From a virus, in IMG/VR virus record IMGVR_UViG_3300019776_000919, positions 105,714 through 169,713 of that record: a stretch of 64,000 nt of DNA; one strand, 5' to 3'. A program made the position numbers and the translations under genes. This document shows positions 1 through 64,000 of the stretch, one piece after another. Position 1 is the first letter of the stretch; each line of letters begins with the position of its first letter. The notes below the pieces were generated by a model that was not told where the DNA came from, did no database searches, and was given only the letters and a program-made list of their open reading frames with translations.

Positions 1-109
1 CTTGGAAAATCGGATGATTGGAAACAACGCCGCCCAGGTAAGTGAGCCCGTTTTTGTCAGTTTCCAGTCTCCAATAACGCAGAATCACAGGGTTTTTCAA
101 ACGTTTCAT
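1..109 (-). CDS. hypothetical protein, runs off the window start (MKRLKNPVILRYWRLE...)
   Basis: ATG at 109 preceded by GAAAGGT SD-like sequence; frame open to the window edge. Confidence 0.6.
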   Translation of the reverse strand, partial: MKRLKNPVILRYWRLETDKNGLTYLGGVVSNHPIFQ

Positions 110-261
110 GGATACCTTTCAAGTAGGTCAGGAGTTGACCAAAAGTTGATTAAAGATTGTCCAAAAACTTCTTGAACTCCAGGGAAAATTGTCCAGTAAA
201 ACGATCAGAGACAGGGGCAGGGAGTTTTTTCTCCTGAGCCCGAAATTCTTCCTGCTGAACC

Positions 262-1212
262 TTATTCCAACCAAAGGGATTGGGGATCTCCGATGTGTGG
301 TGGAATTGGCTGATCTGGTTCGGGGTCGTTTCCACCGTCTGTTGAAGTGATCTCATTTATAGGTATGAACAGGAAAGGGTTGAAATCCAAAACACCTTCT
401 TTAGGATACCCTTTTGCATTGGATATCAAAGTCAAATGTTCTATTTGTGATGTTTGGCAGAAATGAGAGTGGCCGTAGATCCACAAGTCTGCGTATGGGA
501 ATAGAACATCTGCGTTGGCGTAGAAGATGTTATCTTTAATACTTCGAAGAATATATGGGTGGAGCAAACTGGCCGAAGGGACGTAATGAGTAACCACTAC
601 GGTTGAGTTACTGGGGCTATGGATATTTGCCTGTCGAATAGAAGACTGAAGGGCTCCAATTTCTCGTTTACAAAACGAGTTCATATCCTCAGGGGTAAAT
701 GGGATGTTCCCATTCTTAGATTCGTTTTCCGACAAGAAAATCCTACAGAAATCCGGGGCACCCTTTAACTGAAAGGATTCCAAAGGGTGTTCAGCTCCAA
801 CCGCCCAGAGAGTTGACCCAAACAAGTTCACAGTTCGATTTTTGGATTTGAACTGTAATTGAACAGGGTTCTCCAACGTTGCTACAAAAACTTTACCTGG
901 GTAAATTTGCTCCAGGGATTTGAATTTTTGAGAAGCGGTGTTGAAGTAACTACCCCAATAATCGTGATTCCCAGGCACAAGAATGATCAAAGGAAATCTT
1001 TGAGCAAGAACAGAAATGACCTGGTCTATGATATACGCGTTGCAAATATCCCCCGCCAAAATCAAAGCTGAATGTTGGTCTTGGTCATGTGAAGGAATAA
1101 TGGCGTTGAGCGTTTTTTCAAACTTATCAATTGGATAAGAACTTTGCAGATAAGATTCTAAATGCAAGTCCGACATTGGTCGAAGGTAATCAATGTTTTC
1201 GATTTTAAACAT
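262..1212 (-). CDS. calcineurin-like metallophosphoesterase
   Basis: Motifs SDLH, AGDI, PGNHD, VTH, YGHSH in the expected order. Confidence 0.9.
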   Translation of the reverse strand: MFKIENIDYLRPMSDLHLESYLQSSYPIDKFEKTLNAIIPSHDQDQHSALILAGDICNAYIIDQVISVLAQRFPLIILVPGNHDYWGSYFNTASQKFKSLEQIYPGKVFVATLENPVQLQFKSKNRTVNLFGSTLWAVGAEHPLESFQLKGAPDFCRIFLSENESKNGNIPFTPEDMNSFCKREIGALQSSIRQANIHSPSNSTVVVTHYVPSASLLHPYILRSIKDNIFYANADVLFPYADLWIYGHSHFCQTSQIEHLTLISNAKGYPKEGVLDFNPFLFIPINEITSTDGGNDPEPDQPIPPHIGDPQSLWLE

Positions 1213-1310
1213 AACTGTAATTCTCGTTTTAATTCTAATGTTATTGTTTAAAGAATAAAGTTAGTCTTGACTTTTAGGCAAGGGGATTAACCCCTCGCCA
1301 ATTTCAAGAA

Positions 1311-1766
1311 TTAACCTTGATTCTTCTTACCCTTAAGGGTAATTTTCTTGCGTCCGGATTTTCCGGTCTTGCCACGAGCCTCCTCGTCATCAAGCACGGG
1401 TTGAGTCGAGTCAACCGTCAGCTTCAAGGGGGCGTCGGACTTCGCCGTGGTTTCTTCAGCAGTATTGGCGGACTTCTCAGACTTACCCGCTTTTTCAGCT
1501 TTCAGTGACTTTTCCAGCTTGTTCTTGGAATTGTCGATGAATGATATTATCGGCAACAGAACGTTGTCGAAGTTGTGGTCCTCGGGACGGACTCCCAAGC
1601 GATGCTTGAGTTGGTCTACTCCAAGGTCCTTGACTGATAGGAGCTTCGCAATCTGAGCTTTGCGAGTCTCCGGCGTACCCCGGTTAACGCCATTGAACCG
1701 ATCCAGGAAGTTCTTCACATTCCGGGCTGATGCTGAGGCGTAACGTGCTTGGGATTGTACGGTCAT
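1311..1766 (-). CDS. basic, Lys-rich hypothetical protein
   Basis: ORF 1311..1799; start moved to ATG 1766 (MTVQSQ), preceded by GAGGA; hairpin downstream at ~1277-1300. Confidence 0.7.
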   Translation of the reverse strand: MTVQSQARYASASARNVKNFLDRFNGVNRGTPETRKAQIAKLLSVKDLGVDQLKHRLGVRPEDHNFDNVLLPIISFIDNSKNKLEKSLKAEKAGKSEKSANTAEETTAKSDAPLKLTVDSTQPVLDDEEARGKTGKSGRKKITLKGKKNQG

Positions 1767-2134
1767 GGATTCCTCTTCATTGTATAAGTAATACTTCAAA
1801 GAAACATACTGCTAGTTCTAGTTATTGTTTTATTGACGAGTCAGTTTGAGCTACCTAAAACAGTTACGACCCACAACGGGGCCGAAGCGGAAGAAAAGTT
1901 TCTCAAACGTAATTGGGTGTGTTAAAAGCGATTTCGCTCTTGATGTGCTACGACTGACATGAAATCCCCTCTCTTACTTCAAAGTCAGGCCCTCTAAGTA
2001 GCCAATGCTTACTGGATTTATACAACAATACAGCAGTCCAGTAAGTCTCCTCTTTTCAAGGCAAAATAAGGCCACGGGAGATTTTCCTCTATGACCTAAA
2101 GCAATGTTTTTGGCATTACTTCTTTCGCACTATT

Positions 2135-2164
2135 CTTATACCAAATTACAATTGCGTTATTGAA
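2135..2164 (-). promoter_or_regulatory. conserved promoter-like motif TTCAA-N16-TGGTATAAG
   Basis: One of 9 exact intergenic TGGTATAAG copies seen, all on the - strand. Confidence 0.75.
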
Positions 2165-3971
2165 TTTGTTCAGATTCGTTAATTTCTGACAATATGCTAT
2201 TAGCTACGTCAATTAACATTTCTTTTCTGATATTCATCTTTTCAGATAAGGCTTTCCGAATCTTATCTTCTAAAGGGTTATTTGCAAAGATTCTGTAATA
2301 AGCACAGTCATGAGTTTGACCTAATCTATGGACTCGATCTTCTTGCTGCGATTGAATCTCTAAGCTAAAGTTCAAGCTATAGAAAATTTCAGTGTGCACT
2401 GATGGGTCTAAGTCCGGTGGGTAGTATAAACCCTCGTCTTCTAAGTCCTTAGTTTTAGACCCTAGCACTGTAACGCCATAGTTTACAGATTTAGCTTGGC
2501 ATACTAAGTAGGGTATGTTTGGGGATTTATTAAACTTACGTACCTTCTCTCCAATTTCATTATCCCCGCCTTGAATGGATAAGAAAGAAATATCGAGGTC
2601 GGAAAGAAGTTTAGAGATCAACTCAAATTCAGCTGAAAGATTAAACCAAATAATAGCACGTTTGGTTGGAATGGTTTCCGTTATGAGTTTTCTAAGGGCT
2701 CCTATCTTAGGTTGATCCTCAAAGAACAAGGTTTCTCTAGGATTTTTATTCTTTGACGTGGATTTTTTACCCTTAGAGGCAGAAGGCTTACTGTCGGAAT
2801 TATCCGAGGCTATGTCATATAAATGTAGTAAGTCATCATCTTCTTTTTCCGAGTAATAGAGAAACCCTTGAGAAATTTGATATAGCTTACTTAACATGAC
2901 AAGCGGATTGTCTACGTTGAAATCCCTACCTTGAAAGGAAAGATAATAATTCCTAGCCAGTTGATAGTAAGCGTCCTTCTGAGAGGGGCTCATCTGAACA
3001 AACACGTCGTGAAATGTTTTATTAGGAAGTTTTAACCACTTTTCTTTAGTCATGACTATGCAACAACTCTCTAAAATAGTACGCATTTCTACGACATTTC
3101 TTGCTGCAACAGGTCTCTTAACTACTTTACCGTCAGATTGTTTAGTGTCAACCATGACTGAGTATTTAATCATGAAATTGGTATAGTTAGAACCAACTAG
3201 TGAGGGCTGTAAATATCTAACTGGAGAGTAAAGATCTAAAGGGGAATTATTGATTAAAGTACCTGAGCCTCCGCAACGATAAGGTATCCCTTTAGATATT
3301 TCTATAACTGATTGAGTTCTACTGGTAGTAGGATCTTTAATCAGGAATTCATCTAAGTGAATGAAATCAATTTTCGTTTCTTTGATTCTATGCTTAAGGA
3401 TTACTACCTTAGAGTAATTAATGATAATTACAGAGTTAGGGGGCAGAGCTTTAATAGCTTTTAATTCTTCGTCCCAGTCAGTGCTTTTGACCGTATGAAA
3501 ATTAAGTTCTGGTCTATGTTTAGCAATCTCATCTTCCCATACAAACAGTAGAGGTTTTGGACAAACCACCATGCTTAAAGGGAAATCCATCAATTTAATG
3601 TAATCAAGAATAACCTTAGATTTACCCATGCCTGGGTCAAGTAAAATGCCACCGCCACCGACAGTATATGCAAATCTAAGTGCTATTTCTTGAAAATCTT
3701 TAGGGGTAGTATGAAAGGAAAAAGATGGAGGTAAAGGTTTAAGTTTAAAAGGAGAGTTTAACCATTCTTGAACATCTAATGAAATGGATAATTTTTTAGC
3801 GTGACTGGCAAGCCTATTTACCAAGTTAAAAGATATTGGTAGGATTGCTGGACAACCATCTTGCATCCCTACTTTCATAAGGCCAGGAAAAGTCCTTAAT
3901 GCTATTCTATCTTGATCTGTTTGAGGGGTAAAAATTACGTAAGACTTAGAACTATTAAAAGAAACTAGCAT
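2157..3971 (-). CDS. SNF2-family helicase
   Basis: DPGMGKS Walker A, HLDE Walker B, GSGT motif III, QQEDRVHRLGQ motif VI. Confidence 0.9.
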   Translation of the reverse strand: MLVSFNSSKSYVIFTPQTDQDRIALRTFPGLMKVGMQDGCPAILPISFNLVNRLASHAKKLSISLDVQEWLNSPFKLKPLPPSFSFHTTPKDFQEIALRFAYTVGGGGILLDPGMGKSKVILDYIKLMDFPLSMVVCPKPLLFVWEDEIAKHRPELNFHTVKSTDWDEELKAIKALPPNSVIIINYSKVVILKHRIKETKIDFIHLDEFLIKDPTTSRTQSVIEISKGIPYRCGGSGTLINNSPLDLYSPVRYLQPSLVGSNYTNFMIKYSVMVDTKQSDGKVVKRPVAARNVVEMRTILESCCIVMTKEKWLKLPNKTFHDVFVQMSPSQKDAYYQLARNYYLSFQGRDFNVDNPLVMLSKLYQISQGFLYYSEKEDDDLLHLYDIASDNSDSKPSASKGKKSTSKNKNPRETLFFEDQPKIGALRKLITETIPTKRAIIWFNLSAEFELISKLLSDLDISFLSIQGGDNEIGEKVRKFNKSPNIPYLVCQAKSVNYGVTVLGSKTKDLEDEGLYYPPDLDPSVHTEIFYSLNFSLEIQSQQEDRVHRLGQTHDCAYYRIFANNPLEDKIRKALSEKMNIRKEMLIDVANSILSEINESEQIQ

Positions 3972-3980
3972 TAATGCAAA

Positions 3981-4277
3981 TTATGTAGGGTTACTGAACA
4001 AACTTTGCTTTTTAGATTTTTGTTCTAATAAGAAAGCGTCTAAGTCAAAACCTATTTGTGAACATACCATTCGTACCGGTTCAGATTTCAACTCCATTCT
4101 TTTAAAGGATTCTAGCATTCTTCTAACAGAGTCGATGTTTTGAGAATCTACTTTCCAAACCGTATGAATGAAATGAGAGTTTCTACTGAAAAAACCAGGG
4201 TCCTCAGTGTCGATAAACTCCGCAGACCTAACGTTTAATTGAAAGTCATTATCTAGGTAAATATAGTAGTTAATCAA
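3981..4277 (-). CDS. hypothetical protein
   Basis: 98 aa ORF tightly packed in the - strand operon. Confidence 0.7.
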   Translation of the reverse strand: MINYYIYLDNDFQLNVRSAEFIDTEDPGFFSRNSHFIHTVWKVDSQNIDSVRRMLESFKRMELKSEPVRMVCSQIGFDLDAFLLEQKSKKQSLFSNPT

Positions 4278-4281
4278 GATA

Positions 4282-4767
4282 TCATCCTATATTGTTTACA
4301 ATCCCTACGCCGTGGTCAACTATCATCGTTGATGACATTGATGATGGTACTACTGATTTAAGTTTTTGAGCTTGGCGAATTGAATTACAAGGAATGTATA
4401 TAACGTCTTGTTGGAAAACAGAAGGATCTATATTAGGTAAACGTTCAATAATTCGTTTGAGCTGAGATAAATCATAATTGTAGATTACAAATACGACCCC
4501 TTTACCGTATTCTGCTACTGCTACTTGCAGAATAAGAGATTCTAATGTACGACCACAAACCCCATTTCTTTTAGATTTAAGAACTTCTAATAAGGCATCT
4601 TTTTTACCTAATTCCGCCCAATAATCAGCGAGGCTGGAAGTTCGAATGTTATAAGTAACACTGAAGTAACAAGGTTCTTTTTCAGAGTAGGGTTTGAATA
4701 AATTAAAAAGCCATTGCACAGGGGAGAAGATTAATACATCTCCAGATTTCTTCATATGTAATTTCAT
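4282..4767 (-). CDS. hypothetical protein
   Basis: 161 aa ORF in operon. Confidence 0.7.
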   Translation of the reverse strand: MKLHMKKSGDVLIFSPVQWLFNLFKPYSEKEPCYFSVTYNIRTSSLADYWAELGKKDALLEVLKSKRNGVCGRTLESLILQVAVAEYGKGVVFVIYNYDLSQLKRIIERLPNIDPSVFQQDVIYIPCNSIRQAQKLKSVVPSSMSSTMIVDHGVGIVNNIG

Positions 4768-4794
4768 GGCTATATTACAAATCTAAGTTAAAAA

Positions 4795-5139
4795 TTAAAG
4801 TTCAATTATCCGTTTAGATGTACGATAAACATCCCGTAATACCGATAATACTCTAGGTGCAGTATCAATGTTTATGTTTGGAACCAACTCTAGTAATTCA
4901 TTAGTAGCTCTAATCATTCTTTTACCTAGAACCTTTCTACCGTCGTCTAAGTCTTTATCTTTCGATTCTTGTATTGCAAGATCTGCTTGAGCAACCATTT
5001 TCTCTATTTGAGAAACAAAGTTGTTCTGGATAAAGTGGGTATGAACGTAGATCAATTCCCCTGTAGGTACGTAATCAGAAGTACCTTCTAAATATCCATG
5101 GATCAAAGGGTTTGATAGAGTAAAGTCAGTAATAGCCAT
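4795..5139 (-). CDS. hypothetical protein
   Basis: 114 aa ORF; AGTATAAT just upstream. Confidence 0.7.
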   Translation of the reverse strand: MAITDFTLSNPLIHGYLEGTSDYVPTGELIYVHTHFIQNNFVSQIEKMVAQADLAIQESKDKDLDDGRKVLGKRMIRATNELLELVPNINIDTAPRVLSVLRDVYRTSKRIIEL

Positions 5140-5197
5140 TGAGGTATTATACTACTATTTACCAAAATAGCTATTACTAATTTAAATCATTGAAGAT

Positions 5198-5473
5198 TTA
5201 GTTTTTTCTATAAGTATGGCTTTGAATCGATTCTTGCTGAGTACAGTTTTTACCGCATGATTGAGTAGACAACGTTTCTGATGTGCCAGTATTGCACTTA
5301 GTATAGTAGTGAAAGTGTCCACTATCTGTGAACCGATAAACAGTGCAGCCTTCATGAGTAAACAAAGTATCTACAAGTACTTCTGGGTTATTGGTTCCGG
5401 TTCTATTAACAGGGGTTTTCTCGCAGCCGGTGAGGAGCAAAGCGACGGCAATTAATGATAAAAGAACATTCAT
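5198..5473 (-). CDS. lipoprotein, DUF4884-like
   Basis: Signal peptide with lipobox LLTGC; LFTHEGCTVYRFTD motif. Confidence 0.7.
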   Translation of the reverse strand: MNVLLSLIAVALLLTGCEKTPVNRTGTNNPEVLVDTLFTHEGCTVYRFTDSGHFHYYTKCNTGTSETLSTQSCGKNCTQQESIQSHTYRKN

Positions 5474-5538
5474 AATATAAAGTTGAGGTCTAATTAACTA
5501 AAGAAGACGGTTAAGTCTTCTGGGGGGGATTGGGTTTA

Positions 5539-5859
5539 TTACCAACCAGCGGGCAATGGGTAACCCGCTTTTTTTGCTGCGTTGCGGGCCTTTTGAAGAG
5601 CCGCATCTTTCAAGGGGGAACCTTGAGGATAGTTGCGAGTCATCATCAACTCCCAAATCGCCGTCATCAGTTCGTCAGAAGCAGAGAACAGCTTGGCAGT
5701 TGCGTGCAACTGGTCAAGGTTTTCAAACACTCGGCTGGGAGTTTCCACCTTGCACTTGAACTTGGGGCAGGGGCGGTCAAAACCGTCCTTACCCATTGCG
5801 TAAACAGTGACCCCAGAAACCTCGAAAGGTTCCTGAACATGTTTCTTTTTAAGATTCAT
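5539..5859 (-). CDS. hypothetical protein
   Basis: 106 aa ORF in the - strand run. Confidence 0.65.
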   Translation of the reverse strand: MNLKKKHVQEPFEVSGVTVYAMGKDGFDRPCPKFKCKVETPSRVFENLDQLHATAKLFSASDELMTAIWELMMTRNYPQGSPLKDAALQKARNAAKKAGYPLPAGW

Positions 5860-5881
5860 GAGTAGACTTCCGGGTTAAGGA

Positions 5882-6235
5882 TTAGGGCTTACTGTAAGTG
5901 TCGTGTTGCAAACCCTTGTATGCGCCGATGGCCATGATGCAGCCAGCGATGACTGCAAAGCCTGCAGTCACGTAGCTTTGTATCTCTGCAGCACGTTCAC
6001 GTTTGCGGGTCTGATCCATCAAGGTCAGGGTGCGGTCAAAGATGAGGTCTTCACCTTTTTCAGGAACGGAGAGGTCAATCTCCAAGAGACCAGCTTTGAT
6101 GTTGACGCGCTCACGCCGTACGGGTGCTCGGCGGTCAGGTTGAACTTGACCACTGGCATCAGTGAAAGTCTTGGGTTTCATGTCTTTCCTCACGTTGTAT
6201 GTTACGGGAGAAGGGGGTTTCGCAAAAGGAATCAT
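5882..6235 (-). CDS. hypothetical protein with C-terminal membrane segment
   Basis: SD AAGGTG; hydrophobic stretch YVTAGFAVIAGCIMAIGAY. Confidence 0.7.
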   Translation of the reverse strand: MIPFAKPPSPVTYNVRKDMKPKTFTDASGQVQPDRRAPVRRERVNIKAGLLEIDLSVPEKGEDLIFDRTLTLMDQTRKRERAAEIQSYVTAGFAVIAGCIMAIGAYKGLQHDTYSKP

Positions 6236-6245
6236 GAATCACCTT

Positions 6246-6281
6246 AAAAAAAACCTGAGCAACCGGGTAGGCGCTCAGGTT
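6246..6281 (-). terminator. intrinsic terminator
   Basis: AACCTGAGC...GCTCAGGTT stem followed by a T8 tract on the - strand. Confidence 0.7.
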
Positions 6282-6299
6282 CTTTCAGGCCGGGGAGGT

Positions 6300-6629
6300 T
6301 CAGGCGGTCAGCGGGTCACCGGCGACTTCAGCAGCCGCTTGGTTCATGGCTTCGGTCAGCTTGCGCTGGCCAACCTTGTTGCCCGCGTAGTAACCCAGCC
6401 CGCCAGCAATGGCAGCAATGCCGACGCCCGTGGCTGCGGCAAAGTAGCCCTTCTGCCACCAGCGCTTTTCAAGGGAGGCGGCCGGGACCACGCTCTGATG
6501 GCCTTGGCTGTCCACCATCAGGATCTCGCCGGGGCCGGGCAGGCTGGCGGTGTTGGCACGGGTCTCGTTGGCCTCAGCGGTGTTGGTGGTGGCTTCGGCG
6601 TTGGCGGTGTTGGCGTTCTTGTTCGACAT
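6300..6629 (-). CDS. small membrane protein with N/T/A-rich N-terminus
   Basis: SD AGGAG; GC-rich codons; one Gly/Ala-rich hydrophobic segment. Confidence 0.75.
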   Translation of the reverse strand: MSNKNANTANAEATTNTAEANETRANTASLPGPGEILMVDSQGHQSVVPAASLEKRWWQKGYFAAATGVGIAAIAGGLGYYAGNKVGQRKLTEAMNQAAAEVAGDPLTA

Positions 6630-6703
6630 GAGATTTCTCCTAGAAGAGGTTGGGGTTGGCCCGAGTTACGGGCCGAGGTGCTGGATGGGTTGAAAAGCCT
6701 GGA

Positions 6704-6967
6704 TTACAGGCTGGCGGCGTTGTTGTTGACCGTGTCCTGGCCGAGGTAGTCTTGGCCGAAAGCCTTGTGGGCCGCAGCACGACCGGCAGCGGCACCGAAA
6801 CATGCCAAGAACACAATGCCGACATAGCCGAGTGCGGCCATGGCAAAGACCTTGGTGGCGCTGGGCTCCTTGGCGCCTTCCTGCTTGATGAAGATGATGC
6901 GTTCGGTGCGGGTGTTGCCAACGTCAGTTTCGTTGTTGGCAGTGTTGGTGTTGGTTTCGTTCGACAT
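6704..6967 (-). CDS. small membrane protein with N/T/A-rich N-terminus (probable paralog of 6300..6629)
   Basis: SD GGAG; MSN..N..NTAN start; one hydrophobic segment. Confidence 0.75.
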   Translation of the reverse strand: MSNETNTNTANNETDVGNTRTERIIFIKQEGAKEPSATKVFAMAALGYVGIVFLACFGAAAGRAAAHKAFGQDYLGQDTVNNNAASL

Positions 6968-7026
6968 GAGGTTCTCCGAGAAGTGGTGGGTTTGTTGCGA
7001 GGAAAGCTATTTTTCTCCGCACTATA

Positions 7027-7056
7027 CTTATACCATCTTGTAATTTGAATATTGAA
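7027..7056 (-). promoter_or_regulatory. conserved promoter-like motif TTCAA-N16-TGGTATAAG
   Basis: Exact motif copy upstream of 6967. Confidence 0.75.
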
Positions 7057-7148
7057 AAATTTGAGCTGTTTTTACATAAAAAGATCGAAAAAAGACTGAA
7101 AATAACTAAAAATACCCGTTTTACGAGTATTTAGGACCGTTGAACGGG

Positions 7149-7628
7149 TTAGTTCAACAGTTTTTGTTCTTGCGGCTCATCTTCGCTAGCGAGGGCTATA
7201 CCCACGATAGTTGAGAAGAGTAACAAGGTTGCCATCCCGATGGTAGGTAGGATGCCATCCAAAAAGCTAGATGATTGCTTTTCGGTTTTTTCAGGAGTAC
7301 CGATAAGAACAAACTTATCAGCTAACAATTCCTTGCGGCTGAAAGAAAGCACGGGTGCGGAAGAAGATTTCAGCAAGGATTGAAACCGTTCTTCAGAATC
7401 GTACTTTCGATCAGAGATACCGATCTGCACGGGACAGTCGTTATCAGTGACGTGGATGTTGCGGGTATTGTCCGGATTAACCGAAGCAATTACTGCTGCC
7501 AAATCATGAGTAAAGATACTCGCAGACTTGGTGTCAGGGAATCGAACAATCAGATCCCCTGTTTGCGTGTCATCAGGGACAATAAATACTATCCCCATGT
7601 CTATGTCATCAGAAAACTCCTCTTTCAT
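7149..7628 (-). CDS. hypothetical protein with C-terminal membrane anchor
   Basis: SD AAGGGG; hydrophobic ILPTIGMATLLLFSTIVGIALA. Confidence 0.7.
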   Translation of the reverse strand: MKEEFSDDIDMGIVFIVPDDTQTGDLIVRFPDTKSASIFTHDLAAVIASVNPDNTRNIHVTDNDCPVQIGISDRKYDSEERFQSLLKSSSAPVLSFSRKELLADKFVLIGTPEKTEKQSSSFLDGILPTIGMATLLLFSTIVGIALASEDEPQEQKLLN

Positions 7629-7673
7629 AGTACCCCTTGCTAAGAATGAAACGTACGATCTCCCTACTTAGTT

Positions 7674-7704
7674 CTTATACCACTTTCCGTATCGAAAATT
7701 GGAA
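7674..7704 (-). promoter_or_regulatory. conserved promoter-like motif TTCCAA-N16-TGGTATAAG
   Basis: Motif copy upstream of 7628. Confidence 0.7.
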
Positions 7705-7881
7705 TATCGATTTAAACGACTTTAAAGCGATTTTTTTAACGTAAGGTAGGCATGGGTATAGGGTTGCTATTGAAAATTCAACCAAGGGTCGATTAAGGGC
7801 CCTGCTGAAGGTTTCTAGGATAAATTCCTATGTGAGTTATTTCAGATCGAATTAAAGCGAGGTTCCAATCGTTGAAAAAGG

Positions 7882-8458
7882 TCAAAAGCCAGTTTTTTTC
7901 TAGGCTGTTGTAATTTGTCCGGAATTTGTGGCAGAAATTGTTCCAGTAAAATCAGGGAAGAGCCACTTTTTATTTTTTCATTTTTCAAAAAGTGGCTTCA
8001 GGAGTTCCAGTCTTTATTGGTAAAATAGGGTCAAAAGCCAGTTTTCCACTTTTTTTGGAAAAAATATACATACTCTATGAGAGAGAAAAAAATTTCTGGA
8101 AAAATGGAATTCAATATTGTAATATTAAAGTGCCAGTAAAACATACACTTATATATATATATATATATTACTTCTCCTGAGATCTATATTATATATATAT
8201 ATAAGGGACATATTTGTGGCTTTAATGTGTTGATATTTTTTTCCAGAAATTTTCTCTCACACAGAGTATGTATATTTTTTCCAAAAAAAAGTGGAAAACT
8301 GGCTTTTGACCCTCTTTCCCCTGTGGATACTAGAACTCTTGAAGCCACTTTTTGAAAAAACGAAAAATAAAAACTGGCTCTTCCCTGATTTTACTGGGAC
8401 AATTTCTGCCAAAATTTTCGGACAAAACTGGCAAGCAAAAATAAAAACTGGCTTTTGA
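7882..8458. repeat. ~580 bp imperfect inverted repeat with (TA)n core and repeated AGCCA(G/C)TTTT boxes; candidate origin
   Basis: Arms pair, e.g. GGGTCAAAAGCCAGTTTTCCACTTTTTTTGGAAAAAATATACATACTCT with AGAGTATGTATATTTTTTCCAAAAAAAAGTGGAAAACTGGCTTTTGACCC; centre ~8176. Confidence 0.9.
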
Positions 8459-8540
8459 TGTTATTGCACCAATTTAGTGCCGATACGAATTAAGAGGTTT
8501 GGTTAAATTTCACATATACAAGAGTCGAATATAAGTCAAC

Positions 8541-8569
8541 TTGTCTTTCAGTTAAAATTCCTATACAAT
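8541..8569 (+). promoter_or_regulatory. sigma70-like promoter upstream of the portal/RNAP genes
   Basis: TTGTCT-N17-TACAAT. Confidence 0.45.
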
Positions 8570-8588
8570 CTAAGTTCCTAACTCAAAC

Positions 8589-10403
8589 ATGTCTTCTTTA
8601 AATCAACCCCCATTAACCCCAGGTTTTGGTAATTACAGCGGCCTAGCAGGGGGCAGTCACGCACAGACAAAAAATCCCTTCTATTCAGTAGGTAATCAAT
8701 TCCTACCTAGAAATCTTCACGATGTTATTAAGTGGGTTAGATTTATTACTGTTCAAAGCCCGGTAACTACCGAGGTTTTACGTAAGCTATCTACTTATCC
8801 AATCACTAAGTTCACTTACGACATCAAGGACCCTGCTTTAAAAGACAAGTATGAAAACATAGCTAAAAGCTTTAAGCTCAAGTCTGTGCTTCATGATATT
8901 GGTTTTCAATATCACACACTTGGAAATGTCTTCATCAGTGTTAATTTCCCTATTCAACGTTTTTATGCTTGCCCTACTGAAGGGTGTGGAGCTTCTTTCT
9001 CCGCTTCAAAGGCGTCGTTCTTGACTTTTAAGAACTACTCTATGAAAGGGGTTTGTCCTAAATGCACAAACGACAATATCTTCAGGAGAGTTGATACTAA
9101 GAGTACCAATATTGATGACATGAACGTCATTGTGTGGGACCCTGTAAATATCTCTGTTAACAATAATCCTATTACTGGGAAGAGTGAGTACTATTACACT
9201 ATCCCGAATGAAATAAAAAGAAAAATCCAAGAAGGCGACAGATTCCTTCTAGATTCTATACCTTGGGAATTCGTAGAAGCTGTTAAAGAGAAAAAACAAT
9301 TTAAATTTGAAAGCAATAGAATATTTCACCTGAAGAATCTGGACATGGGTTTTTCAGTGAACGGAATCTCTGTCCCCCCTCTCGTTAGTCATTTCAGTTT
9401 GGTTTTCTATCAAGCCACGTTGCGTAAAGCGAATGAGAGCATTGCTACTGACTTCATGGCTCCACTTAGAGTAATTTATCCTCAACCTCAAACTGCCAAT
9501 TCTGACCCCGTTGTAAGCTTATCAATGAGAAACTTCTCCAATAGGATGGAAGAAGCTATGATTAAACATAAGCAAGACAATAACCACGTTCTTATTGCCC
9601 CGGTACCTATCGGGTATCAAGCAGTTAGCGGGGAAGGTAAGACTTTGTTGGTTAATCAAGAAATTGCTCAAGCTGAGGAATCTTTGCTATTGAGCATGGG
9701 TGTAAGTAGAGAATTGCTTAGTGGCACGACTAATTGGACCAGCTCTACTGTTGGTTTAAGAATGTTGAAGAATACATTGGATAGTTATGTTAATCAAATC
9801 CTTGAGCTATTGGACTGGATTTTTTCAACTAGCGCTACTTATTTAAATTTGCCTGTACGTAAGGTTGGACTTACTCCATTCCAACTTACGGATGATGATG
9901 CACTGAAAAGCATTCTGATTCAATTAACCCAGTCGGGTAATGTATCCATGACTACGATCTATGAATCGATGGGTAGGTCATATGAAGAAGAACTTGATCG
10001 TATTCGTGAAGAAGCTAAATTAAAGGCCCGTAATGACGTTCGTCAACAATTCGAAGTTGAACAAGCTCAGTACCTAGAAGGTTTAGAGATCAATAAGGAA
10101 AACAAGAAAGACGATGGATACATGGATGTACTTAAAATGTGTCAAGACATGGCTTCTCAACTTATCAATGCAGATGAGGGTACTACTCGTCAGGTCTTGA
10201 ATGAATTGAAAGTAACGGACTACGCTAAATACTTGATGGTATCCAAGTTAATAGAAGAAGGTAGAAAAACTCAAACCTTGCAAACTGATCAAGAGCTAGC
10301 GGCTCAAGCGCAGGATCCTAATTCCCCGAATGCCCCTAAGGGTGCGGATCCCGCGTCAAATCAAAGCACCGGGGGTCAACCTCAAGGTGACGCACCTGTT
10401 TAA
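8589..10403 (+). CDS. putative portal protein with Zn-ribbon insertion
   Basis: Portal-like pattern (GNVFIS; IFHLK..G..PP; LRKANESIA..APLRVI), helical C-terminus, first gene of the + strand virion block; CPTEGC...CPKC. Confidence 0.6.
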   Translation: MSSLNQPPLTPGFGNYSGLAGGSHAQTKNPFYSVGNQFLPRNLHDVIKWVRFITVQSPVTTEVLRKLSTYPITKFTYDIKDPALKDKYENIAKSFKLKSVLHDIGFQYHTLGNVFISVNFPIQRFYACPTEGCGASFSASKASFLTFKNYSMKGVCPKCTNDNIFRRVDTKSTNIDDMNVIVWDPVNISVNNNPITGKSEYYYTIPNEIKRKIQEGDRFLLDSIPWEFVEAVKEKKQFKFESNRIFHLKNLDMGFSVNGISVPPLVSHFSLVFYQATLRKANESIATDFMAPLRVIYPQPQTANSDPVVSLSMRNFSNRMEEAMIKHKQDNNHVLIAPVPIGYQAVSGEGKTLLVNQEIAQAEESLLLSMGVSRELLSGTTNWTSSTVGLRMLKNTLDSYVNQILELLDWIFSTSATYLNLPVRKVGLTPFQLTDDDALKSILIQLTQSGNVSMTTIYESMGRSYEEELDRIREEAKLKARNDVRQQFEVEQAQYLEGLEINKENKKDDGYMDVLKMCQDMASQLINADEGTTRQVLNELKVTDYAKYLMVSKLIEEGRKTQTLQTDQELAAQAQDPNSPNAPKGADPASNQSTGGQPQGDAPV

Positions 10404-10416
10404 TACGTAATTTATA

Positions 10417-10704
10417 ATGGAATCACTTCAAAATCTAGACATAAAAACCAAGGGGAGTGCTACTCCTCTTTCAGCGTCTGCCGTACCTGGTTTTTTACCT
10501 TCGAATAAAAACGGAAATCTAAATAAGTTCAGGGTCCGATATCAGAAACTGAATATGGATGAACTCCCTGATATTGCCGAATTGGAAAAGATTGAAACTA
10601 GAGCAATCCATAATGAAGGTTGCTATATTCTTTCCAAGAAAGAGTTCCTGTTTATGGATAAGGTACTTATCCTAGTTCAATACTTAGAAGAAATTAAAGA
10701 ATAA
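10417..10704 (+). CDS. hypothetical protein
   Basis: 95 aa ORF between the portal and RNAP beta genes. Confidence 0.7.
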   Translation: MESLQNLDIKTKGSATPLSASAVPGFLPSNKNGNLNKFRVRYQKLNMDELPDIAELEKIETRAIHNEGCYILSKKEFLFMDKVLILVQYLEEIKE

Positions 10705-10706
10705 AC

Positions 10707-13700
10707 ATGACTGATAAAATCAATGCCGTAACTGGAGATAAGTTAACTTATATCTTCTCGTCACCTAAGGAGATTAATGACAAGGTTGATAAAGTTCTAG
10801 TTAAAGGTTTGTCCACTCAGTTCCCAGTGGAAGGTAAGCACTTTCGTTTGGAAGTAGATAACATCCGTGCTGAAAGAAAGAACTATTCTCACGACGATGA
10901 AAAAACAGCTATCCTTCAGAGTAAGAGTCTGACGTACCCTATTAAAGCTAGGCTTAAACTTATTCGTAAAGACACCGGAGAGGTCGTAGATCAGAATCCT
11001 GACTTTACGCTTATGGATGGTTTCCATATGACTGAGAAGCATACTCTGCTCTATAAAGGTAATAACTACGGCGTTGCTAATCAATTACAATTGCTGCCCG
11101 GGGTTTATACCCGTATCGATAACGTGGGTGGGTTAGAGAGTCACTTTAACACTGGCTCAGGTAGAAGCTTTAAGGTTGAACTAGACCCCCAAACCGAACT
11201 TTTTACCATCACTCCTGATGGAACTAGTTCTAAGATTCCTGTTACTCCTCTACTTACTAAAGTATTCGGAGTAGGCCCTTTAGTAGCCAGCAAATACTTC
11301 TCTCCTGAAATCTGGGACAATAACGTTGCTGCTACTGCAGGTAAGGATGACCGCTTTGTAGCAGATCTCTATAGAAAACTAGTTTCTACTTCTAAACAAG
11401 ATCCTCATGCTTCTGTCCCTAAGATGGCTGAACAGCTGAGAGAATCTTTGGCTTCGTCTAAGCTTCACGCTAAGACTACTTTGGCTACGTTAGGGAAGTC
11501 GTTTGAAGGTATCAACGAAGAGACTATTCTTTTGGCGATGAAGAATCTAGCTGATACCGCTAGTAATAAGCGTAAAGAAGATAACCGTGACTCCCTGCAA
11601 TTTAAACGCGTTCAGAATCTTCCGGATTTCCTTAATACTCGTTTCTCTAAAGAGCACCAAGTTGTTAAGTTAATCAAGAGTAGAATGGCCCGGGAACTGG
11701 ATCGTATTAATCCTGAAAAACCCACGCTAAAAAATAGCTTAGTACCTAAGCCTTTCAACAAGTTCCTGTCCGGTTACCTCATGGATAGTAACCTAGTTGC
11801 TACCCCGCAAGAAACCAATCCTTTGGAGAGCATTGAAAACGTTGCTAAGGTAACTGTGTTAGGTGCTGGTGAAGGTGGTATCTCCTCTGATAGAGGCGTA
11901 CCTATCAGTGCCCGAGACATTGACCCATCCCATTTAGGTATCATTGACCCTAGCCGTACACCTGAAAGTGGACACGCTGGTATTGACCAGCGGTTTACCA
12001 TTACTGCAAGACGTGACGATGACGGTAATCTTTACGCTAGAGTAAAGGATAATAATGGCAAGATCAAATTCTTAAGTACTCAAGATATGATGTCTAGTAC
12101 TATCGGATTCCCCCATCAAGAACACAAGGGTAAGGTACAGGCTCAGATCAAAGGCGAATTGGGAGCTTGCGATGCTTCTGAAGTGGATTATTGGTTAGGT
12201 GACACCACTGACATGTACACAGTTACTACTAACTTAGTTCCATTCTTGAATAGCAACAGTCCGGGTAGACTTACTATGGCTGGTAAAGCTATTCCTCAAG
12301 CGCTGAGTCTGGTCAATAGAGAGGAGCCACTTGTTCAAACTACTAATGAGCATGGATTACCTTTTGTTAAATTACTAGCTAAGCTGGGAACTACTGTTGC
12401 CCCTCATGCGGGTACGGTCATGAAGGTTGATGGTAACTCAGTAGTTATCAAATCCCCTGAGGGAAAACTCACTTCTGTAAAAGCAGTTAAGAATCTTCCT
12501 TTTAATATGAAGGGTTTCCATGACGATGAAACTCCTTTGGTTAAAGTCGGAGATACTGTTCAGGAGCATGATCAACTATACGAGAGTAACTACACTAAGA
12601 ATGGAACTCTTGCCTTGGGTAAGAACTTAGAAGTAGCATATATTCCCTGGAAGGGTTATAACCACGAAGACGGATTGGTAATTAGCCAGTCTATAGCTGA
12701 CGGTTTATCTAGCCATCATGCTTATAAAGTTGACTATGAAATCAGCAACGAGTCTGTTCCTAAGAAAGCTTTGTTGGCCCGTTACTTCCCTGGTAAGTTG
12801 ACCAAAGAGCAACTAGACAAGCTCGATGATCGAGGTTTTGCTAAACCCGGCGTTACTCTTGAGCATGGAGACCCTGTATTTGCCGTTCTGGAGCATCGTG
12901 AGCCTACGCCTAGTGATAAGATGCTGGGTCGCTTACATAAGAGCTTAGTGACACCATACAAGCTCATTACTGAAGTATGGAATCATGATGAAGTCGGTAA
13001 GGTTGTTGATGCCCATACTGCAAGTAAGCAGGTTAGATTCATTATCCGTTCTGTAAAGAGTTTAGAAATTGGAGATAAGCTGACTGGACTACATGGCAAT
13101 AAGGGTATCGTATCTTTGATACTCCCTGACTCAAAGATGCCTTACAATAAGAACACTGGTAAGCCGGTTGACATTCTTTTGAACCCTGCTTCCGTTACTT
13201 CACGGGTTAACTTGGGGCAGCTCATGGAAACTGCAGCGGCTAAGATTGCTAAAGCTACTGGTAAGCCATATATGATCCATAACTTTAGTAAAGGTTCTAA
13301 CGTAGCCGAGCTTCAAGAAGAGCTAAAAAAACACGGGTTGTCTGATGCTGAGGATATTGTAGATCCGGAAACGAATCGTACATTGGGTAACATCCTTACC
13401 GGCCCCCAGTACTTTATTAAACTTTATAAAACGTCTGATCAAAACTGGTCGGCTAGAAATACTGGTGGGTATGATGCTAACAATCAACCTACTAAGGGTG
13501 GTGAAGAAGGGTCTAAGAGCGTAGGCTACATGGAAATGCTCGGTTTAATGGGTTCTAATGCTAGAAAGAATCTGAAAGAAATCGCTACCATTAAGAGTGA
13601 AAACAACCAGGAGTATTGGGATAAGTTTTTACAAGGTCAACCTCTACCTAAACCCAAAACTACGTTTGTATCTAAGAAGTTCTTAGATTATCTAACTGCA

Positions 13701-14099
13701 TCAGGCATCAAGACCACTATTCGTGATGGCGTTATTAAAGCTACCCCTTTGACAGACAAAGACATCCTTGCTATGTCAAATGGAGCTATTAAGAATTCAT
13801 CGATGATCAATGCTAAAACCTTAGGTCCTGACAAGGGTGGATTGTTTGACCCTGCGGTTACTGGTGGATTGGATGGAGAGAAATGGGCTCATTATAAGCT
13901 CGTTGAACCTATTCCTAATCCGTTGATGGAAAGACCCATTAAATCTGTTTTGGGTTTATCAACAAAGGATTTCGAAGACATTACCTTAGGTAAGATCGGA
14001 GTACATCGGGAGGGTGATGTGTTTCATTTACACGATATAGATACTGGCAACAGAATTAAATCTGTTAAAATATCTGCTCTAAATACTGCAGCAGAATAA
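10707..14099 (+). CDS. rpoB: RNA polymerase beta-like subunit fused to a beta' N-terminal segment
   Basis: ARDIDPSHLG..DPSRTPES, GYNHEDG, GDKLTGLHGNKG, NPASVTSRVNLGQLME; C-terminal GGLFDP..TGG...WAHYKL..P matches beta' region A. Confidence 0.92.
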   Translation: MTDKINAVTGDKLTYIFSSPKEINDKVDKVLVKGLSTQFPVEGKHFRLEVDNIRAERKNYSHDDEKTAILQSKSLTYPIKARLKLIRKDTGEVVDQNPDFTLMDGFHMTEKHTLLYKGNNYGVANQLQLLPGVYTRIDNVGGLESHFNTGSGRSFKVELDPQTELFTITPDGTSSKIPVTPLLTKVFGVGPLVASKYFSPEIWDNNVAATAGKDDRFVADLYRKLVSTSKQDPHASVPKMAEQLRESLASSKLHAKTTLATLGKSFEGINEETILLAMKNLADTASNKRKEDNRDSLQFKRVQNLPDFLNTRFSKEHQVVKLIKSRMARELDRINPEKPTLKNSLVPKPFNKFLSGYLMDSNLVATPQETNPLESIENVAKVTVLGAGEGGISSDRGVPISARDIDPSHLGIIDPSRTPESGHAGIDQRFTITARRDDDGNLYARVKDNNGKIKFLSTQDMMSSTIGFPHQEHKGKVQAQIKGELGACDASEVDYWLGDTTDMYTVTTNLVPFLNSNSPGRLTMAGKAIPQALSLVNREEPLVQTTNEHGLPFVKLLAKLGTTVAPHAGTVMKVDGNSVVIKSPEGKLTSVKAVKNLPFNMKGFHDDETPLVKVGDTVQEHDQLYESNYTKNGTLALGKNLEVAYIPWKGYNHEDGLVISQSIADGLSSHHAYKVDYEISNESVPKKALLARYFPGKLTKEQLDKLDDRGFAKPGVTLEHGDPVFAVLEHREPTPSDKMLGRLHKSLVTPYKLITEVWNHDEVGKVVDAHTASKQVRFIIRSVKSLEIGDKLTGLHGNKGIVSLILPDSKMPYNKNTGKPVDILLNPASVTSRVNLGQLMETAAAKIAKATGKPYMIHNFSKGSNVAELQEELKKHGLSDAEDIVDPETNRTLGNILTGPQYFIKLYKTSDQNWSARNTGGYDANNQPTKGGEEGSKSVGYMEMLGLMGSNARKNLKEIATIKSENNQEYWDKFLQGQPLPKPKTTFVSKKFLDYLTASGIKTTIRDGVIKATPLTDKDILAMSNGAIKNSSMINAKTLGPDKGGLFDPAVTGGLDGEKWAHYKLVEPIPNPLMERPIKSVLGLSTKDFEDITLGKIGVHREGDVFHLHDIDTGNRIKSVKISALNTAAE

Positions 14100-14102
14100 T
14101 CT

Positions 14103-14130
14103 AAAAAAAGGAGGGTACGCCCTCCTTATT
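14103..14130. terminator. hairpin terminator between convergent genes
   Basis: AAGGAGGG-TACG-CCCTCCTT with a T-tract on the - strand. Confidence 0.75.
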
Positions 14131-14137
14131 CACATGC

Positions 14138-14353
14138 TTACTCTATATATCTATCTTCATTTGCAATTTCAATATCAATTGCATCTTCACGAAGCATGTC
14201 GTCCACCTGAGAGAGCCTCAACTTATTTATCTGTCTATTATCAGAACACAACTTGCAATTTCCATGGTTCCTACAACTTCTATCAAATCTTTTAGATCCC
14301 CGATACTCTTCTCTATCTTCTTTCCCGTATTTGATTGATTTATTTAGAGTCAT
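14138..14353 (-). CDS. small Cys/His hypothetical protein
   Basis: RGSKRFDRSCRNHGNCKLC pattern; fills the gap between RNAP genes. Confidence 0.65.
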   Translation of the reverse strand: MTLNKSIKYGKEDREEYRGSKRFDRSCRNHGNCKLCSDNRQINKLRLSQVDDMLREDAIDIEIANEDRYIE

Positions 14354-14396
14354 ATTATTTGTTCAAAATGAGGTAAAATTGTAAGGGATAATTCAA

Positions 14397-15551
14397 ATGA
14401 ATACAATAGATACCGATAGCTTAGTTACCGGCGGAGCAGCAATCAGAGATATGCTTTCTGCTATAGATGTCAAGTCTCAATTAGAAACTCTAAAAAAAGA
14501 TGTTTTGACTATTAAATCAACGTCTAAAAAAGACGCTATGATTAGGAAGATTAAATATCTTCACAGTCTGGATCAAATGGATAAAAAGCCTGATGACGCT
14601 TACATCCTGAACTACATGCCTGTCATCCCTCCTGTCAACCGTAGAACTTTATTCAAGGCTGGAAATCGTGCTGAACATGCAGATGTTACAACTTTGTATA
14701 AGGACCACATGCTAGTTAATAGCAAACTTGGTGAAATTAAGGACGACGTTGAAGGTTCGGAATTAAAAGATCAAAGAGCTGATTTGTACAACGGCGCTAA
14801 AGCCGTGATGGGATTAGGAGATGCTATCACTGGATCCAGTAGAGGAAAAACCCTTAAAGGTTTCTTGAAGCAGATTGCAGGAGAAACTGGTCCTAAGACA
14901 GGTTTTTTCCAAGCCAAAATTTTAAGTAAGAAGCAAGACTTTTCGGGTAGAGCTACTATTTACGCTGAACCCAATCTTGGCTTTAATGAAATCGCTTGCC
15001 CCGAAGATATGATCTGGGCTATGTATGAGTTTCACATCATTCGAGATTTAGTTAAGAACGGATATACTTATCCGGATGCTAAAAAAGCGGTTGAAAGTAG
15101 AAATGCGTCGGCACAATCTACTTTCAACAAGCTTATTAAGCAGATACCCATTATTGCTAACAGAGCACCTACTCTAATGCAAAGCAACATCACTGCTCAT
15201 TTCCCTGTGCCTATTAAAGGTAAAACATTGGGTATCAATCCGATACACTTACCAATGTACGCAGGGGACTTTGACGGCGATGCTTTAACGGTACACGTAC
15301 CGATTACTCCAGAGGCAATTGACGAGGCTAGAAGGAAGTTGCTTCCTGAGCATCACATGTACGACTTCCGTACAGGTTTGGGAAAATCTCTTATCGCCCC
15401 TGGTCACGAAGCCATTTTAGGATCACACTACTTGACTGATCCAGATATGACTCAGAACGTCAGAGAATTTGATTCTGAAGCGGATGTGTTAAAAGCCCTT
15501 GAAAAAGGTGAGATTCAAAAGAATACACCCATCAAGTTACGTGGCTCTTAA
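14397..15551 (+). CDS. rpoC: RNA polymerase beta' catalytic (middle) subunit
   Basis: KKQDFSGRATI, NRAPTL, catalytic YAGDFDGD. Confidence 0.92.
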   Translation: MNTIDTDSLVTGGAAIRDMLSAIDVKSQLETLKKDVLTIKSTSKKDAMIRKIKYLHSLDQMDKKPDDAYILNYMPVIPPVNRRTLFKAGNRAEHADVTTLYKDHMLVNSKLGEIKDDVEGSELKDQRADLYNGAKAVMGLGDAITGSSRGKTLKGFLKQIAGETGPKTGFFQAKILSKKQDFSGRATIYAEPNLGFNEIACPEDMIWAMYEFHIIRDLVKNGYTYPDAKKAVESRNASAQSTFNKLIKQIPIIANRAPTLMQSNITAHFPVPIKGKTLGINPIHLPMYAGDFDGDALTVHVPITPEAIDEARRKLLPEHHMYDFRTGLGKSLIAPGHEAILGSHYLTDPDMTQNVREFDSEADVLKALEKGEIQKNTPIKLRGS

Positions 15552-15796
15552 TTACCGAATCCAGTAGAGCTTTGTTGATTATCCGATCCAGTACCAAACC
15601 CTGATTGCACGTTACGTACAGAAGGGTTTGATCTAGGTTTAGGAACAGTGATAGCAAGCCGACTGGCCTTTGCTGCTATCGTTCCCCTGGATTTAGGAAT
15701 AACCTTTACTGCGTCTTGCAAACCGTTTCCGTTTTGGTACGCGTTTTTCAAAGCTTCAATCTCTGACTGTGTCCAGAAATAAGAAGAGTTTCCCAT
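15548..15796 (-). CDS. small Myb/HTH-like DNA-binding protein
   Basis: WTQSEIEALK...KSRGTIAAKASRL pattern. Confidence 0.55.
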   Translation of the reverse strand: MGNSSYFWTQSEIEALKNAYQNGNGLQDAVKVIPKSRGTIAAKASRLAITVPKPRSNPSVRNVQSGFGTGSDNQQSSTGFGN

Positions 15797-15799
15797 GTG

Positions 15800-17158
15800 T
15801 TACACCGCCGACAGATAAGAGGTGTAATCGACAGTACGTTCAGCCACCTTAGTCAGGACAAGAACTACATTATCTTTTGTCTTGTACACAAACTCACCCG
15901 TATCTGCATTGATGGAGTGAACGTCTTTCTGGGTAAACGTGAAAATATCAGATTCTAAAATATCTGACAGAGCGACACTGAGAGTCGGTTTACCATTGAT
16001 AAATACGTTGTTAAAACTAAACTCCGGGTACTTATCACTAACTGCATTTTCTTGTTCATAGGAAGTCTTGGTTTCGGGGTTTTTCCGAACTTCCTCGTAA
16101 TAAGATGATAGTTCCCGAAACAGTTTTGCATTAAATGCCCCCTCATTGATTCCACCTAATTCAGAATTCAACACTGAAATATTCAGCGGCACCCTGATTT
16201 CAAAATGACAGTGGAAATTGATAGGGTTGATATTTAAAGTCGAATTACTAAGTAGATGGCTAGTAATCGGTTTTTGAAAAGCGGGGTGAATAATTACAGG
16301 TTCAAACCGGGTAACTGCATCTGATTCAGGCTTGGTATTAAGCATTGCAATTGCTTTACCTGCAGGCTCGTTATATAGATTCATTTCCCAGATCAGAGCA
16401 CTGAGAGAATCAAAGTTCAAAGACGAGAACAAGCTGCATACTGAAATCAGATCATTCATATGATCTTTATTCTTCAGATTGTCTTCGGCATATTCTTTGA
16501 CGAACTGATGCGACAAACCTTTGAAATTCAGATGGTAGTGAATCCGGCCCGGACGATTGCGAAGGTGTTGGTTGATCTTCGACAGATCATTGCTGGTAAG
16601 CAGGAACAGCTTCTTCGAGGGAAAAGTACCGTCTAGAACAGTGAGCAATGATTGCTGCTGTTCATCGTTAAATACTTTTTCAAATTCATCAAACAGAATA
16701 ATGCATTCTTGTTGAATAGAATACAGAAACTGAAAGAATTGCTCACCAACAACGGCTTCATTGATGACAAGAGTGGGGATGCCTGCGTTGGCACCTTGAA
16801 TAGAAATCAAACGAGCCAACAGGGTTTTACCACTGCCCTTGAGCCCATCCAGCAGCACACCCAAGTTACCTTTCTTTGATTGATAGGTATTCAGGATGCG
16901 ACTTGCTAAGGCCGGAGTCTCGCCATAAATCCTACCCATCTCCGGAAACGGAGAAGTCATCTCTAAAAAGAAACCCGTCTTGAGAGAAAACTTAACTAGA
17001 TAATTTCCAGCGGGAAGTTTATCGTGGATCGGAGGAGTAGATCCTTTGGTATGAGTGAAGAAATTCATACCTTGTTGGATAAAAGAAACTTGAGTCAAAT
17101 CCCGGATAGTTTCTTTTGAAATTTGAACTTGAATAGAAGTATTTTCGATATTGGACAT
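15800..17158 (-). CDS. AAA+ ATPase
   Basis: GLKGSGKT, LFDEFEK, TSN, NRPGRI. Confidence 0.88.
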   Translation of the reverse strand: MSNIENTSIQVQISKETIRDLTQVSFIQQGMNFFTHTKGSTPPIHDKLPAGNYLVKFSLKTGFFLEMTSPFPEMGRIYGETPALASRILNTYQSKKGNLGVLLDGLKGSGKTLLARLISIQGANAGIPTLVINEAVVGEQFFQFLYSIQQECIILFDEFEKVFNDEQQQSLLTVLDGTFPSKKLFLLTSNDLSKINQHLRNRPGRIHYHLNFKGLSHQFVKEYAEDNLKNKDHMNDLISVCSLFSSLNFDSLSALIWEMNLYNEPAGKAIAMLNTKPESDAVTRFEPVIIHPAFQKPITSHLLSNSTLNINPINFHCHFEIRVPLNISVLNSELGGINEGAFNAKLFRELSSYYEEVRKNPETKTSYEQENAVSDKYPEFSFNNVFINGKPTLSVALSDILESDIFTFTQKDVHSINADTGEFVYKTKDNVVLVLTKVAERTVDYTSYLSAV

Positions 17159-17179
17159 GTACTATTACCTACAAAAAAA

Positions 17180-17554
17180 TTAAACAGCTTCAGGGGCGGG
17201 GTTAACCTTGCACAGGTCACCCATCAATTCAATAGTTTTAGAAAGAGCAATCCTGCGAGCTTTTAGGATACGATCAGGAATCGGTTCTGCGGTATGAATA
17301 CCCAGATTGGAGAATTCAGTTTTTCCAAATACAGGCTTACTGTATTCTGTAATGTCACCAAACACTTTACGGTACTGGTGGAGATGTTCCCACTTCCAGT
17401 TAAAAGTAACAGGGTCAAAATCCCCGGGTTTGGCGATTTCAGGGTGAAGTTTTTCGACTGAACTTAGAATCGCTAAGTCCGGTTCATTGCCCAGCAAAAC
17501 CATTTTTGCTGCAAGTTTATATACTTCAGGATCAGGTTGATTTGTGTTTGTCAT
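17180..17554 (-). CDS. hypothetical protein
   Basis: 124 aa ORF after a TGGTATAAG motif. Confidence 0.7.
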   Translation of the reverse strand: MTNTNQPDPEVYKLAAKMVLLGNEPDLAILSSVEKLHPEIAKPGDFDPVTFNWKWEHLHQYRKVFGDITEYSKPVFGKTEFSNLGIHTAEPIPDRILKARRIALSKTIELMGDLCKVNPAPEAV

Positions 17555-17605
17555 ATTACGCGCGTATAGTAGACTAAAGAAACAAACTAAGTTGTTTACA
17601 ATTGT

Positions 17606-17614
17606 CTTATACCA
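17606..17614 (-). promoter_or_regulatory. TGGTATAAG promoter-like motif
   Basis: Exact copy with upstream TTGTAAT. Confidence 0.65.
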
Positions 17615-17640
17615 CGTAATTACAAATTATGTAATTTGAT

Positions 17641-18525
17641 TTATTCGACGGTGTCAATATCACCATCAGCATCGCCGTTATAAATCGGCATGCGAAGCAT
17701 TTTATGAGCAAGACCCATGGTTTCTACTTGGATAAGTCTACCTATCCAATCCTTGGGATTGTTCCAAGCGTCTATACGTTCATTCCTAGAGAACCCCGAT
17801 CCGACCTTAGCGACTTGCCTGCCAGAAGCATCACAGACTACTACAGCACCCATAGATTGTTTAGGATTCCCATCCTTGTCTATTTCTTGAATGATGTCAG
17901 TTATTTTTAAATTGTAATGTTCTTTGTGCTTTACTTTATATCGAACATTAACATCTTCTGGCTCTGTCAAAGAAGTAATAATAACCCCTTCTTGACCACC
18001 GGCTTTAGTAGAACGTATCAGAGAGTGTATGTCTGAAGGGTTAGAGTATGTTTTTGCAGCGTAGATAAGATCAGGTTTACCGACAATGGATTCTACTCTT
18101 TTCAAATGATCCATTTTATCTTTATAAGTAGGGAAGTCAGGGTTTATTACGTTGTGTAAAACCGCACGGACTGGACCTATTTTGTTTTGTGTATCTATTG
18201 ATCTGGCAGGTAAGGAATTTAGAATACCAGAAACTATCCTATGAGACTCGACATTGGCTTTATTAAAACCCGTATGTATTAATTCTACGTTATATACGTG
18301 ACCCGCAAGTTCCGGATATTTCTTATCTGTTAATTGAGGAAGTTGAAGGGTTCGGTCAGGATAGCCTCCTTTAACAGAAGGACGACGTGATATAAAAGAT
18401 AAACTTCCGTCACTAGACACAGGCATAAAGAAATTAGCCCCGTCATATTTGATTGTAGCAACGGGGTTTCTAATTGACATCCAAGATGTCTCATCTATAT
18501 CCTTGTATTTAGAACGGGAGTACAT
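17641..18525 (-). CDS. minimal ATP-dependent DNA ligase
   Basis: KYDG adenylation motif, EGVII, YKVK, OB-fold KVGSGF...LRMP. Confidence 0.88.
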   Translation of the reverse strand: MYSRSKYKDIDETSWMSIRNPVATIKYDGANFFMPVSSDGSLSFISRRPSVKGGYPDRTLQLPQLTDKKYPELAGHVYNVELIHTGFNKANVESHRIVSGILNSLPARSIDTQNKIGPVRAVLHNVINPDFPTYKDKMDHLKRVESIVGKPDLIYAAKTYSNPSDIHSLIRSTKAGGQEGVIITSLTEPEDVNVRYKVKHKEHYNLKITDIIQEIDKDGNPKQSMGAVVVCDASGRQVAKVGSGFSRNERIDAWNNPKDWIGRLIQVETMGLAHKMLRMPIYNGDADGDIDTVE

Positions 18526-18536
18526 TGCTTATACTA

Positions 18537-18785
18537 TTATTCTGCTCTAGGCTTATCTATTAACAAATGAATACCTTTAGCCATCCCGTATCCAACCGCC
18601 CCGCCAATAAGACCTTCTTTCGGTATTCTGGATATTTTCTGTAATAAGCTTTGATTCTTATAGAAAGGGTGGGTAGCTCCTACTACTGCTCCCGTAAGAC
18701 CTAGCGCGGTCGGGTTTAAAAAGCTTCTATCTGAAATCGGTCTACTAGGTTGATTCTCAGATATTTTAACCAGGTACTTATTCAT
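18537..18785 (-). CDS. small Gly-rich protein with MNKYLVKIS N-terminal tag
   Basis: Tag shared with other proteins; glycine-zipper segments. Confidence 0.75.
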   Translation of the reverse strand: MNKYLVKISENQPSRPISDRSFLNPTALGLTGAVVGATHPFYKNQSLLQKISRIPKEGLIGGAVGYGMAKGIHLLIDKPRAE

Positions 18786-18812
18786 AAGTAATCTTTGATA
18801 AAAAAATGAAAA

Positions 18813-19211
18813 TCAATACTTAGCATGATAATGATCCCCTAATAATTTTGTATATTTATTAGTGAAATCTTTATATGCATATTCATGGCTTGCCACAGGA
18901 TTGCCTAATTTAGCCATATCGCTGGCATATACATCATGTAAAGCTTTGTGATCTTTTTTCAATTCCGGACCATGGACTTTAGAAGTAATAGCGTCAAAAT
19001 ACGCTTGACCACTTATAGACTTACTTTTAGATTTCAATGAAAGTTGTTTTTTTACATTATCGTTATGTCTATTGAAATGCTCTACGTATAAATTGTGTGA
19101 GTCATTCATAAATCTGTTGACTCTATCTTTAACTAAAGCATAATCGACCTTAGGTTCTTCTTTTTTATTGGAAAACGTAATTCCTGCAATTTTTTCTAAA
19201 TATTTATTCAT
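18813..19211 (-). CDS. hypothetical protein with MNKYLEKIA N-terminal tag
   Basis: Tag; ATGA overlap with the upstream helicase gene. Confidence 0.8.
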   Translation of the reverse strand: MNKYLEKIAGITFSNKKEEPKVDYALVKDRVNRFMNDSHNLYVEHFNRHNDNVKKQLSLKSKSKSISGQAYFDAITSKVHGPELKKDHKALHDVYASDMAKLGNPVASHEYAYKDFTNKYTKLLGDHYHAKY

Positions 19212-20674
19212 GATTGATCTTTCATAACTTGTTTAATTTGGTCAAAAACAACTTGCTTATCATCGCTCATACCTGATAAGTATTTGTCTATTGATACCGG
19301 GGCTTTACCAAACATAGGCTTAGGATGAACACTTAGATAATGTTCAATGTCCATATGTCTTTCCTCTTTTGGCAAGTGTTCATGAGATTCATATCTAGCC
19401 CCTCGTCCAACTACTTGCTTTATCTTGCTAGGGTTAAAGTGGGGTTCGAGTACTTGAGTTAGTTTAGTACCTTTAAGATCAAGCCCCTCTGCACCGGAGC
19501 TGGATACTAAAAGAACCTTAACTTTACCTGAATTGTAATTCTTTACCGCCTCATCTTTCTCCGCTTGACTTAGCTTGCCAGAAAACACTACGTGAGGAAT
19601 ATCCTCTTCACTTAGTTTTTTAGCATATTCATGTACACCGGCATCTAAATAATTGCTATAGACAAGACCTTTAAAATTCTTATCCGAACCCATTTTTGTT
19701 TTAAGATTTTCAACAGCCTTCTTTATCTTGGGAGTGTACTCGACATTTTCTGTGTCTTGATGCAGGTGACGATGAGAGTTAGAGACTTGACGAACTCCCG
19801 TTGAGAACGAATTTAACTGGGCTTTTTCTTGTTTATCTAAAGGGAGGTTATTTCTAATTTTCATTCTAAGCCAGAAAGGTATTTGACCTTCCATAAACTT
19901 ATACATTCTTCCTTGTTCAGGAGACATGTCTACTTCTATTGTTTTAGAAGAAGTAGTTGGAAATTTAGACTTAGATTCTGGATCGTCTTTTACATCGTAA
20001 TAAGAAACGTGATCCTTAAACAGAGACCCTAATGCTTTCTTATTTCTAAGTACATCCACTTCTTTGGCGGGATGACGTAACAATACTTCCGCCAGACTTC
20101 TAGGTACTTTTTCTTTACCTAAAAAATGCTTTTCAAATTCTTTTCTATTCTCAGGTAAAACCTTGCCGCCATAAGCCATATTCATGATAGGCGCAATATC
20201 AGCAGCATGGTTGTAGTTAGCAGTAGCAGTAGCTAACACTCTTTTGTCAGCGTCTTGAAATATTTCAGATAAAGCTTGAGTTCTTTTAGTTTCAGTATTG
20301 CGAAGACGTTGTGCTTCGTCGGCAATAGCTAGTACGTATTTATTTTTCTTTAGTTCTGGAGCTATTCTGGTAGCTTTTTCGTAAGAGTAAACATCAAGTC
20401 TTTTACGATCAATTTTTAACTTGTGTTTTTTAATCTCCTTATCTACGTTACTAACTAAGCTAGCGGGGGCTACAACCAATACCTTACCATCTTTATTCTT
20501 GGCTTGAGCACGTTCAGCGGCAACTAAGAAGCCACGAGTTTTTCCAGAGCCCGTTCCCCAGTGTAAAACTACACCATCATTTTTTTCTAGCTTGTCTAAA
20601 GCAGCTTCTACATGAGGGCGTTCCTTTCTACTCTCGGGTTCTGACTTAGCAATTTTCACCAGGTATGGATTCAT
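19208..20674 (-). CDS. SNF2-like SF2 helicase with MNPYLVKIA N-terminal tag
   Basis: GTGSGKT, ADEAQ, ATAT, EGLDLK, QVVGRGAR. Confidence 0.88.
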   Translation of the reverse strand: MNPYLVKIAKSEPESRKERPHVEAALDKLEKNDGVVLHWGTGSGKTRGFLVAAERAQAKNKDGKVLVVAPASLVSNVDKEIKKHKLKIDRKRLDVYSYEKATRIAPELKKNKYVLAIADEAQRLRNTETKRTQALSEIFQDADKRVLATATANYNHAADIAPIMNMAYGGKVLPENRKEFEKHFLGKEKVPRSLAEVLLRHPAKEVDVLRNKKALGSLFKDHVSYYDVKDDPESKSKFPTTSSKTIEVDMSPEQGRMYKFMEGQIPFWLRMKIRNNLPLDKQEKAQLNSFSTGVRQVSNSHRHLHQDTENVEYTPKIKKAVENLKTKMGSDKNFKGLVYSNYLDAGVHEYAKKLSEEDIPHVVFSGKLSQAEKDEAVKNYNSGKVKVLLVSSSGAEGLDLKGTKLTQVLEPHFNPSKIKQVVGRGARYESHEHLPKEERHMDIEHYLSVHPKPMFGKAPVSIDKYLSGMSDDKQVVFDQIKQVMKDQS

Positions 20675-21534
20675 TTTTGTTTATTTTCTAATTCTTTATC
20701 AACGTCTATACCGGGAGCAATACCCCAATTAAGCAACGCTTGTCTTCTTTTAGGTTGAACAGAGAGATCTTGCAGGGTAGGGTCAGCTTTTTGTAATTGA
20801 GCTAAATGCCTGGCTTTAAAGCTAATCCAACGTTTCATCTGACGCTCATCGTCATCGGTCCTCTTACCTGCCACATACCCTTTGTACCATTGATACCAAC
20901 CTTGGGGGTGTTCTTGATTGTGCCACGTATCAGGCCATTTGTCTAGGCTAGCTCGTACCTTGAAAAAATTGCCAGAAGGATCCCCGTCATTGTACTGAGA
21001 CCCTTTATGAACCAACACCCCTAATCGTTGCATTTGATCAGGGGTTAAATCTGGACGAAACTTAGTCCGAACTTCCTCACTGGAAACTGCAATCTTAGTT
21101 AGATATTTGTTTGAGTTCATTGTCGCCTTTTTTTCTAAACCTAGGTTTTTAAACAACCAAGGCTTACCTTTACCATACTTTGTTTCATCCAATTTCTTTA
21201 ACAAAAACCGAGACCCGTCCTTAGTAGAGATAACCAATTTATCTTCATCATCTTGGGGTTCTACCGTAGCTTTACGCACCCAGTCTAGATAAGTTACACC
21301 ACCGCCATATTCACCTTTAGGTATAACTACTTTTTTACTTAAAGCGTATTCTCTATCATGGACAGGTTGCTCAAAAAGGAGTATTGATTTACCCGGCTCA
21401 GGAAGTTCTTTTTTAGTAGCCCATGAATATGCCTTATCGCCTAGGACCATTCTATAATCCCAATGTAATCCCATTCGGTCAGCTTCGTGTCTCTGACGAG
21501 TAAATAATATTTGTTGACCTGATAGAGGATGCAT
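20671..21534 (-). CDS. LigD-type 3'-phosphoesterase domain fused to a domain of unknown function
   Basis: QRHEA..LHWDYR..SWA..EQPVH N-domain; C-domain FRPDLTP..GWYQWY..DDERQMKRW; internal MNSNKYLTKIA at the junction. Confidence 0.75.
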   Translation of the reverse strand: MHPLSGQQILFTRQRHEADRMGLHWDYRMVLGDKAYSWATKKELPEPGKSILLFEQPVHDREYALSKKVVIPKGEYGGGVTYLDWVRKATVEPQDDEDKLVISTKDGSRFLLKKLDETKYGKGKPWLFKNLGLEKKATMNSNKYLTKIAVSSEEVRTKFRPDLTPDQMQRLGVLVHKGSQYNDGDPSGNFFKVRASLDKWPDTWHNQEHPQGWYQWYKGYVAGKRTDDDERQMKRWISFKARHLAQLQKADPTLQDLSVQPKRRQALLNWGIAPGIDVDKELENKQK

Positions 21535-21550
21535 TGTAATTGAGTAATCT

Positions 21551-21587
21551 AAAAAATAGAACCTGGATTATACCAAGTTCTATTTTA
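21551..21587 (-). terminator. hairpin terminator overlapping promoter-like TAAAAT and TGGTATAAT
   Basis: AAAATAGAAC-TTGG/CCAG-GTTCTATTTTTT stem on the - strand. Confidence 0.55.
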
Positions 21588-21600
21588 GCTTTCCTGTATT

Positions 21601-23163
21601 TTAGAAAGGAAGATTGCCGTAGAATTCAGGCTTAGCCATCAAACTTAGCAATTCTTTTCTCGTAGCAGGAGAACCTTCAATTGAATTTACAAATTCTTCA
21701 ACTTTCTTGTTTTTTGCATCAATTATGATTTTATGAAATCTCGGTTCTTTTGCTAAAATCCCCATAATGTCATTGATTCTAACTTTAGTAGAGATTGAGC
21801 TATTACGCCTTTCCAGGAAAAATGTCAATATTTTTCGTAAAGCATTTATCTTAGGGATATTTTCAAACGGGTGATCTTTGTTATTAATTCGACTGAACAT
21901 TTCTAAACAAATCGAATCAAATTGACCTTCTGGATTCCAATATGACCTGGATGTGATTGCAGTATAAAAACTGCTAAGGGAATACCCGTTGCTTGAAGTA
22001 TTTTCGTAGAATGGTACGAAATCAGATAACTTAATTTTTTCCTTGAAAATTTCTTCCTTATTATCAATAATTGATATATGAGATTCCCATGTATTCGGGT
22101 CCGCATTTAGAAACGATAGGGTTAAGGATTTATCTAACCGAGGTATACCAAATAATTGATAGTCTGGAACTTTAAAAAGGACACTTGCAACATCTGTTGT
22201 TTTATTGACAGGGCCGCCTGGAATTCTAAATTGATAGTTGCTGATCCAAAAATGACAAATTTTGGATTTAACAATTCCGGAATTTAAATCACCGGCAGTT
22301 ACTTTTACGTAATAGCTCAAACAAATGCTAGCAGGGATATTCCTAGCCCCGTCTTCATAGACCTCAAACACATTTATCAGTGTTAATTCCGTATTGAGCT
22401 TAGAGTATCCCAATGCATTATGTAGACTAACACCTGTTAAAATTACCGGTGTTGATCTTGTACTTTCTGCAACCGCTCTAGTATTAGAACTACTAGATTG
22501 GAAAAGATATCTAATAGCTAAATAGAAATTTCTTATGCTACTTGCTTTTTCTGCGTGCAGTTCGTAATGACTTTCATAACGATTTAGTTTTCTGCCAGCA
22601 ATCTCCATCAAATCCTTTTGGTCAAATTTTATACCATGAATTCTTTTAACGGAACTGTCTAAGACAATTTCATTCATTAACGGTTTAATCTTCAGGGTAT
22701 TAAGTACATAAGATTCCCAACCGGTAATTTGACCCAGTGACCAAGCAGACCTGTCAAAACACAAAGGGGTTACGTCATTAAGCTGATAATCAGACTTAAC
22801 ACCCCAACCAGCTTTGGACGGGGTAATAGAAGCATCCCCCCAGTTTATACTATCTTCAAAATCTAAAGAGTAAGGGTCAAATCTAGTGACAGCCCCGTCC
22901 GCAATACCAGCGGTTCTGGGGGTTTTTGCAAAAACACCCTGTACCTTTACAAATTTAGGTATCTTGAACCCTTTGACGTATTCTGCTCCAGGTACGTTTT
23001 CAAGAGTAGTACTCATTTTGAAAGACTCAAACTGAGGATACATACCGTCTGGAATAGAATTAGGTTGACCTAAAACAGAAGGTATTTTATTTGAAAGGGT
23101 TTCTTTAATAAGCTCTGGAACAGTTTCTGTTGATTCCAGTTTCACTTCAAAATCTGAACTCAT
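21601..23163 (-). CDS. hypothetical protein
   Basis: 520 aa ORF with its own TGGTATAAG motif. Confidence 0.8.
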   Translation of the reverse strand: MSSDFEVKLESTETVPELIKETLSNKIPSVLGQPNSIPDGMYPQFESFKMSTTLENVPGAEYVKGFKIPKFVKVQGVFAKTPRTAGIADGAVTRFDPYSLDFEDSINWGDASITPSKAGWGVKSDYQLNDVTPLCFDRSAWSLGQITGWESYVLNTLKIKPLMNEIVLDSSVKRIHGIKFDQKDLMEIAGRKLNRYESHYELHAEKASSIRNFYLAIRYLFQSSSSNTRAVAESTRSTPVILTGVSLHNALGYSKLNTELTLINVFEVYEDGARNIPASICLSYYVKVTAGDLNSGIVKSKICHFWISNYQFRIPGGPVNKTTDVASVLFKVPDYQLFGIPRLDKSLTLSFLNADPNTWESHISIIDNKEEIFKEKIKLSDFVPFYENTSSNGYSLSSFYTAITSRSYWNPEGQFDSICLEMFSRINNKDHPFENIPKINALRKILTFFLERRNSSISTKVRINDIMGILAKEPRFHKIIIDAKNKKVEEFVNSIEGSPATRKELLSLMAKPEFYGNLPF

Positions 23164-23196
23164 AATGGTTAGACTTAAATTGGTTAATGTATTTTT

Positions 23197-23205
23197 CTTA
23201 TACCA
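23197..23205 (-). promoter_or_regulatory. TGGTATAAG promoter-like motif
   Basis: Exact copy upstream of 23163. Confidence 0.65.
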
Positions 23206-23261
23206 GAAATACTAGATATTTGTAATTGCATCTAATACTTCTTTACTGCTAAAATATAACC

Positions 23262-25088
23262 ATGTCTGAAAAGTTAACAACTCCTGGTGCAATATTACTT
23301 AAGCACTCTATGCCCAATAAAGAAACTAGGGATGACTATGATCTATATAGACCTTTGGATAAAAAAGGCGTAGCCAACGTAGTAGCATCTTTAATGAAGC
23401 ATGGTGGACCTGAAGCCGCTGAACACATAAATAGTTTGGGTAAATTATTCTTTAACACTGCAAGTGAAATCGGGGCCTCAACCCCTTTGTCAGACTACGT
23501 TAATAATAGTGATGAAAGACACGCTATTACTAATGAGTATGAAATGAAAGTAAACAAGATTATGCTTTCAGATAAATCAAAAGCTCAAAAGAATAATGAA
23601 CTTAAAGAACTTACCGGACAATACAACTTAAAGATCGAAGACCAAAACTTAGCGTTTTTAGATAGTAAGGGCTCAGTAGCTGCTAAGATGGCTAGAACGG
23701 GTGCCCGAGGAAATAAAGCTCAGTTGGCCAGTGGTACTGCCACTCCTCTAATGTCTTTGAATGTTAAGGGTGAGTTGATCCCGTTAGTTATTAAGAAAAG
23801 CTTTGCTGAAGGTATGACTCCGGCTGAATTAATAGCTTTGAGTTACATGGGCAGAAGTTCGACTGTAATGTCTCAGTTAAGTACATCTTTACCTGGAGCA
23901 TTGTTTAAAAAGCTTTCACCTACTGTATTTCATGAAGTTATTACAACAGATGATTGCGGCACTAAGAACGGAATAGATGTTCCTACTGAAGATAAATCTA
24001 GTCTGCTAGGTAGATACACTGCAGGTTATAGTGTTTTAATCACCGAACCTTACTTGAAAGATGCAATCAATTCCGGCAAGAAAAACTTAAAAGTTAGAAG
24101 TGCCTCTACTTGTGAAGCTAAAGAAGGTGTGTGTCAAAAATGTTTTGGATTAATGGCTAACGGTAGATTACCCGAGATCGGGACTAATGTAGGCGTTATT
24201 GCTGCTCAGAGCGTTTCAGAAATTCTAACCCAGCGCATGTTAAGTACAAAGCACCAAGCCAACGTTGGAGCCCGTAAGGGTAATGCGTATGAGTTAGCCG
24301 CCAATCTTATGAATAACCCCACGGAGAACTTTAAAGATGAGGCTACCTTGTCTACTAAGAACGGCATAGTGAACGATATTAAGAAGACTGCACTGGATGC
24401 CTCTCATGTTTACATTGACGGTAAAATGCATTTCGTACCTATTGAACAACAAGTCTTGGTTCAAAAAGGTGACACGGTAAAAATTGGACAACCTATTTCT
24501 ACCGGCACTTTGAACCCTAGAAAGTTGGTAGATTTACGAGGTATCGGGGCCGGTAGAGAATACATGGCTAAAGAACTGAGAAGTATTTACGGAGGTGATT
24601 TAGATCCTCGCCATTTTGAAATTATCGCTAAAAATTTGATTAAGTATGTAGAAGTACAAAACCCTGGTAATACTGGACTTCTACCGGGAGATAAGGTAGA
24701 AGTTAACACTATTCGTAAGTATTTGGATAAAGGATCTGCTGCTGTACATATTAATAAAGCAGAGGGTAGTGTGTTATCCAAAGGAGTTGGTAACTTAGTA
24801 CCTGGCACTTTATTGGACAAAAATCACATCGATGATTTAAAAGAATTAGGAGTAGAGTCAGTATCCGTGAGCAATACTGGATTGACTGTCAAGCCTATTG
24901 TCCCAGGCCTACAAACCGCTAAGATGCTAGATAAAAATTGGGTTTCTAAATTAAGTTTTTCAAGGTTGAGAGATTCATTAAAAGAAAGCACTGCTACCGG
25001 GGCAGAAAGTGAAATTCACAGCACTGATCCTATTGCTAGTTATGTAATGGGTTCAGAGTTTGGCGAAGGCGTACATGGTAAGTATTAA
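23262..25088 (+). CDS. rpoC: RNA polymerase beta' C-terminal subunit
   Basis: TGARG, SFAEG, DCGT, C....GVCQKCFG Zn site, trigger-loop GVIAAQSVSE..TQ...TKH, RHFEII. Confidence 0.9.
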   Translation: MSEKLTTPGAILLKHSMPNKETRDDYDLYRPLDKKGVANVVASLMKHGGPEAAEHINSLGKLFFNTASEIGASTPLSDYVNNSDERHAITNEYEMKVNKIMLSDKSKAQKNNELKELTGQYNLKIEDQNLAFLDSKGSVAAKMARTGARGNKAQLASGTATPLMSLNVKGELIPLVIKKSFAEGMTPAELIALSYMGRSSTVMSQLSTSLPGALFKKLSPTVFHEVITTDDCGTKNGIDVPTEDKSSLLGRYTAGYSVLITEPYLKDAINSGKKNLKVRSASTCEAKEGVCQKCFGLMANGRLPEIGTNVGVIAAQSVSEILTQRMLSTKHQANVGARKGNAYELAANLMNNPTENFKDEATLSTKNGIVNDIKKTALDASHVYIDGKMHFVPIEQQVLVQKGDTVKIGQPISTGTLNPRKLVDLRGIGAGREYMAKELRSIYGGDLDPRHFEIIAKNLIKYVEVQNPGNTGLLPGDKVEVNTIRKYLDKGSAAVHINKAEGSVLSKGVGNLVPGTLLDKNHIDDLKELGVESVSVSNTGLTVKPIVPGLQTAKMLDKNWVSKLSFSRLRDSLKESTATGAESEIHSTDPIASYVMGSEFGEGVHGKY

Positions 25089-25094
25089 TTAAAT

Positions 25095-25901
25095 ATGGCA
25101 ACTACAATAAAAGGGGTTTCTGCTACTAGCGGGCAGAGAGTGGCCAAGATCAAGGATATAGTTAAAACCTTGATAGATTCTCATTTCCCGTCCACATTAG
25201 CTAGAGAGCCTGATATCATCAACGTAGTCAATGCACTTTGCTTTTTGGAAAGTTCTTATAACTATAATGCTGTTGGTGGGGTAGTATCTTCTACTCCTCA
25301 TACTGGCGGCGGTATTTATCTATCAAGCTCTGCAGTATCAGCAGTAATGAATAACCCGAGTTCAACTCCTACTCAGAAAAGTAATATTTTGCAAGGACTT
25401 ACTGCCTTAGGGGTTATGCAGGTAATGGGTCATAATTTTGTAAAAGGCGGAACCCCTTCTGGTAAATCTGAACTTGAAAGACTTAGACCTGACATAGCCA
25501 GTACATTAGTAGTAAATCCCGGGGATGATATAAGAGCTTCTGTACTGGGGGAATCAAATTTACAAAAAGCAATTCTTGCAGGGTTAATTATCCTGGAAGG
25601 TAAATATAGATCTGTTAATCAAACCGGTTCATATTTTTCTATTAAAGCAGATCCTTATGCTAGAAAATTTTCAAGTAGATTGCAGGGGGCTGTGGCTGCA
25701 TATTTAGGATTAGGTAAACAAGACAAAAATGGTACTACTCCTGAGAACTATGCTAATCAAATATTAGGCGGTTCTATTTACGCCCAGGCAAATGGTAAAG
25801 GATCTATTTATGTCAGAGATACTGACTTAAATCTGGCTTTAGCATCTACCCCTTCTACCAACGGATCCAGTATGCATACGTTAGGCCCTGCTGGTTGCTA
25901 A
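25095..25901 (+). CDS. lytic transglycosylase (SLT)-like protein
   Basis: LESSYN catalytic Glu motif, GVMQVM, AVAAY. Confidence 0.6.
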   Translation: MATTIKGVSATSGQRVAKIKDIVKTLIDSHFPSTLAREPDIINVVNALCFLESSYNYNAVGGVVSSTPHTGGGIYLSSSAVSAVMNNPSSTPTQKSNILQGLTALGVMQVMGHNFVKGGTPSGKSELERLRPDIASTLVVNPGDDIRASVLGESNLQKAILAGLIILEGKYRSVNQTGSYFSIKADPYARKFSSRLQGAVAAYLGLGKQDKNGTTPENYANQILGGSIYAQANGKGSIYVRDTDLNLALASTPSTNGSSMHTLGPAGC

Positions 25902-25913
25902 CTCAATTATACA

Positions 25914-25926
25914 TACGAACTAAAAT
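25914..25926 (+). promoter_or_regulatory. + strand promoter-like motif TACGAAYTAAAAT
   Basis: Same 13-mer at 28549 and 56330, all intergenic before structural genes. Confidence 0.6.
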
Positions 25927-25959
25927 AAGCTATAATCCCACAACAGTAACTAAATAATT

Positions 25960-27879
25960 ATGGAATTCTCAGACATCGCTTTGGCTAAGTTTTTGCAAGT
26001 TGCCCCGGAACTAGGCCCCTACATTCTTAACTTCTCAAAGATTAATGATGAAATGGGGGATGCTACTTCGGGAGTAGAAGTTGGTGTATTTATTCTCAAT
26101 ACCGGTTCCGGCCTAGCGTATGTGCCGGTTATTGGTAAGGGTGATACAGTATTCCCTATTGATTCTATTTTCCTAGAATCGGAATCTCTGTTTAGACCTT
26201 TGAGCCCTTCTAGTATTTCATACATAGTAAATACTGCATCAACAAGCTTAGGTAAAACTGTTAAGATTCCAGACACTGTTGACCAAAATCCAAGTTTGAT
26301 GAACATGATCAATCCTCCTAGGACTGGTAAGTTCATATACGCGTCCGCTAGTAGACTGCCAGAATTCCTAGCCGTTGTACCAGGAAACATCAGAAAAGCT
26401 CTGTTTGAAAAAATTGCATCCGAGCAAAGTGTTTACACTTCCCTGGATAAACTGTTTGGCCTCAAGGCTATTTTCTCTGTTCTCAATGGGGATCATGGCG
26501 GCTCCGGCGTAGCTAACAATGTTGCTTCCGGACCCGATGCAGTTAGAGTAAACAATCTTTCTGTAATCACCACACCTCAAGAAGTAAAAGCTCTTTTAAA
26601 TGACGCTGCTGCCAAAACTTTCTTGGATCAAGGCTATGTAATTCAAGGCGAACCTGGAGCTTTCAGAGCTGCCGTATCATACTTTCCGTATGATAAGATT
26701 GGTCAATACTTTAAGATTAATCCCGCATCAGACGGTGGAAAAGACTATAAGATTGCAATGGGTAATGGAGAGGTAAATACTGCTTTCATTCCTAAATACC
26801 ATTTGCTAAATCCCGTACCCTCTAAGAACTCTTTGGCTGCTGTATTTGCAGACGGTAGCTATGCTACTGGAGAAATGATTGCAGTTGGCGGACCTCTTCT
26901 AAAAGAAGATGTATTGAATTTAGTATTTTCACTAAACCCCCCGATCCTATTAAAAGAGTTAAATCAACAAGACAGATTCCTGATTTTTACTACCTCTGGA
27001 GAAGCATTAGGCCCCTTTACTGCTCACGGAGTTATTCGTACCAGCATGGGCGTTGAGATCAAAACTTATTCCGGTAAAGTAAAACGTATTTGTGGTTATA
27101 ATAATTTCACTAAAGAAGTTGATCAAGTAGGTGATACACTATTTGTACCCTTTAATGCAATCGTCCTTCCATTAAGAGAAGATGTCACGTTAGACCTAGA
27201 ACGAAGCATTAATGGGGCTTTAAACAAACAAGAACTTTGTGCATCACAACTATTGAGTCAGGAAATGAATCTCCGTTATGACGGAGTAGAGTTTTCAACT
27301 GACGACAGAGTCCTTGGTAAATTTGCCTCTGCTATGAAGTATCTAGTAGAGGGTGAGAATATTGAACCAGACGTAGCTAGCAATTTCCTGAAACAAGCTG
27401 AAGAAACTAGTTACTTGAAGATCTTCATGTCTAAGGAAGCATCTGCTGCTTCTACTGATTTCAAGCCAGCAGAAATTCCTCAGTATGGTACTTCGGCACC
27501 TATGGATCAACAAGTTGGTTTAAACGGGGCGCTAATCCCGTCAATACAATCATCAACTGCTTTAGGGGATTCTCAAGTAGTTGAATCAACTATTATTTCC
27601 CAACTGCTGCAAGTACCTGATTTATTTGAATATATTCAGGAATACTTGCCTGAACTAGAACAAACAGTTGATAGACTGGGTAGAATTCTATTCATGACTC
27701 GTGCTAAAATTGATCAAATTTCAGCGTCGTTGGATTCGGATTCTGTTTTCAGCATGATTTCTCAGATTAAAACAGTTTATCGCCAACTCGGAGATACTAC
27801 CTTGAAGCTCAAGGGTATGTCTAATATGGCAATCGGCTATAAGAGAGAAGACGCTGAGAATACACCTCAAGGCTCTTAA
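25960..27879 (+). CDS. putative head/core protein
   Basis: 639 aa ORF in the head block; FEKIAS, LGKFAS, MSKEAS motifs. Confidence 0.6.
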   Translation: MEFSDIALAKFLQVAPELGPYILNFSKINDEMGDATSGVEVGVFILNTGSGLAYVPVIGKGDTVFPIDSIFLESESLFRPLSPSSISYIVNTASTSLGKTVKIPDTVDQNPSLMNMINPPRTGKFIYASASRLPEFLAVVPGNIRKALFEKIASEQSVYTSLDKLFGLKAIFSVLNGDHGGSGVANNVASGPDAVRVNNLSVITTPQEVKALLNDAAAKTFLDQGYVIQGEPGAFRAAVSYFPYDKIGQYFKINPASDGGKDYKIAMGNGEVNTAFIPKYHLLNPVPSKNSLAAVFADGSYATGEMIAVGGPLLKEDVLNLVFSLNPPILLKELNQQDRFLIFTTSGEALGPFTAHGVIRTSMGVEIKTYSGKVKRICGYNNFTKEVDQVGDTLFVPFNAIVLPLREDVTLDLERSINGALNKQELCASQLLSQEMNLRYDGVEFSTDDRVLGKFASAMKYLVEGENIEPDVASNFLKQAEETSYLKIFMSKEASAASTDFKPAEIPQYGTSAPMDQQVGLNGALIPSIQSSTALGDSQVVESTIISQLLQVPDLFEYIQEYLPELEQTVDRLGRILFMTRAKIDQISASLDSDSVFSMISQIKTVYRQLGDTTLKLKGMSNMAIGYKREDAENTPQGS

Positions 27880-27887
27880 GATTAACA

Positions 27888-28529
27888 ATGGCACAAGTAC
27901 ATGCCAAATTTCTTTTAGTAAGACAAAAAACTACGGGGGTTGATGCCACCGTAGATGCAATTCTTTCTGGAAAACCAGAGGACAAAGATACTAGGGCTTT
28001 ATTTGATAAGGCCCGTAGTATTTATAATTCCCCGATTAAAAAAAGCTACGTAGAAGCTTGCTTAATGGCAACCACGGACATGGATAAGATAGGTGAACTA
28101 TTATCCATGTCAAGAGAGTTGTTAGAGATGTATAAAAACATCTTCTTTGACATAGAGGGTTATGACAAGCTAAGCTTGATGGAGGTAATTGAAAATGCCG
28201 ACTCTCCCGATGAAAAAGGAATGAAGATTTGGGCATTGAGTCAAGGCCTGGACTTCGTAGCTTGGAGACTTGGAAAAGCCGTTAGTATTAATCCTGTTGA
28301 AGGCTTGCAGGAATTATTTACCTTAGCTGTCTATAAGAGTAAGGAAGCTTTATTCTCAGGTAAAGATACTGAGGCTAGTAAAGCTGCTACTACTTGGACA
28401 AAACTGAGTATGGACTTAGCCCGTATTCTTAAAGCTTGGGTGTCAGACTCGGAAGCTGCTAAAGCTGATATTGAATTGGCTTTGAAATCTATTGACCCTG
28501 AATTCCAAGGGTTTGACTCCATACAATAA
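27888..28529 (+). CDS. hypothetical protein (head block)
   Basis: 213 aa ORF in operon. Confidence 0.7.
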   Translation: MAQVHAKFLLVRQKTTGVDATVDAILSGKPEDKDTRALFDKARSIYNSPIKKSYVEACLMATTDMDKIGELLSMSRELLEMYKNIFFDIEGYDKLSLMEVIENADSPDEKGMKIWALSQGLDFVAWRLGKAVSINPVEGLQELFTLAVYKSKEALFSGKDTEASKAATTWTKLSMDLARILKAWVSDSEAAKADIELALKSIDPEFQGFDSIQ

Positions 28530-28548
28530 AACTAATACTTATTAGGCC

Positions 28549-28561
28549 TACGAATTAAAAT
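28549..28561 (+). promoter_or_regulatory. + strand promoter-like motif TACGAATTAAAAT
   Basis: Motif copy ending 6 nt before ATG 28568. Confidence 0.6.
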
Positions 28562-28567
28562 CAACTT

Positions 28568-29635
28568 ATGGCAACTATTACCATTCAAGATCTACAAGAA
28601 ATCGCTGTGCAAGCCACTAGTGATTTTTTTAACAATCAAGTCCCTCTGAATCAATCCCTTGCTAAGCAGGCATCTGAGCGTGGACTTAATTCGGAACAGC
28701 TAAAAAGAGCTATTGAGACTACTAATACTTTGACTCATTTAAAGAGTATTGAAGTATCCAAGGATAGAACCGTAGAGTTTCCTGTTGCAGACTACACGTC
28801 AATTGTTAAAATGGCTTCAGTCCCTAATTTGACTGGCCCAGAAGACGAAGACGTACCTGACGGAGATGCTCACGGCTTCGTAGAAAAAGCAGCTTCTGCA
28901 GAAAGCATCCTAGCATACACTCCTCCTGATATGACGGAGAATGAGAAAATGTTGCATCTGCAGAAAGCTGCGCATATTAATAAAGTTGCTTTGGAAAACG
29001 CTCAAATTAATTTGAGAATTACCGGAGAAACTCTTCTAAAACAGGCTTTCGAACTAAGAAAAGACCCTCAGTTTATAGAGCATCTTTCAGCATCTTCTGC
29101 CGATAGTTTTCAATTTGAAAAGATTTCTACTCTTGTTTTAGGATCTATCGTTGATAGAAAAGATTACACAAACGGTATGTTTAAATCTGCTCAATTGAAT
29201 GAAGTAGAATCATTTGTTTCTCTTTACAAGCAGGCCAGTGAATTGACTTCTGAAATCAAAACCAGAAAGAATATGGACGAACGCTGGGAAATGATTAAAC
29301 AAGCTTCCATTTTAGGTTCTCTTGCTCAAGGGGTGGCTAAGTATACAACGAAAGCAGTGGTTGCCCCGGCTAAGTTAATGGGAAAAGCAATATCGGCTCC
29401 ACTAGTAGCAGGAGCCGGGGTTGTTGGAAGACGGGTTAACAATGCTATTGCCAGTACCGGTGCAGGCAAAGCCGCAGGATTCACACCTAAACCTACTAAC
29501 CCCGCGTTAGCTAAAAAAGTTATGGCTGTAGGAACTGGAGTAGGCATGGCAGCTATGGATGCCTCTGCTTTTGAGCCAAAATCTGATCCTATGGGGTATG
29601 GTCAAGGCCGTATCTGGGATAATCTACAAAGATAA
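28568..29635 (+). CDS. putative head core protein rich in K-x-A motifs
   Basis: LAKQAS, IVKMAS, VEKAAS, LYKQAS, MIKQAS; Gly/Ala-rich C-terminus. Confidence 0.65.
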   Translation: MATITIQDLQEIAVQATSDFFNNQVPLNQSLAKQASERGLNSEQLKRAIETTNTLTHLKSIEVSKDRTVEFPVADYTSIVKMASVPNLTGPEDEDVPDGDAHGFVEKAASAESILAYTPPDMTENEKMLHLQKAAHINKVALENAQINLRITGETLLKQAFELRKDPQFIEHLSASSADSFQFEKISTLVLGSIVDRKDYTNGMFKSAQLNEVESFVSLYKQASELTSEIKTRKNMDERWEMIKQASILGSLAQGVAKYTTKAVVAPAKLMGKAISAPLVAGAGVVGRRVNNAIASTGAGKAAGFTPKPTNPALAKKVMAVGTGVGMAAMDASAFEPKSDPMGYGQGRIWDNLQR

Positions 29636-29648
29636 ATTGAGAACAAAA

Positions 29649-30179
29649 ATGAACGAACAAATTCAAGAACTTTACGAATACGGCTTGGAAAAATACGCCG
29701 GAGATAAGACCGCTGCTAAAGATTTTGTAGTGGCTTTTATAAAAGAGGCTAGTGGTGCTGAAGTTGCTAAGCTGGGATGGAATACTGTAGGTAGATCTGC
29801 CCTACAAGCCTTGGGTGGAGCGTCGGTAGGTATTGGTGTAGGGTTAGGTATTCATGGGCTGTCTAGTATGATAAACGCCGCAGGTAATGCGGGTTTACAC
29901 GCTAAATTTAAAGAAGCTTTCAGTAAGGCTATCGCTATGAATCCCGTAGTTGCAGAGGGTCATAGATCAGAACCCGCTAAAGTAGATTCTTATGCGGAAA
30001 CCATTTTTAAGTTTGCTCCTCATGTTGCCTGTGATGCTAATTTACTAAGTACTGTTTTAGCTAATGCCGTACATGGTGAAAACGTAGATCCTACTATTAT
30101 TAAGTCTATTGTTGACCTAGAGTCCAAGCTTATCGAGACTCGTAAAAATTCTTTATTCACTCCTAAAACCTATCTATAA
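29649..30179 (+). CDS. putative head core protein with glycine zipper
   Basis: Start moved to ATG 29649 to avoid overlap; LEKYAG, FIKEAS; GGASVGIGVGLGIHG. Confidence 0.65.
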   Translation: MNEQIQELYEYGLEKYAGDKTAAKDFVVAFIKEASGAEVAKLGWNTVGRSALQALGGASVGIGVGLGIHGLSSMINAAGNAGLHAKFKEAFSKAIAMNPVVAEGHRSEPAKVDSYAETIFKFAPHVACDANLLSTVLANAVHGENVDPTIIKSIVDLESKLIETRKNSLFTPKTYL

Positions 30180-30180
30180 A

Positions 30181-30444
30181 ATGGACAAGTCTAGCAAGTT
30201 ACTAGATTGGGCTGAAAAGTCCATCACTGAACTTAAGAATATGCCTATTCATAATAAGATAGGGTTAGGATTAGGCGTAACTTCACTTGGGCTAGGGTTA
30301 GTAAACTACCATAATAATAAAGTTAAATTAGATATGGATAAAGCAAGAATTGATCTAGATAAAGAGAGAGTTAATTTAGATATGAAATCCCTTTCTGCTT
30401 TACAAAAAATCCACAAAGCTTTATCAAAAAAATCTAACATCTAA
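30181..30444 (+). CDS. small protein with Gly-rich hydrophobic segment and coiled coil
   Basis: IGLGLGVTSLGLGL; repeated LDxDKxR. Confidence 0.7.
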   Translation: MDKSSKLLDWAEKSITELKNMPIHNKIGLGLGVTSLGLGLVNYHNNKVKLDMDKARIDLDKERVNLDMKSLSALQKIHKALSKKSNI

Positions 30445-30452
30445 ATTACCCC

Positions 30453-31976
30453 ATGTTAAAACTTATAGACATAGACTCTTCTTTCTTCAATGAAGAGCCT
30501 GTGGTTAGAATTATAAACACTGATTCTAATTTTCCATTGGAGAAGACTGCAGCTGATTCTAGGATAAATACTTTTATCTCCGATCTTAAACCGGAACAAG
30601 ATAAAATATACGTCCACATTTTAGCTATGGGGGCTGGGGAATACTTTGGGGCTAATAGAAATGCAGACTATTTCCCTGAAGATAATCTTATCAAATGGCA
30701 TGATACATTTAGAACGTCTCCTGCGCATATCTTTAAGCATCACATAAATAAAAATCCTGAGATTGCTATTGGTAAGGTCATTTTTTCCGTATACAACGAA
30801 AGAATGCACAGAGTAGAAGTTATTGCTTGGATTGATAAGAAAAAAGGATGGGATGTAGTTGATAAAATCGAGAGGGGTGAGTTCCCTGCTACTTCAATGG
30901 CGTGCCATACTCCGTATGATACTTGCTCTATTTGTGGAAACAAAGCTAGATCTCGTAATGAATATTGCTCTCATTTAAGAGGTGAACTGGGTAAAGTCCA
31001 TCCTACTGGTGAAAAAACCATGGCCATCAATGATGGAGCCCTTAAGTTTTTTGATATGTCAGTAGTATTTAAACCTGCAGATGTTACTAGTAGTGTATTA
31101 CAAAAAGTTGCTTATGCTGATCAATCTATTACCGGTTCTGCAGAGTCTGCGGAAATGATGGGTTTAGGTGAAAAAACTACTGAACTTAAAAAGTTAAGTT
31201 CGATGATTAAAGAGATTGAAGGAACTATGATCAATTCCTCAGACTCTTTAAAAGCAATCTTAGACAAAGTTAAGGACCCAGAAGAAGAAGTAATTTCTCT
31301 TTTAGAAGATTTAGAACTTGATCACGTAATTCATGCATTTGCAGAATTAGGCATCTCACCGTCTGTAGGGTTTTTTGCTAAGTTAATCGGTAGAAAAATT
31401 TGTGGCGAGGATGTCGCCGGAATAGAGACGTTAGTAAAAGGTTTAATTCAAGTAGACGGTGATAAGGTACATGTACCGGAACAAGGTCTTTCTAAAGTTG
31501 CATCTACCTATGAAGTAAACCATGCAATTTCTATACTGTCGCCTATGACTAAACAATGTTCTATTTTCCCAGACATTGTTATGCAAAGAGAGCTGGAAAA
31601 TTCAAACCCTGGATTTATACATCAAAGCGGGTTGGATTATATGAATTCTTCCAATGTAGGATATATCGGTAATGGACCTTATCCTGCTGCAGACCCTAGA
31701 AAAACATATTTACATTTGAGAGACGTTTACAGAGAGAAAAACTCAGATGGCTCTAGTATTTTGAAAACTTTATTTACTATCGGTGGCGCAGCAATAGCCG
31801 CTAAATGGCTAGTGTCGAAACTTATCGAAAGTAAAATGCAGGAACTTAGAGAAGAAATTCGCAAAGATAATTCTTCCCCAGTTAAAATAGTATTAGTTAA
31901 ATCGGCTGAACAAGCTTTCACTACTCAACAATTAGTTAAAGCATCCCTCTTGAATAGTTTAAAAACTGGGTTATAA
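30453..31976 (+). CDS. prohead (maturation) protease with Zn-finger insertion
   Basis: NRNADYFP, FKHH.N, TSMAC..CSICGN..YCSH, FFDMSVVFKPAD; lies upstream of scaffold and capsid genes. Confidence 0.75.
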   Translation: MLKLIDIDSSFFNEEPVVRIINTDSNFPLEKTAADSRINTFISDLKPEQDKIYVHILAMGAGEYFGANRNADYFPEDNLIKWHDTFRTSPAHIFKHHINKNPEIAIGKVIFSVYNERMHRVEVIAWIDKKKGWDVVDKIERGEFPATSMACHTPYDTCSICGNKARSRNEYCSHLRGELGKVHPTGEKTMAINDGALKFFDMSVVFKPADVTSSVLQKVAYADQSITGSAESAEMMGLGEKTTELKKLSSMIKEIEGTMINSSDSLKAILDKVKDPEEEVISLLEDLELDHVIHAFAELGISPSVGFFAKLIGRKICGEDVAGIETLVKGLIQVDGDKVHVPEQGLSKVASTYEVNHAISILSPMTKQCSIFPDIVMQRELENSNPGFIHQSGLDYMNSSNVGYIGNGPYPAADPRKTYLHLRDVYREKNSDGSSILKTLFTIGGAAIAAKWLVSKLIESKMQELREEIRKDNSSPVKIVLVKSAEQAFTTQQLVKASLLNSLKTGL

Positions 31977-32031
31977 TTCAGTCAATTTAGTTAAGAATAA
32001 TCTAAACAGAAAACCAAGGATAAAAAATAAA

Positions 32032-33969
32032 ATGGATCTAACTCTTGATCAACTGCTAGCTAGTTTTGAAACTGGCATGCAAAAATCAGCGTCGGAAGGC
32101 GAAGATAAGAAAGAAGAAGCTAAAGACGAGAAAAACGAATTCCCCTTCAAAAAGAAGGATGAAGAAGTTTCAGAAAAGTCTGAAGAAAAAAAGGACGAAG
32201 ATGAGTCTAAAGATGAATCCGAAGGCCAAGAAAAAGAAGCTTCACTAGCTGGTGCCGCTTTGGCTCGTGAAGTAATGCAAAAAGTAGCATCACTCAACCT
32301 GGACAATGGAATGAATAAACAAGCCTCAACCGCCGGTCAAGCACTGGCTCGTGCCCTTCTAAAGAAGGCCTCTGCTGGAGACGTATCTACGACAAACGGC
32401 ATTACCTCGGAAGCTGTTCCGAATAAGTCTCAAGTAGACAACGCTGAAATGGAAGCTGAAGGCGCTGCTGCTATTAAGGCCCTGCCTACTGGCGACGGCG
32501 TACGTAACTACGGAACCGTTAATGAGATTTTTGATGCGATGATTCAAGACGCTCTTGCACAAGGCGCTGCTTCAACTGATCAAGTTCATGAGCGTGGCGT
32601 TGCTAAGAATGAAGGTGCTGTTCTGGAACATGCTGTTCCGAATCAAATCAAAGTTGCCGCTATGAACGCCCTGATGCAAGGTGGTTTTGATTTTGACACT
32701 GCTGCCCAACTCTTGAAGTCTGCCGAAAGAAACGATCATAAAATTGAAGGATATATTTCCCCCGCTTGGCAAGAAAATGCCATTGCTAAGGACCACGGTA
32801 AAGAAGGCCTTAAGGGCGTAGGCGCTAATGTAAGTAAACACATTACCGGAGGCCTTAGAGTAGCTGGACGGGGATATCTAGAAGGTTTTGGCGGCAGCGT
32901 TGCCGGAGGTCTAATAGGCCAAGCTGTTGGGCTTGCAGGTAAAAATGCCCATGCTGTTAGAACCGGAACAAGTGTCGGAGCTACTTTAGGTGGACTTGGC
33001 GGCTTGGCTCATGGCGTTTATTCCTCTCTGAAAAACCAAGCTGATGAAGCCCATAAGAAGTATGCTTCAGAACAAGACCAATCGCAAGACGAAATCGAAA
33101 AGGCCGCCGCCATTTCCCATCTGGTCGCTAATGGCGTTAATTTTGACGACGCTTTTGAAATGGTTAAACAAGCCGAAGCTGAAATTGCTTTTGAAATGGA
33201 AAAAGCCGCTTGTCTGGAAACCCTGATCAATGAAGGTGTAGATTATGATTCAGCCGTTGAGTTGGTTAAGCAAGCTGCTGCTGGTGATCTGAACACTACT
33301 GATGGTGTTAATCCTGGCTCGGTTCCTAATAAGAACCAAGAAGACAACGCTCAGATGGAAGCCGAAGGCGCTGCTACGGTAAAGCCGCTGCCCACTGGTA
33401 ACGGTATTGCTGCTCAAGGTAATGTAAACCAAATTTTTGACGCCATCGTAGATGATGCTCTGGCTCAAGGCGCTGCTTCAAGTGACCAAGTTCACGAGCG
33501 TGGTGTATCGAAAGCCGAAGGTGCTGTAGAAGCTCATGCCGTTCCTAATCAGGTTAAGGTCGCTGCCATGAATAAGCTGTTGGAAGCCGGTGTTGATTTT
33601 GAAAAAGCTGCTGAAATTGTTAAGCAGGCTGGTGCCGCTGCAATTCCCAGTTTTCTCACCAAAGTAAGAGGCAACGCCATTAACGCTGTCAAAGATGCTA
33701 AGGCCCTAGTTGGAGCTGGTCCTAGCCGGTTCCCGATGGCTCCGGATTCAAAAGGCATGATCCGTCCTTTGAAGAGAGACAGTGCAATGGGATTGGTTAA
33801 GAATCCTGTGGTTCAAGCTGGAGCTGCTACCGCCGCTGCCGGTGCCGGCGCTGCTGCCCTGAGTCGTGAAAAGAAAGCTGCCGTCGATATGCTGACGGAA
33901 GCCGGTATTGACTTTGACTCAGCTGTAAGCTTGGTTAATGAAAAGGCCGCTGAACTGTACGGTGAGTAA
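32032..33969 (+). CDS. scaffold/core polyprotein-like protein with internal repeats
   Basis: Acidic N-terminus, ~17 K-x-A/S motifs, 117 aa duplication. Confidence 0.65.
   Translation: MDLTLDQLLASFETGMQKSASEGEDKKEEAKDEKNEFPFKKKDEEVSEKSEEKKDEDESKDESEGQEKEASLAGAALAREVMQKVASLNLDNGMNKQASTAGQALARALLKKASAGDVSTTNGITSEAVPNKSQVDNAEMEAEGAAAIKALPTGDGVRNYGTVNEIFDAMIQDALAQGAASTDQVHERGVAKNEGAVLEHAVPNQIKVAAMNALMQGGFDFDTAAQLLKSAERNDHKIEGYISPAWQENAIAKDHGKEGLKGVGANVSKHITGGLRVAGRGYLEGFGGSVAGGLIGQAVGLAGKNAHAVRTGTSVGATLGGLGGLAHGVYSSLKNQADEAHKKYASEQDQSQDEIEKAAAISHLVANGVNFDDAFEMVKQAEAEIAFEMEKAACLETLINEGVDYDSAVELVKQAAAGDLNTTDGVNPGSVPNKNQEDNAQMEAEGAATVKPLPTGNGIAAQGNVNQIFDAIVDDALAQGAASSDQVHERGVSKAEGAVEAHAVPNQVKVAAMNKLLEAGVDFEKAAEIVKQAGAAAIPSFLTKVRGNAINAVKDAKALVGAGPSRFPMAPDSKGMIRPLKRDSAMGLVKNPVVQAGAATAAAGAGAAALSREKKAAVDMLTEAGIDFDSAVSLVNEKAAELYGE
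32374..33630 (+). repeat. 351 bp in-frame duplication (32374-32724 and 33280-33630)
   Basis: AGD..T.G...VPNK.Q.DNA.MEAEGAA...DALAQGAAS.DQVHERGV...HAVPNQ.KVAAMN occurs twice. Confidence 0.9.
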
Positions 33970-34002
33970 TTTGGAAGACCTGGGAAACTAGGTCTTTTAA
34001 AA

Positions 34003-34542
34003 ATGACTAACAAGTACATTACTAAAATCGCATCTCACGGGATCTCTGATAAAGTCAGGGATCCTGATTTAGCTCGTGCCGCTGGAAAAGGCTTTTTATA
34101 CGGGTCTGTCGGATCTGCTATTGGAGCCAGGGGCGGCGGACTGACTTCTTTGATTGGTGCCGTTGCAGGCGGATATCATGGATATAAGTCTTCTTTAAAG
34201 AACCAGCTCAAAGATCAACAACTCCATGACATTAAACTTCAGGGGGCGGCTCAACGGCAAGAACTCCATGAAGCTAAAATGCATAAGATGGCGGAAGAAA
34301 AAGATCCCCGCAAAGGTTTAAAAGAAGCCATCAACGTCGGTACTATTGCAGGGTTGGGTGGATTGGCTACTTTTGGTGCAGCTAAAGCTACAAACAAATT
34401 ACTGCCGGTAATTGCAAAAAAATTCCCCAAGGTAACTCATAATGGTCTGTTGACCGGACTGGGTACTATCGGTGGTTTGGCTGCAGATTACGCAGGGCTT
34501 AAAATCGGTGATGCAACTAACAAACACATAGACAAATTATGA
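34003..34542 (+). CDS. Gly-rich putative internal virion protein with MTNKYITKIA tag
   Basis: Tag; two glycine-zipper modules separated by MHKMA. Confidence 0.7.
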   Translation: MTNKYITKIASHGISDKVRDPDLARAAGKGFLYGSVGSAIGARGGGLTSLIGAVAGGYHGYKSSLKNQLKDQQLHDIKLQGAAQRQELHEAKMHKMAEEKDPRKGLKEAINVGTIAGLGGLATFGAAKATNKLLPVIAKKFPKVTHNGLLTGLGTIGGLAADYAGLKIGDATNKHIDKL

Positions 34543-35132
34543 AACTGTCAACACTACTATACAAACAAGCTCAAGAGCTTCGCACTCAATCCACAGAATA
34601 TGTGGCGGTTGATCTTCTGAAAAAGGCTGGCATGGATGAAACTCAAGCCAGATTTGAAGTAGCTCAAAAGCTGATGGAAAAAGAAGCTACTGACTATTTG
34701 GTTAACTCTGGGATTGATTATGACACTGCATTGGAAATGGTTAAGATTGCCAACGTCAATGTAAAAGAGTTGGCTTCATTTAAAGTGGAGCCTTCGGAAG
34801 AAGAAGTTCTTTCTTTGAATATTGAAAAAGCTGCCGGGTTAGCAAAAGAGTTGGAAGAAAAGGTTGCTGACTATGATTCCCTGTTGGAAAAAGTAGCTCA
34901 ACTGGAAGCTCAATTGGCCGATAAACCGGAAGTTGAAACTGTATCTGAACCAATGCAGAAGTTTGCTAAGTCAGGTGCGTTTACAAATGAAGATTTGGAA
35001 GCCCTTAGAAAGCTTTCTACGGAAACCTTATCTAAAGTAGCATCATTGTCGGAACAGCCTTGGTCTTTAGGTAAGTCAGATCATTCAGATGTTGAATCAT
35101 TAGATCCGCTTGCTCAATTCTGCTTAAGCTAA
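34539..35132 (+). CDS. coiled-coil scaffold-like protein rich in K-x-A motifs
   Basis: Shares the EKxA..L...GIDYD.A..MVK.A module with 32032..33969. Confidence 0.65.
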   Translation: MKLSTLLYKQAQELRTQSTEYVAVDLLKKAGMDETQARFEVAQKLMEKEATDYLVNSGIDYDTALEMVKIANVNVKELASFKVEPSEEEVLSLNIEKAAGLAKELEEKVADYDSLLEKVAQLEAQLADKPEVETVSEPMQKFAKSGAFTNEDLEALRKLSTETLSKVASLSEQPWSLGKSDHSDVESLDPLAQFCLS

Positions 35133-35134
35133 AA

Positions 35135-35383
35135 ATGAATAAGTATTTACTAAAAATAGCAAGTATGTGGACTTCGGGGGAGACAGTATCTCCTCCGAAT
35201 CCTCATGTATTCAACCCGTCTTCTCCTCATTATGCACCTAGAGTGGCTAGAAGATCAGCTCTTCTAAAGGGGGCCGGAGGGTTAGCTGCAGGGCTTGGAG
35301 CTGGATATTTAGCAATAAAAGCTCTTAATCATTCTTCTGATCAAAACAACCAATATCAAGACTACTCTCAGTATGGCCAATAA
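35135..35383 (+). CDS. small protein with MNKYLLKIA tag
   Basis: Tag; GAGGLAAGLGAG glycine zipper. Confidence 0.75.
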   Translation: MNKYLLKIASMWTSGETVSPPNPHVFNPSSPHYAPRVARRSALLKGAGGLAAGLGAGYLAIKALNHSSDQNNQYQDYSQYGQ

Positions 35384-35702
35384 ATACCTAGAGAAAATTG
35401 CTCTTAATAAGTTTGAACAAAAAGTATCATCTGGGATTATCTCCAATGATCCTCGTGTTCAAGCAGTCGCTTCTAAACTAGAAGACTCTAAGAAGTTTTT
35501 ATCTAAATATCCGCATTCCCATGTAAATGAGTTAGTGGATCTACATAAAGACTTTAGTCCAGTAAGAGAAGCACGGGGTAAGTATCGTTCTGCATTAGGA
35601 TCAAACCCGGTTACTCACTTTAAAAACGTGGGTGATAGCTTGGCTCATGGAGCCCCTAGTATTGCTAAGAAGCTTTCTTTTTTAGCTAGAGTACGTGGAT
35701 GA
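35373..35702 (+). CDS. small protein with MANKYLEKIA tag
   Basis: Tag; overlaps both neighbours. Confidence 0.75.
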   Translation: MANKYLEKIALNKFEQKVSSGIISNDPRVQAVASKLEDSKKFLSKYPHSHVNELVDLHKDFSPVREARGKYRSALGSNPVTHFKNVGDSLAHGAPSIAKKLSFLARVRG

Positions 35703-36193
35703 ATCGGTACCTTGAAAAAATAGCATTGAATAGGTTTGAGCAGTATTTAGCTGCTCAGCCTAAAGATCGTATTTTCAAAAACCAACAAGTTCAAAAGACT
35801 TATAACTCTGTTCAGAAATCAGAGCAACTAGGTAGAATTGGTCATAAGATGAATTCTCTCGGTGGAGCCGGAGATAATTATCTAAAGCAATCTAGAGATG
35901 AACTTAGAAATAGCCGTGGTAAATTTGGAGTTTGGGATAAGGAAACTCAACCCAATAGAGCTTTTAAAAAACCAGAAGACGTAGCAGCTAAGAATGCTAA
36001 AAAACCCGTTATAGATAAACGTATCAAGGCTCCTAAATTTGATCCTTTAAAACGTTTAGCTGAGTCTGAATATAGGTACAAGCCTATAGTAAGAACTCCA
36101 GCTAGTAAAGGGATGAAAGCCCTGGCTGCATTAGCTGCTGCTGGTGGGGCTGGATTAATTGGTTACGGAATAAAGAAAAATATAACGGAATAA
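35699..36193 (+). CDS. basic protein with MNRYLEKIA tag
   Basis: Tag; C-terminal ALAALAAAGGAGLIGYG. Confidence 0.75.
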   Translation: MNRYLEKIALNRFEQYLAAQPKDRIFKNQQVQKTYNSVQKSEQLGRIGHKMNSLGGAGDNYLKQSRDELRNSRGKFGVWDKETQPNRAFKKPEDVAAKNAKKPVIDKRIKAPKFDPLKRLAESEYRYKPIVRTPASKGMKALAALAAAGGAGLIGYGIKKNITE

Positions 36194-36289
36194 CAATTCT
36201 GTATTAAAATACCTAATATAGAATACAGAAGTTGAAATAGTTCAACTTCTATCTAAAAATAACTCTTCAACACAAAGGATATTTATAAC

Positions 36290-36706
36290 ATGAAGATGGA
36301 ATATACAGCCCAGATTCTGAGAGGTTGGCCTTATGAAGGTGCCCTCGACAGAGCTGAGACCATCAAGACCGGCGTTTCGCTGGTTAACGGCGACTGGGTA
36401 CAAAAACAATCAGACGGAACTATCGATAAGGTAAGTTCCACCAAGACCGCTAATGCTGGTCTAGTCATCCGTGGTAACACAGACAGCACTTCTGGTGTAA
36501 CAACCGGTAAGGCTACTGTTCTGTGGGGTAACTTCATTGCTCAAATCAAGACCGCTACCGTGTTTACGCCAGGCGCTGCCCTGACCGCACAAAACGGTGT
36601 TCTGGTTGCTGGCACTGTCGGTACTGATCCTATCATTGGCTACGTTTTGGACGTTATCGCTTCGAGCGCTACGACCGATGCTAGCGTTGTTGTTAAGATC
36701 AACTAA
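36290..36706 (+). CDS. putative capsid decoration/cement protein
   Basis: 138 aa beta-rich ORF directly before the capsid gene; biased codons. Confidence 0.6.
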   Translation: MKMEYTAQILRGWPYEGALDRAETIKTGVSLVNGDWVQKQSDGTIDKVSSTKTANAGLVIRGNTDSTSGVTTGKATVLWGNFIAQIKTATVFTPGAALTAQNGVLVAGTVGTDPIIGYVLDVIASSATTDASVVVKIN

Positions 36707-36725
36707 TCCGGAGGAAATTTAAAAA

Positions 36726-37643
36726 ATGTCATACAATACTGAAACTACTAACGTTCAATTCATGAACCAGAGCTTCCTCCAGAAGATCGACCAAGGCATG
36801 ACCAAAGAAGCTGGCGTTGCCATGACGGCGTTTGTTCGTCAAAAGCTGCGTGAAGACGCCTTCGTTCGTAAGATTCTGCCTTTCCAATCAGTAACTGCTG
36901 CTGAACTGGATCGTCAGACTGACGAAGAGCCCACCATCATCTGCGAAAAAGAACCTGACTCAGTTGCGGCTACCCTGCCGTTCCTGGCTCGTGCCCCGAT
37001 TCGTTACTGGACTGGTCCTCGTTACAAGGTAAACTTCCAGAAGCTGTCGTCAGATGACTTCCGTAAGTCAAAGTTTGAACTGATGACCTATCGTACGGAC
37101 ATCCGTACCGTTCTGCAAGAGAACTCGATCAAGGACATTCAAGAGCAAGAAGACTATGGTTTCTACCAGAATCTGCTGGCTATTGCTGCCAACAACACTG
37201 CTATCGGTGCCACTAACACCTACAGCATCTCTGGTTTCTCGAAGGCTAACTACCTGACAGGTATCAAGAAGCTGCTGGAAAGACGCCTGCCGGTTGGCTG
37301 TGTTCTGATGAGCCAGTCGCTGTACAACGACATGCTAGCCTTCCAGTCGACCGATATCGGTTCGCCTGCTGCCAGCTCACTGTTCATGGGTGAAGCCCAA
37401 CTGCAAGCCCCGTTCGGCTACAAGGTCATCACGACCAACAAGTCGACCGCTGCTAACAGCTTCTTCCCCACCAACAGAATGATCGTTTTTGCACCGCCTC
37501 AGTTCCTGGGTCAAGCGTTTTCGCTGCAAGATGCGACCGTATTCCTCAAAGCTGAGCTGGATATGATCGAATTTACGGCTTACGAATCAATCGGTATCGG
37601 CCTGGGCAACACCCAAGGTTTCGTTATCATCGACTTCGTCTAA
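36726..37643 (+). CDS. major capsid protein (HK97-like fold inferred)
   Basis: Position after protease, scaffold and decoration genes; SD GGAGG; strongest codon bias; terminator follows; KLRED.F.RKIL and IQEQED patterns. Confidence 0.75.
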   Translation: MSYNTETTNVQFMNQSFLQKIDQGMTKEAGVAMTAFVRQKLREDAFVRKILPFQSVTAAELDRQTDEEPTIICEKEPDSVAATLPFLARAPIRYWTGPRYKVNFQKLSSDDFRKSKFELMTYRTDIRTVLQENSIKDIQEQEDYGFYQNLLAIAANNTAIGATNTYSISGFSKANYLTGIKKLLERRLPVGCVLMSQSLYNDMLAFQSTDIGSPAASSLFMGEAQLQAPFGYKVITTNKSTAANSFFPTNRMIVFAPPQFLGQAFSLQDATVFLKAELDMIEFTAYESIGIGLGNTQGFVIIDFV

Positions 37644-37657
37644 TCTGTAGACAATCT

Positions 37658-37687
37658 AAAAAAAGCCTAGCTAGTCTAGGCTTTTTT
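37658..37687. terminator. bidirectional intrinsic terminator
   Basis: AAAAAAGCCTAG-CTAGT-CTAGGCTTTTTT. Confidence 0.85.
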
Positions 37688-37694
37688 CTTTTGG

Positions 37695-39194
37695 TCATTT
37701 CAAAATTAAAACCCAGCGATCTTGACCGCAATCTTTGATTTTGAAATAACCATTTTTGTACATAATTTCAGATTCAGTCATTTCTTTCGGATATTTTTCT
37801 TTAAAGATATCTTCTAGCTTATGGCGTTGAAATGAAACTCTATTGAAACGTCTTTGACCCTTGCACCAAAAGTATCCAGGCTGACTGGAGCTAGAATAAG
37901 CAAAACCATTTTTCCAGTATACACCTCCAATACTCCATCTTCTATCGGAATAAGATACTATTCTTTTAGGGTTTTGATTTCTAATGAAGTGTTTAAGTAA
38001 CTTAGAAAATCCACCTATTACTGAAGTACTGGTTGAATACCTAAGCAGTTCATAACAATCTTCTTCTTGGTCTTCAAATCTAAACTTAGAAAAAGTCATG
38101 CATCCCACGAGATTATTTTCGTAGAATAGTCCGTACCTGAACGAAGAAGAATATGCATGCCCTTGAATATGATTGTTCGATTCAAACTCTTTAACAACTT
38201 GATTAGTGAGTTGTTTTATTTCACATTTTCTCGCAAAGACTTTCTTTGTCGAAGTTAGTATAGAACGGAGTTTGTTTTTGATAATGTCTTGTTTTTCAAG
38301 CCACTCATCTTCTAATACATGGATTATTCTGATCCCTGCTTTTAAATAAGATTCTGTTTTTTCAAACAAAGAATTTGAAGATGCCATGGCCCCTTCAAAC
38401 TTATCCCATTTAGAAGAAGGATCTCTGTGGAAGAATAATCCATTATATTCTATACCCAGGCTCAGTGAAGGAATGTATATATCCAATTCCATTTTTAAGC
38501 CTTCTACTGGTTTTACTCTACTAATAGCATCTGGCCTCAGGCCCTTTATAAATTCGAAGATTTCCAGCTCCGGACTGGATTTTCTAGTCAAAGAACAATG
38601 AGAGCATCTTTTACCGCTTAGGTAGTCCCCGGGCCTAATCATATAGGATCCGTGAACTTTACAATTAATTTCCGATAGTGTTTTACTGCTTACGTACTTT
38701 GTATTTTCAAAAGTATCGAGGCCAATATGAACAGAAGAAGCTTTTTCGATAAAATCATTGATGTCATCTGCTTGATCTTTAGCTCGTTTTTTAATGTTAC
38801 ATTTCGAGCAAAGAAATCTTCTTTTTTTTGAGATTACAGAAATTGGTTGCGTAGAAAAATCACCGTGTTCCTTACATGTAATATTTACGTATGTATGGGA
38901 ATCTACGTATGACACTTTGCTATAGCTACAATTCATCCAAGTATCCGGATAAATCTGTTTAATTTCTTCTATAAATGACTCGGTATTTCTCTTAGCACTT
39001 ATAGCGCATTGCCCGCAAGCAATACCATTTTTCCTAGTTACGTTTTTAAACGTACGAGTAACTTCGCCATGACGGGGGCAAATTACTATTGATTCGGAGT
39101 ACGACCCGTTATATGTAAACTTTGAGAAGTCATATTCAGGCCACATAGCCTTCATTTTTGAAATGGCTTCTTCGGGTTTTATTTTTATAGGCAT
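37695..39194 (-). CDS. homing-endonuclease-like protein: three C..HG..C..C repeats, PD-(D/E)xK domain, C-terminal GNAT/Mom-like domain
   Basis: CPRHG, CKEHG, CKVHG repeats; ELDIYIP..GIEYNG.FFH; YELLRY..GGFSKLL..SYSDRRWS.G.VY..GF. Confidence 0.7.
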   Translation of the reverse strand: MPIKIKPEEAISKMKAMWPEYDFSKFTYNGSYSESIVICPRHGEVTRTFKNVTRKNGIACGQCAISAKRNTESFIEEIKQIYPDTWMNCSYSKVSYVDSHTYVNITCKEHGDFSTQPISVISKKRRFLCSKCNIKKRAKDQADDINDFIEKASSVHIGLDTFENTKYVSSKTLSEINCKVHGSYMIRPGDYLSGKRCSHCSLTRKSSPELEIFEFIKGLRPDAISRVKPVEGLKMELDIYIPSLSLGIEYNGLFFHRDPSSKWDKFEGAMASSNSLFEKTESYLKAGIRIIHVLEDEWLEKQDIIKNKLRSILTSTKKVFARKCEIKQLTNQVVKEFESNNHIQGHAYSSSFRYGLFYENNLVGCMTFSKFRFEDQEEDCYELLRYSTSTSVIGGFSKLLKHFIRNQNPKRIVSYSDRRWSIGGVYWKNGFAYSSSSQPGYFWCKGQRRFNRVSFQRHKLEDIFKEKYPKEMTESEIMYKNGYFKIKDCGQDRWVLILK

Positions 39195-39213
39195 TGAGTT
39201 GTGGATTATACTA

Positions 39214-39462
39214 TTAATCCGGAATTTTTTCAGTATTTACAGTAACATTATCTGGATTAATAATTTCCAAATCACATACGTGGAGACAAACAATATCCCC
39301 TTTGTTGAATGCGCCGACTTTTTCTTCTGCCCTGGCCCTTACAAACCAAGTTCCTAAATCTTGTATTACCGTAAATTTCTTATTAGTCCAATAAGAAAAC
39401 ATTGTGTTCGTATATTTGACTAGAGTTCCAGGCTCGAACTTAGGCATTAAATCTTCATTCAT
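39214..39462 (-). CDS. SH3-like array member (last; lacks QLELF)
   Basis: KFEPGTLVKY...KKFTVI...DLEII, homologous to its neighbours. Confidence 0.75.
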   Translation of the reverse strand: MNEDLMPKFEPGTLVKYTNTMFSYWTNKKFTVIQDLGTWFVRARAEEKVGAFNKGDIVCLHVCDLEIINPDNVTVNTEKIPD

Positions 39463-39682
39463 TAAACAGCTCCATTTGAAGTTTTTCTTTTTTCTTTACA
39501 GGTTCGAATCTATACTCATAGTAGTTTGCAATTGATCCACTCTCTGACTCACACTTATATAGACACCTTCCTGGATAAGAAGTTCTGCTCAATCTTTTCA
39601 GTACTTTAAAGGTTTTACCGATTAGTTCAGTATCGCCTTTTACATAGACAACCAAGTCCCCAACATTAAATTTAAAAGACAT
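39455..39682 (-). CDS. SH3-like array member, C-terminal QMELF
   Basis: FNVGDLVVY...KLQMELFNE. Confidence 0.8.
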   Translation of the reverse strand: MSFKFNVGDLVVYVKGDTELIGKTFKVLKRLSRTSYPGRCLYKCESESGSIANYYEYRFEPVKKKEKLQMELFNE

Positions 39683-39906
39683 TAAAACAATTCCAGTTGA
39701 AGTTTTTCTTTTTTCTTTACGAGTTCAAATCTAGATTCATAGTATTCTAAAAGCTTACCCGTTTCTTCCGATTTGCATCGGTAAAGATTATTGCCTGACA
39801 CAAAGCTTTCTCTTAATTGCCGTATTATTTGGTAAGTCTTACCTATTAAATGTGAGTGGCCATCCACATAGGTAACTAAGTCACCAACTTTGAATTTAAA
39901 CGACAT
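39682..39906 (-). CDS. SH3-like array member, C-terminal QLELF
   Basis: FKVGDLVTY...KLQLELF; close paralog of 39455..39682. Confidence 0.8.
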   Translation of the reverse strand: MSFKFKVGDLVTYVDGHSHLIGKTYQIIRQLRESFVSGNNLYRCKSEETGKLLEYYESRFELVKKKEKLQLELF

Positions 39907-40136
39907 TAGAATAACTCCAGCTGAACATTGATAGGTCTAATATTTTCCAGATATAACTTTACCATATCACCTTTTTTATAAACGGTATCAGTAATGTCTT
40001 GATTACATACTGCACTTACCGTTTCAAATCCAAAAATAGAATTTGTTTTTATTACGGTAAATTTTTTCAAATGCCAGGTTGGATAATCGGGATTGACAAA
40101 TTGAACTTCATCATTTTCCTTAAAGGTCTTAATCAT
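39906..40136 (-). CDS. SH3-like array member, C-terminal QLELF
   Basis: FKENDEVQF...NVQLELF. Confidence 0.8.
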   Translation of the reverse strand: MIKTFKENDEVQFVNPDYPTWHLKKFTVIKTNSIFGFETVSAVCNQDITDTVYKKGDMVKLYLENIRPINVQLELF

Positions 40137-40365
40137 TGAATAACTCTAATTGACAGCGAGTCTTTTTTTCAATCGCTAATTCCAATTTACTATTACGTAT
40201 ACCAACAAAGACACCTTGTGTATATCTTTCATTAATATCCTCCATACAAACTACCCAAGAAATATCATGCCCGGGATTGGTAACTTTAAATCGTTTATTA
40301 AAAAGTTGCCCTTGGGAATTATCGGTGTATATAACTACATCGTCAATTTTGAACTTATAGGTCAT
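40129..40365 (-). CDS. SH3-like array member, C-terminal QLELF
   Basis: FKIDDVVIY...CQLELFND. Confidence 0.8.
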   Translation of the reverse strand: MTYKFKIDDVVIYTDNSQGQLFNKRFKVTNPGHDISWVVCMEDINERYTQGVFVGIRNSKLELAIEKKTRCQLELFND

Positions 40366-40594
40366 TAAATAATTCCAACTGGAGCCGTTCTTTTCGAGGA
40401 TTACATCGTTCCAAATTAATATTTGCTAGACGCACCGTCATCCCCGCCTTAACCTCAGGGAGGATATCTTCTAAACAAATTAAATCGGAAGTGAGGCCCT
40501 TAGATCGGATAACTCTAAACTTTTTGTCAAACCAGCCTGCGTTTAATTTTGAAACGTATCTAACTATATCGTCTTTGTTAAAGATAGGGTTCAT
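40355..40594 (-). CDS. SH3-like array member, C-terminal QLELF
   Basis: FNKDDIVRY...LQLELFNDL. Confidence 0.8.
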   Translation of the reverse strand: MNPIFNKDDIVRYVSKLNAGWFDKKFRVIRSKGLTSDLICLEDILPEVKAGMTVRLANINLERCNPRKERLQLELFNDL

Positions 40595-41063
40595 CAGAAT
40601 AGTTCTAATTGACTGCGAATTCTATCCGCCTTATCCGCTTTAAATATTTCTAATCTATCACTAAACAGTCTCACTCTAGAACTCTTTCGATAAACCTCAT
40701 CAATGTCTTCTAGACATATTGCAAGCGTACTTAATTCATCATATTTAATAATTTCAAATGTTTTTTTGTGCCAATTCTTTGCACTTTCAAAATTATATTT
40801 GACTACATCACCAGTTTTAAATTTATGTTTTTTCAAAATAATTCCAATTGAGGCCACGGTTTCTTTTTCAGATACTGATTCTAAGTATTCATTAAAAAGA
40901 GGTATATGATCCCCTTTTGAAAAAAATTCGCAACGTTTTCTAGGCATTCTACGATAGAAGTTGCCCCCTTAAAGGTAATAACCTTAAAAGTTTTATTGTT
41001 GAAGTATTTGTACTTAGGATTATTGAACTTAACAGTGACACCTTCTGCAAATACTTTTGTCAT
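40594..41063 (-). CDS. two-domain SH3-like array member broken by a -1 frameshift at a T7 run (40920-40926), C-terminal QLELF
   Basis: ORFs 40881..41063 and 40594..40947 join at AAT TTT TTT into two complete domains. Confidence 0.65.
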
Positions 41064-41299
41064 TGAAACAGTTCCAGTTGAGTTTTTTTGTTTTTAGATT
41101 CAACTAACTCCAAGAAGGTATGATCGAGAGTCACCAAGGATCCTTGTTTAAAGTATTCACTAACATCTTCTAAACAGATTGATTTTGACATAATATGCCC
41201 CGGCATACAAATCTTAAATTTTTTATCAAACCAATGCTCACAATGCTTAGTTTGCCGAATATATCTAACTACATCACCCTCTTTAAATTTATAGTTCAT
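41060..41299 (-). CDS. SH3-like array member, C-terminal QLELF
   Basis: FKEGDVVRY...TQLELFQ. Confidence 0.8.
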   Translation of the reverse strand: MNYKFKEGDVVRYIRQTKHCEHWFDKKFKICMPGHIMSKSICLEDVSEYFKQGSLVTLDHTFLELVESKNKKTQLELFQ

Positions 41300-41528
41300 T
41301 AAACAGTTCCAGTTGAGGAGAGATTTTTTTATGTTCTATTATCTCCAAATCCTCATTTGCAAGAGTTACAGGGGAGTGTTTTACGTACTTAGAGGTAACA
41401 TCTTCTAGACACCTTACATTGGACGCATAAGGATTAGAGTTAATAATCGTGAATGTTTTATTCAGCCACTCTTTATAATTAGGATTATTGAACTTAACAA
41501 TAACGCCTTCTGCAAATACTTTTGTCAT
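41289..41528 (-). CDS. SH3-like array member, C-terminal QLELF
   Basis: FAEGVIVKF...PQLELFNEL. Confidence 0.8.
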   Translation of the reverse strand: MTKVFAEGVIVKFNNPNYKEWLNKTFTIINSNPYASNVRCLEDVTSKYVKHSPVTLANEDLEIIEHKKISPQLELFNEL

Positions 41529-41749
41529 TGAAACAATTCCAATTGAGAGGATTTTCTCGAAACTAATTCTAAGTTCGTAGTCATAAACTTTACCGTTTCA
41601 TTTTTAAGCCAGCTACTCGGAAGATCTTCTAGAGTGGTAACACTCGTAGTGTTAGGATCAGAAGCAACAACTATAAATTGTTTATTGTACCAATCCTCGT
41701 ATTTAATATTGATAAACTTAACAGTATCTCCTTTATAGAACATCTTCAT
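41525..41749 (-). CDS. SH3-like array member, C-terminal QLELF
   Basis: FYKGDTVKF...SQLELFQ. Confidence 0.8.
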   Translation of the reverse strand: MKMFYKGDTVKFINIKYEDWYNKQFIVVASDPNTTSVTTLEDLPSSWLKNETVKFMTTNLELVSRKSSQLELFQ

Positions 41750-41978
41750 CGAATAACCCCAATTGGAGCGAGGGTTTTTTCTCTTTCACCAGCTCTAAGT
41801 AAAGGTTCAGAGTGCGTGCACTAGCACCTTTTGGGTAAATACTATTAATAAATTCTAAGCACACTAGAGTGGATTTACCATCATCAGAATAGAGCACTTT
41901 AAATTTTTTATTAAACCACTCTGGATATATATTATTCGTAAACCTAACAATATCGTCTTTTTTAAATCTTGGTTGCAT
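41733..41978 (-). CDS. SH3-like array member, C-terminal QLGLF
   Basis: FKKDDIVRF...LQLGLFDEDVL. Confidence 0.8.
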   Translation of the reverse strand: MQPRFKKDDIVRFTNNIYPEWFNKKFKVLYSDDGKSTLVCLEFINSIYPKGASARTLNLYLELVKEKKPSLQLGLFDEDVL

Positions 41979-42211
41979 TAAAACAGTTCCAATTGTGGAG
42001 TTGGTTTTTTTCTCTGAGGTACCAGTTCTACATTGCTGATTGAAATGCGGGCTATGCTATCAATAGGGTAACCACTGCTAACAAAATTTAAACACCTAGT
42101 AATACACGTATTATCTTCACAATCAATAATTTGAAATGTTTTATTAAACCAGTTTGGATATGTTTTATTATTAAACCTAACAATATCCCCTTTTGTAAAT
42201 GCTTTGTTCAC
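41978..42211 (-). CDS. SH3-like array member, C-terminal QLELF
   Basis: FTKGDIVRF...PQLELF. Confidence 0.8.
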   Translation of the reverse strand: MNKAFTKGDIVRFNNKTYPNWFNKTFQIIDCEDNTCITRCLNFVSSGYPIDSIARISISNVELVPQRKKPTPQLELF

Positions 42212-42471
42212 TAAAATAACTCCAGCTGACTTTTAGTAATGAATTCTTGCGAATGTACTAACTCTATATGATTTTCATTGAATAGGATTATAATTGATCC
42301 CTTAAGACGAAAAATATCTATGTTTTCCAGGCATTCTGCCCTAAAGTAATAACTGCCGTTTGTATATTGAAAAACTTTAAGTATCTTGAAAAATTTACCA
42401 TGCCAAGAAACATTGAAATTAACAGCAATATACTTTACAGTATCCCCTGCATTGAATTTAGGTGCCGACAT
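42211..42471 (-). CDS. SH3-like array member (first), C-terminal QLELF
   Basis: FNAGDTVKY...SQLELF. Confidence 0.8.
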   Translation of the reverse strand: MSAPKFNAGDTVKYIAVNFNVSWHGKFFKILKVFQYTNGSYYFRAECLENIDIFRLKGSIIILFNENHIELVHSQEFITKSQLELF

Positions 42472-43441
42472 CTATGTCAATACCTTCTATCTCTGTAGGT
42501 ATTTGTATTTGAAAACGATTTAAATAACGTTGGAAAATTGGAGCTGAATAGTCCACCATTGTCGAGGATTTTTTCTCAATAGAATCTGTACAAAATCCGA
42601 ATTTTACCCACTCACTATTAGAACTTTTATTGATGATGGAGAACCCTCTACTATCCATATACCGAGAAATCCAATTAGGCACTTCTCGTCTTGTCCACTC
42701 CCCCTTATACCCTTTATTTAGCAAAAAATACAAAGGCAAGACTGGACTATTAAATCCAGATGCAGACTCCAAGGCATTAAATTCCTCTATGATTCCCCCT
42801 CTGCTTGGGCTGATATCGGGGATTAAGCAAGCCTTTTGCTTATACTCATCCGGAAATGAAAAAAAGTCGCATGGATATCCTTGATACGTGACTGCAATAG
42901 TTTCTGAACTGACGCTCGATTGCGTGATATTAACTCCGTGAGAAATACGACTCATAAAGGAGCTACAAGATCCCGATTTAATTTCTGGTATTCTTACATC
43001 TTGCAGGTTAAGTTTGATAAGGTCAGGGTACATTCTGTTAAATAAATTTTGACCAGAATGTTTTTTATTAAATCTAAATTCAAACTCTTCTAAAAACGCT
43101 TTCGCCAAAGCTTGTAGATAAACCTCGTTATTGGTCAAATAACCTATGTAATAGGTTACTGATTCGTACGGTAAAGGTTTAGGTAGGCCCGGTACATCTT
43201 GTACATTAAAAAGACGAAAGTAGTTCTCCTTGCTTAAACTAAGTGGCCAACTACCGGCAGGCGTACGGCCTTTTACCAAATTCCATCTATATTTAATCAC
43301 CAATAACTGCAAGACGCTAACAATAGAAGATCGGAGAATTGTATCCGATAGGTTTCTAGCGCAGTTTACCGGATTGATAGATGTTACATATAAATTAGGC
43401 CTGAGAGGATATTTAGACCATTTTGGGTGGTTGTTATTCAT
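42458..43441 (-). CDS. divergent pyrimidine-dimer glycosylase (Pyr_excise)-like protein
   Basis: NLYV.S.NPV.CA..L.D, EEFEFRFNKKH and WTRREVPNW resemble family motifs. Confidence 0.45.
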   Translation of the reverse strand: MNNNHPKWSKYPLRPNLYVTSINPVNCARNLSDTILRSSIVSVLQLLVIKYRWNLVKGRTPAGSWPLSLSKENYFRLFNVQDVPGLPKPLPYESVTYYIGYLTNNEVYLQALAKAFLEEFEFRFNKKHSGQNLFNRMYPDLIKLNLQDVRIPEIKSGSCSSFMSRISHGVNITQSSVSSETIAVTYQGYPCDFFSFPDEYKQKACLIPDISPSRGGIIEEFNALESASGFNSPVLPLYFLLNKGYKGEWTRREVPNWISRYMDSRGFSIINKSSNSEWVKFGFCTDSIEKKSSTMVDYSAPIFQRYLNRFQIQIPTEIEGIDIDVGT

Positions 43442-43892
43442 TTTCAGACCAATCGTTTCTTTCTATTTCTACTGGCTTGCAGAAAACCTTTAAGATCTTA
43501 GAACTGGTTTTGGCTACAGTAATTGTGCTTATGCAGAGTAAAGACCCAATTCCTAAAACTAGATTAAAGATCAATCCCCCTCGAATCCATTCGGTAAAAA
43601 ACGGACTATATCCGTGAGATGCGAGTATTACTGTCCCTGGATCAATATTGGTTAGTAGGTTAACGTCATACATAAAATAGAATGCTGGCCACAGAAATAA
43701 AGATAAGACCATTCCAATTGCCATAAATAAAAGGACGCCTGCAAGAAAAAACAGTAATACAAAAGCTAATCCTGCCATTGATAAAGAGCCAAACAGACTA
43801 CAAATATTCCATTCCCCATGAGGGAAATCAGAAACTGCAAACTTGCAAACTTTAAACAAGATTGAATTATGTTTTATTACAAAGGGTTTCAT
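43434..43892 (-). CDS. membrane protein
   Basis: Two to three long hydrophobic segments. Confidence 0.7.
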   Translation of the reverse strand: MKPFVIKHNSILFKVCKFAVSDFPHGEWNICSLFGSLSMAGLAFVLLFFLAGVLLFMAIGMVLSLFLWPAFYFMYDVNLLTNIDPGTVILASHGYSPFFTEWIRGGLIFNLVLGIGSLLCISTITVAKTSSKILKVFCKPVEIERNDWSENE

Positions 43893-44474
43893 TCACATTT
43901 CTCCGGTAGAATTAGATTTGATTCGCTTAGATTTTTCGACGGGGATTTTCAGTAATTTATCCTGTATTTCCGACCATTCGAAAGGTTTCATTTCGTTACA
44001 GTCAACTCCAACATCCATTCTCCTAAGTGCAGGATCAAAAGGCAAAGTGCCATGATGATGCCCGTGAAGGTTGAAAGCCCCATGATGGGATCTATTCCAT
44101 GAAAGCTGTGGGAAGTGAGATAGAGTAACTTCGATCTTCTGTATTTTTATCTCATCAATTCTAAACTTTATAGAAACTGGATTGAAGAATCCGACGATTG
44201 GTACATTGTCGTGATTGCCGGTAATTAGACAAATACGTCCGTTGAATCGACTGAGCCAATGCAGGTATTTTCCCAAAGTTTCTGTATCATTTTTGACGAA
44301 TAAAAAGTCTCCGAGAAAGAAAACATCATCATGAGGCTTAACAATTTTGTTATGAGCTTCAATCAAACCTTCGTTCATTTCATCTACCGATGAAAATGGT
44401 CGATTGCAGTATTTGATGATGTTGGCATGGTTGATGTGATGATCAGATGCAAAGAAAATATTAGGTGTTTTCAT
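43893..44474 (-). CDS. calcineurin-like metallophosphoesterase
   Basis: SDHHINH, LGD, GNHD, SHFP, HGHHH, DVGVD. Confidence 0.9.
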   Translation of the reverse strand: MKTPNIFFASDHHINHANIIKYCNRPFSSVDEMNEGLIEAHNKIVKPHDDVFFLGDFLFVKNDTETLGKYLHWLSRFNGRICLITGNHDNVPIVGFFNPVSIKFRIDEIKIQKIEVTLSHFPQLSWNRSHHGAFNLHGHHHGTLPFDPALRRMDVGVDCNEMKPFEWSEIQDKLLKIPVEKSKRIKSNSTGEM

Positions 44475-44489
44475 ATATTTAAGTTAGAG

Positions 44490-44516
44490 AAAAAGAGAGG
44501 GGGGCAATCCTCTCTT
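44490..44516 (-). terminator. intrinsic terminator
   Basis: AAGAGAGG...CCTCTCTT stem with a T-tract on the - strand. Confidence 0.65.
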
Positions 44517-44531
44517 GGGTAGGTTAATTAT

Positions 44532-45833
44532 TTAACCTTTGCGGGAACTGGCAAGGTTACCGATACCACGACCATCAAAGGCTTGTACTTCGTAACCCAA
44601 AATGGTTTCAACATTGGCAAGAATTTCACCAACACGGGTCGCATCAAAATCAATGAACTTGCCATCCACCAACATTTGGTAAACGGCTTGGTTGGAAATC
44701 TGATCGGTACAGCTGACCATCACTTTGACACGGGGCCTGTATTTGGTCCCCAGATACTGAAGATCTTGACTGATTCGCTTGCGAAGACCGGCCCAATCCA
44801 AGTGAGCATACCGGATCGTCCCTTGGTATTTGCCCGGGACGTTTGTCCTGTCTTGGCCAAGGGTCCAATAATCGTCACACTCAACCCCATCCTTCGCCAG
44901 AACAGGCCCTGCCCCGTGGCGAGTGATGTAAGGTCGAGTGACGTACAAAACTTCTTCGATGTCGCAGCCTTCCTCGTCGCACGTCTTCACGACGTTCTGA
45001 AGACCCGTATTGCTGCGGGTCAAATGAGGGAAGTATTCGCCACGATTCTGATCAAGGAGCAGCCCTTGAGCGCCTTCGAAGACCACAAGTTCCGATGTGG
45101 GGAAGAACACGTTGGTATTCTTGATTTCATCAGAGCCAGAAGAAACAATTGTGCCCCGAGTTTCACCCAACCGCATCGTCTTCATGAAAGCATACGGATA
45201 CTTCAGGAACTCGGTCAACGCTTTGGAAAGCACCCGATCAGAAGTCCAATAGCCCAAAGGATCAGGGTTCAAGAAGTCGTTCAAACCACCCTCAAGGTGA
45301 AGTTTTCGGATTTGATTGAGGTAGTACCCTTGAATCTCTCCGGTAAACGACACCAGGTACGAGTCGTTCATCAAGTCTTCGGTATGAAGACCTGGAGCTT
45401 GCTTATTCAGCAAACGGGCCACAGTCTCACCAATACCATATCCGACCGAACCGTGGCGTTTGTCGCCACGTCCCATTTCTTTGACTTGGTTCAACGCAAT
45501 GTCCCAGGGGGACACCACAGGGCATTCAGGGTGGACCCGAATCAAGTTCGGGTGAATACCTTTGTCCACCAGATCGTTGCGCTCAGACCAAGCGTAATGA
45601 GGGTTCACCAAAACGTCCTTGGTATACCAGGTATTTCGGCCAAGCAACGTGCCTGATCCGAAGTTCTGATGGACGTGCCGCACGCCGTTCACGGTGACAG
45701 TATGACCCGCTTGAGAACCACCGTTGAAACGGATCACATCTTTGATTGCTTTTTCATTGCACACCTTGGCGACGGTGGCACCCTTGCCTTCATCACCAAA
45801 ATTGGCACCGATAACTACGATAGCTTTTTGCAT
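44532..45833 (-). CDS. purA: adenylosuccinate synthetase-like protein
   Basis: GDEGKG, RFNGGSQAGHTV, FEGAQGLLLD, TRHGAGP; start placed at MQKAIVV after SD AAGGA. Confidence 0.85.
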   Translation of the reverse strand: MQKAIVVIGANFGDEGKGATVAKVCNEKAIKDVIRFNGGSQAGHTVTVNGVRHVHQNFGSGTLLGRNTWYTKDVLVNPHYAWSERNDLVDKGIHPNLIRVHPECPVVSPWDIALNQVKEMGRGDKRHGSVGYGIGETVARLLNKQAPGLHTEDLMNDSYLVSFTGEIQGYYLNQIRKLHLEGGLNDFLNPDPLGYWTSDRVLSKALTEFLKYPYAFMKTMRLGETRGTIVSSGSDEIKNTNVFFPTSELVVFEGAQGLLLDQNRGEYFPHLTRSNTGLQNVVKTCDEEGCDIEEVLYVTRPYITRHGAGPVLAKDGVECDDYWTLGQDRTNVPGKYQGTIRYAHLDWAGLRKRISQDLQYLGTKYRPRVKVMVSCTDQISNQAVYQMLVDGKFIDFDATRVGEILANVETILGYEVQAFDGRGIGNLASSRKG

Positions 45834-45871
45834 GTTCCTTGCCCTCAATAAGGATGGTTGATTACACTATT

Positions 45872-45901
45872 CTTATACCATTTTTGAACAACTGAATTGA
45901 A
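45872..45901 (-). promoter_or_regulatory. conserved promoter-like motif TTCAA-N16-TGGTATAAG
   Basis: Exact copy upstream of the purA-like gene. Confidence 0.75.
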
Positions 45902-45904
45902 ACT

Positions 45905-45929
45905 AAAAAAGAGGGATAAACCCTCTTTT
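45905..45929 (-). terminator. intrinsic terminator
   Basis: AAAGAGGG-ATAAA-CCCTCTTT with a T-tract on the - strand. Confidence 0.7.
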
Positions 45930-45956
45930 ACCTTTGGTCGTCAAGACCTTCAGGTT

Positions 45957-46889
45957 TTACAGCCGAACCAGACCAGAGGTTGAATTGGCAACCAAGCCGG
46001 TGAGATTGCGGACGGCGTTGCTGACCACGACAGCGGTATCGGATGCCCAGCTCTTGATGACAGATGCCGTGTCTTCACCGGCCACGATTTGCATGGTCGA
46101 AACGATGATTTCCGGCAGCTTCTTGTAGTCCGACACGGGGATTGCACGTTGCCCAAGAACCGATTGCCAGGAATCCTTCACGTTCTTTCCGTCGTACCGC
46201 ATTGCTTGCCCTTCTTCAATGATCATGTGGAAGACGTGGTACTTGTTGGCCAGGTTCTCCAAAAGCTCCTTGTTGGTAGCGACGGGCTCTTGGCGATTGC
46301 CATAAACCCGGATCAAATCTTCAGCGGTCAAGTCCGGCGGACAGCGTTCATCACCGAAGGTGAAAATGAAACCCTTGCGGTTGTCCTTTTCAAACGCATC
46401 GGCTGAGGTGTGGTAGGCCGCAAAGTGCCAGGGCAGGTTGTAGCTTTCAAAGCTATTCCCGCCGCCGCAACCTTCAACCCACAGCTTACCCAGTTGATCG
46501 ACAATTTTCATGTCGGTTTCAAACTGCGAGGCTTGAAGAGGGGCAGTGTCACAGAGCACGTCGCCAATGCCCATGAACATCAGGTGCGGGTCAGAGACAG
46601 GCTTGCGGTCGATGACCTCTTTCAACAGAATGCCGAGACCTTCTTTGGCGATTTCCAAAGCGATGCTGCCCATGCTGCCGGTCACGTCCAGAGCAAAGAT
46701 GCAGGGGGTCGATTTCGGATTGCCGTCCGAGTTGCGAGACTCACGCACCATGAAAGTCTTCGGGTCCAGGTACGGGTCCAAAGACCGGGCTTTGAATGCA
46801 TCCTGGGCCGTAGCAGCCTTGGCGTAGGTTGTTGCTGAAACCGTACGGTATGCGGCAAAGTCGAATGCACTGGTGGAAGTTGATCCCAT
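45957..46889 (-). CDS. vWA-domain protein
   Basis: MIDAS DVTGSMG, GGGNSFESY, FTFGDE. Confidence 0.85.
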   Translation of the reverse strand: MGSTSTSAFDFAAYRTVSATTYAKAATAQDAFKARSLDPYLDPKTFMVRESRNSDGNPKSTPCIFALDVTGSMGSIALEIAKEGLGILLKEVIDRKPVSDPHLMFMGIGDVLCDTAPLQASQFETDMKIVDQLGKLWVEGCGGGNSFESYNLPWHFAAYHTSADAFEKDNRKGFIFTFGDERCPPDLTAEDLIRVYGNRQEPVATNKELLENLANKYHVFHMIIEEGQAMRYDGKNVKDSWQSVLGQRAIPVSDYKKLPEIIVSTMQIVAGEDTASVIKSWASDTAVVVSNAVRNLTGLVANSTSGLVRL

Positions 46890-46902
46890 TTCTTTTCCTT
46901 TT

Positions 46903-47127
46903 TTACGTCAAATTGACGATTTGTATGGCGTGTATACGATTACCATACTCAGATTGAGGGGTTAATTTTTCTCCGTGATCTTCGGACAAAACCCCATTTT
47001 TATCTTGAAGTACTGTTATATACTCAAGATACACGTTGGAGTAGATATGACTATTTCTAGAGCATACTACTACCAGGTCACTGTCATCTGCTTGTTCCAG
47101 CAACTTCCTGAGTTGCCCAACGTTCAT
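46903..47127 (-). CDS. hypothetical protein
   Basis: 74 aa ORF coupled to the upstream gene. Confidence 0.65.
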   Translation of the reverse strand: MNVGQLRKLLEQADDSDLVVVCSRNSHIYSNVYLEYITVLQDKNGVLSEDHGEKLTPQSEYGNRIHAIQIVNLT

Positions 47128-47450
47128 CAGGGTTCCTTTACGAAGTTGATCGGGTTCAGTTGAACATAGCCATGTGCCAATAAGGCATTGGCCATGTTTT
47201 GCTTTCCAACTGGGTTGGAAGTAACGAGTTGAACATTGCGAGGTATTAGTCCACGCTCCAGACCCTGCTTCAAAATCTCATATCCGTTGTGGGCAGGGTT
47301 TTCTTCACCCAAATCGTGATCCAAACACAAGTGAGTCCAACCACCTTTTGCCAAGGCTTCAAGCCCAGCATCAAAAGTTCTGGCAATGAAGTCACAGTTC
47401 AAATCCCGGATGTCATCTATCAACAACCAATTTTGTATTTCTTTGTTCAT
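47127..47450 (-). CDS. cyclic-phosphate-processing receiver-domain protein
   Basis: LIDDIR, LDHDLG, NGYEIL, TSNPVG..M. Confidence 0.75.
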   Translation of the reverse strand: MNKEIQNWLLIDDIRDLNCDFIARTFDAGLEALAKGGWTHLCLDHDLGEENPAHNGYEILKQGLERGLIPRNVQLVTSNPVGKQNMANALLAHGYVQLNPINFVKEP

Positions 47451-47455
47451 CGAGC

Positions 47456-47827
47456 TTATCTCTTTCCTTTTACAATACCTTGAAACCTGCTACTAGGTAC
47501 TGCAGTGAAGGGGCTTTGATATTTCCGTTTATACCCCAGTTCCAGGATACAACTAAAGATCCTAGACCGTGCTTTTTGAAAAGCTTCTTTTTCAGATTCC
47601 TCCAACGGCACATCTGAATGCAGTGTTATCTGCGTCGCCTTTCCATCTTTACCGGCTGTTTGTTCTGTCAGTACTTCAACTACTTCCTTGACCGATGAGT
47701 TCGAAATGTCGAACGAGGTTAAATAATTGATAACCGTAGAGCTTCGGGTTGAGATGTGTAATCCATCACCCAGGTTCTCAGCGGTTTCTTTTTGGAAACT
47801 CATTCGAATTATCAATTTTTTATTCAT
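47456..47827 (-). CDS. hypothetical protein
   Basis: 123 aa ORF after a promoter motif. Confidence 0.65.
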   Translation of the reverse strand: MNKKLIIRMSFQKETAENLGDGLHISTRSSTVINYLTSFDISNSSVKEVVEVLTEQTAGKDGKATQITLHSDVPLEESEKEAFQKARSRIFSCILELGYKRKYQSPFTAVPSSRFQGIVKGKR

Positions 47828-47871
47828 GGTTTAAGCTAAGTAAGAATAGCTGACATATTGTCTATACTATT

Positions 47872-47900
47872 CTTATACCATAAATTACAACGTTATTGAT
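47872..47900 (-). promoter_or_regulatory. conserved promoter-like motif ATCAA-N15-TGGTATAAG
   Basis: Motif copy upstream of 47827. Confidence 0.7.
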
Positions 47901-47903
47901 TAC

Positions 47904-48965
47904 TCAATAAACATCGGTTTCGGTAAGAGTCAAAGTTTCCCAACGAGGGGTTCCGTATGAACTCCGCTTAACTTTTTCCCACTCTTTAAAAGCCTCGATA
48001 GCGTCTTCCTGTGCGGGTGATATTGCCCAAGTTATAAATGCATCGGGGATATCGGGATTCAAGCGAAGTTTTACCCCGTGAATGTCCCCTAGCAATTCCC
48101 GGCCCAAAGCCTTGATCATCTCAAGCACATGCTTGATAGAAGCTTTCTTTTCAACCAGTAGGCTCGGACAAATCTTTGCAGTTCTTGCAGGAATAGCTAG
48201 AGGCTTTTCCCCGATGCCTCGACTATACTGCCACCCGCCCTCCAGAATAACCCCGTGGGTTTTCGGGTTTATGAGAATTGTTCCCGGAGAGATATCCAGG
48301 TTCAAAACTTTTCGAATCTGCATCAAGCAAGCCAAGCTATGCAGCCTTGACATAATCCAAACCACATGTTTCGGGTCCAGCTTACGTTTCTCCAAAACGT
48401 GATTCAATGCCAAAGTGGCCCTATCTTTTGGAAGAATGCTGAGCACGCCCCCGTTTTCCAGTACTCGGAATTCCGTCTGCAACCTTGAAGCGATGTACAG
48501 ATTTTCATCCGAAGCCATTTCCGGGGGTAGCGGAGTAGACCAAAATTTCAAGTTTTTCTTGGCTTGTTCAACCAAGTCAAGATTATCTCTGGTAAATTCA
48601 GACCAGACATAATACTTGCCCATGTAACGAATACAAGCCCCGCCTTGATCATCTGATTTCAAAAACGACACTTCTAAGAAGCTGGTGGGCGTCGAAAAAG
48701 ATTTGTAGTTATCTCCCCCCCAAACCCCGGCATTGATGTGCGTTTCCGCCAAATCCTTCAACTGCTTGATGTGCTCGAAAACTTTTGTAGCGAAAACTTT
48801 ATCGTTTTCCGATGCGTGTTTGTCAGGATGCCATTTGCTAGACAACCTCCGCCATACCTGCGTTGTCTGAGATTGAGAATTAGGGAACATCATGTAATAA
48901 AACTTGATGTCGAGTACTTGATTTCCGTTAAGGGAAAGAATTTGTTCCGGAGTCAAAGTCAGCAT
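47904..48965 (-). CDS. J-domain protein with degenerate kinase-like C-terminus
   Basis: WRRLSSKWHPDK J-domain; VLNLDISPGTILI..HGVILEGGW in place of kinase catalytic and DFG loops. Confidence 0.65.
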   Translation of the reverse strand: MLTLTPEQILSLNGNQVLDIKFYYMMFPNSQSQTTQVWRRLSSKWHPDKHASENDKVFATKVFEHIKQLKDLAETHINAGVWGGDNYKSFSTPTSFLEVSFLKSDDQGGACIRYMGKYYVWSEFTRDNLDLVEQAKKNLKFWSTPLPPEMASDENLYIASRLQTEFRVLENGGVLSILPKDRATLALNHVLEKRKLDPKHVVWIMSRLHSLACLMQIRKVLNLDISPGTILINPKTHGVILEGGWQYSRGIGEKPLAIPARTAKICPSLLVEKKASIKHVLEMIKALGRELLGDIHGVKLRLNPDIPDAFITWAISPAQEDAIEAFKEWEKVKRSSYGTPRWETLTLTETDVY

Positions 48966-49066
48966 GATGAATACTGGTTTAAACGCGTTTTAATCGATTT
49001 AAATAAGCAAGAAGCACCGACCCCTTGCTTTTTAATTTGGCTACAGCCCAGGCCCTGTAAAAGGCT

Positions 49067-50131
49067 TTACGGAGATTTGGGAGGAGTCTCTTCCTTTACC
49101 GTTTCTTTGATCAAATCTTCTTGCTGCTTAAAACCCAAATACACCAAGTTCAGACCTGATTGGTAGACAGAGGCCTTACGGATGGTCTTGAGGTAAGGCA
49201 ACTCGGGTTTAGGCTCCAGGGCCGAAGTTGTAGAGGTGTGCGCAGCAAGGATGCAGTTGGTAAGAATCTTTTTGAAGGATTCAGTAAGAATTACGAGCCC
49301 GTCTCTTACTGCAGTGATTGCACTGTCCGGAATTTGCAAAACACCACATCCAGACATGTAGTTTTCGGTCAATTCGGTGAGACTGAAGGTAGTGTCTTCG
49401 CTGATCTGAATCAGCTTAGGTTCTGGAAGAGAGATGTATGCATTTGATTTCACTGCGACTTCTATGGAATCAATTGCAAGTTTGACACCCCCTCGTTTAT
49501 GAAAGTTATCCAAGTGGGAACAGCAAGAAAACCCGAAATAAACGATGTAAATATTCTTTGTTGGGGTGAATTTTCGAACTTGCACTGCAATGGTAAATCC
49601 GCCTCTCGAAGAGGTGTCATACCCAAGGGTCATCAGGCGGGAAATATCCCCGGTTTTTAATGAATTACCAAGTTGATCGAAGAAGTAACTAAACAAGTCC
49701 CCTTGCTCTTCTTTCCGGGGACGCTCTGAGGGATTCCAACTCAAATCCAAGTTGCGGAAATGTTGAATGAGAAACCGGTCTCGATCAGGGTGCGGGGTTA
49801 CCACCTCTTTTACCGGAGTTTTTTTCTTGGCTGTGTAGATGATCCCTGGAGAGAGAATCTCTTCAACCTCTTTGTCGAAGCTAACTTGCAGATTTTCCAT
49901 CAAAGCAAACAGGTTAGCTTGCTCCCCAAGTAGGTAATTTTTACCACTCTCCAGTTTAACAATTCCTGGACGAGAGCCCTTTTCCGGTTGGTGAGCAACC
50001 ACTTTCTTGTAAAGAGTCCCTACTTCTCCCCCGCTTTGGAGAATAAAGATTTCATTGGGGTTCCCGCCTTTAACCCGGTAGAATGCATAGTTACGAAACA
50101 GGCCACGGACGTTTAATTTTTCGATGTTCAT
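49067..50131 (-). CDS. hypothetical protein
   Basis: 354 aa ORF; internal QGDLF. Confidence 0.75.
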   Translation of the reverse strand: MNIEKLNVRGLFRNYAFYRVKGGNPNEIFILQSGGEVGTLYKKVVAHQPEKGSRPGIVKLESGKNYLLGEQANLFALMENLQVSFDKEVEEILSPGIIYTAKKKTPVKEVVTPHPDRDRFLIQHFRNLDLSWNPSERPRKEEQGDLFSYFFDQLGNSLKTGDISRLMTLGYDTSSRGGFTIAVQVRKFTPTKNIYIVYFGFSCCSHLDNFHKRGGVKLAIDSIEVAVKSNAYISLPEPKLIQISEDTTFSLTELTENYMSGCGVLQIPDSAITAVRDGLVILTESFKKILTNCILAAHTSTTSALEPKPELPYLKTIRKASVYQSGLNLVYLGFKQQEDLIKETVKEETPPKSP

Positions 50132-50133
50132 GA

Positions 50134-51213
50134 TTAAAGAGATTTCAGATGTTGATAGAAATAGAGCGCATTCCTTGCTAGGAATTCGCTTGAATTATTG
50201 CGGGAAGTAGTTCGCAACGTGTCTAGGTTAGGAGATGAATTTATCAACCCTTCTACCTCCGACATTAAATCTTCCGCCATTTTAATGGCAACAACCGGCT
50301 CTATTTTGCCAGTCTTTATATCCAGAAGAATCTTTGATTCTGTCATTGGATACGTGACATATCCTTTCAGCAGGATTTCCTTTGCTTGCAAGACTAATCG
50401 ATAAGAATGCAAGGCATGTTTAGAGTCAAAACCATTTTCTAAAGCTGCATGGGATCTGCCAGCATAGGTCCTGGTTAAAGCTTCCAGCATTCTATATAGA
50501 TTGTCAAAACTGGATTTTTTATTTACGGGCTTTTCATAAACCAAGAAATGGGATTTATCTTCTGCCATCGGTAATTTGTGAGTTACCGCAAGGGAGTTGA
50601 AAAAATCCTCAGGCATTGAGGCATGCACATTAGAAATCGATTTTCTATTGGCATCCATCCACGCCATCATTTCTTTGAATTTCTGAAGTCGAAGCAGTCT
50701 TTTACCAGTCGATTCTAGGCTTTTCTTGGAGAACGCAATCATGGGGGCTAGATCTATGGCAGTAACCGCTTCCCCGAACCTATTCAAAAAATCTATTGTC
50801 AAGGCCCCTTTTTTAAATCTAGAATCGAATTGTTTCGCATCATGTCGACTCTTGATAAAAGACATTGTCTCAATATTTTGAATAATTCCCCGTAAATATC
50901 CGTCCAGTAGAAATGGTAAACTTACAAAAGTTACTTCGATTGTGTTCTTGTCAGACGGTTTAGATATGCCTTCCCCAGTATTCTGAATAGAACCATCTAC
51001 GTTATAACGCCTACTATTAATTTCAGGTATGTTGCCGACTGCGATCTCTTCCAATCGAGGCATATAAACAGCAACAAAGTCCCAGTCACTATCTTCAGTA
51101 TTTGTTCCGTACATTCTGCTACCAAACGGCGTAAGCATAAGAATGTCCGGATGAACTTGATTCAGATTAGTCACCAATAATTCAGTGACTCCCTCTGGGT
51201 TAAATAAAAGCAT
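50134..51213 (-). CDS. Pol-beta-superfamily nucleotidyltransferase (RlaP-like)
   Basis: GSRMYGTNTEDSDWD; C-terminal FDSKHALHSYRL...IKTG. Confidence 0.8.
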   Translation of the reverse strand: MLLFNPEGVTELLVTNLNQVHPDILMLTPFGSRMYGTNTEDSDWDFVAVYMPRLEEIAVGNIPEINSRRYNVDGSIQNTGEGISKPSDKNTIEVTFVSLPFLLDGYLRGIIQNIETMSFIKSRHDAKQFDSRFKKGALTIDFLNRFGEAVTAIDLAPMIAFSKKSLESTGKRLLRLQKFKEMMAWMDANRKSISNVHASMPEDFFNSLAVTHKLPMAEDKSHFLVYEKPVNKKSSFDNLYRMLEALTRTYAGRSHAALENGFDSKHALHSYRLVLQAKEILLKGYVTYPMTESKILLDIKTGKIEPVVAIKMAEDLMSEVEGLINSSPNLDTLRTTSRNNSSEFLARNALYFYQHLKSL

Positions 51214-51232
51214 AAGCTTCCTTTCTATACTT

Positions 51233-51262
51233 CTTATACCAATATTACAACTTTATATTGAA
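51233..51262 (-). promoter_or_regulatory. conserved promoter-like motif TTCAA-N16-TGGTATAAG
   Basis: Exact copy upstream of 51213. Confidence 0.75.
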
Positions 51263-52170
51263 TACTGCTTAAATTCAATTAGTTTTCTAAATTGAGTCCA
51301 TCCAAGTGAATTACCAGACATCAAAGTTGGCCGCTCGTAGATAGAAGGGGTAAGCTGATGTTCCATCGGAGACGCATGGAAAGGATTATCCTCATTGTCA
51401 ATATCCATTCCATAAGTCAGTTTTTTAAACAAAGCCAAATCATCTTCTAATGTAGAAGTGACCCCATGATGAGTCTTATAAGAAGTTCTGGCGCAACGAG
51501 ATGCAGACACTGCTAAGGCGTTGTTTAATCCTAGCGTACGAAATTCTTCTTCTGAAACGTAAGGTAGATGCCACTCCCCTTGTTTTAGCTCCTTAGGAGT
51601 CGATTCGTTCAGGGCAGTTTTCACTGCTTGGGTTAAGTATATCATTTCATCTTGGGCATCGGGGTGATCGCGTAAATGGAAAAAGTTTTCAAAAGTAGTA
51701 CCAGTTAGGACCACTTTAATAGTCGAAGCCCATTCGAGTGGGCGTGATGCCCATTGTTTATGTACCCCTAACGCAGTCAATTTTTTACAGCCTTCAGCCA
51801 CTGCGTTAACCATCTCCATCCAAATTCGATTAGCCTCTTGTTGATCCTCTTCTGAAAGATTGTCTTGAGAAGCTCTCATTCCCGGTTGATTTTTACCCCA
51901 ACGAACTGGAAAAACCGGTGCTTTTTGAATAACATCAATTTGCTTCAATGTAGGGATTGCTCGTGAAGAGCTGGCGTTTTTAGAAAATACCCGATGAGTA
52001 TTTAATTCTGCAAGAATGAATCTGGGAAATTCTAATTCTAAAGTAGTAGCTCTATGTAGATGAAGGTTTGTGTAATAGCTGTCTGCGATTACCTTAGCCG
52101 TAATAATTGACGTAGAAGGTAAAACAGGCATCTCAGTTTTTAAAGGGTAATTTGGAAAAGAGTATGGCAT
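51253..52170 (-). CDS. thyX: flavin-dependent thymidylate synthase (phage type)
   Basis: ELNTHRVFSKNASSSRAIP, FFHLR...AQDE, SASRCARTSY, HASPMEH. Confidence 0.82.
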   Translation of the reverse strand: MPYSFPNYPLKTEMPVLPSTSIITAKVIADSYYTNLHLHRATTLELEFPRFILAELNTHRVFSKNASSSRAIPTLKQIDVIQKAPVFPVRWGKNQPGMRASQDNLSEEDQQEANRIWMEMVNAVAEGCKKLTALGVHKQWASRPLEWASTIKVVLTGTTFENFFHLRDHPDAQDEMIYLTQAVKTALNESTPKELKQGEWHLPYVSEEEFRTLGLNNALAVSASRCARTSYKTHHGVTSTLEDDLALFKKLTYGMDIDNEDNPFHASPMEHQLTPSIYERPTLMSGNSLGWTQFRKLIEFKQYSI

Positions 52171-52250
52171 ATTGACAATAGTTTTTAGATAAGGTTAAAA
52201 TTATACACTCTGCAGTTAAATGTACAACTTTTTAAATTTCATTAAAGAGA

Positions 52251-52279
52251 TTGACTAAAACAAATATTTACTGTAAGAT
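52251..52279 (+). promoter_or_regulatory. sigma70-like promoter
   Basis: TTGACT-N17-TAAGAT; second candidate TTGACA-N18-TAAAAT at 52172-52201. Confidence 0.5.
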
Positions 52280-52310
52280 ACAAATACATTAACTATCAAT
52301 ACAAACACAA

Positions 52311-52799
52311 ATGGCAAAATATCTATTTAACACTACAAATTCAATTTATCTTTTTAAGGGGGGTAGTTTGGAAGTGCCGCCGAAGGGTCATAGACCCGTA
52401 TCTGATACGGATTTCAATTCCGGTATTTTTGAAGATGCAATTCTGACCGGGGCTCTTAAAGTCTACAATACTCTAGAGGAAGTTCCTGCTGTTGATACTA
52501 GCTATGAACCTGCGCCGATTGAAAAGGTAAATCAAGGAGTGAATGGGGCTAGTACTGAGGAGCTGAAAGCATTCATTGCTTCAAAGGAAGCTAAGAAACA
52601 AGCTGAAGCGGAAAGACTGCAAGCTGCTATTACCCCGACTGTATCGGAAACAATTCCAGCCCCTACTGTTACTCCGGAACCTGATCCAATCCCTGATGCC
52701 CCGGCTGTCCCGGTTGAACTTAAAATAGAATCAACTGAAACTCCTGTTACTACCCCTAAGAAGACAAAAGCGCCCAAGAACGCTGATGGTAATTCTTAA
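52311..52799 (+). CDS. hypothetical protein with Pro/Thr-rich tail
   Basis: 162 aa ORF. Confidence 0.7.
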   Translation: MAKYLFNTTNSIYLFKGGSLEVPPKGHRPVSDTDFNSGIFEDAILTGALKVYNTLEEVPAVDTSYEPAPIEKVNQGVNGASTEELKAFIASKEAKKQAEAERLQAAITPTVSETIPAPTVTPEPDPIPDAPAVPVELKIESTETPVTTPKKTKAPKNADGNS

Positions 52800-52818
52800 T
52801 CACTAGACGATTGAATCG

Positions 52819-53256
52819 ATGGCCTCTATACTCACCCCTGAAAAAGTCAGAGAATATATCTCCGATTATCCTGAAAAGAATTTGCTTCTTGATGATAAGG
52901 AATTCTCTGACACGTTCATTGAACTATGCATGGACTTAGCGGTAAGTGAGTATAATTCCATGACCCCGAAGACGGGATTTAATGAAGAAACCTTTCCTTC
53001 TAAATCCCTATTAATGATGGGTACATTATGGCAAATGTTTCTAGGTAGATCGGCCTTAATGGCGAGAAATCAATTGTCCTACTCAGATGGGGGATTGCAA
53101 ATACCCATAGAAGAAAAATATGAACTCTATCTAAGTTTAGCTAATTCTTTTGGGACTCAATTTTCCACAACTGCCGCTAGATTAAAAGCATCTCTTAACA
53201 TGGAGTCGGGTTGGGGTGAAGTACGTAGTGATGAAGCTATGTTCCCTATCTGGTAA
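52819..53256 (+). CDS. putative head-tail adaptor/neck protein
   Basis: Helical 145 aa protein, RNQLSYSDGGL pattern, located between head and tail genes. Confidence 0.5.
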   Translation: MASILTPEKVREYISDYPEKNLLLDDKEFSDTFIELCMDLAVSEYNSMTPKTGFNEETFPSKSLLMMGTLWQMFLGRSALMARNQLSYSDGGLQIPIEEKYELYLSLANSFGTQFSTTAARLKASLNMESGWGEVRSDEAMFPIW

Positions 53257-53275
53257 CTAGTAATTTACTTTTACT

Positions 53276-53302
53276 AAAAAAAGGCCTAATCAAGGCCTTT
53301 TT
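53276..53302. terminator. bidirectional intrinsic terminator
   Basis: AAAAAAAGGCCT-AATCA-AGGCCTTTTT. Confidence 0.85.
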
Positions 53303-53310
53303 CTTTTGGA

Positions 53311-54600
53311 TTAAAGAAATCCAAGTTTCTGAATCGGAGTATCGATTTTCAAATCTGCTTTGAGATTAGTAATCTCTGCAAGGCTGAAATCTTTTCCATC
53401 CAAAGCGGTATTGTCATGGCCATAGTAATTCTTAGCCACAATTTTTGCCTCATCCCTGGTCAAGCGACGGAAATCTAGGATATCAAAGCAGCGTCCTTTG
53501 CGCAGCAAAGCCGGATCAATACTACTAACGTTCGGCAGGTTAGTACTAAAGATAAGCTTTTTATGCTTGAAAGAGATCATGCCATCCGATGCGTTGAGAA
53601 GTTTTTCCATCAACTTATTTCCTTCTGCCCGTGCTTGCAGCAGATCATCAGCATCTTCAATGATAAGAAGATTGGCGTCGTCCCGGGTAAGGAAAGAAGC
53701 AAAGAAACCATCAGAATTCAGCAGATGACTATCGTAAGTAATAACTGCAGAAGTTCCAGCTGCCTTTACCAGGTGTTTAAGGAAAGTTGTTTTACCGGTC
53801 CCAGGGGATCCCTTCAAAACCAAGACGCATTCATCAGAATCGATAAACGTTTTTGTATAGTTTTGAATAGTGTCTTTCATCCAGGGATATGCCCCGGGAA
53901 TTTCGTCTTTCAAAACAATTGGTAAATGAAACTCTTCCATTTCCCGATAGTTAGGGCCAAACACCCAGTCAACCATGACTTCAGAAGGTCGAAAGTCTTC
54001 TTTTGAAATCCATTCGGTAAACCCGTTAATGGCTTCAACAGTGCCGCTAGCAGTAACGTTTAGATTATTTCCTCGAAATCGAAACTCCAAGTAAACCGAG
54101 CCAGTCGGTCCCGCTTGGTTATTCCAAAACGCGTAAGCATTGTGCGTACCATTCATATAGAACGGGTTAAAACTTTTTGTAATCCAATCAGGAAATACGA
54201 AATTCGATTTGCAAAGTACGTCGTAAGTTTTAGTAACTTGGTTCAACCCCAGATTAATGAACTCCTTCATCCTTTGAAATTCAAAGATTTCGGAGATGCG
54301 ACCTACATTATAGTAGTACTGAGCGTCAGGGCCTACACCCCAGGAATTAGTAGAAGTGGTCATCAAAGTGTTTTTAGCAAAAGGTTTCGGGGGGTATGAG
54401 TCTAAAAAATCTAAACTGTTCAAATTTTCCATCAGCTTACTAGCTTTTAGAAATTCTGACAACGAAGAATTATTAGAGTTAAAGAAACTAGAAAGAGAAT
54501 CTTTTTCTAGTTTTGAAAGAGAATCTGAAGATCGCTGAGAAGGTTTACGGGGCCTACGGGAAGGTCTCTGTCTAAAAATATTCGAATGGTGTTCACTCAT
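53311..54600 (-). CDS. AAA+ ATPase
   Basis: GSPGTGKT, IIEDAD, STN, DPALLRKGRCFD. Confidence 0.88.
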   Translation of the reverse strand: MSEHHSNIFRQRPSRRPRKPSQRSSDSLSKLEKDSLSSFFNSNNSSLSEFLKASKLMENLNSLDFLDSYPPKPFAKNTLMTTSTNSWGVGPDAQYYYNVGRISEIFEFQRMKEFINLGLNQVTKTYDVLCKSNFVFPDWITKSFNPFYMNGTHNAYAFWNNQAGPTGSVYLEFRFRGNNLNVTASGTVEAINGFTEWISKEDFRPSEVMVDWVFGPNYREMEEFHLPIVLKDEIPGAYPWMKDTIQNYTKTFIDSDECVLVLKGSPGTGKTTFLKHLVKAAGTSAVITYDSHLLNSDGFFASFLTRDDANLLIIEDADDLLQARAEGNKLMEKLLNASDGMISFKHKKLIFSTNLPNVSSIDPALLRKGRCFDILDFRRLTRDEAKIVAKNYYGHDNTALDGKDFSLAEITNLKADLKIDTPIQKLGFL

Positions 54601-54655
54601 TTAGCGTTTCACATTTTCTAGTCTCGATTTAGACGGTAAATTTGTACGTACTTAG

Positions 54656-54684
54656 CTTATACCAGATATTACAAATATGTTGAA
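54656..54684 (-). promoter_or_regulatory. conserved promoter-like motif TTCAA-N15-TGGTATAAG
   Basis: Motif copy upstream of 54600. Confidence 0.7.
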
Positions 54685-54706
54685 ACATAAGTCTAAAATA
54701 TAACGT

Positions 54707-55711
54707 ATGAGTTTCGCCTTATCAATAGATCAAAGTTACATATTAAGGACTCAGTCTATCCCCTCTGCATTGCCATCTTCTACGGATGGCACTAGTAATT
54801 TTATAGACGTAATTTGTTACCCGGAGTGGTATGACAGTATAACTTTACAGTGGGATATACCGTCTTCTTGGGGTGACTGTAAATTCAATGTGTATTTTTC
54901 CCCCGGGGGATCTGATACCTATACGAAACTTAATTCAGTTTTACTATCAAATCCATTTTTCAAAGACACAACTACCAGAGAATACTCAAAGTTTACGAAT
55001 GGGAATTACGTTGTAGAAGCCATTTTTCCCGGGTTAACTAGGTCTATAAAATCAAAGCCGGTATTTACCCAATATCGTAGAAGAGACAGAACTGACAGGA
55101 TTGCGTCCGAGATTCAACGAAGAGAGTATTTATTACTATCTAAGTTCGCAGGAGTAAAAGCTTATTATTTCCGTAAAAGAAATTACGGGATGAGATGCCA
55201 TCGTTGTTGGAATCCTACTCAAGAAAAAGTAATGGATGATCATTGCAAGGTTTGCTACGGAACTTCTTGGGAAGGCGGATACTTCGATCCGACCCCGGTG
55301 TTTATACAATTTGGTACAACCCCTTCTACTAAAAATAGAGGGTATCACGGAATAGTGGAATCCAACTCTATTGAAGCATGGACTATTTCCGTACCAGAAA
55401 TTCGCTCTGAGGATATTATTATTAGAACCGGGGATTTTTGCATGTACAGAGTTTTAGCAAGTGCTCCGACTGAGTTACAGACCCGAGCCGTAAAACAGAA
55501 TCTGAGTTTGGGGCAATTATCTAAAACAGACATTGAAAACGATTTAGCTAATAAAATACAATTGGCTTCAGGAGCAGATTACTTAAAGAATATCGACGGC
55601 CCGTTTGTAGCTCAAAGATTCCCGACTAATCTCCTTGACTTAAATCCTAATAATGATTATGATTGGGCCAAGAAGCAAAATTTAACCACGTTCCCTAAGT
55701 ACGATATATAA
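54707..55711 (+). CDS. putative neck/head-closure protein with Zn finger
   Basis: FN3-like N-terminus, CHRC...CKVCYGT.W.GGY; precedes tail genes. Confidence 0.5.
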   Translation: MSFALSIDQSYILRTQSIPSALPSSTDGTSNFIDVICYPEWYDSITLQWDIPSSWGDCKFNVYFSPGGSDTYTKLNSVLLSNPFFKDTTTREYSKFTNGNYVVEAIFPGLTRSIKSKPVFTQYRRRDRTDRIASEIQRREYLLLSKFAGVKAYYFRKRNYGMRCHRCWNPTQEKVMDDHCKVCYGTSWEGGYFDPTPVFIQFGTTPSTKNRGYHGIVESNSIEAWTISVPEIRSEDIIIRTGDFCMYRVLASAPTELQTRAVKQNLSLGQLSKTDIENDLANKIQLASGADYLKNIDGPFVAQRFPTNLLDLNPNNDYDWAKKQNLTTFPKYDI

Positions 55712-55712
55712 C

Positions 55713-56303
55713 ATGGATTTTCAAAACGGCATAATTGCCCCTTTAATAATAGAGCCTTTAAGGTACTTTTTTTCCAATTATAGTACTTCTACGAATCTTA
55801 TTTGGAACGAAGATGAAAAGCTTCGTACATTAGAGATTGGCGAATCTTACGACTACAACAAGGTTCCTTTGCAAGAAAAGCCTAGGATTACTGTGACTCG
55901 TGGCACTTATGCTGTAAATAAAGTAGGGCTAACAGACAATTTAGCCGAGTCTAGATCTATGAGTATTACAGGTGGAAGAAAGGATTTTACAAACATGGTT
56001 CTATATCAAGGTAGCGCCATGATCAGTATTGAAGCCAGAAACAAAGGTACTTGTGAATTACTAGCAGATATGGTTAGTCATTTCATTATCTGGACTAGGC
56101 CTGTACTGTGCGATAGTCAGGGATGGAAAGAATTTGGTCTACCGATGAATGTTTCAGATGTAGCATTAGCGATGGACGAAGATCCTTCTTCTCAAAAATT
56201 TCAAATAAATATAGGGATACCTTGGATGAAAGAAGAACATTGGAAATTTCAAACAGACGGTGTTTTACTCAAAGATATCATTTCTAACATTCAACTGTCT
56301 TAA
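55713..56303 (+). CDS. putative tail terminator/completion protein
   Basis: 196 aa ORF just before the sheath gene; KPRITVTRG. Confidence 0.45.
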   Translation: MDFQNGIIAPLIIEPLRYFFSNYSTSTNLIWNEDEKLRTLEIGESYDYNKVPLQEKPRITVTRGTYAVNKVGLTDNLAESRSMSITGGRKDFTNMVLYQGSAMISIEARNKGTCELLADMVSHFIIWTRPVLCDSQGWKEFGLPMNVSDVALAMDEDPSSQKFQINIGIPWMKEEHWKFQTDGVLLKDIISNIQLS

Positions 56304-56329
56304 TCATGCTTATTAGTATTGATAGAGTT

Positions 56330-56342
56330 TACGAACTAAAAT
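56330..56342 (+). promoter_or_regulatory. + strand promoter-like motif TACGAACTAAAAT
   Basis: Motif copy upstream of the sheath gene. Confidence 0.6.
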
Positions 56343-56403
56343 ACTAACATAGCGAATTTAAAGTGGACACTTTGTCCAATTAACCAAAAGAGATAACAAA
56401 AAC

Positions 56404-58602
56404 ATGTCTTATATCGTACCAAGCGTACTTGTATATCAACAACTAGCTTCAAATGGCGGAGTCGCCAATGTAACACCGGACTTGGACTCAGTAATTGTAG
56501 GACCAGCTTATAACGTAGTTAATTACGTAGCTGGATCGTCTACGAGTCTGACAAACACCGCTGCCCAAACCTCAACTGGTACTCAAGCAGTTCTGTCAAA
56601 CAATGCTATTACCAATACCGTTTATTTGAACAGTAAAATTGTTGGTCAAGTAGTTGATCCTACCACTGTATCTGTATATCTAAACTCTGCATATGTAGAA
56701 TCAAAGATTCTTTATATGACTGGTACTGCTGGTGCAAACACCGCTACGTACAATACTTTCACTGGAACTGGTTCAGCTACCCTAAGCTCACCGACTATCA
56801 CTGGTGTAACGAACGTAGCTCAACTGAACGTAGGCGACATTATTTCCGTAGCGGGAGCCGGTGTTTCTGCTGCTGCCCTAGTGTCTACGATTATTTCTAT
56901 CTCAGGTACTACTGTTACTCTGGCTGATAATGCTTCAACTACTGCAGCAAGTGCGGCTATTACTAGAACTTCGTTTAATAACCTGAATGCAAATAGCTCG
57001 ACACTGAGAGTTGAAGCTGGGGATATTGCAGTTATTACTTACGGATCTACCGTATTCAATACGAGTATTCTGTCGGTCACAGGAACCGGAAACACTATTA
57101 CAGGTTTGTCTTTTGTGGACGTACTGCCCGCTGGTATTACTGTACCCTTCACGGTTTCAATTCGTAAAACCTTTAATAATCTACTACTGCCTGTTGTATA
57201 TAACACCCATACCAACTATTCGCTGTCTAACGTCACTATCGATGCCAGCGTAGTTATTAACCCCCTGCCGGTAGTTAGCTACGGTACTGTTATTTCTGGA
57301 ACCATTCATCTTCCCTACAAGGCCCTTAGAACCGATCTGTCCGCCGGAGTCATTGAAATTAACTCTAATGATGACATCGTTGCTTCGATTGGTGCGATTA
57401 CAGATTCTAACCCGTTGGCCCTGGGAGCCAGTCTAGCCCTAGCTAATACTGTTTCTAGAGTACTGGTTCTAGCTGTACCTAGTAATGACCTCACTGGATT
57501 TACTAGTGCTTTGCAAGTACTGGAACATGAAACTGTTTATAGCATTGTACCTTTGACTCAAGATACCAGCATTTTGGCCGCTGTTCAAGCCCACGTACAA
57601 CAACTGTCAACCCCTACAAATGCTGCTTGGAGAATTGCACTGGTTAATACGGCAATCCCTACTGTAAGTTATGTCGGTGCGTATAGCCCCTCATTGGTAA
57701 ATGCCAATTCTGGAAACAATGCGGTTACTCTGATTAACGGCGTCTATACGTTGACTTCGAGCAACTCTCAGTTTGTATCTTCTGGGGTTGTTCCGGGTGA
57801 CGTAATCAAAGTTACTTCTCACGCCGCAACAACACAAGTTGTTACATCGATGGTTGTAACTGCTGTTCTGAATAACCAACAAGTTCAGGTTGTTAGCCCG
57901 ATTGCGTTAACAGCGGTAAACTTTTACGTTCAGAGAACTTTGTCTAAACTGCAACAAGCTCAAGCCATTGCTGCTCAGAGTGCGTCATTTGCTTCAAGCA
58001 GAGTATTCCATATTCAACCTGATACTGTTGGCGTAACTATCAGCGGTGTAGTAAAGTATCTACCGGGATACTATCTGTGCTGCGCCATTGCCGGATTGGT
58101 CTGCGGACTTCCTTCGCAACAATCACTGACAAATATTGGTGTAGCCGGTATTAGTGACCTGCAGAATTCTAATCGTTACTTCACGAGAGCCCAGCTCAGT
58201 ACTATTTCTGCTGCGGGTACTTTCTTGCTCGTACAAGAAGCTGCAGGTACTATCCCTTATTGCAGACATTCTCTGAGTACCGATATGAGCGTACTAGAAT
58301 ATAGAGAACTTCAACAAGTTAAGAACATCGACTTCTTGTCGTATTTCTTCCATGACATTCTCAAGGCATTCCCAGGTCGCTACAATATTACTTCAGATAC
58401 CCTGCAAATTCTCCGTACAACTCTGGTTGCTGGAGCTAAACTACTGCAAGGTAAGAGACTGCCGAAAATTGGAGCACCTCTACTGGATTACAGCATTGAT
58501 AGTCTGGCTCAAGATTCGGTTAACAAAGACAACGTGGTTATTCAAATGACTGTGTCTATGCCCACCGTAGCTAACTACATCAGTCTGTACCTAGTCTATT
58601 AA
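56404..58602 (+). CDS. contractile tail sheath protein
   Basis: Y..PSVLVYQ start, VYSIVPLT, HVQQLS....WR, YLCCAIAGL...QSLTN, PTVANYI end; beta-rich insertions. Confidence 0.8.
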   Translation: MSYIVPSVLVYQQLASNGGVANVTPDLDSVIVGPAYNVVNYVAGSSTSLTNTAAQTSTGTQAVLSNNAITNTVYLNSKIVGQVVDPTTVSVYLNSAYVESKILYMTGTAGANTATYNTFTGTGSATLSSPTITGVTNVAQLNVGDIISVAGAGVSAAALVSTIISISGTTVTLADNASTTAASAAITRTSFNNLNANSSTLRVEAGDIAVITYGSTVFNTSILSVTGTGNTITGLSFVDVLPAGITVPFTVSIRKTFNNLLLPVVYNTHTNYSLSNVTIDASVVINPLPVVSYGTVISGTIHLPYKALRTDLSAGVIEINSNDDIVASIGAITDSNPLALGASLALANTVSRVLVLAVPSNDLTGFTSALQVLEHETVYSIVPLTQDTSILAAVQAHVQQLSTPTNAAWRIALVNTAIPTVSYVGAYSPSLVNANSGNNAVTLINGVYTLTSSNSQFVSSGVVPGDVIKVTSHAATTQVVTSMVVTAVLNNQQVQVVSPIALTAVNFYVQRTLSKLQQAQAIAAQSASFASSRVFHIQPDTVGVTISGVVKYLPGYYLCCAIAGLVCGLPSQQSLTNIGVAGISDLQNSNRYFTRAQLSTISAAGTFLLVQEAAGTIPYCRHSLSTDMSVLEYRELQQVKNIDFLSYFFHDILKAFPGRYNITSDTLQILRTTLVAGAKLLQGKRLPKIGAPLLDYSIDSLAQDSVNKDNVVIQMTVSMPTVANYISLYLVY

Positions 58603-58627
58603 AATCTAATAAAGAACGATAACCTAA

Positions 58628-59296
58628 ATGGCTACACAAAAATCACAAGACGTACTATCTACGACCGGAACCCAAGGATTTAACACTGCTTGGGACTGGA
58701 AGAGTTCCTACGTTTCTGGGCTTGCAGAAGACGGTCTAGAAAGATATTCCCAGTACTCGGCTACTCCAGATACAACTATTCTGTACGCTGGTCCAGCTAG
58801 ATTTACAGGTCTTTCAGGAGATGCTTCAGTATTAGTCCCTATCGGCTTAGCTGATCAAATTTCTATCCAGTCAAACCCTGCCCTGGCTAGATTGTTTGAA
58901 GTCGGATCTAATAGATCTTTCTTCACACGGGGTAAAACTGCTTCAGCCATGAGCCTAGGCAGAATGCTTTGCGATCAAAAGAACGTACTAGCAGCCCTAA
59001 CTCAAAATTCGTATAGACCGAATACTAGTCCAACTGCCGAACCTGGTGCGGCTAGTCCGAATCCGAATATTATGATGAATATCGATTCAGAGTATTTCGG
59101 TGTACCGTTTGGCCTGATGATGCTGTTTAAAACTCGTGGCGGCGGCAATTCAGGTGAAGGTAAAGTCCTCTCTGCCATTTATCTAGAATACGCTATGTTC
59201 TCAAGTTACGCTTTCCAGGTAGCTTCAGCCAGCCCCGTTATTGTAGAATCTGTCGGTATCGAATTCGATAGAGTTCTACCAATTGCGTTAAACTAA
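58628..59296 (+). CDS. tail tube protein
   Basis: Follows the sheath gene; PIGL..Q......LFEVGS and VIVESVGIEFDRV patterns. Confidence 0.7.
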   Translation: MATQKSQDVLSTTGTQGFNTAWDWKSSYVSGLAEDGLERYSQYSATPDTTILYAGPARFTGLSGDASVLVPIGLADQISIQSNPALARLFEVGSNRSFFTRGKTASAMSLGRMLCDQKNVLAALTQNSYRPNTSPTAEPGAASPNPNIMMNIDSEYFGVPFGLMMLFKTRGGGNSGEGKVLSAIYLEYAMFSSYAFQVASASPVIVESVGIEFDRVLPIALN

Positions 59297-59300
59297 AAAT

Positions 59301-59771
59301 ATGTTCGAACTTCTTTCTTTACTTGGTGGCGGTATTCTCCGGATGTTACCGGAAGTCCTTTCTTTCCTGAAAGCTAAAAAGGATAGTGACCATGAGTACA
59401 GAATGACTCAGATGCAACTGGAAATTGACAAGGCCAGAGCTGCTCAAGCAATTGATTTGGCTCATGTTAATAATCAGGCTGCATTTGACCAAGCAGATAT
59501 TAATTTACTAACTACTGCGGTTACTGGCCAATCTACTCTAACTGGAATTAAATTCATTGATGGGTTAAGTTCTAGCGTTAGACCCGTGCTTACCTACTGG
59601 TGGTGTATTGTTTTGTATACAGCGTATAAATCAATGATGATGTATTCTGCGTATACAAATAATATTTCTTGGCATGATTTAGCCCCTATTGTCATGACAG
59701 AGTTTGATAGAAGCGTTATGGCCTCTATTATTTCTTTCTGGTTCGTTGATAGAGCCTTGCGTAGAAAGTAA
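59301..59771 (+). CDS. holin-like membrane protein
   Basis: SVRPVLTY, IISFWF.DR; directly upstream of the lysozyme. Confidence 0.6.
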   Translation: MFELLSLLGGGILRMLPEVLSFLKAKKDSDHEYRMTQMQLEIDKARAAQAIDLAHVNNQAAFDQADINLLTTAVTGQSTLTGIKFIDGLSSSVRPVLTYWWCIVLYTAYKSMMMYSAYTNNISWHDLAPIVMTEFDRSVMASIISFWFVDRALRRK

Positions 59772-59776
59772 TAAAT

Positions 59777-60250
59777 ATGGATAGTCAGTTTGACCTGGCT
59801 ATCGAACAAGCCCTCCCGTTATGTAGGCGGTTTGAGGGCTTTAGATCTAAGCCATATTTATGTCCCGCCGGCATTCCTACTATCGGATACGGTTCTACTT
59901 TTTATCCCAATGGATCTAAAGTTACTCTCAAAGATCCCCCGATAACTATCGAAGTAGCTGAGCAAATGCTGAGGTACCAAATAGAAGAGGTATTTTTACC
60001 TGGAGTTTTATCTATTTGCCCTGAGGTCAGAGATTATAGACTTGCTGCCTTAATAGACTTTTCATTTAACTTAGGGCTGACTAGATTAAAAGGTAGTACT
60101 CTTAGAAATAAAGTGAATAATAAAGATTGGGCTGGCGCAGCAATTGAGTTAAAAAAATGGGTTAGAGGTGGTGGTAAAATATTACCAGGATTAGTTTTAA
60201 GAAGAGCTATGGACGCAGCACTTATTGTAAAAGATAATGATTTAAAATAA
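59777..60250 (+). CDS. GH24 lysozyme (endolysin)
   Basis: FEG...PYLCPAGIPTIGYG, FNLG, LPGLVLRR. Confidence 0.92.
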   Translation: MDSQFDLAIEQALPLCRRFEGFRSKPYLCPAGIPTIGYGSTFYPNGSKVTLKDPPITIEVAEQMLRYQIEEVFLPGVLSICPEVRDYRLAALIDFSFNLGLTRLKGSTLRNKVNNKDWAGAAIELKKWVRGGGKILPGLVLRRAMDAALIVKDNDLK

Positions 60251-60268
60251 CAGACAGATTACTAACAT

Positions 60269-63200
60269 ATGGCATATACTCTAACCACCTATTCATTTGG
60301 CGCTACTTACGCCAACTATAAAGTTCAAATTAAGAATTCTGTAACTGGAATTCCTGCTGTCGTCTTAGCAACTGCTACAGGTGGCCTTATCAGTAATGAT
60401 GGTATAGCTACACTGGATTCCGGTGGTAATTTAAGCGTATACTTAGATTCATCAGGTACTTGGTCGTATGTAATCATCAACGGACTCGTCCCTATTACTG
60501 GAGGCTCATCCGGCGGCGGTGGAGGTGGCGGCGGCGGCAGTGGAACTTCTGATACTACAGAAGCTACTCAACTGTTAGTTAAAGCTGCTGTTCAAGCTAT
60601 CCAGACTTCTAATTCTGCTATCCAAACTTCAGATGCGTCAACAGCTACGTCCACATCTGCCGTCGCTGCTAAACTACCGTCTGGTACTTTGGCTGATGCC
60701 ACTGAAGCTACTCAATTATTAGTAAAAACTGCGGCCCAATCTACAGCCACTTCTACTTCTTCTGTTGCCGCTAAATTACCATCTGGTAACCTATCCGACG
60801 CAACAGAAGCTACTCAATTATTGGTAAAGGCTGCCGTTCAAAGTTTAGCTGGCACGGTATCTGGAGGATCTCTTGCGAGTAATGCAAACCTGCAAGTATC
60901 AGGGGCTCCGGTAACCTCATCAAATCCAGTTCCCATTTCAGTAGCAGGAACTCTATTCTATAACTCTGTTAGTAACAACGCTAATATTCCAGGTTTAACC
61001 AATTCAGGGTTTGGTCAATTAGCAGCAGGAGCTTCTTTTACTGGAGGATGGGAGAGCGCATTTAATTGGCCTTCTATTCAAATCATGGGTAATTCAAACC
61101 AGCCCATGCAATATACCATTGACCAGTCTATCGACGGTACCAATGCTACTATTGTGAATAGTACAGTATTCTACAGGGGAGCTATCGAGGAACTAGATGA
61201 AAACCTTCAAATCAATGGTAACTATGTAAGAATTACTGCCAAGAATCTTGGCGCTGCAAGTACTTCAGGGTTCCAATTAAATACCACTTATGGTGATCTA
61301 GCAGCCCTGCCCCAGGCTTTGTCCAACTCTGGGAATCTGAAAGTAGCGTCAAGAGAAACGCAAAACTTTACTAGAAAATTAAGAGATAATTTCCAATCAT
61401 GGCCTAATAATAACTGGACTAGAGTTTCTAAGGCTGGAGGAGATCTGATCCTATTAGACGGGAACGTAGCCGGTTGCGGATATTTAGTAATGTCCTTAGA
61501 TCCCTTATCTACAGGCACAGAAACTTTCATCGAGAGCGATCCGATTTACAATATGCCTGTAGACTTGGGCGTAGGTATTCATACGTCACAAAGAACCTAC
61601 GGTCAAGAACTTTCTGTTGCTGTTATTTCTAACGACGCAGGAGCAGTGTCATTTGCTGAAGTTCAGATTTTGAACATTCAACAAGCAACCACGACTTTAA
61701 CAATAAACACTTCTGCTGCGCACGGAATGCGTATTGGCCAAAGATTTGGCATCTATGGAGTGACCAGCGACTCTAGATTAAATTACGCCGCCCTTATTGT
61801 TGCTACCACTCCTACTGCCACTCAGTTGACAGCTACTGCTGGTCCTCAAGGTACTATTGCATCCTTGACCGTAGGACCATTTTCTCCAGCAGCTGCATTT
61901 ATGTACATAAGAGATTCAATACACGGGGCAACTAATGGTACGTCAATGATTCTGGAAAATGCGACCACAACTAACGCATCTTTCTATGTAAAAGCAGAAG
62001 GTGGAGATTCTACGCCAATCGGTGGAACTTTCGCGGGAAACCACTCCGCTACGATCCTGACAACAGCCTCATCTCAAATAACTACTGCCGCGTTGAATTA
62101 TGCGTTCAGACCTACCGATCAGTTCATGCTAGCTTTATATGCAGATAGATTACAGTGGTCGGATTCTGTAGTTGATACGACTTCTCAGTCGGTGGCAAGA
62201 GCTACTTTCTCTCAAGTAGTCCCGCACCCTGACAATCAGTATGTAGTTAGATTTGCAATTAAAAACCGTAAAGGATTAACCGTTCCCGTAGCTAAGATCG
62301 TCAGCGCTGTTAAAACTGGTACTACTACTGCTACAGTTACTACGGATGTTGCGCATGGTTTATCTACCGGTGATTATATTAATACTTACGGGGCTAGAGA
62401 TCAGACCAACTTTGCTAACTTAACTACTGCAACTGTAGTGGCTAGCATTATTAACAGCACTTCCTTCACTGTAGTTTGGGGCGCTGCCGTAACAGCGACT
62501 TCCTACGGTGGATCAGTAGCTAGAGTACAGGGTCAGCAGGTATTACAAGGTGCCGTCACTCAATCTATTCAATCTGCTACCATTGCGTCTAGTATTTTGA
62601 CTTTAATCCTATCCAATACGGTTTCTGGCATTACATTTGGTGACTATATAAATATCCATGGATGCCGTGATGCTGTAGCTGGCGCAGATGTGGGTCTTGA
62701 TGGTATTTATAGAGTTCGTGATTTTACAGGTTCCACCGTAATCTTAGAGCCTATTGGTACTACGACGATTCCTACCACCCTCTCCACTACCAACTGCGGT
62801 GGAACAATCCTGAAGAGAACTGACCTTCGTATCAGTTTTGTAAGATTGTTTGATTTTGAAAGACTTAGGGTAGAGTTACTGCCTCGTCCAGCCAGTGATG
62901 CAACCTCAGGAGCGCCAATCGTTGTTCAAGGAGGTACGCTACCTACCGTTACTACAGTCGGTACTGTATCTACGGTAACTTCGCTATCTCAGATAGCGGC
63001 CAGCGTACCGTTAATGACTGTAGCTAACGGTTCGACTAACAAAGCTTTAGGCATATCTATGACTAACGCTCTATCCAACGTTGATCAATCGGCCACGGCT
63101 TTTGCAGGTGCCGGTCGAGTTAACGGCACAGTCGTAGCCACTGCCAACGGGGGTGGTGCAGTAATTTCTTCTGAAATCAACGTAACCGCCATTACTCTAG

Positions 63201-63814
63201 GTACGGCTACTTCCGTTGTAGCCATCCTTCAAGAGTCTCGTGGCGGTACTAACTTTACGGATATTTGGCAGTCTGAACCTATTACTGCTACCGGTATTAT
63301 CTCAACCCCAGCAATTCCAGTAGCCGGTAGACGTAGATGGTGTTTCCATTCGATAGGAGGTACTTCTACTACTGTTACCGTAACTATCACTACCTTAGAA
63401 TTATTCGGTCAATATCCGATGGTCAGATCGTTCCGTGACGTATTTTCAGCAACTAATCCTTTATCGACAGTATTTAACTCTGCCACTGCAGTAGCTACTA
63501 CTTTTGTACTGACTACATTAAATACGGTCACGGCCCCATGGTTGATTGAAGGGTCTAATGCGTTAACGTATTTCATTACTTTGGCCGGTGGTCCTACCGT
63601 TACTACTCAACCAATTATTTCAGTCGAGTTTTCAATGGACGGTACAAACTGGTTAACTACGACAAATACGATTACTGCGGCCGGTAATAATACTTACTCT
63701 TTATCTTTACAGAATCAAATCTGGAAATTTACAAGATTGAAAGTTACAACTGCTGCTGTATATTCAGCAGGTAGCTACACCATTACCTTGATGGGCGTAA
63801 ACGTAAGAGGTTAA
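60269..63814 (+). CDS. tail fibre/appendage-like structural protein
   Basis: 1181 aa, Thr/Ala/Gly-rich; poly-Gly linker; repeated T...HG...GD/Q.. beta modules. Confidence 0.65.
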   Translation: MAYTLTTYSFGATYANYKVQIKNSVTGIPAVVLATATGGLISNDGIATLDSGGNLSVYLDSSGTWSYVIINGLVPITGGSSGGGGGGGGGSGTSDTTEATQLLVKAAVQAIQTSNSAIQTSDASTATSTSAVAAKLPSGTLADATEATQLLVKTAAQSTATSTSSVAAKLPSGNLSDATEATQLLVKAAVQSLAGTVSGGSLASNANLQVSGAPVTSSNPVPISVAGTLFYNSVSNNANIPGLTNSGFGQLAAGASFTGGWESAFNWPSIQIMGNSNQPMQYTIDQSIDGTNATIVNSTVFYRGAIEELDENLQINGNYVRITAKNLGAASTSGFQLNTTYGDLAALPQALSNSGNLKVASRETQNFTRKLRDNFQSWPNNNWTRVSKAGGDLILLDGNVAGCGYLVMSLDPLSTGTETFIESDPIYNMPVDLGVGIHTSQRTYGQELSVAVISNDAGAVSFAEVQILNIQQATTTLTINTSAAHGMRIGQRFGIYGVTSDSRLNYAALIVATTPTATQLTATAGPQGTIASLTVGPFSPAAAFMYIRDSIHGATNGTSMILENATTTNASFYVKAEGGDSTPIGGTFAGNHSATILTTASSQITTAALNYAFRPTDQFMLALYADRLQWSDSVVDTTSQSVARATFSQVVPHPDNQYVVRFAIKNRKGLTVPVAKIVSAVKTGTTTATVTTDVAHGLSTGDYINTYGARDQTNFANLTTATVVASIINSTSFTVVWGAAVTATSYGGSVARVQGQQVLQGAVTQSIQSATIASSILTLILSNTVSGITFGDYINIHGCRDAVAGADVGLDGIYRVRDFTGSTVILEPIGTTTIPTTLSTTNCGGTILKRTDLRISFVRLFDFERLRVELLPRPASDATSGAPIVVQGGTLPTVTTVGTVSTVTSLSQIAASVPLMTVANGSTNKALGISMTNALSNVDQSATAFAGAGRVNGTVVATANGGGAVISSEINVTAITLGTATSVVAILQESRGGTNFTDIWQSEPITATGIISTPAIPVAGRRRWCFHSIGGTSTTVTVTITTLELFGQYPMVRSFRDVFSATNPLSTVFNSATAVATTFVLTTLNTVTAPWLIEGSNALTYFITLAGGPTVTTQPIISVEFSMDGTNWLTTTNTITAAGNNTYSLSLQNQIWKFTRLKVTTAAVYSAGSYTITLMGVNVRG
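60551..60840 (+). repeat. three D(A/T)TEATQLLVK.A.Q peptide repeats
   Basis: Copies start near 60551, 60695 and 60797. Confidence 0.85.
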
Positions 63815-63827
63815 TAAAAACCTTTTT

Positions 63828-63861
63828 AAACCACCTGGATTAATACCCAGGTGGTTTTTTT
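63828..63861 (+). terminator. intrinsic terminator
   Basis: AAACCACCTGG...CCAGGTGGTTTTTTT. Confidence 0.85.
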
Positions 63862-63889
63862 ATTCCCTTAATAAAGCTATAATCTAAGT

Positions 63890-64000
63890 ATGTCTTTTTT
63901 CAGCAACCCTTCACCATCAAGTCCCCTCATGGAAGAGGGTACTGTTGTACAACTAGATATTCAAAGATCATTATGCAAAGTTAAAACTTTGAAGGGACAA
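63890..64000 (+). CDS. partial gene, possibly baseplate spike OB-fold (MSFFSNPSPSSPLMEEGTVVQLDIQRSLCKVKT...)
   Basis: Open to the window end; G.VV.LD....CKV resembles gp5/gpV N-termini; TATAAT ends 6 nt upstream. Confidence 0.45.
   Translation, partial: MSFFSNPSPSSPLMEEGTVVQLDIQRSLCKVKTLKGQ

Follow-up and report, generated by a model that had tools for sequence, protein, structure and literature searches.

Gene content of the cassette

The DNA analysed here, the window, is a 64,000-nucleotide stretch of the 169,713-bp genome of an uncultured phage of ~170 kb, and between positions 17641 and 21534 it carries five co-directional minus-strand genes (Table 1). Their products, a LigD-type 3'-phosphoesterase (PE) fusion, a SNF2-family ATPase, two small proteins, and a ligase, lie at the coordinates and have the identities that a first-pass annotation had given them. 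The same annotation had called the cassette one operon. Gene overlaps and close spacing speak for this, but promoter and terminator scans were no better than those of shuffled sequences, so a single operon can only be surmised from the gene arrangement. The cassette is set among portal, RNA polymerase, protease, and capsid genes. The linkage of PE, helicase, and ligase is preserved across three or more distinct genomic contexts; PE-helicase fusions account for 27 of 116 helicase homologues, and PE-ligase, C-domain-ligase, and HhH-ligase fusions are also found. We found no publication on this PE-SNF2-ligase module or on the NKYLxKIA-type tag described below.

Table 1. Features of the cassette and its surroundings, in window coordinates
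Feature	Position	Strand	Remarks
Multisubunit RNA polymerase genes, one flank of cassette	10707-14099 and 14397-15551	+	53% and 52% identity to Arash Gp206; untagged
Minimal ATP-dependent DNA ligase, 294 aa	17641-18525	-	11-nt gap to 82-aa protein gene; phrog_114, 6.9e-20; untagged
82-aa glycine-rich protein	18537-18785	-	
Tag of 82-aa protein, MNKYLVKIS	18759-18782	-	score 26.2
132-aa protein of unknown function	18813-19211	-	4-nt overlap with SNF2 ATPase gene
Tag of 132-aa protein, MNKYLEKIA	19185-19208	-	
SNF2-family ATPase, 488 aa	19208-20674	-	4-nt overlap with PE fusion gene
N-terminal tag of SNF2 ATPase, MNPYLVKIA	20648-20671	-	
PE fusion, 287 aa	20671-21534	-	
PE fusion, C-terminal domain of unknown function, residues 152-287	20674-21081	-	confident fold
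PE fusion, flexible inter-domain linker, residues 134-151	21082-21135	-	pLDDT 52-64; adjacent domains >90
Tag within linker, NKYLTKIA, residues 142-149	21088-21111	-	score 29.6
LigD-type PE domain, residues 1-133	21136-21534	-	Pfam PF13298 and structure matches
RNA polymerase beta'-type subunit gene, other flank of cassette	23262-25088	+	48% identity to Arash Gp216; untagged
Candidate prohead protease, 507 aa	30453-31976	+	phrog_18299 "head maturation protease", 3.1e-9; 41% identity to Arash Gp222
Second cluster, four tagged genes	34003-34542, 35135-35383, 35373-35702, 35699-36193	+	between candidate prohead protease/scaffold-like genes and capsid gene
Major capsid protein, 305 aa	36726-37643	+	48% identity to Arash Gp226; phrog_2522, 3.7e-7

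The N-terminal domain of the PE fusion matched LigD_N in Pfam (33.1 bits, cut-off 31.1) and the structure 3P43 both by sequence (phmmer, 1.1e-10) and by fold (Foldseek, 1.4e-8). Its AlphaFold model, with a pLDDT above 95 over residues 1-133, aligned with 3P4H over 113 residues (VIA Z 15.1, rmsd 1.9) and with 3N9B (VIA Z 13.2). Residues His-16, His-24, Asp-26, Arg-28, His-59, and Tyr-63 align to QRH...LHYDFR...HPLAY of 3P43, a set that we take to be catalytic by reference to P. aeruginosa LigD, and the modelled fold together with this residue set places the domain in the LigD 3'-phosphoesterase superfamily. The C-terminal domain, folded alone, gave a pLDDT of 91 and a pTM of 0.85; Pfam and NCBIfam searches returned no match, and its sole fold match was the ORFan C-domain of mimivirus R596 (3TD7, Z 6.2). 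The module is conserved among phages, where its fusion partners are PE, ligase, NUDIX, and other modules.

The helicase gene product scored 47.3 bits against SNF2-rel_dom (PF00176, cut-off 24.9) and 54.5 bits against Helicase_C (PF00271, cut-off 23.5), retains motifs I, II, III, and VI (GTGSGKT, DEAQ, TAT, and QVVGRGAR), and matched PDB 1Z63 (7e-7) and, weakly, vaccinia NPH-I (8.5e-5). With both lobes and these motifs present, its sequence identifies it as a SNF2-family ATPase. A search of 5.8 billion proteins gave the 132-aa protein no homologue close to it in length. In an end-to-end alignment it matches the C-terminal module of P0004, a 411-aa PE fusion in which a tag precedes that module (E 7e-6). 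A homologue search with the 82-aa protein minus its tag came back empty.

In the ligase, which is of the minimal, Chlorella-virus-like type, nucleotidyltransferase motifs I, III, IV, and V follow in order (K26-Y-D-G, VYNVELIH, EGVII, and KVKHK). The PF01068 profile did not detect it; tblastn against phage DNA ligases gave values down to 2e-13, and the putative C-terminal OB domain scored 23.2 bits against PF14743, under the cut-off of 28, and matched the OB region of the PBCV-1 ligase (E 0.011). The ligase carries a tag in several relatives, and fused forms of it also occur among relatives. Being untagged here and the sole DNA-ligase-type gene of the genome, it may simply serve replication. 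The remark in the first-pass annotation that the window holds no Ku gene extends to the whole genome, where a PF02735 search that detected the B. subtilis control found none, and Pfam and NCBIfam searches showed no polymerase/primase domain in any cassette protein. With neither Ku nor a polymerase domain, the cassette is better explained by repair of nicks or 3' ends than by end joining, and the earlier suggestion that it might circularise the incoming genome finds no support. The likely job of the cassette is nick or 3'-end repair and not the joining of double-strand breaks.

A short peptide shared by cassette and head genes

A tag of the type (M)NKYLxKIA had been noted on four of the five cassette proteins, the PE fusion, the helicase, and the 132- and 82-aa proteins, and not on the ligase. 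A position matrix run over the 169,713-bp genome confirmed this distribution, finding exactly eight sites with scores of 24.7-32.6 and nothing else above 12.1. In the PE fusion the tag lies in the linker, with Met-139 just upstream. The second tagged cluster lies just upstream of the capsid gene.

The coding pattern of the tag gave 83 matches at 65 loci in IMG/VR, and nearly every match sat at a genuine ORF start. Each of five relatives (145-193 kb; completeness of 90% or more in four) has 6-8 sites, compared with zero for a reversed-pattern control, and 596 Gb of cellular genomes yielded only 3 matches. About 90% of helicase homologues and about 80% of PE homologues are tagged. Among 112 non-redundant tagged ORFs of relatives, 72 belong to the head module, 19 to the cassette, and 12 to the neck/tail genes; the tag is N-terminal in 93, and the protein bodies that carry it are unrelated. 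Most of the tagged genes lie between the protease and capsid genes and specify small proteins that are basic or rich in glycine. PE homologues carry the tag internally at 95 sites and near the C terminus at 10, and a Met stands just upstream of 34 of these 105 non-N-terminal tags.

At the nucleotide level, the synonymous codons of the tag vary freely (AAT/AAC 39:18, six Leu codons, and all four Ala codons). Together with the site counts, this variation marks the tag as genuine and under selection at the peptide level. A recombination linker acting at the level of DNA, or a translation-start element, functionless as a peptide, might account for the modules flanked by tags being freely shuffled among relatives, but it is contradicted by the free variation at all synonymous positions and by the retention of the motif inside proteins, and we find it hardly conceivable. 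Within the peptide, the unconstrained residue 6 is Glu in 43 of 56 non-redundant cases and Lys-7 is invariant. Such an invariant lysine could be the acceptor in K-I-A if the tag marked substrates of a ubiquitin-like conjugation system, but there is no positional link between the conjugation system and the tag, and K-x-A is also present without a preceding NKYL; we regard this explanation as highly improbable.

The K-x-A motif and proteins of the virion

The K-x-A with which the tag ends occurs 70 times in the head module of this genome (37.4 expected) and 205 times in the remainder (196 expected); in the head proteins of relatives there are 968 occurrences against 468 expected. Within their folded portions, the helicase (0.49), PE (0.46), and ligase (0.23) are depleted of K-x-A, ratios drawn from related sequences and set beside control motifs that scatter from 0.28 to 2.43. 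The PE fusion contains only two such motifs, both in the disordered linker (EKKA at 135-137 and TKIA at 147-149). In PE-ligase fusions, K-x-A stands directly before the residue where free-standing ligases begin, and tags and (M/I)EKKA motifs fall exactly at domain junctions. The candidate prohead protease itself has K-x-A at residues 31-33, with Lys-31 and Ala-33 invariant in 16 sequences including that of Arash, and the capsid protein has K-E-A at about residues 27-29, invariant in 11 relatives and present in Arash. The protease assignment is tentative because it comes from a single PHROG match, with no sequence match in Pfam or the PDB. On these patterns, the K-x-A at the tag end behaves like a putative cutting code of the head protease.

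We considered whether cutting might be the main purpose, with the tag a protease recognition or cleavage signal at the borders of polyprotein modules and the tagged proteins internal head or scaffold-like parts, into which enzyme domains were fused without a role after injection. The junction positions of the tags and of (M/I)EKKA agree with this, as do the enrichment of K-x-A in scaffold-like proteins and the Met residues upstream of non-N-terminal tags, which are expected of fossil start codons. However, PE, ligase, and SNF2 retain their catalytic residues, the PE-helicase-ligase linkage persists across genomic contexts, and N-K-Y-L is conserved as strongly as the putative cut site that follows it, and we judge this account to be quite unlikely.

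The helicase has an orthologue with 39.6% identity over 96% of the protein in Salmonella phage Arash, Gp217 ("DNA helicase"; OQ632216; PMC10585845), the gene for which comes directly after that for the RNA polymerase beta' subunit. Gp217 is abundant in Arash virion preparations, where mass spectrometry recorded 38 unique peptides and 1148 spectra, compared with 1210 spectra for the Gp216 RNA polymerase, 1333 for the capsid protein, and 3516 for Gp206, the most-detected protein. This proteome comprises 116 of 272 proteins with obvious non-structural enzymes among them, which indicates that the preparation has contaminants. Arash differs from the phage studied here in that its genome has no tag sites at all, so that its helicase is present in virion preparations untagged, and in that tblastn detected neither a PE-C-domain fusion nor such a ligase.

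The proposal of the first-pass annotation that a helicase and accessory proteins are packaged and co-injected stands in part. It is favored by the likeness of the tag to that of T4, the clade-wide conservation of the peptide, the bias of tagged genes to the head module, the K-x-A at the tag end, and the abundance of Arash Gp217 in virion preparations; the untagged Arash helicase, the untagged RNA polymerase subunits, and the untagged ligase count against it. We regard it as an even call whether the tagged cassette proteins are capsid-loaded, protease-trimmed cargo. The tag could instead be a peptide by which its carriers dock onto some hub inside infected cells (for example the RNA polymerase of the phage, a part of the replisome, or a host protein), with no connection to capsid loading, and the cassette would then be an ordinary intracellular repair or replication module whose ligase seals Okazaki fragments. 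N-terminal, internal, and near-C-terminal positions are typical of short linear docking motifs, the tag is mainly on DNA enzymes (helicases, PE, and ligase), and the genome has no second DNA-ligase-type gene. Against this, most tagged genes encode small glycine-rich or basic proteins between the protease and capsid genes, the K-x-A ending the tag is enriched only in head proteins, the Arash orthologue is abundant in virion preparations, and cargo bound to a packaged polymerase would reach the capsid anyway. Intracellular docking is, in our estimate, an unlikely explanation.

Under capsid loading, the cassette would be a kit for healing 3' ends and sealing nicks independently of Ku, in which PE and a minimal ATP ligase are joined to the core SNF2 motor of the lineage, and it would be encoded within a head/virion-RNA-polymerase module. 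The (M)NKYLxK-I-A peptide would act as an address tag akin to the T4 capsid-targeting sequence, through which the tagged cassette products (SNF2 ATPase, PE fusion, and both small proteins) would dock in the prohead during its assembly. There the prohead protease would cut at K-x-A, taking off the tag and splitting the PE fusion at its linker. Upon the next infection the cargo would exit the capsid with the DNA. The SNF2 motor would then most likely partner the co-packaged RNA polymerase, and PE, with the ligase if present, would clear 3'-phosphate or 3'-ribonucleotide blocks and seal nicks in the incoming genome before phage gene expression. We infer prohead docking, K-x-A cutting, ejection with the DNA, and the role in the cell, and likewise the packaging of PE and ligase, from the features described above.

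Comparison with known systems

The PE domain shares its fold and catalytic residues with the LigD of bacterial LigD-Ku non-homologous end joining and with stand-alone archaeal PE proteins (3N9B, 3P43, and 3P4H). As in LigD-Ku, PE has an ATP-dependent ligase as its partner, and the two are fused in some relatives. Unlike LigD-Ku, the phage lacks Ku and a polymerase domain, encodes PE and ligase in separate genes, and has a SNF2 motor as partner.

Vaccinia (PDB 6RFL) offers a possible parallel in which the virus packages a multisubunit RNA polymerase of its own, along with the SNF2-family ATPase NPH-I, for early transcription. Vaccinia is a eukaryotic virus, however, and the link between helicase and polymerase in the phage rests on gene adjacency and the similar Arash spectral counts. 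DarB of phage P1 combines methyltransferase and helicase domains. It is a 250-kDa member of the Dar anti-restriction system, loaded via its N-terminal 30 residues, and the Dar proteins have no common tag sequence (PMC9024508). The resemblance to our cassette would lie in a large nucleic-acid enzyme with an N-terminal head-loading signal that is delivered with the DNA; unlike this cassette, the P1 cargo guards against type I restriction and includes neither PE nor ligase.

In T4, Alt is among the carriers of the capsid-targeting sequence. This sequence, MKTYQEFIAE, is found on IPI-III and is removed in the head by the prohead protease gp21 (bioRxiv 10.1101/2021.01.19.427310; PMC3012670). Our phage differs from T4 in that it belongs to an unrelated lineage with a capsid protein of 305 aa and a multisubunit RNA polymerase of its own, has no Pfam match to a T4-type protease, and would carry DNA repair enzymes and a helicase among its cargo. 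The putative cut comes after K-x-A and not after L/I-x-E; as a counterpoint to capsid loading, the T4 rule of cleavage after Glu is inapplicable, residue 10 of the tag being Glu in only 9 of 56 cases. The tag, unlike the N-terminal sequence of T4, is also internal (PE fusion 142-149) and near C termini, positions that would fit a general docking motif equally well. In common with T4, a peptide of ~9-10 residues opens unrelated proteins with hypervariable cargo bodies, the putative protease site coincides with the end of the tag, and relatives carry basic small proteins and ADP-ribosyltransferase-like cargo. Five of nine positions of the tag are identical to MKTYQEFIAE (M1, Y4, E6, I8, and A9). 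Because the tag on four of the five proteins resembles the T4 head-loading peptide, we consider by analogy that the phage probably injects most of these repair proteins along with its DNA.

The repair cassette and its products

The phage genome of 169,713 bp is complete, with direct terminal repeats, and the window forms its final 64 kb. The cassette lies in a minus-strand block running from 23163 down to 15548, which is flanked on both sides by plus-strand RNA polymerase genes. Overlaps of 4 nt join the first three cassette genes and the other gaps measure 27 and 11 nt, which makes co-transcription of all five genes likely; promoter and terminator scans of the cassette gave results no better than shuffled sequence. 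A DNA-level search of cultured phages returned zero matches to the query DNA. The block also encodes an AAA+ ATPase that is kept in one relative (L007), not in others.

Positions, strand and basis of assignment of features in the window
Feature	Position	Strand	Remarks
Portal	8589		Arash synteny and PHROG
RNA polymerase	10707, 14397	+	Arash synteny and PHROG
Minus-strand block	between 14397 and 23262	-	between RNA polymerase genes
AAA+ ATPase, 452 aa	15800-17158	-	same minus-strand block
ATP-dependent DNA ligase, 294 aa	17641-18525	-	cassette
82-aa protein	18537-18785	-	cassette
132-aa protein	18813-19211	-	cassette
SNF2-family ATPase, 488 aa	19208-20674	-	cassette
PE fusion, 287 aa	20671-21534	-	cassette
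C-domain of PE fusion	20674-21081	-	residues 152-287
RNA polymerase	23262	+	Arash synteny and PHROG
Candidate prohead protease	30453		head genes; Arash synteny and PHROG
Scaffold-like 645-aa protein	32032-33969		head genes
Four tagged genes	34003, 35135, 35373, 35699		after scaffold-like gene, before capsid gene
197-aa protein	34539-35132		neighbour of scaffold-like protein
Capsid protein	36726		Arash synteny and PHROG
499-aa protein	37695-39194		directly after capsid gene
Tail sheath	56404		farther along, after capsid gene

Residues 1-133 of the first cassette protein match Pfam LigD_N at 33.1 bits (cut-off 31.1) and the archaeal phosphoesterase 3P43 by phmmer (1.1e-10) and, with the AlphaFold model, by Foldseek (1.4e-8). 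The model is confident in this region and aligns with 3P4H at Z 15.1 with an r.m.s.d. of 1.9 over 113 residues. The catalytic motifs of the family align with H16, H24, D26, R28, H59 and Y63, and we assign the region as a LigD-type 3'-phosphoesterase (PE). The C-domain is a second confident domain when folded alone (pLDDT 91). It found nothing in PHROGs, Pfam or NCBIfam, only unnamed clusters in the ESM Atlas (at 0.78) and a single unnamed relative in BFVD; in PDB fold searches its sole match, at Z 6.2 over 97 aligned residues, was the ORFan C-domain of R596 (3TD7), a sulfhydryl oxidase of mimivirus, with the following hit down at Z 3.6. Between the two domains lies a linker (residues 134-151), the one part modelled with low confidence, and it holds both the internal tag (residues 142-149) and the only two copies of the tripeptide K-x-A in the protein.

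The 488-aa protein is a SNF2-family ATPase with every core motif present; among solved structures the Sulfolobus SNF2 core (1Z63) comes closest to it, and its match to vaccinia NPH-I is weak. The 294-aa protein matches phrog_114 (6.9e-20), carries motif I (K26-Y-D-G) and motifs III-V, and has distant tblastn matches to phage ligases; its sequence is that of a minimal ATP-dependent DNA ligase. A search of the genome for an NAD-dependent ligase found none, and the sole other ligase-like gene is an 868-aa RNA-ligase-type ORF outside the window (G000:C1:49709-50380; weak nucleotidyltransferase match, PF09414 at 2.7e-6, below cut-off). The cassette ligase, untagged here, may be the one used in replication. 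Neither of the small cassette proteins nor the 520-aa upstream protein had a match in PHROGs, Pfam or NCBIfam. Among 5.8 billion proteins, none of comparable length was homologous to the 132-aa protein; that protein does align end to end with the tag-preceded C-terminal module of a 411-aa PE fusion from elsewhere. Of 116 helicase homologues, 27 are PE-helicase fusions; fusion of PE to a ligase is likewise common, and PE, helicase and ligase remain neighbours in at least three distinct genomic contexts.

The tag as a movable border element

Scanning the whole genome with a position matrix yielded exactly eight tag sites (scores 24.7-32.6; next best 12.1). Four lie in the cassette, with the ligase untagged, just as the first-pass annotation had described, and four begin genes a short way before the capsid gene. 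When IMG/VR was scanned for the MNKYLxKIA coding pattern, 83 matches emerged from 65 loci, nearly all of them real ORF starts, in proteins of 50 to 633 aa. Glutamate fills the unconstrained residue 6 in 43 of 56 non-redundant cases, and conservation stops after residue 9; all synonymous positions of the tag vary, which indicates selection on the peptide. Each of five relatives measuring 145-193 kb (four at least 90% complete) carries six to eight sites and none of the reversed pattern. Bacterial and archaeal genomes (596 Gb scanned) held three matches, one of them on a contig with one gene related to this phage, and the cultured relatives Arash and PA-SR01 have zero sites.

The related loci contain 112 non-redundant tagged ORFs, of which 72 belong to the head module, 19 to the PE-helicase-ligase cassette and 12 to the neck/tail region. 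A strong tag is present in 103 of the 116 helicase homologues, a median of 37 residues before Walker A, and directly follows the PE domain in 71 of 89 PE-first proteins. It never stands in front of PE but comes after it, sometimes with only a short tail beyond. Tagged ligases are arranged as tag-HhH domain-tag-like motif-ligase (L014, L046, L048), C-domain-tag-ligase (P0058) or PE-tag-ligase (P0110). The position after PE and at module joins indicates a movable border element, not only an N-terminal leader; so frequent an internal position fits a general docking motif as well. A clamp-binding role was considered and rejected, since the tag bears no likeness to QL[SD]LF and most tagged genes encode small head-module proteins, as was a signal peptide or membrane anchor, given that the tag is a short, charged stretch that occurs within proteins too. 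Nothing relevant to the tag string or to phage PE-SNF2 systems turned up in the literature searched.

Several tagged proteins of relatives are worth describing in their own right. The helix-hairpin-helix (HhH) domain of two ligases (L014:1276-2637 and L048:3065-4114) is N-terminal and tagged, and the source of P0047, a protein with a comparable module, labels it 'endonuclease III'; this hints at a pathway of the base-excision type in which PE cleans the 3' ends. Other tagged proteins, 222-260 aa long (L023:138-917, L018:3849-4613, L035:2678-3343; P0008, P0020) have a Y-H-G-T motif as in H-Y-E ADP-ribosyltransferases, one of them with a weak Tpt1/KptA match (1.1e-3, below cut-off), and may be counterparts of T4 Alt. 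Very basic tagged mini-proteins (ORFs of 50-58 aa; L013:2555, L047:3795, L037, L023, L024, L057, L060) lie in many relatives between homologues of window genes 27888 and 28568 and are reminiscent of the basic internal proteins of T4. Upstream of many tagged genes in related loci are A/T-rich regions with no obvious Shine-Dalgarno sequence, an absence that may be informative about the host.

K-x-A and the candidate head protease

Compared with composition-matched shuffles, K-x-A is enriched in the head module only (70 observed, 37.4 expected; elsewhere 205 and 196), with z scores of 5.3, 4.7 and 4.0 for the 197-aa, 355-aa and 645-aa head proteins. The ratio in relatives is 2.07 for the head module, about 1.1 for other classes and 0.73 for the cassette. 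The capsid protein has K-E-A at about residues 27-29, invariant in 11 relatives and present in Arash, and in the candidate protease K31-x-A33 is invariant in 16 sequences including Arash, whereas x varies. K-x-A also recurs at module borders: a typical post-PE linker reads (M/I)-E-K-K-A, then 0-4 residues, then N-K-Y-L-E-K-I-A, and in PE-ligase fusions K-x-A immediately precedes YYTRHKY or MFERPKY, the start of free-standing ligases. In the cassette it is absent from the ligase and occurs once in the 132-aa protein, within the tag. Observed-to-expected ratios in folded enzyme bodies are low (helicase 0.49, PE 0.46, ligase 0.23; mirror motif A-x-K 0.98-1.52), a shortage that we take as no more than suggestive, the sequences being related and control motifs scattering widely. 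K-x-A across window positions 25000-37700 and the related loci looks like the head-protease cutting code of the lineage.

The protease is itself a candidate, assigned from one PHROG match, and comparison with solved proteases and Pfam protease families, using the single sequence and a 16-sequence profile, found no sequence link. It has a further invariant K-x-A at residues 218-220. In the scaffold-like protein the N-terminus is acidic and a short helix motif of the type G-[VI]-D-[FY]-D-x-A-x-x-[LM]-V-K-Q-A recurs several times; this motif is also found in the neighbouring 197-aa protein and could be the partner of the tag. A tagged 179-aa glycine-rich protein compared directly with the Arash virion protein Gp224 gave an E value of 0.06 only. 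The 499-aa protein has weak Mom-family (7.5e-5) and DUF723 matches and is possibly a DNA-modification enzyme.

Capsid loading and comparison with known systems

In T4, a single cleavage within the head takes off the capsid-targeting sequence, MKTYQEFIAE (PMC3012670), and our tag matches that sequence at M1, Y4, E6, I8 and A9. Given this likeness and the mode of removal in T4, we interpret (M)NKYLxK-I-A as an address peptide joined to a cleavage site. On that reading the peptide would carry the PE fusion, the SNF2 motor and both small proteins into the prohead, where the protease would trim them at K-x-A and split PE from the C-domain, and the trimmed proteins would exit with the DNA. That tagged proteins are loaded into the capsid seems to us an evenly balanced proposition.

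Virions of Arash provide a point of comparison. The helicase orthologue there is Gp217, with 39.6% identity across 96% of the protein, and the final base of the RNA polymerase beta' gene is also the first of the Gp217 gene. Mass spectrometry of Arash virions recorded 38 unique peptides and 1148 spectra for Gp217, close to the counts for Gp216 (1210) and the capsid protein (1333), with a maximum of 3516 for the RNA polymerase Gp206 (PMC10585845). One caveat is that the study called 116 of 272 proteins virion-associated, including ribonucleotide reductase. Another is that Gp217 is without a tag; that RNA polymerase and the Arash helicase enter virions untagged counts against the reading.

Once injected, the SNF2 motor would most likely serve the co-packaged RNA polymerase, much as NPH-I serves the packaged polymerase of vaccinia. 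PE, together with the ligase where loaded, would free blocked 3' ends and close nicks in the entering DNA, a specific role that we hold with clearly less than even confidence. The first-pass annotation had also raised possible circularisation of the incoming genome and had noted that the window holds no Ku gene; none was found there or elsewhere in the genome and, with neither Ku nor a polymerase domain present, end joining or circularisation is unlikely. Our broader proposal, which we hold tentatively and at somewhat less than even confidence, is that a widespread clade of uncultured phages of about 170-190 kb loads a nick-repair kit beside its virion RNA polymerase, comprising a 3'-end-cleaning enzyme, a ligase and a SNF2 motor, with HhH-type, NUDIX and ADP-ribosyltransferase-like modules in some members. 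The T4-like address peptide would double as a K-x-A protease site, polyproteins would enter and be cut into working parts inside the head, and the genome would arrive with its repair crew.

If these enzymes are capsid cargo, they would mend nicks or blocked 3' ends before gene expression, which bears on phage survival in the face of host nucleases and environmental DNA damage. It would also mean that T4-type address tags emerged or persisted well beyond the T4 family and combine with a different protease code, and a tag of eight residues whose cut site is defined would offer a handle for loading chosen proteins into the capsids of this clade. In the literature searched, the proteins that phages inject with their DNA are inhibitors, modifiers and RNA polymerases, with no DNA repair kit among them, and we found there no clade-wide tag of this sequence, K-x-A code or repair enzymes as cargo. 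Address tags as such, those of T4 and of the P1 cargo protein DarB (PMC9024508), and virion enzymes are already known.

Follow-up and report, generated by a model that had tools for sequence, protein, structure and literature searches.

A short N-terminal peptide shared by unrelated proteins of an Arash-like phage clade is a candidate capsid-targeting propeptide

An uncultured phage encodes eight copies of a short peptide with the consensus (M)(x)-N-K-Y-L-E-K-I-A, nearly all at protein N-termini, on carriers that differ from one another past the tag. Across one clade of related phages this peptide is nearly invariant on dozens of unrelated protein families. Its end coincides with a motif enriched in the head proteins, and the head module encodes a protease predicted to share the fold of the T4 prohead protease gp21. 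We favour, with moderate confidence, the reading that the tag is a portable N-terminal capsid-targeting propeptide, similar to the capsid-targeting sequence (CTS) of phage T4 and removed by the prohead protease.

Eight tags in two variable loci

All coordinates refer to the window, the 64,000-nt stretch analysed here (positions 105,714 to 169,713 of IMG/VR record IMGVR_UViG_3300019776_000919). We searched the window and the complete 169,713-bp genome, translated in six frames, with the pattern N[KRP]Y[LI]xKI[AS] and obtained eight matches, all of them inside the window and where the sequence-only reading had placed them, compared with none in 200 shuffles of the sequence. Seven begin 0–1 residues after a Met, and the eighth lies 152 aa into the open reading frame at 20671–21534 (− strand). 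The tag Asn codons are at 18782, 19208, 20671 and 21111 (the internal copy) on the − strand and at 34009, 35138, 35379 and 35702 on the + strand, the tagged genes being grouped in two variable loci. Codons vary synonymously at every degenerate position of the tag and the DNA upstream is unrelated; conservation is therefore at the peptide level, as that reading had held. It had also described the carriers as mostly unrelated past the tag, and BLAST connects only one pair of them, the products of 35373–35702 and 35699–36193 (29% identity over 112 aa, E = 1e-6).

In the − strand locus, an 82-aa protein (18537–18785, tag MNKYLVKIS, tag codons 18759–18782) with Gly-rich hydrophobic segments and a 132-aa protein (18813–19211, tag codons 19185–19208) that starts with the consensus tag, MNKYLEKIAG, have no match to a Pfam or PHROG family. 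The third carrier is a 488-aa SNF2/SF2 helicase (19208–20674, tag codons 20648–20671; Helicase_C, SNF2-rel_dom, phrog_62). Its tag, MNPYLVKIA, and a linker form an N-terminal addition, residues 19–486 aligning to residues 7–470 of gp217 of Salmonella phage Arash, an orthologue without the tag; helicase orthologues within the clade have the tag or an NVY variant of it. The fourth, a 287-aa fusion (20671–21534, tag codons 21088–21111), consists of a LigD-type 3′-phosphoesterase domain (PF13298, residues 14–81), the segment GLEKKAT-MNS-NKYLTKIA, in which a K-x-A-type motif lies 4 aa upstream of the internal tag, and a 140-aa C-terminal domain of no known family. L038, the closest relative, has this internal tag as well. 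An ATP-dependent DNA ligase (17641–18525, − strand, phrog_114) is untagged here; in relatives, a 452-aa ligase-like protein begins with the tag (L037:9248-10606), its match to a ligase OB domain being weak (E = 0.0073, below Pfam's cut-off). The position of the tagged repair genes counts against our reading: they are placed outside the head operon and on the opposite strand, and the only promoter-like motif upstream of them is of a class seen before nucleotide-metabolism genes.

Gene positions confirm that the four + strand carriers lie between the scaffold-like gene (32032–33969) and the capsid gene (36726–37643). They comprise a Gly-zipper-like 179-aa protein (34003–34542, MTNKYITKIAS, tag codons 34009–34032), from a family common to the tagged proteins of relatives; an 82-aa protein with a Gly-rich C-terminal segment (35135–35383, MNKYLLKIAS, tag codons 35138–35161); and the paralogues of 109 aa (35373–35702, MANKYLEKIAL, tag codons 35379–35402) and 164 aa (35699–36193, MNRYLEKIAL, tag codons 35702–35725).

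The tag ends in a motif of the head proteins

The end of the tag, L-E-K-I-A-[S/G/A], fits the motif [LMIVF]-x-K-x-A-[SGA], bearing out the earlier observation that it resembles a K-x-A motif of the head proteins. The head module of the window holds 26 such sites, whereas shuffling each protein 300 times gave an expectation of 2.4 and a maximum of 6. This is a roughly tenfold enrichment, compared with 19 sites against 12.4 expected in the rest of the genome; control motifs with E for K, with S or G for A, or in reversed order were not enriched. The enrichment recurs in three tagged relatives and in two phages that lack the tag, Arash (26 sites against 4.4 expected) and Vibrio phage D69 (33 against 4.35).

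The motif occupies conserved positions in the major capsid protein, the protease and the scaffold-like protein. In the major capsid protein (36726–37643, + strand), which is 48% identical to its Arash counterpart gp226 and has no Pfam match, the sequence GMTKEAG at residues 25–31 is conserved in Arash, D69 and relative L007 and is a candidate propeptide cut site. The 645-aa scaffold-like protein (32032–33969, + strand), partially homologous to Arash gp223, has seven sites and an internal duplication of about 100 aa. Four further head-module genes (25960–30179, + strand), orthologues of Arash gp218–gp221, encode proteins of 639, 213, 355 and 206 aa with three, no, five and two copies, respectively, and a 197-aa orthologue of Arash gp225 (34539–35132, + strand) has three sites and a conserved C-terminus. 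From these statistics and positions we infer that the motif is a cleavage site. Its Ala is invariant and is followed by S, G or A; the data are equally compatible with a cut behind the invariant Lys and with one behind the Ala.

The putative enzyme is the prohead protease (30453–31976, + strand, phrog_18299; model pLDDT 73.8). In the predicted structure, residues 44–208 adopt the T4 gp21/assemblin fold and are followed by a helical C-terminal half. The model matches T4 gp21 (5jbl_B; Z 10.9, rmsd 3.0, 132 aa) and next best the herpesvirus proteases, or assemblins (Z 6–7.4), which cleave after Ala (YLQA↓T and VQA↓S, the arrow marking the cut; PMC4498786). Residues H55, H97 and S148, a putative catalytic triad, are invariant in 39 homologues, as are two K-x-A motifs, LEKTAAD at 29–35 and LQKVA at 216–220, in low-pLDDT linkers at the domain borders.

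One tag on about 73 families

A scan of IMG/VR for the tag gave 95 stretches on about 50 contigs, nearly all from one uncultured lineage related to Arash, with major capsid proteins 63–83% and proteases 47–57% identical to those of the window. The tagged proteins that they encode number 164 once duplicates are removed and fall into about 73 families by BLAST. Positions N1, Y3 and K6 are invariant, though the search pattern permitted alternatives, and entropy is 0–0.8 bit within the tag compared with 3.4–3.9 bit immediately after it. A Met lies 1–3 residues upstream in 126 of the 164 proteins.

The residue following the tag is S in 20%, G in 13%, E in 13% and A in 12% of the proteins, with L, K and V also found; this variability counts against our reading, as head proteins have S, G or A there.

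Apart from the SNF2 helicase, most carriers are small proteins that are either of Gly-zipper type or very basic. A Gly-rich hydrophobic segment occurs in 92 of the 164, whereas in the genome as a whole 18 of 223 proteins have one. Short, very basic peptides account for 15 of the 164; relatives add the ligase-like protein and a weak ADP-ribosyltransferase (ART)-like protein. This profile fits internal or ejection proteins. Of 35 internal tags, 15 are preceded by K-x-A-[SGA] at a distance of no more than 10 residues, an arrangement that would be expected if this one protease processed their carriers as polyproteins. Tags just after K-x-A-S could need exposure near a new N-terminus. Such exposure would suit a role after cleavage better than targeting before it.

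Proposed targeting and cleavage, and their alternatives

On the reading that we favour, the short amphipathic tag, with Y, L, I and A on one face, would dock its carrier to the assembling head core. Within the tag, as within the capsid and scaffold-like proteins and its own chain, the gp21/assemblin-fold protease would then cut [LMIVF]-x-K-x-A-[S/G/A], on the C-terminal side either of Ala, as the herpesvirus enzymes do, or of Lys. Because it ends in a consensus apparently cut by this enzyme, the tag would be removed inside the prohead, and the cargo would remain in the capsid until ejected with the DNA. That cargo would include many small glycine-zipper proteins, very basic peptides and a few enzymes: here the helicase and the phosphoesterase fusion, and in relatives the ligase-like and ART-like proteins.

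Virion data from Arash fit this reading and also bear on its strongest rival. Arash virions contain the helicase gp217 (38 unique peptides, 1148 spectra) with a signal about equal to that of RNA polymerase β′ and the major capsid protein, along with gp218, gp220 and gp221 (PMC10585845), although the list of 116 'virion' proteins is probably contaminated. Arash thus packages an untagged helicase, and the tag is therefore not the sole route into the capsid. This also suits a rival explanation, in which the tag would have no targeting role and would serve the prohead protease just as a strong site of cleavage or as a short inhibitory propeptide, with carriers entering by other means. The same explanation accommodates the match of the last five tag residues to the head-protein motif h-x-K-x-A and the internal tags in polyprotein-like reading frames. 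We nevertheless consider it rather unlikely. First, N1 and Y3 fall outside the shared motif yet are invariant over about 73 cargo families, and head-protein sites have no such extension. Second, removing nine residues from dozens of unrelated proteins would serve no obvious end unless the peptide acts before the cut.

A role that goes beyond T4-like loading, which we think unlikely, is that of an address that requires a free N-terminus within 1–3 residues and is read by a capsid-internal receptor that sorts or orders cargo after maturation. The free end would come from translation or from a protease cut at K-x-A-S just upstream, as the 15 internal tags would allow, and the address would serve dozens of interchangeable cargoes, with a DNA end-repair set of helicase, phosphoesterase and ligase injected with the genome. 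The tag would then be a compact, engineerable load-and-release handle, paired with a protease of new K-x-A specificity.

The invariance of K6 also invites a quite different partner: the tag may dock carriers to something other than the capsid, such as the phage's own ubiquitin-like conjugation system, with the Lys as acceptor, or a replication or membrane hub. Arash and D69, both K-x-A-enriched, have homologues of the E1 and JAB proteins of this phage, and among the carriers are several DNA-repair enzymes whose genes lie outside the head operon. Conjugation to Lys, however, needs no fixed place 1–3 residues from the N-terminus, and the motif clusters in the proteins of the head module, in disordered linkers at the borders of the protease domains and near the N-terminus of the major capsid protein, a distribution that is the protease-site pattern of T4 and herpesviruses; we judge such docking improbable.

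Finally, the paralogy of two adjoining carriers and the clustering of tagged genes in two variable loci would suit a functionless remnant, left by gene duplication or by recombination where genes begin and reused as a cassette boundary in cargo swaps, but this is very improbable, as synonymous codon differences and unrelated flanking DNA argue that DNA-level recombination does not maintain the tag, and the peptide is invariant between phages with capsid proteins only 63% identical while the sequence immediately after it is random.

Relation to known packaging signals

The proposed targeting propeptide is not new in kind, as both the T4 CTS and the P1 DarB signal have been published. The T4 CTS, MKTYQEFIAE↓A, comprises 10 N-terminal residues with a gp21 site at their end; internal proteins IPI–III carry it, prohead protease gp21 removes it, and it suffices to load foreign proteins; the enzyme Alt is also packaged (PMC9026906). 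The tag described here is likewise an N-terminal peptide of about 10 residues common to otherwise unrelated, fast-changing small proteins, and it ends in a putative cleavage motif of the phage's own gp21-fold protease. The sequence-only reading had called it an independent, portable load-and-cleave signal. The results here agree with a portable peptide signal tied to head maturation and so support that reading in part; independence from T4 is uncertain, because the tag shares M1, Y4, E6, I8 and A9 with the CTS (5 of 9 positions, in a peptide too short to separate homology from convergence), along with the protease fold. The differences from T4 are that this phage is Arash-like rather than a member of the Straboviridae, that the putative cleavage motif is h-x-K-x-A-[SGA] rather than (L/I)-x-E, that copies of the tag are also found within proteins, preceded by a second motif, and that the cargo is far wider, including helicase, ligase and phosphoesterase.

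If confirmed, the tag would add, outside the T4 group, a second family of short capsid-loading tags that is distinct in sequence and has a far broader natural cargo, and the clade would inject a DNA end-repair kit (SNF2 helicase, LigD-type phosphoesterase and ligase) along with numerous small proteins, membrane-active and DNA-binding. With its putative cleavage logo, the 8–9-residue peptide would be a handle for loading proteins into phage capsids, and annotators could use the K-x-A logo to recognise proteins housed inside the virions of Arash-like phages, a group with one cultured member.

To our knowledge, herpesviruses have no portable cargo tag. Their assemblin (pUL26/UL80a) sites, Y-L/V-x-A↓S/T and V-x-A↓S, have Ala followed by a small residue, as does the motif here, which differs in its invariant Lys two residues before the Ala. 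The two proteases belong to a common fold family, and the helical half of the phage enzyme is fused C-terminally across the junction site LQKVA, like the herpesvirus R-site (PMC4498786). If confirmed, a gp21-fold protease would have acquired a Lys-x-Ala specificity and so come nearer to the assemblins.

The P1 DarB signal, 30 residues at the N-terminus, suffices to bring either a large enzyme or a reporter inside the capsid (PMC9024508). It would resemble the tag in directing a protein into the capsid for delivery with the DNA, and differs in being longer and known on one protein only; it is not known to act as a cleavable tag common to several proteins. In phiKZ-like giant phages, many head-internal proteins are processed by a gp21-like protease (gp245 in SPN3US) at a short motif, S/A/G-x-E. 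Their propeptides are long and do not form one common tag. The processed proteins include virion RNA polymerase subunits, and Arash-like virions also carry RNA polymerase.

A peptide tag shared by proteins of unrelated sequence

We consider it moderately probable that the N-terminal tag (M)(x)-N-K-Y-L-E-K-I-A is a capsid-loading propeptide resembling the capsid-targeting sequence (CTS) of T4 internal proteins, removed by a protease of the gp21/assemblin fold with the K-x-A motif, [LMIVF]-x-K-x-A-[SGA], in which the tag ends. The pattern N[KRP]Y[LI]xKI[AS] matches eight times in the whole genome, each time inside the window, and never in 200 shuffles; these matches, recovered from an ORF listing and a six-frame regular-expression scan, include every site listed in the sequence-only reading. 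At seven of the eight the start methionine precedes the tag by 0–1 residues, and the remaining site is internal to the ORF at 20671–21534. The carriers are one SNF2 helicase, one LigD-type phosphoesterase fusion and six small proteins for which searches of Pfam and PHROG returned no family. That they are mostly unrelated after the tag, as first proposed, holds, the exception being the paralogous pair at 35373 and 35699. The codon variation also noted then extends to every degenerate position, and the DNA upstream of the copies is unrelated, which places selection on the peptide and rules out a DNA-level element (promoter, ribosome-binding site or RNA motif) as the basis of the tag. A literature search for NKYLEKIA found no paper.

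Among loci reached through the capsid protein, every relative whose major capsid protein (MCP) is at least 60% identical has 4–7 tag copies per 20 kb, and the tag is absent from Salmonella phage Arash, Vibrio phage D69 and more distant phages. Searching IMG/VR with a degenerate DNA pattern that encodes NKYLEKIA gave 95 stretches on about 50 contigs, nearly all of which belong to the same lineage by tblastn; the tag also occurs on two contigs of NCBI metagenome assemblies. A few IMG/VR pattern matches in other, unrelated phages (for example ...TDGNKYLEKIAKLQT, C-terminal or internal) were dropped as chance, and the distinct proteins left number 164, in 73 BLAST families. Across this set N1, Y3 and K6, counted from the tag asparagine, are invariant despite the alternatives permitted by the regular expression, and entropy is 0–0.8 bit over the eight tag positions versus 3.4–3.9 bit from the following residue onward. 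A methionine lies 1–3 residues upstream of the tag in 126 of the 164, and the residue directly after it is more variable than at the K-x-A sites of head proteins.

The K-x-A motif in head proteins

The K-x-A motif occurs at 26 sites in the 14 head-module proteins, where per-protein shuffling predicts 2.4 (maximum 6), and at 19 sites elsewhere in the genome, compared with 12.4 expected. Control motifs with E for K, with S or G for A, or in reversed order showed no enrichment. Conserved positions include residue 25 of the MCP (36726–37643) and residue ~29 of the protease, and there are many in the scaffold-like protein (32032–33969). The enrichment is likewise present in three tagged relatives and, at conserved positions, in untagged Arash and D69, so the motif is older than the tag. 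Minimal N-terminal M-x-K-x-A-S starts open 3–5 proteins in Arash and D69 versus none in a control window, and D69 has a single proto-tag, LLEKIAA. The motif lysine may alternatively be linked to conjugation of the phage's ubiquitin-like protein (Ubl), whose Ubl/E1/JAB genes are common to Arash and D69; the distribution of the motif, however, favours protease sites over Ubl conjugation.

The large virion RNA polymerase β subunits of Arash (130093–134670) and D69 (143288–147871) begin with M-P-K-[SK]-A-S, a minimal K-x-A-S copy, and the window orthologue (10707–14099) is without this start. A basic 151-aa protein of D69 (161560–162015; 23217–23672 of locus L002) starts with MDNVDTLLEKIAAKSKK, is similar to the tagged basic peptides MNKYLEKIAAKKK found in the tag-bearing clade, and may represent a precursor of the tag. 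Within the scaffold-like protein there is an internal duplication of ~100 aa (VPNK[SN]Q.DNA.MEAEGAA...VHERGV...AVPNQ.KVAAMN) and repeated A.EL[VI]KQA[SA] units.

A prohead protease of the gp21/assemblin fold

The gene at 30453–31976 matches a PHROG head-maturation protease. In an AlphaFold model built from 39 homologues (pLDDT 73.8), residues 44–208 match T4 gp21, the prohead protease, best by a clear margin (Z 10.9, rmsd 3.0 over 132 aa), followed by herpesvirus assemblins (Z 6–7.4). K31/A33/D35, K218/A220 and K483/A485 are invariant in the alignment; the first two of these motifs lie in low-confidence linkers flanking the modelled protease domain, as would be expected of autoprocessing sites. 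The scissile bond could fall after Ala or after Lys, both being compatible with the sequence. Complex prediction with protease residues 33–507 (alignment A1) and the first 45 residues of the 132-aa tagged protein (18813–19211) gave no answer (score 0.00) and speaks neither for nor against binding. Residues 151–174 of the protease domain hold invariant C151, C158, C161, C172 and H174 and look like a zinc-binding insertion, which T4 gp21 is not known to have.

In the T4 genome the CTS reads MKTYQEFIAE/A and has M1, Y4, E6, I8 and A9 in common with MNKYLEKIA. Its residues 4 and 7 serve targeting and residues 8 and 10 processing, it loads foreign proteins by itself, and gp21 cleaves after Glu in (L/I)-x-E (PMC9026906). 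Herpesvirus assemblin cleaves after Ala, at YLQA/T and VQA/S (PMC4498786), and P1 DarB has a 30-residue signal with the same use as the T4 CTS (PMC9024508).

Candidate cargo

A Gly-rich hydrophobic segment is found in 56% of carriers versus 8% of all proteins in this genome, and short, highly basic peptides account for 15 carriers. The enzymes that bear the tag include the helicase (12 orthologues), a ligase-like protein of 452 aa and a weakly Tpt1/PARP-like one of 260 aa. Compared with Arash gp217, which has no tag, the helicase is extended at its N terminus by the tag; orthologues in the clade retain the tag or an NVY variant, some with a second K-x-A site ahead of the helicase core. Packaging gains indirect support from Arash virions, which yielded 38 unique peptides and 1148 spectra of helicase gp217, 1210 spectra of RNA polymerase β′ and 1333 of MCP, in a study that counts 116 'structural' proteins (PMC10585845), a list so long that contamination is likely.

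K-x-A-[SGA] lies at most 10 residues upstream of the tag in 15 of 35 internal tags (for example EMSKGAS-V-NKYLEKIA), and GLEKKAT precedes the internal tag of the window. Such an arrangement is consistent with polyproteins cleaved both before and after the tag; alternatively, the tag could be required near a free N terminus. Some relatives (loci L068/L120 and L064) have either a helicase ORF that reads through, still in frame, to a second tagged Gly-zipper protein, whose tag is at residue ~506, or a tag placed ~100 aa ahead of the helicase core. Such ORFs are either natural fusions or nested genes that use internal starts.

Genome context and promoter-like motifs

The window covers the final 64 kb of an IMG/VR phage genome of 169,713 bp that has direct terminal repeats. 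Its capsid protein is 46–48% identical to counterparts in Arash and Vibrio phages D69, D148 and D181, the only GenBank phages matched; a megablast search with the region gave no match among GenBank phages. Like Arash and D69, the clade probably infects Gammaproteobacteria. Gene order in the head module follows that of Arash gp216–gp226. Immediately beyond the capsid gene, on the opposite (minus) strand, is a 499-aa HNH/homing endonuclease (37695–39194; phrog_559, E 1e-106).

The exact motif TGGTATAAG occurs on the minus strand at 2135, 7027, 7674, 17606, 23197, 45872, 47872, 51233 and 54656, ahead of minus-strand genes mostly of nucleotide metabolism, usually with TTGTAAT 3–5 bases upstream, and has no exact copy in the window on the plus strand, that of the head genes. 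It is likely to represent an early or middle promoter class. The copy that precedes the tagged repair operon sits within a hairpin, AGAACTTGG-TATAAT-CCAGGTTCT followed by a T-run (21555–21590, minus strand), between the gene at 21601–23163 and that operon; the hairpin looks like a terminator containing the promoter-like TGGTATAAT by coincidence.

A 438-aa protein (44532–45848, minus strand) matches PurZ-type adenylosuccinate synthetase (phrog_1211, E 7e-56), with a nucleotidyltransferase (50134–51213) and a thymidylate synthase (51253–52170) nearby; the phage may carry 2-aminoadenine in place of adenine (a Z-genome).

Follow-up and report, generated by a model that had tools for sequence, protein, structure and literature searches.

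The head proteins of an uncultured phage (genome 169.7 kb) are rich in a short motif, hydrophobic-x-Lys-x-Ala (phi-x-K-x-A). This motif is probably the cleavage signal of the phage's own prohead protease, the product of 30453-31976, which would most likely cut after the Ala. It is a candidate protease signal because it occurs in unrelated proteins at places known for prohead-protease cuts: the flanks of the protease domain, a short capsid propeptide, many sites in scaffold-like proteins and the end of a shared N-terminal tag. The genes lie in a window of 64,000 nucleotides, whose positions are used throughout; features are on the + strand unless stated otherwise. No published description of this Lys-x-Ala code was found in a literature search.

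Enrichment and conservation of the motif

Copies per protein were counted as [LIMVFY]-x-K-x-A (strict sites), and head genes were compared with the rest using [LIMV]-x-K-x-A; Lys and Ala content was corrected for by 1000 within-protein shuffles. Head genes 28568-36193 contain 40 copies (6.2 expected) and all other genes of the 169.7-kb genome 74 (50 expected), and in the control test phi-x-K-x-A gave z = 13.3 (47 against 9.2). Thus the enrichment proposed in an earlier, sequence-only reading of this DNA withstands correction for composition. The top proteins genome-wide include 28568, 32032 and 34539, whose observed counts were reached in 0 of 1000 shuffles, the protease (P = 0.001) and one protein outside the window (L086:9193-10083; six copies, 0.7 expected). 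All the individual sites quoted in that reading were found where it placed them. Its estimates of about eight copies each in 28568 and 34539 and several in 25960 and 29649 agree with strict counts of 9, 8, 4 and 3 (29559/29649), while its figure of about 17 for 32032 falls between 11 strict sites and 20 of any K-x-A form. The sheath candidate (56404-58602, phrog_1480) has no copies, in line with the reading's remark that sheath proteins show no such density.

The enrichment is specific to [LIMVFY]-x-K-x-A, since changing a residue or the spacing removes it. In the shuffle controls phi-x-R-x-A, phi-x-E-x-A, phi-x-K-x-S/G/E, the reversed motif and other spacings were at or near expectation, and none of the T4, phiKZ or herpesvirus motifs was enriched. 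The partly overlapping forms phi-K-x-A and phi-x-K-A were more weakly elevated (2.8- and 2.4-fold). A scan for residue pairs in the head proteins, made without a preset motif, put K.A, M.K, K..S and L.K at the top.

All 82 related loci showed a motif excess (2.8- to 5.8-fold), even where protease identity falls to 33 to 36%, and in every one it co-occurs with a gene for a protease of the 30453 type. At 16 position-conserved sites Lys is kept at 0.90 (Arg 0.01) and Ala at 0.90 (Ser and Gly 0.01 each), the hydrophobic position is L/M/F/I, both x positions vary freely and the next residue is a small S/A/G in 61%. The proteins carrying these sites are only 25 to 47% identical, whereas chance copies in a control, a piece of RNA polymerase beta' (50% identical), were kept in only 1 of 38 and 4 of 38 orthologues. 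Judged from these alignments, selection is acting on the motif itself.

The protease and its candidate substrates

The protease precursor (30453-31976, 507 aa) matches phrog_18299, head maturation protease (3e-9), and has no Pfam S77 or S78 match. Its protease domain lies between an N-terminal propeptide and a C-terminal part that is scaffold-like or a tether. An AF2 model of residues 1-260 matches T4 gp21 (5jbl) with Z 11.3 and an rmsd of 3.0 across 132 residues, and it also resembles herpes proteases (Z 7-10.4). Invariant columns and the range of the structural alignment (44-208/221) place the protease domain at residues ~44-221 (30582-31115). Across 40 homologues His97 and Ser148 never vary, and the same holds when phage G gp19 and mycobacteriophage Catera gp94 are aligned with the domain. 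The domain carries an inserted Cys3-His zinc-ribbon-like motif (C158, C161, C172, H174).

Five strict sites are found in the protease, starting at residues 29 (LEKTA), 205 (VFKPA), 216 (LQKVA), 346 (LSKVA) and 481 (LVKSA). LEKTA|A (residues 29-33, 30537-30551) lies 5' of the protease domain; the motif is present in 55 of 59 orthologues, with Lys and Ala each conserved at 0.98, and phage G gp19 has LVKTA|A at the aligned position. LQKVA|Y (residues 216-220, 31098-31112; 53 of 59) comes right after the last strand of the domain, aligns with LEKVA|S of gp19 and may be the analogue of a herpesvirus release site. The analogue of the maturation site may be LVKSA|E (residues 481-485, 31893-31907; 33 of 59), 22 residues from the C-terminus, whose K-S-A is invariant in a four-sequence alignment in which the tail is otherwise variable. 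LSKVA and VFKPA are probably not sites, as they are kept in only 2 and 6 of 59 orthologues. The proposal that sites flank the protease domain holds for LEKTA and LQKVA; of the other two that it had included, LVKSA lies near the C-terminus and LSKVA is probably no site.

The major capsid protein (36726-37643, 305 aa, phrog_2522) has the HK97 fold and is 48% identical to the annotated capsid protein of Salmonella phage Arash; its AF2 model (pLDDT 79.8) matches encapsulins (Z 16.3) and HK97 gp5 (Z 15.4). It has one strict copy, MTKEA|G (36798-36812). The sequence-only reading had put MTKEA-G at residues 25-30, and MTKEA does occupy residues 25-29, with Lys and Ala each conserved at 0.95 among 57 orthologues; where the motif deviates, H or Q replaces the hydrophobic residue. 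Two related capsid genes (L080 and L081) retain SLTKNA upstream of the first ATG. The site coincides with the break that separates two predicted helices (3-22 and 26-44), and it precedes the part that aligns with HK97 gp5, which starts at model residues 26-30. Its location in the first turn of a predicted helix counts against cleavage.

Two scaffold-like proteins are especially rich in sites. The first, an acidic, Ala-rich polyprotein (32032-33969, 645 aa), has 11 strict sites (10 against 1.84 expected in the shuffles). In a self-BLAST it contains a repeat of 123 residues (64% identity, E = 5e-54), with copies at residues 109-231 (32356-32724), starting at LLKKA and ending at LLKSA, and 411-533 (33262-33630), starting at LVKQA and ending at IVKQA. 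Among copies of this module in relatives, 19 of 22 have the motif at both predicted ends and the other three at one end. The second, a helical protein (34539-35132, 197 aa), has eight sites, one every 19 to 28 residues (0.51 expected). The sites at residues 95, 116 and 164 are retained in 26 to 28 of 28 orthologues, and the last, LSKVA|S (residues 164-168, 35028-35042), precedes a conserved tail of ~30 residues with the pattern PWxMG...DPLxxFxxS. Part of the count in both proteins comes from a repeated unit of ~22 residues ending in VKQA.

Other head proteins carry sites in defined regions. The 355-aa product of 28568-29635 has nine (0.80 expected), all in its first 246 residues, six of them retained in 22 to 31 of 38 orthologues; the C-terminal part that follows is Gly/Ala-rich and hydrophobic, and the protein is likely to be a propeptide plus an internal protein. 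The small head protein 29649-30179 has LEKYA and FIKEA near its N-terminus (21 and 19 of 29 orthologues; Lys 0.93 to 0.97 conserved), then a Gly-rich hydrophobic part. In the 639-aa structural protein 25960-27879, FLKQA|E (residues 476-480) is kept in 31 of 32 orthologues against a mean protein identity of 0.34; its Arash orthologue, gp218, is among the proteins detected by mass spectrometry of virion preparations.

If the motif is a cleavage signal, a shell of the 305-aa capsid protein would enclose the protease precursor as it co-assembles with the scaffold-like proteins 32032 and 34539, with tag-bearing cargo and with internal proteins that carry propeptides (28568, 29649, 34003, 35135 and others). 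The protease would then release itself at residues 29-33, 216-220 and, near its C-terminus, 481-485. It would cut the scaffold-like proteins into pieces of 20 to 120 residues, and remove the N-terminal tags and the first 29 residues of the capsid protein.

N-terminal tags, the predicted bond and other readings

Eight proteins bear, at the N-terminus or at a domain boundary, a tag with the consensus N-K-Y-L-E-K-I-A, closed by the motif. Four are in the head region: MTNKYITKIA|S (34003-34032) on a 179-aa protein, MNKYLLKIA|S (35135-35161) on an 82-aa protein that has a second site, LLKGA|G, at residues 43-47, MANKYLEKIA|L (35373-35402) on a 109-aa protein and MNRYLEKIA|L (35699-35725) on a 164-aa protein. 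Four more were located by a six-frame scan on the - strand at 18759-21120: N-terminal MNKYLVKIS (from 18785), MNKYLEKIA (from 19211) and MNPYLVKIA (from 20674, on a 488-aa protein), and an internal MNSNKYLTKIA (21120-21088) inside ORF 20671-21534. The pattern occurs only these eight times in the six-frame scan of the whole genome, and seven copies are 3 to 5 residues after Met. A set of 99 distinct tags taken from relatives shows conservation of N (0.90), K (0.69), L (0.91), E (0.81), I (0.74) and A (0.95). Conservation stops after Ala, the next residue being S (0.25), A (0.19), G (0.12) or E (0.12). The capsid-targeting sequence of T4 internal proteins is similar, with 10 residues ending at the gp21 cut, as the tags here end in the motif (PMC9026906).

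The cut is placed after Ala because conservation of the tag stops there and small residues follow. The predicted subsites would be P5 hydrophobic, P3 Lys, P1 Ala and P1' Ser/Ala/Gly; as in herpesvirus assemblins, the bond would be of the Ala|Ser type. A bond after Lys, cut by the same enzyme at the same signal (P3 hydrophobic, P1 Lys, P2' Ala), is possible though unlikely. This would be the L/I-x-E geometry of T4 with the opposite charge at P1, and the mature capsid protein would start at Glu28 instead of Gly30. For T4 gp21 and the phiKZ/SPN3US proteases the recognized triplet is P3-x-P1, in which P3 is hydrophobic or small and P1 is the defining residue (PMC9026906, PMC10052503); phi-x-K fits P3-P1, which speaks against a cut after Ala, and Lys and Ala are kept equally strictly (0.90 each), with Arg excluded. 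However, a strictly invariant Ala at P2' would be unusual. Moreover, tag conservation runs through I and A to end exactly after Ala, duplicated modules begin right after Ala, and the bias of the following residue to S/A/G matches what P1' should show in a cut of the Ala|Ser type.

The tags bear on another, improbable reading, in which the motif is a docking or capsid-targeting signal that is never cut; by binding to the scaffold, to the inside of the capsid or to the C-terminal part of the protease it would load proteins into the prohead. Conservation in the tags extends to N, K, Y, L and E, beyond what internal sites show, which suggests a function beyond that of a bare cleavage site, and in T4 the determinants for targeting and processing are separable. 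The best structural matches of the capsid protein also include encapsulins, which take up cargo via short peptides, although these are within 1 Z unit of HK97 and thus tied with it. Processing better explains 8 to 11 copies at a spacing of 20 to 30 residues in scaffold-like proteins, and copies on both protease flanks, in the capsid N-arm and at module ends. Targeting and cutting are also compatible, as the T4 sequence does both.

It is very improbable that the sites are cut by some other protease of host or phage: the link between enzyme and substrates rests on gene neighbourhood and analogy, but the excess accompanies the 30453 gene in 82 of 82 loci, sites flank its catalytic domain out to phage G, and no other protease was seen in the profile annotation of the head module. 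That the excess is a functionless by-product of Lys/Ala-rich amphipathic helices or repeated domains is hardly credible, for although the proteins concerned are helical and rich in K, A and E and the ~22-residue repeat adds copies, shuffles, residue swaps and re-spaced controls do not reproduce the excess, the spacing i, i+2, i+4 is not helical, and the motif occupies fixed columns in unrelated proteins while neighbouring columns vary.

Enrichment, conservation, fold and placement together argue indirectly for cleavage by the 30453 protease, most likely after Ala, and they support the specificity that the sequence-only reading had proposed, Lys-x-Ala as distinct from the Glu rule.

Comparison with known systems

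Salmonella phage Arash and Vibrio phages D69, D148 and D181 have a syntenic head module (41 to 48% identity) with the same motif saturation and the capsid site G-L-[VT]-K-E-A-G; in them the scaffold-like protein after the protease has 255 to 269 aa, not 645 aa. Arash virion proteomics lists 116 proteins with coverage at protein level only, and no processing analysis of these phages was found in the literature.

Bacillus phage G gp19, an annotated head maturation protease for which a literature search found no published cleavage data, has a protease domain 30% identical to that of 30453, the same Cys3-His insertion and both flanking sites in alignment (LVKTAA and LEKVAS). Copies also occur in the phage G portal gp14 (MAKQAA, residue 16) and in gp20 (LKKTA, residue 8). 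In contrast, the motif does not saturate phage G head proteins, which are weakly enriched (K.A 25 against 14.6), and capsid protein gp27 lacks it. These differences weigh against the cleavage reading, as does Catera gp94, which has the same protease domain without the sites.

Herpesvirus assemblins (UL26/UL80a) cut Ala|Ser/Thr bonds at two places, a release site that immediately follows the protease domain and a maturation site close to the C-terminal end of the scaffold, as at YLQA-T and VQA-S in PrV (PMC4498786). The structural match, the predicted cut after Ala before a small residue, and the order of elements (protease domain, adjoining site, scaffold-like part, then a further site ~20-30 residues before the C-terminal end) are all shared. 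However, the hydrophobic residue is at P3 in herpesviruses, whereas here Lys would be at P3 and the hydrophobic residue at P5; [VLI]-x-A-[ST] is not enriched here (1.2-fold), and herpesviruses use two to few sites against dozens predicted in this phage.

PhiKZ gp175 and SPN3US gp245 act in large virions with many processed internal or ejection proteins, mostly with multi-motif N-terminal propeptides, and the protease processes itself C-terminally (PMC10052503, PMC9026906). Like phiKZ, this phage has a split multisubunit RNA polymerase, but its capsid protein is much smaller (305 aa) and the S/A/G-x-Glu ('AXE') motif of phiKZ/SPN3US is slightly depleted ([SAG]-x-E, 0.79-fold).

T4 gp21 has the same fold and a short degenerate motif used many times in scaffold and core, once near the capsid N-terminus and at the enzyme's ends; in both phages a tag on unrelated cargo, 9 to 11 residues long, ends in the motif (PMC9026906). 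Here the protease has the Cys3-His insertion and a C-terminal extension of ~290 residues, and the predicted capsid propeptide is only 29 residues. The signal is phi-x-Lys-x-Ala without Glu, and L/I-x-E is not enriched (1.1-fold). If the cleavage reading is true, the Lys-x-Ala rule of this phage differs from the rule of T4 and phiKZ, which is to cut after glutamate.

Gene content and motif excess of the head module

The window forms the final 64 kb of a 169,713-bp IMG/VR phage contig bearing direct terminal repeats. Its head-module genes, named by their start coordinates, are co-directional on the + strand and encode structural proteins (25960, 27888, 28568, 29649 and 30181), a 507-aa prohead protease precursor (30453), scaffold-like proteins (32032 and 34539), small proteins (34003, 35135, 35373 and 35699), a 138-aa protein (36290) and the 305-aa major capsid protein (36726). 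Within this module the protease gene has the scaffold and capsid genes as neighbours. The cultured relatives, Salmonella phage Arash and Vibrio phages D69, D148 and D181, show 41 to 48% identity to the head module and share its gene order; the succession of structural proteins, protease, scaffold-like proteins, small proteins and capsid protein is kept in Arash, D69 and IMG/VR loci. A gene for a 499-aa Cys-rich protein (37695-39194, - strand), directly after the capsid gene on the opposite strand, breaks the structural block.

Matches to known families were limited to the protease (phrog_18299, head maturation protease, 3e-9) and the capsid protein (phrog_2522). PHROGs gave no match for eight of ten head proteins, nor for nine of ten further proteins, and Pfam nothing beyond sub-threshold noise for the ten head proteins. 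Neither the protease profile nor the capsid protein matched any PDB sequence.

It is clear that the head proteins are saturated with hydrophobic-x-K-x-A motifs, as the sequence-only reading had proposed. All the sites it quoted are present, but its count of about 17 copies in 32032 depends on the definition, there being 11 copies in the strict form ([LIMVFY]-x-K-x-A) and 20 if any K-x-A is counted. The enrichment held after correction for K/A content by residue shuffling within each protein. In head genes 28568-36193 [LIMV]-x-K-x-A occurs 40 times against 6.2 expected, compared with 74 against 50 in the remaining ~210 genes of the genome. Across the genome, significance is highest for 28568, 32032, 34539, the protease and 35135, together with L086:9193-10083, a protein encoded outside the window.

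A motif-blind survey of every residue pair at spacings 1 to 4 placed K.A, M.K, K..S and L.K at the top in head proteins and not elsewhere. The motif itself has a z-score of 13.3. Control motifs (Lys changed to Arg or Glu, Ala to Ser, Gly or Glu, the reversed motif and wider spacing) gave ratios of only 0.6 to 1.7, and composition and helical periodicity were rejected by these controls as sources of the excess. Motifs of T4, phiKZ or herpes type were likewise rejected as the signal, since head proteins show no enrichment for the T4 ([LI]-x-E), phiKZ ([SAG]-x-E) or herpes ([VLI]-x-A-[ST], 13 observed against 10.7 expected) rules.

Motif copies also cluster in proteins elsewhere in the genome. 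L086:9193-10083 (+ strand, whole-genome coordinates), ~9 kb past the contig start, encodes a 296-aa protein without a PHROG match that is the most enriched outside the head module (nine hydrophobic-x-K-x-A sites, six of them strict where 0.7 are expected). Possibly this is a further head or internal protein that undergoes processing. The 1181-aa protein encoded at 60269-63814 of the window (+ strand), also without a PHROG match, has LVK[AT]A sites at residues 103, 151 and 185 (3 against 0.5 expected). As all three fall within the N-terminal 190 residues, this part looks like the propeptide of a large virion protein. The adjacent paralogues L087:1438-2736 and the next gene (whole-genome coordinates 28437-29735 and 29740-31149; 432 and 469 aa) have LQKVAQ at residue 48 in common, possibly as the end of a similar propeptide.

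The protease and its relatives

The AF2 model of protease residues 1-260 (pLDDT 76.6, core blocks 85 to 95) has a β-barrel fold of the gp21/HK97/assemblin type. Its best match in the PDB is T4 gp21 (5jbl; Z 11.3, rmsd 3.0, 132 residues aligned), followed by the VZV, PrV, HSV, HCMV, KSHV and EBV proteases (Z 7 to 10.4). Foldseek alone was weak (E 5e-3) and usable Z-scores came from VIA realignment. His97 and Ser148, 51 residues apart, are invariant in 40 homologues and also in the remoter homologues phage G gp19 and mycobacteriophage Catera gp94, and are the putative catalytic pair. In proteases of this fold the catalytic Ser stands about 50 residues after the catalytic His.

The protease is not a sequence member of the curated families Peptidase_S77 or S78, nor of any Pfam family at E ≤ 0.01, and its only sequence-family matches are phrog_18299 and phrog_2774 (7e-19). 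On the evidence of the model it is assigned to a divergent lineage, placed by fold rather than sequence. Within the gp21-fold domain is a zinc-ribbon-like Cys3-His insertion (C158, C161, C172 and H174; residues 151-175, window 30903-30977), whose four residues are invariant out to phage G gp19 and Catera gp94; C151 is nearly so. T4 gp21 (165 residues) aligns without this insertion.

Relatives were collected from IMG/VR with a profile from four protease sequences, which reached 80 loci on contigs of up to ~185 kb; a single-sequence scan had found only one. Phage G gp19 has both protease-flanking sites at aligned columns. In Catera gp94 (L085:7342-11451), the same domain heads a 1369-aa protein of the phrog_2774 type but without K-x-A flanking sites, so the specificity of that branch probably differs.

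Placement and conservation of predicted sites

A motif excess of 2.8- to 5.8-fold was found in each of 82 related loci analysed, and in orthologue alignments many sites occupy fixed columns. The protease precursor has sites on both flanks of its domain, at residues 29-33 (kept in 55 of 59 orthologues) and directly after it at 216-220 (LQKVA, 53 of 59), and another 22 residues from the C-terminus (LVKSA, residues 481-485, 33 of 59). Site 476 of 25960 is kept in 31 of 32 orthologues. In 34539, where sites recur every 19 to 28 residues, those at 95, 116 and 164 are kept in 26 to 28 of 28. The last of these (LSKVA, residues 164-168, 28/28) is followed by a conserved tail of ~30 residues (PWxMG...DPLxxF), the same position as the herpes maturation site before the capsid-binding tail (PMC4498786). 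The protease precursor and 34539 together have the release-type and maturation-type site layout of herpes UL26 precursors. As a comparison, two chance motif copies in a piece of RNA polymerase β', a protein of higher overall identity, were kept in only 1/38 and 4/38 orthologues.

The AF2 model of capsid protein 36726 (pLDDT 79.8) has an HK97 fold and matches encapsulins (Z 15 to 16.3) and HK97 gp5 (Z 14.2 to 15.4) over residues ~26-305. Its site, at residues 25-29, coincides with a break separating two predicted helices and immediately precedes the region superposing on HK97 gp5. The strict motif is present here in 47 of 57 orthologues, and the exceptions alter only the hydrophobic position, to His or Gln. 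Apparent lack of a propeptide in the capsid proteins of loci L080 and L081 was an artefact of ATG-only ORF calling, as the motif lies in frame upstream.

Protein 32032 contains a duplicated module of 123 residues (64% identity, E = 5e-54) with the motif at both ends. Relatives carry one or two copies per protein; of the 22 copies, 19 have the motif at both predicted ends and the other 3 at one. In 28568 the sites occupy the N-terminal two thirds, in 29649 and 35135 the N-terminal parts, and in all three proteins the last site is succeeded by a hydrophobic part rich in Gly and Ala. Such segments, with GxxxG-like runs, occur after the last predicted site in 28568-29635, 29649-30179, 34003-34542 and 35135-35383; the mature products of these small head proteins could be membrane-active ejection proteins.

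Across 16 conserved sites, Lys (0.90; Arg 0.01) and Ala (0.90; Ser and Gly 0.01 each) are nearly fixed. L (0.47), M (0.20), F (0.13) and I (0.11) account for most of the hydrophobic position, both x positions vary as much as the flanks, and the residue after Ala is most often S (0.32), A (0.15) or G (0.14).

The N-terminal tag and the predicted cleavage rule

The motif also forms the last five residues of an N-terminal tag, N-K-Y-L-E-K-I-A. A six-frame genome scan for Y-[LIMV]-x-K-[IVL]-[AS] found eight copies, seven of them 3 to 5 residues after Met, in four small head-module proteins and three minus-strand proteins at 18.7-20.7 kb; the eighth is internal, at a domain boundary of ORF 20671-21534. 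Relatives have 116 N-terminal copies and, among 99 distinct tags, conservation ends exactly after Ala. As with T4-type capsid targeting, a short leader common to otherwise unrelated proteins ends in the putative protease motif, and a dual role of the longer tag in targeting and cutting is plausible. In the minus-strand operon (18759-21120), N-K-Y-L-x-K-I-A heads three proteins and occurs once internally, which suggests that enzymes are loaded into the capsid as cargo and that processing splits a fusion protein.

In T4, gp21 processes itself at both termini, as well as scaffold, core, capsid and internal proteins, by cutting at L/I-x-E; the capsid-targeting sequence of 10 residues terminates at a gp21 cut (PMC9026906). 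Similar processing, with an AXE motif, occurs in SPN3US and phiKZ (PMC10052503). Because the placements in this phage, read from sequence and models, reproduce the T4 programme, the motif is probably the cleavage signal of the 30453 protease. That it is instead a docking signal, bound but never cut, is less likely given its copy numbers and positions.

If the motif is cut, the favoured scissile bond is that between Ala and the next residue, because conservation of the tag goes no further than Ala, the duplicated modules start just past Ala, and Ser, Ala or Gly is favoured at the following position. The alternative is a cut after Lys (hydrophobic-x-Lys, then x-Ala), which would copy the P3-x-P1 frame of T4. 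Published proteomics do not bear on this choice: the Arash paper and its supplements describe 116 virion proteins at protein level, with no peptide-level data and no proteomics deposit named, and the phage G multi-omics paper contains no cleavage information.

The kind of enzyme and the logic of processing are known. A literature search for a Lys/Ala-type prohead-protease motif found only the work on T4, phiKZ and SPN3US, whose mapped T4-type specificities all end in Glu. The literature searched does not describe this predicted specificity, nor how densely (dozens of sites in a head module) and how widely (~80 loci, with traces in phage G) it occurs. If true, a conserved Lys-x-Ala rule would mean that the gp21-type fold has a more plastic specificity than has been assumed. 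Sequence alone would then suffice to predict mature virion proteins, propeptides and injected cargo across a large clade with almost no annotation, in which most head-module proteins have no Pfam or PHROG match and which has cultured relatives in Arash, Vibrio phage D69 and phage G. The tag, of 9 to 11 residues, would offer a possible handle by which foreign proteins could be packaged into capsids.

A cut after Ala would resemble the herpes bond between Ala and Ser or Thr. However, in the herpes rule ((V/L/I)-x-Ala before Ser) P3 is hydrophobic, whereas here the residue two before Ala is Lys. The full proposal is tentative, possible rather than probable: a lineage of large phages (Arash-like, 120 to 190 kb, with megaphage G in reduced form) would cut between Ala and a small residue with Lys at P3, and the extended N-K-Y-L-E-K-I-A would be a portable tag loading arbitrary enzymes (a phosphoesterase, a SNF2 motor) into the capsid for injection. 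This would constitute a third specificity class among capsid proteases of the gp21/assemblin fold and, with its analogues of release and maturation sites, the closest phage counterpart of the herpesvirus Ala-Ser rule.
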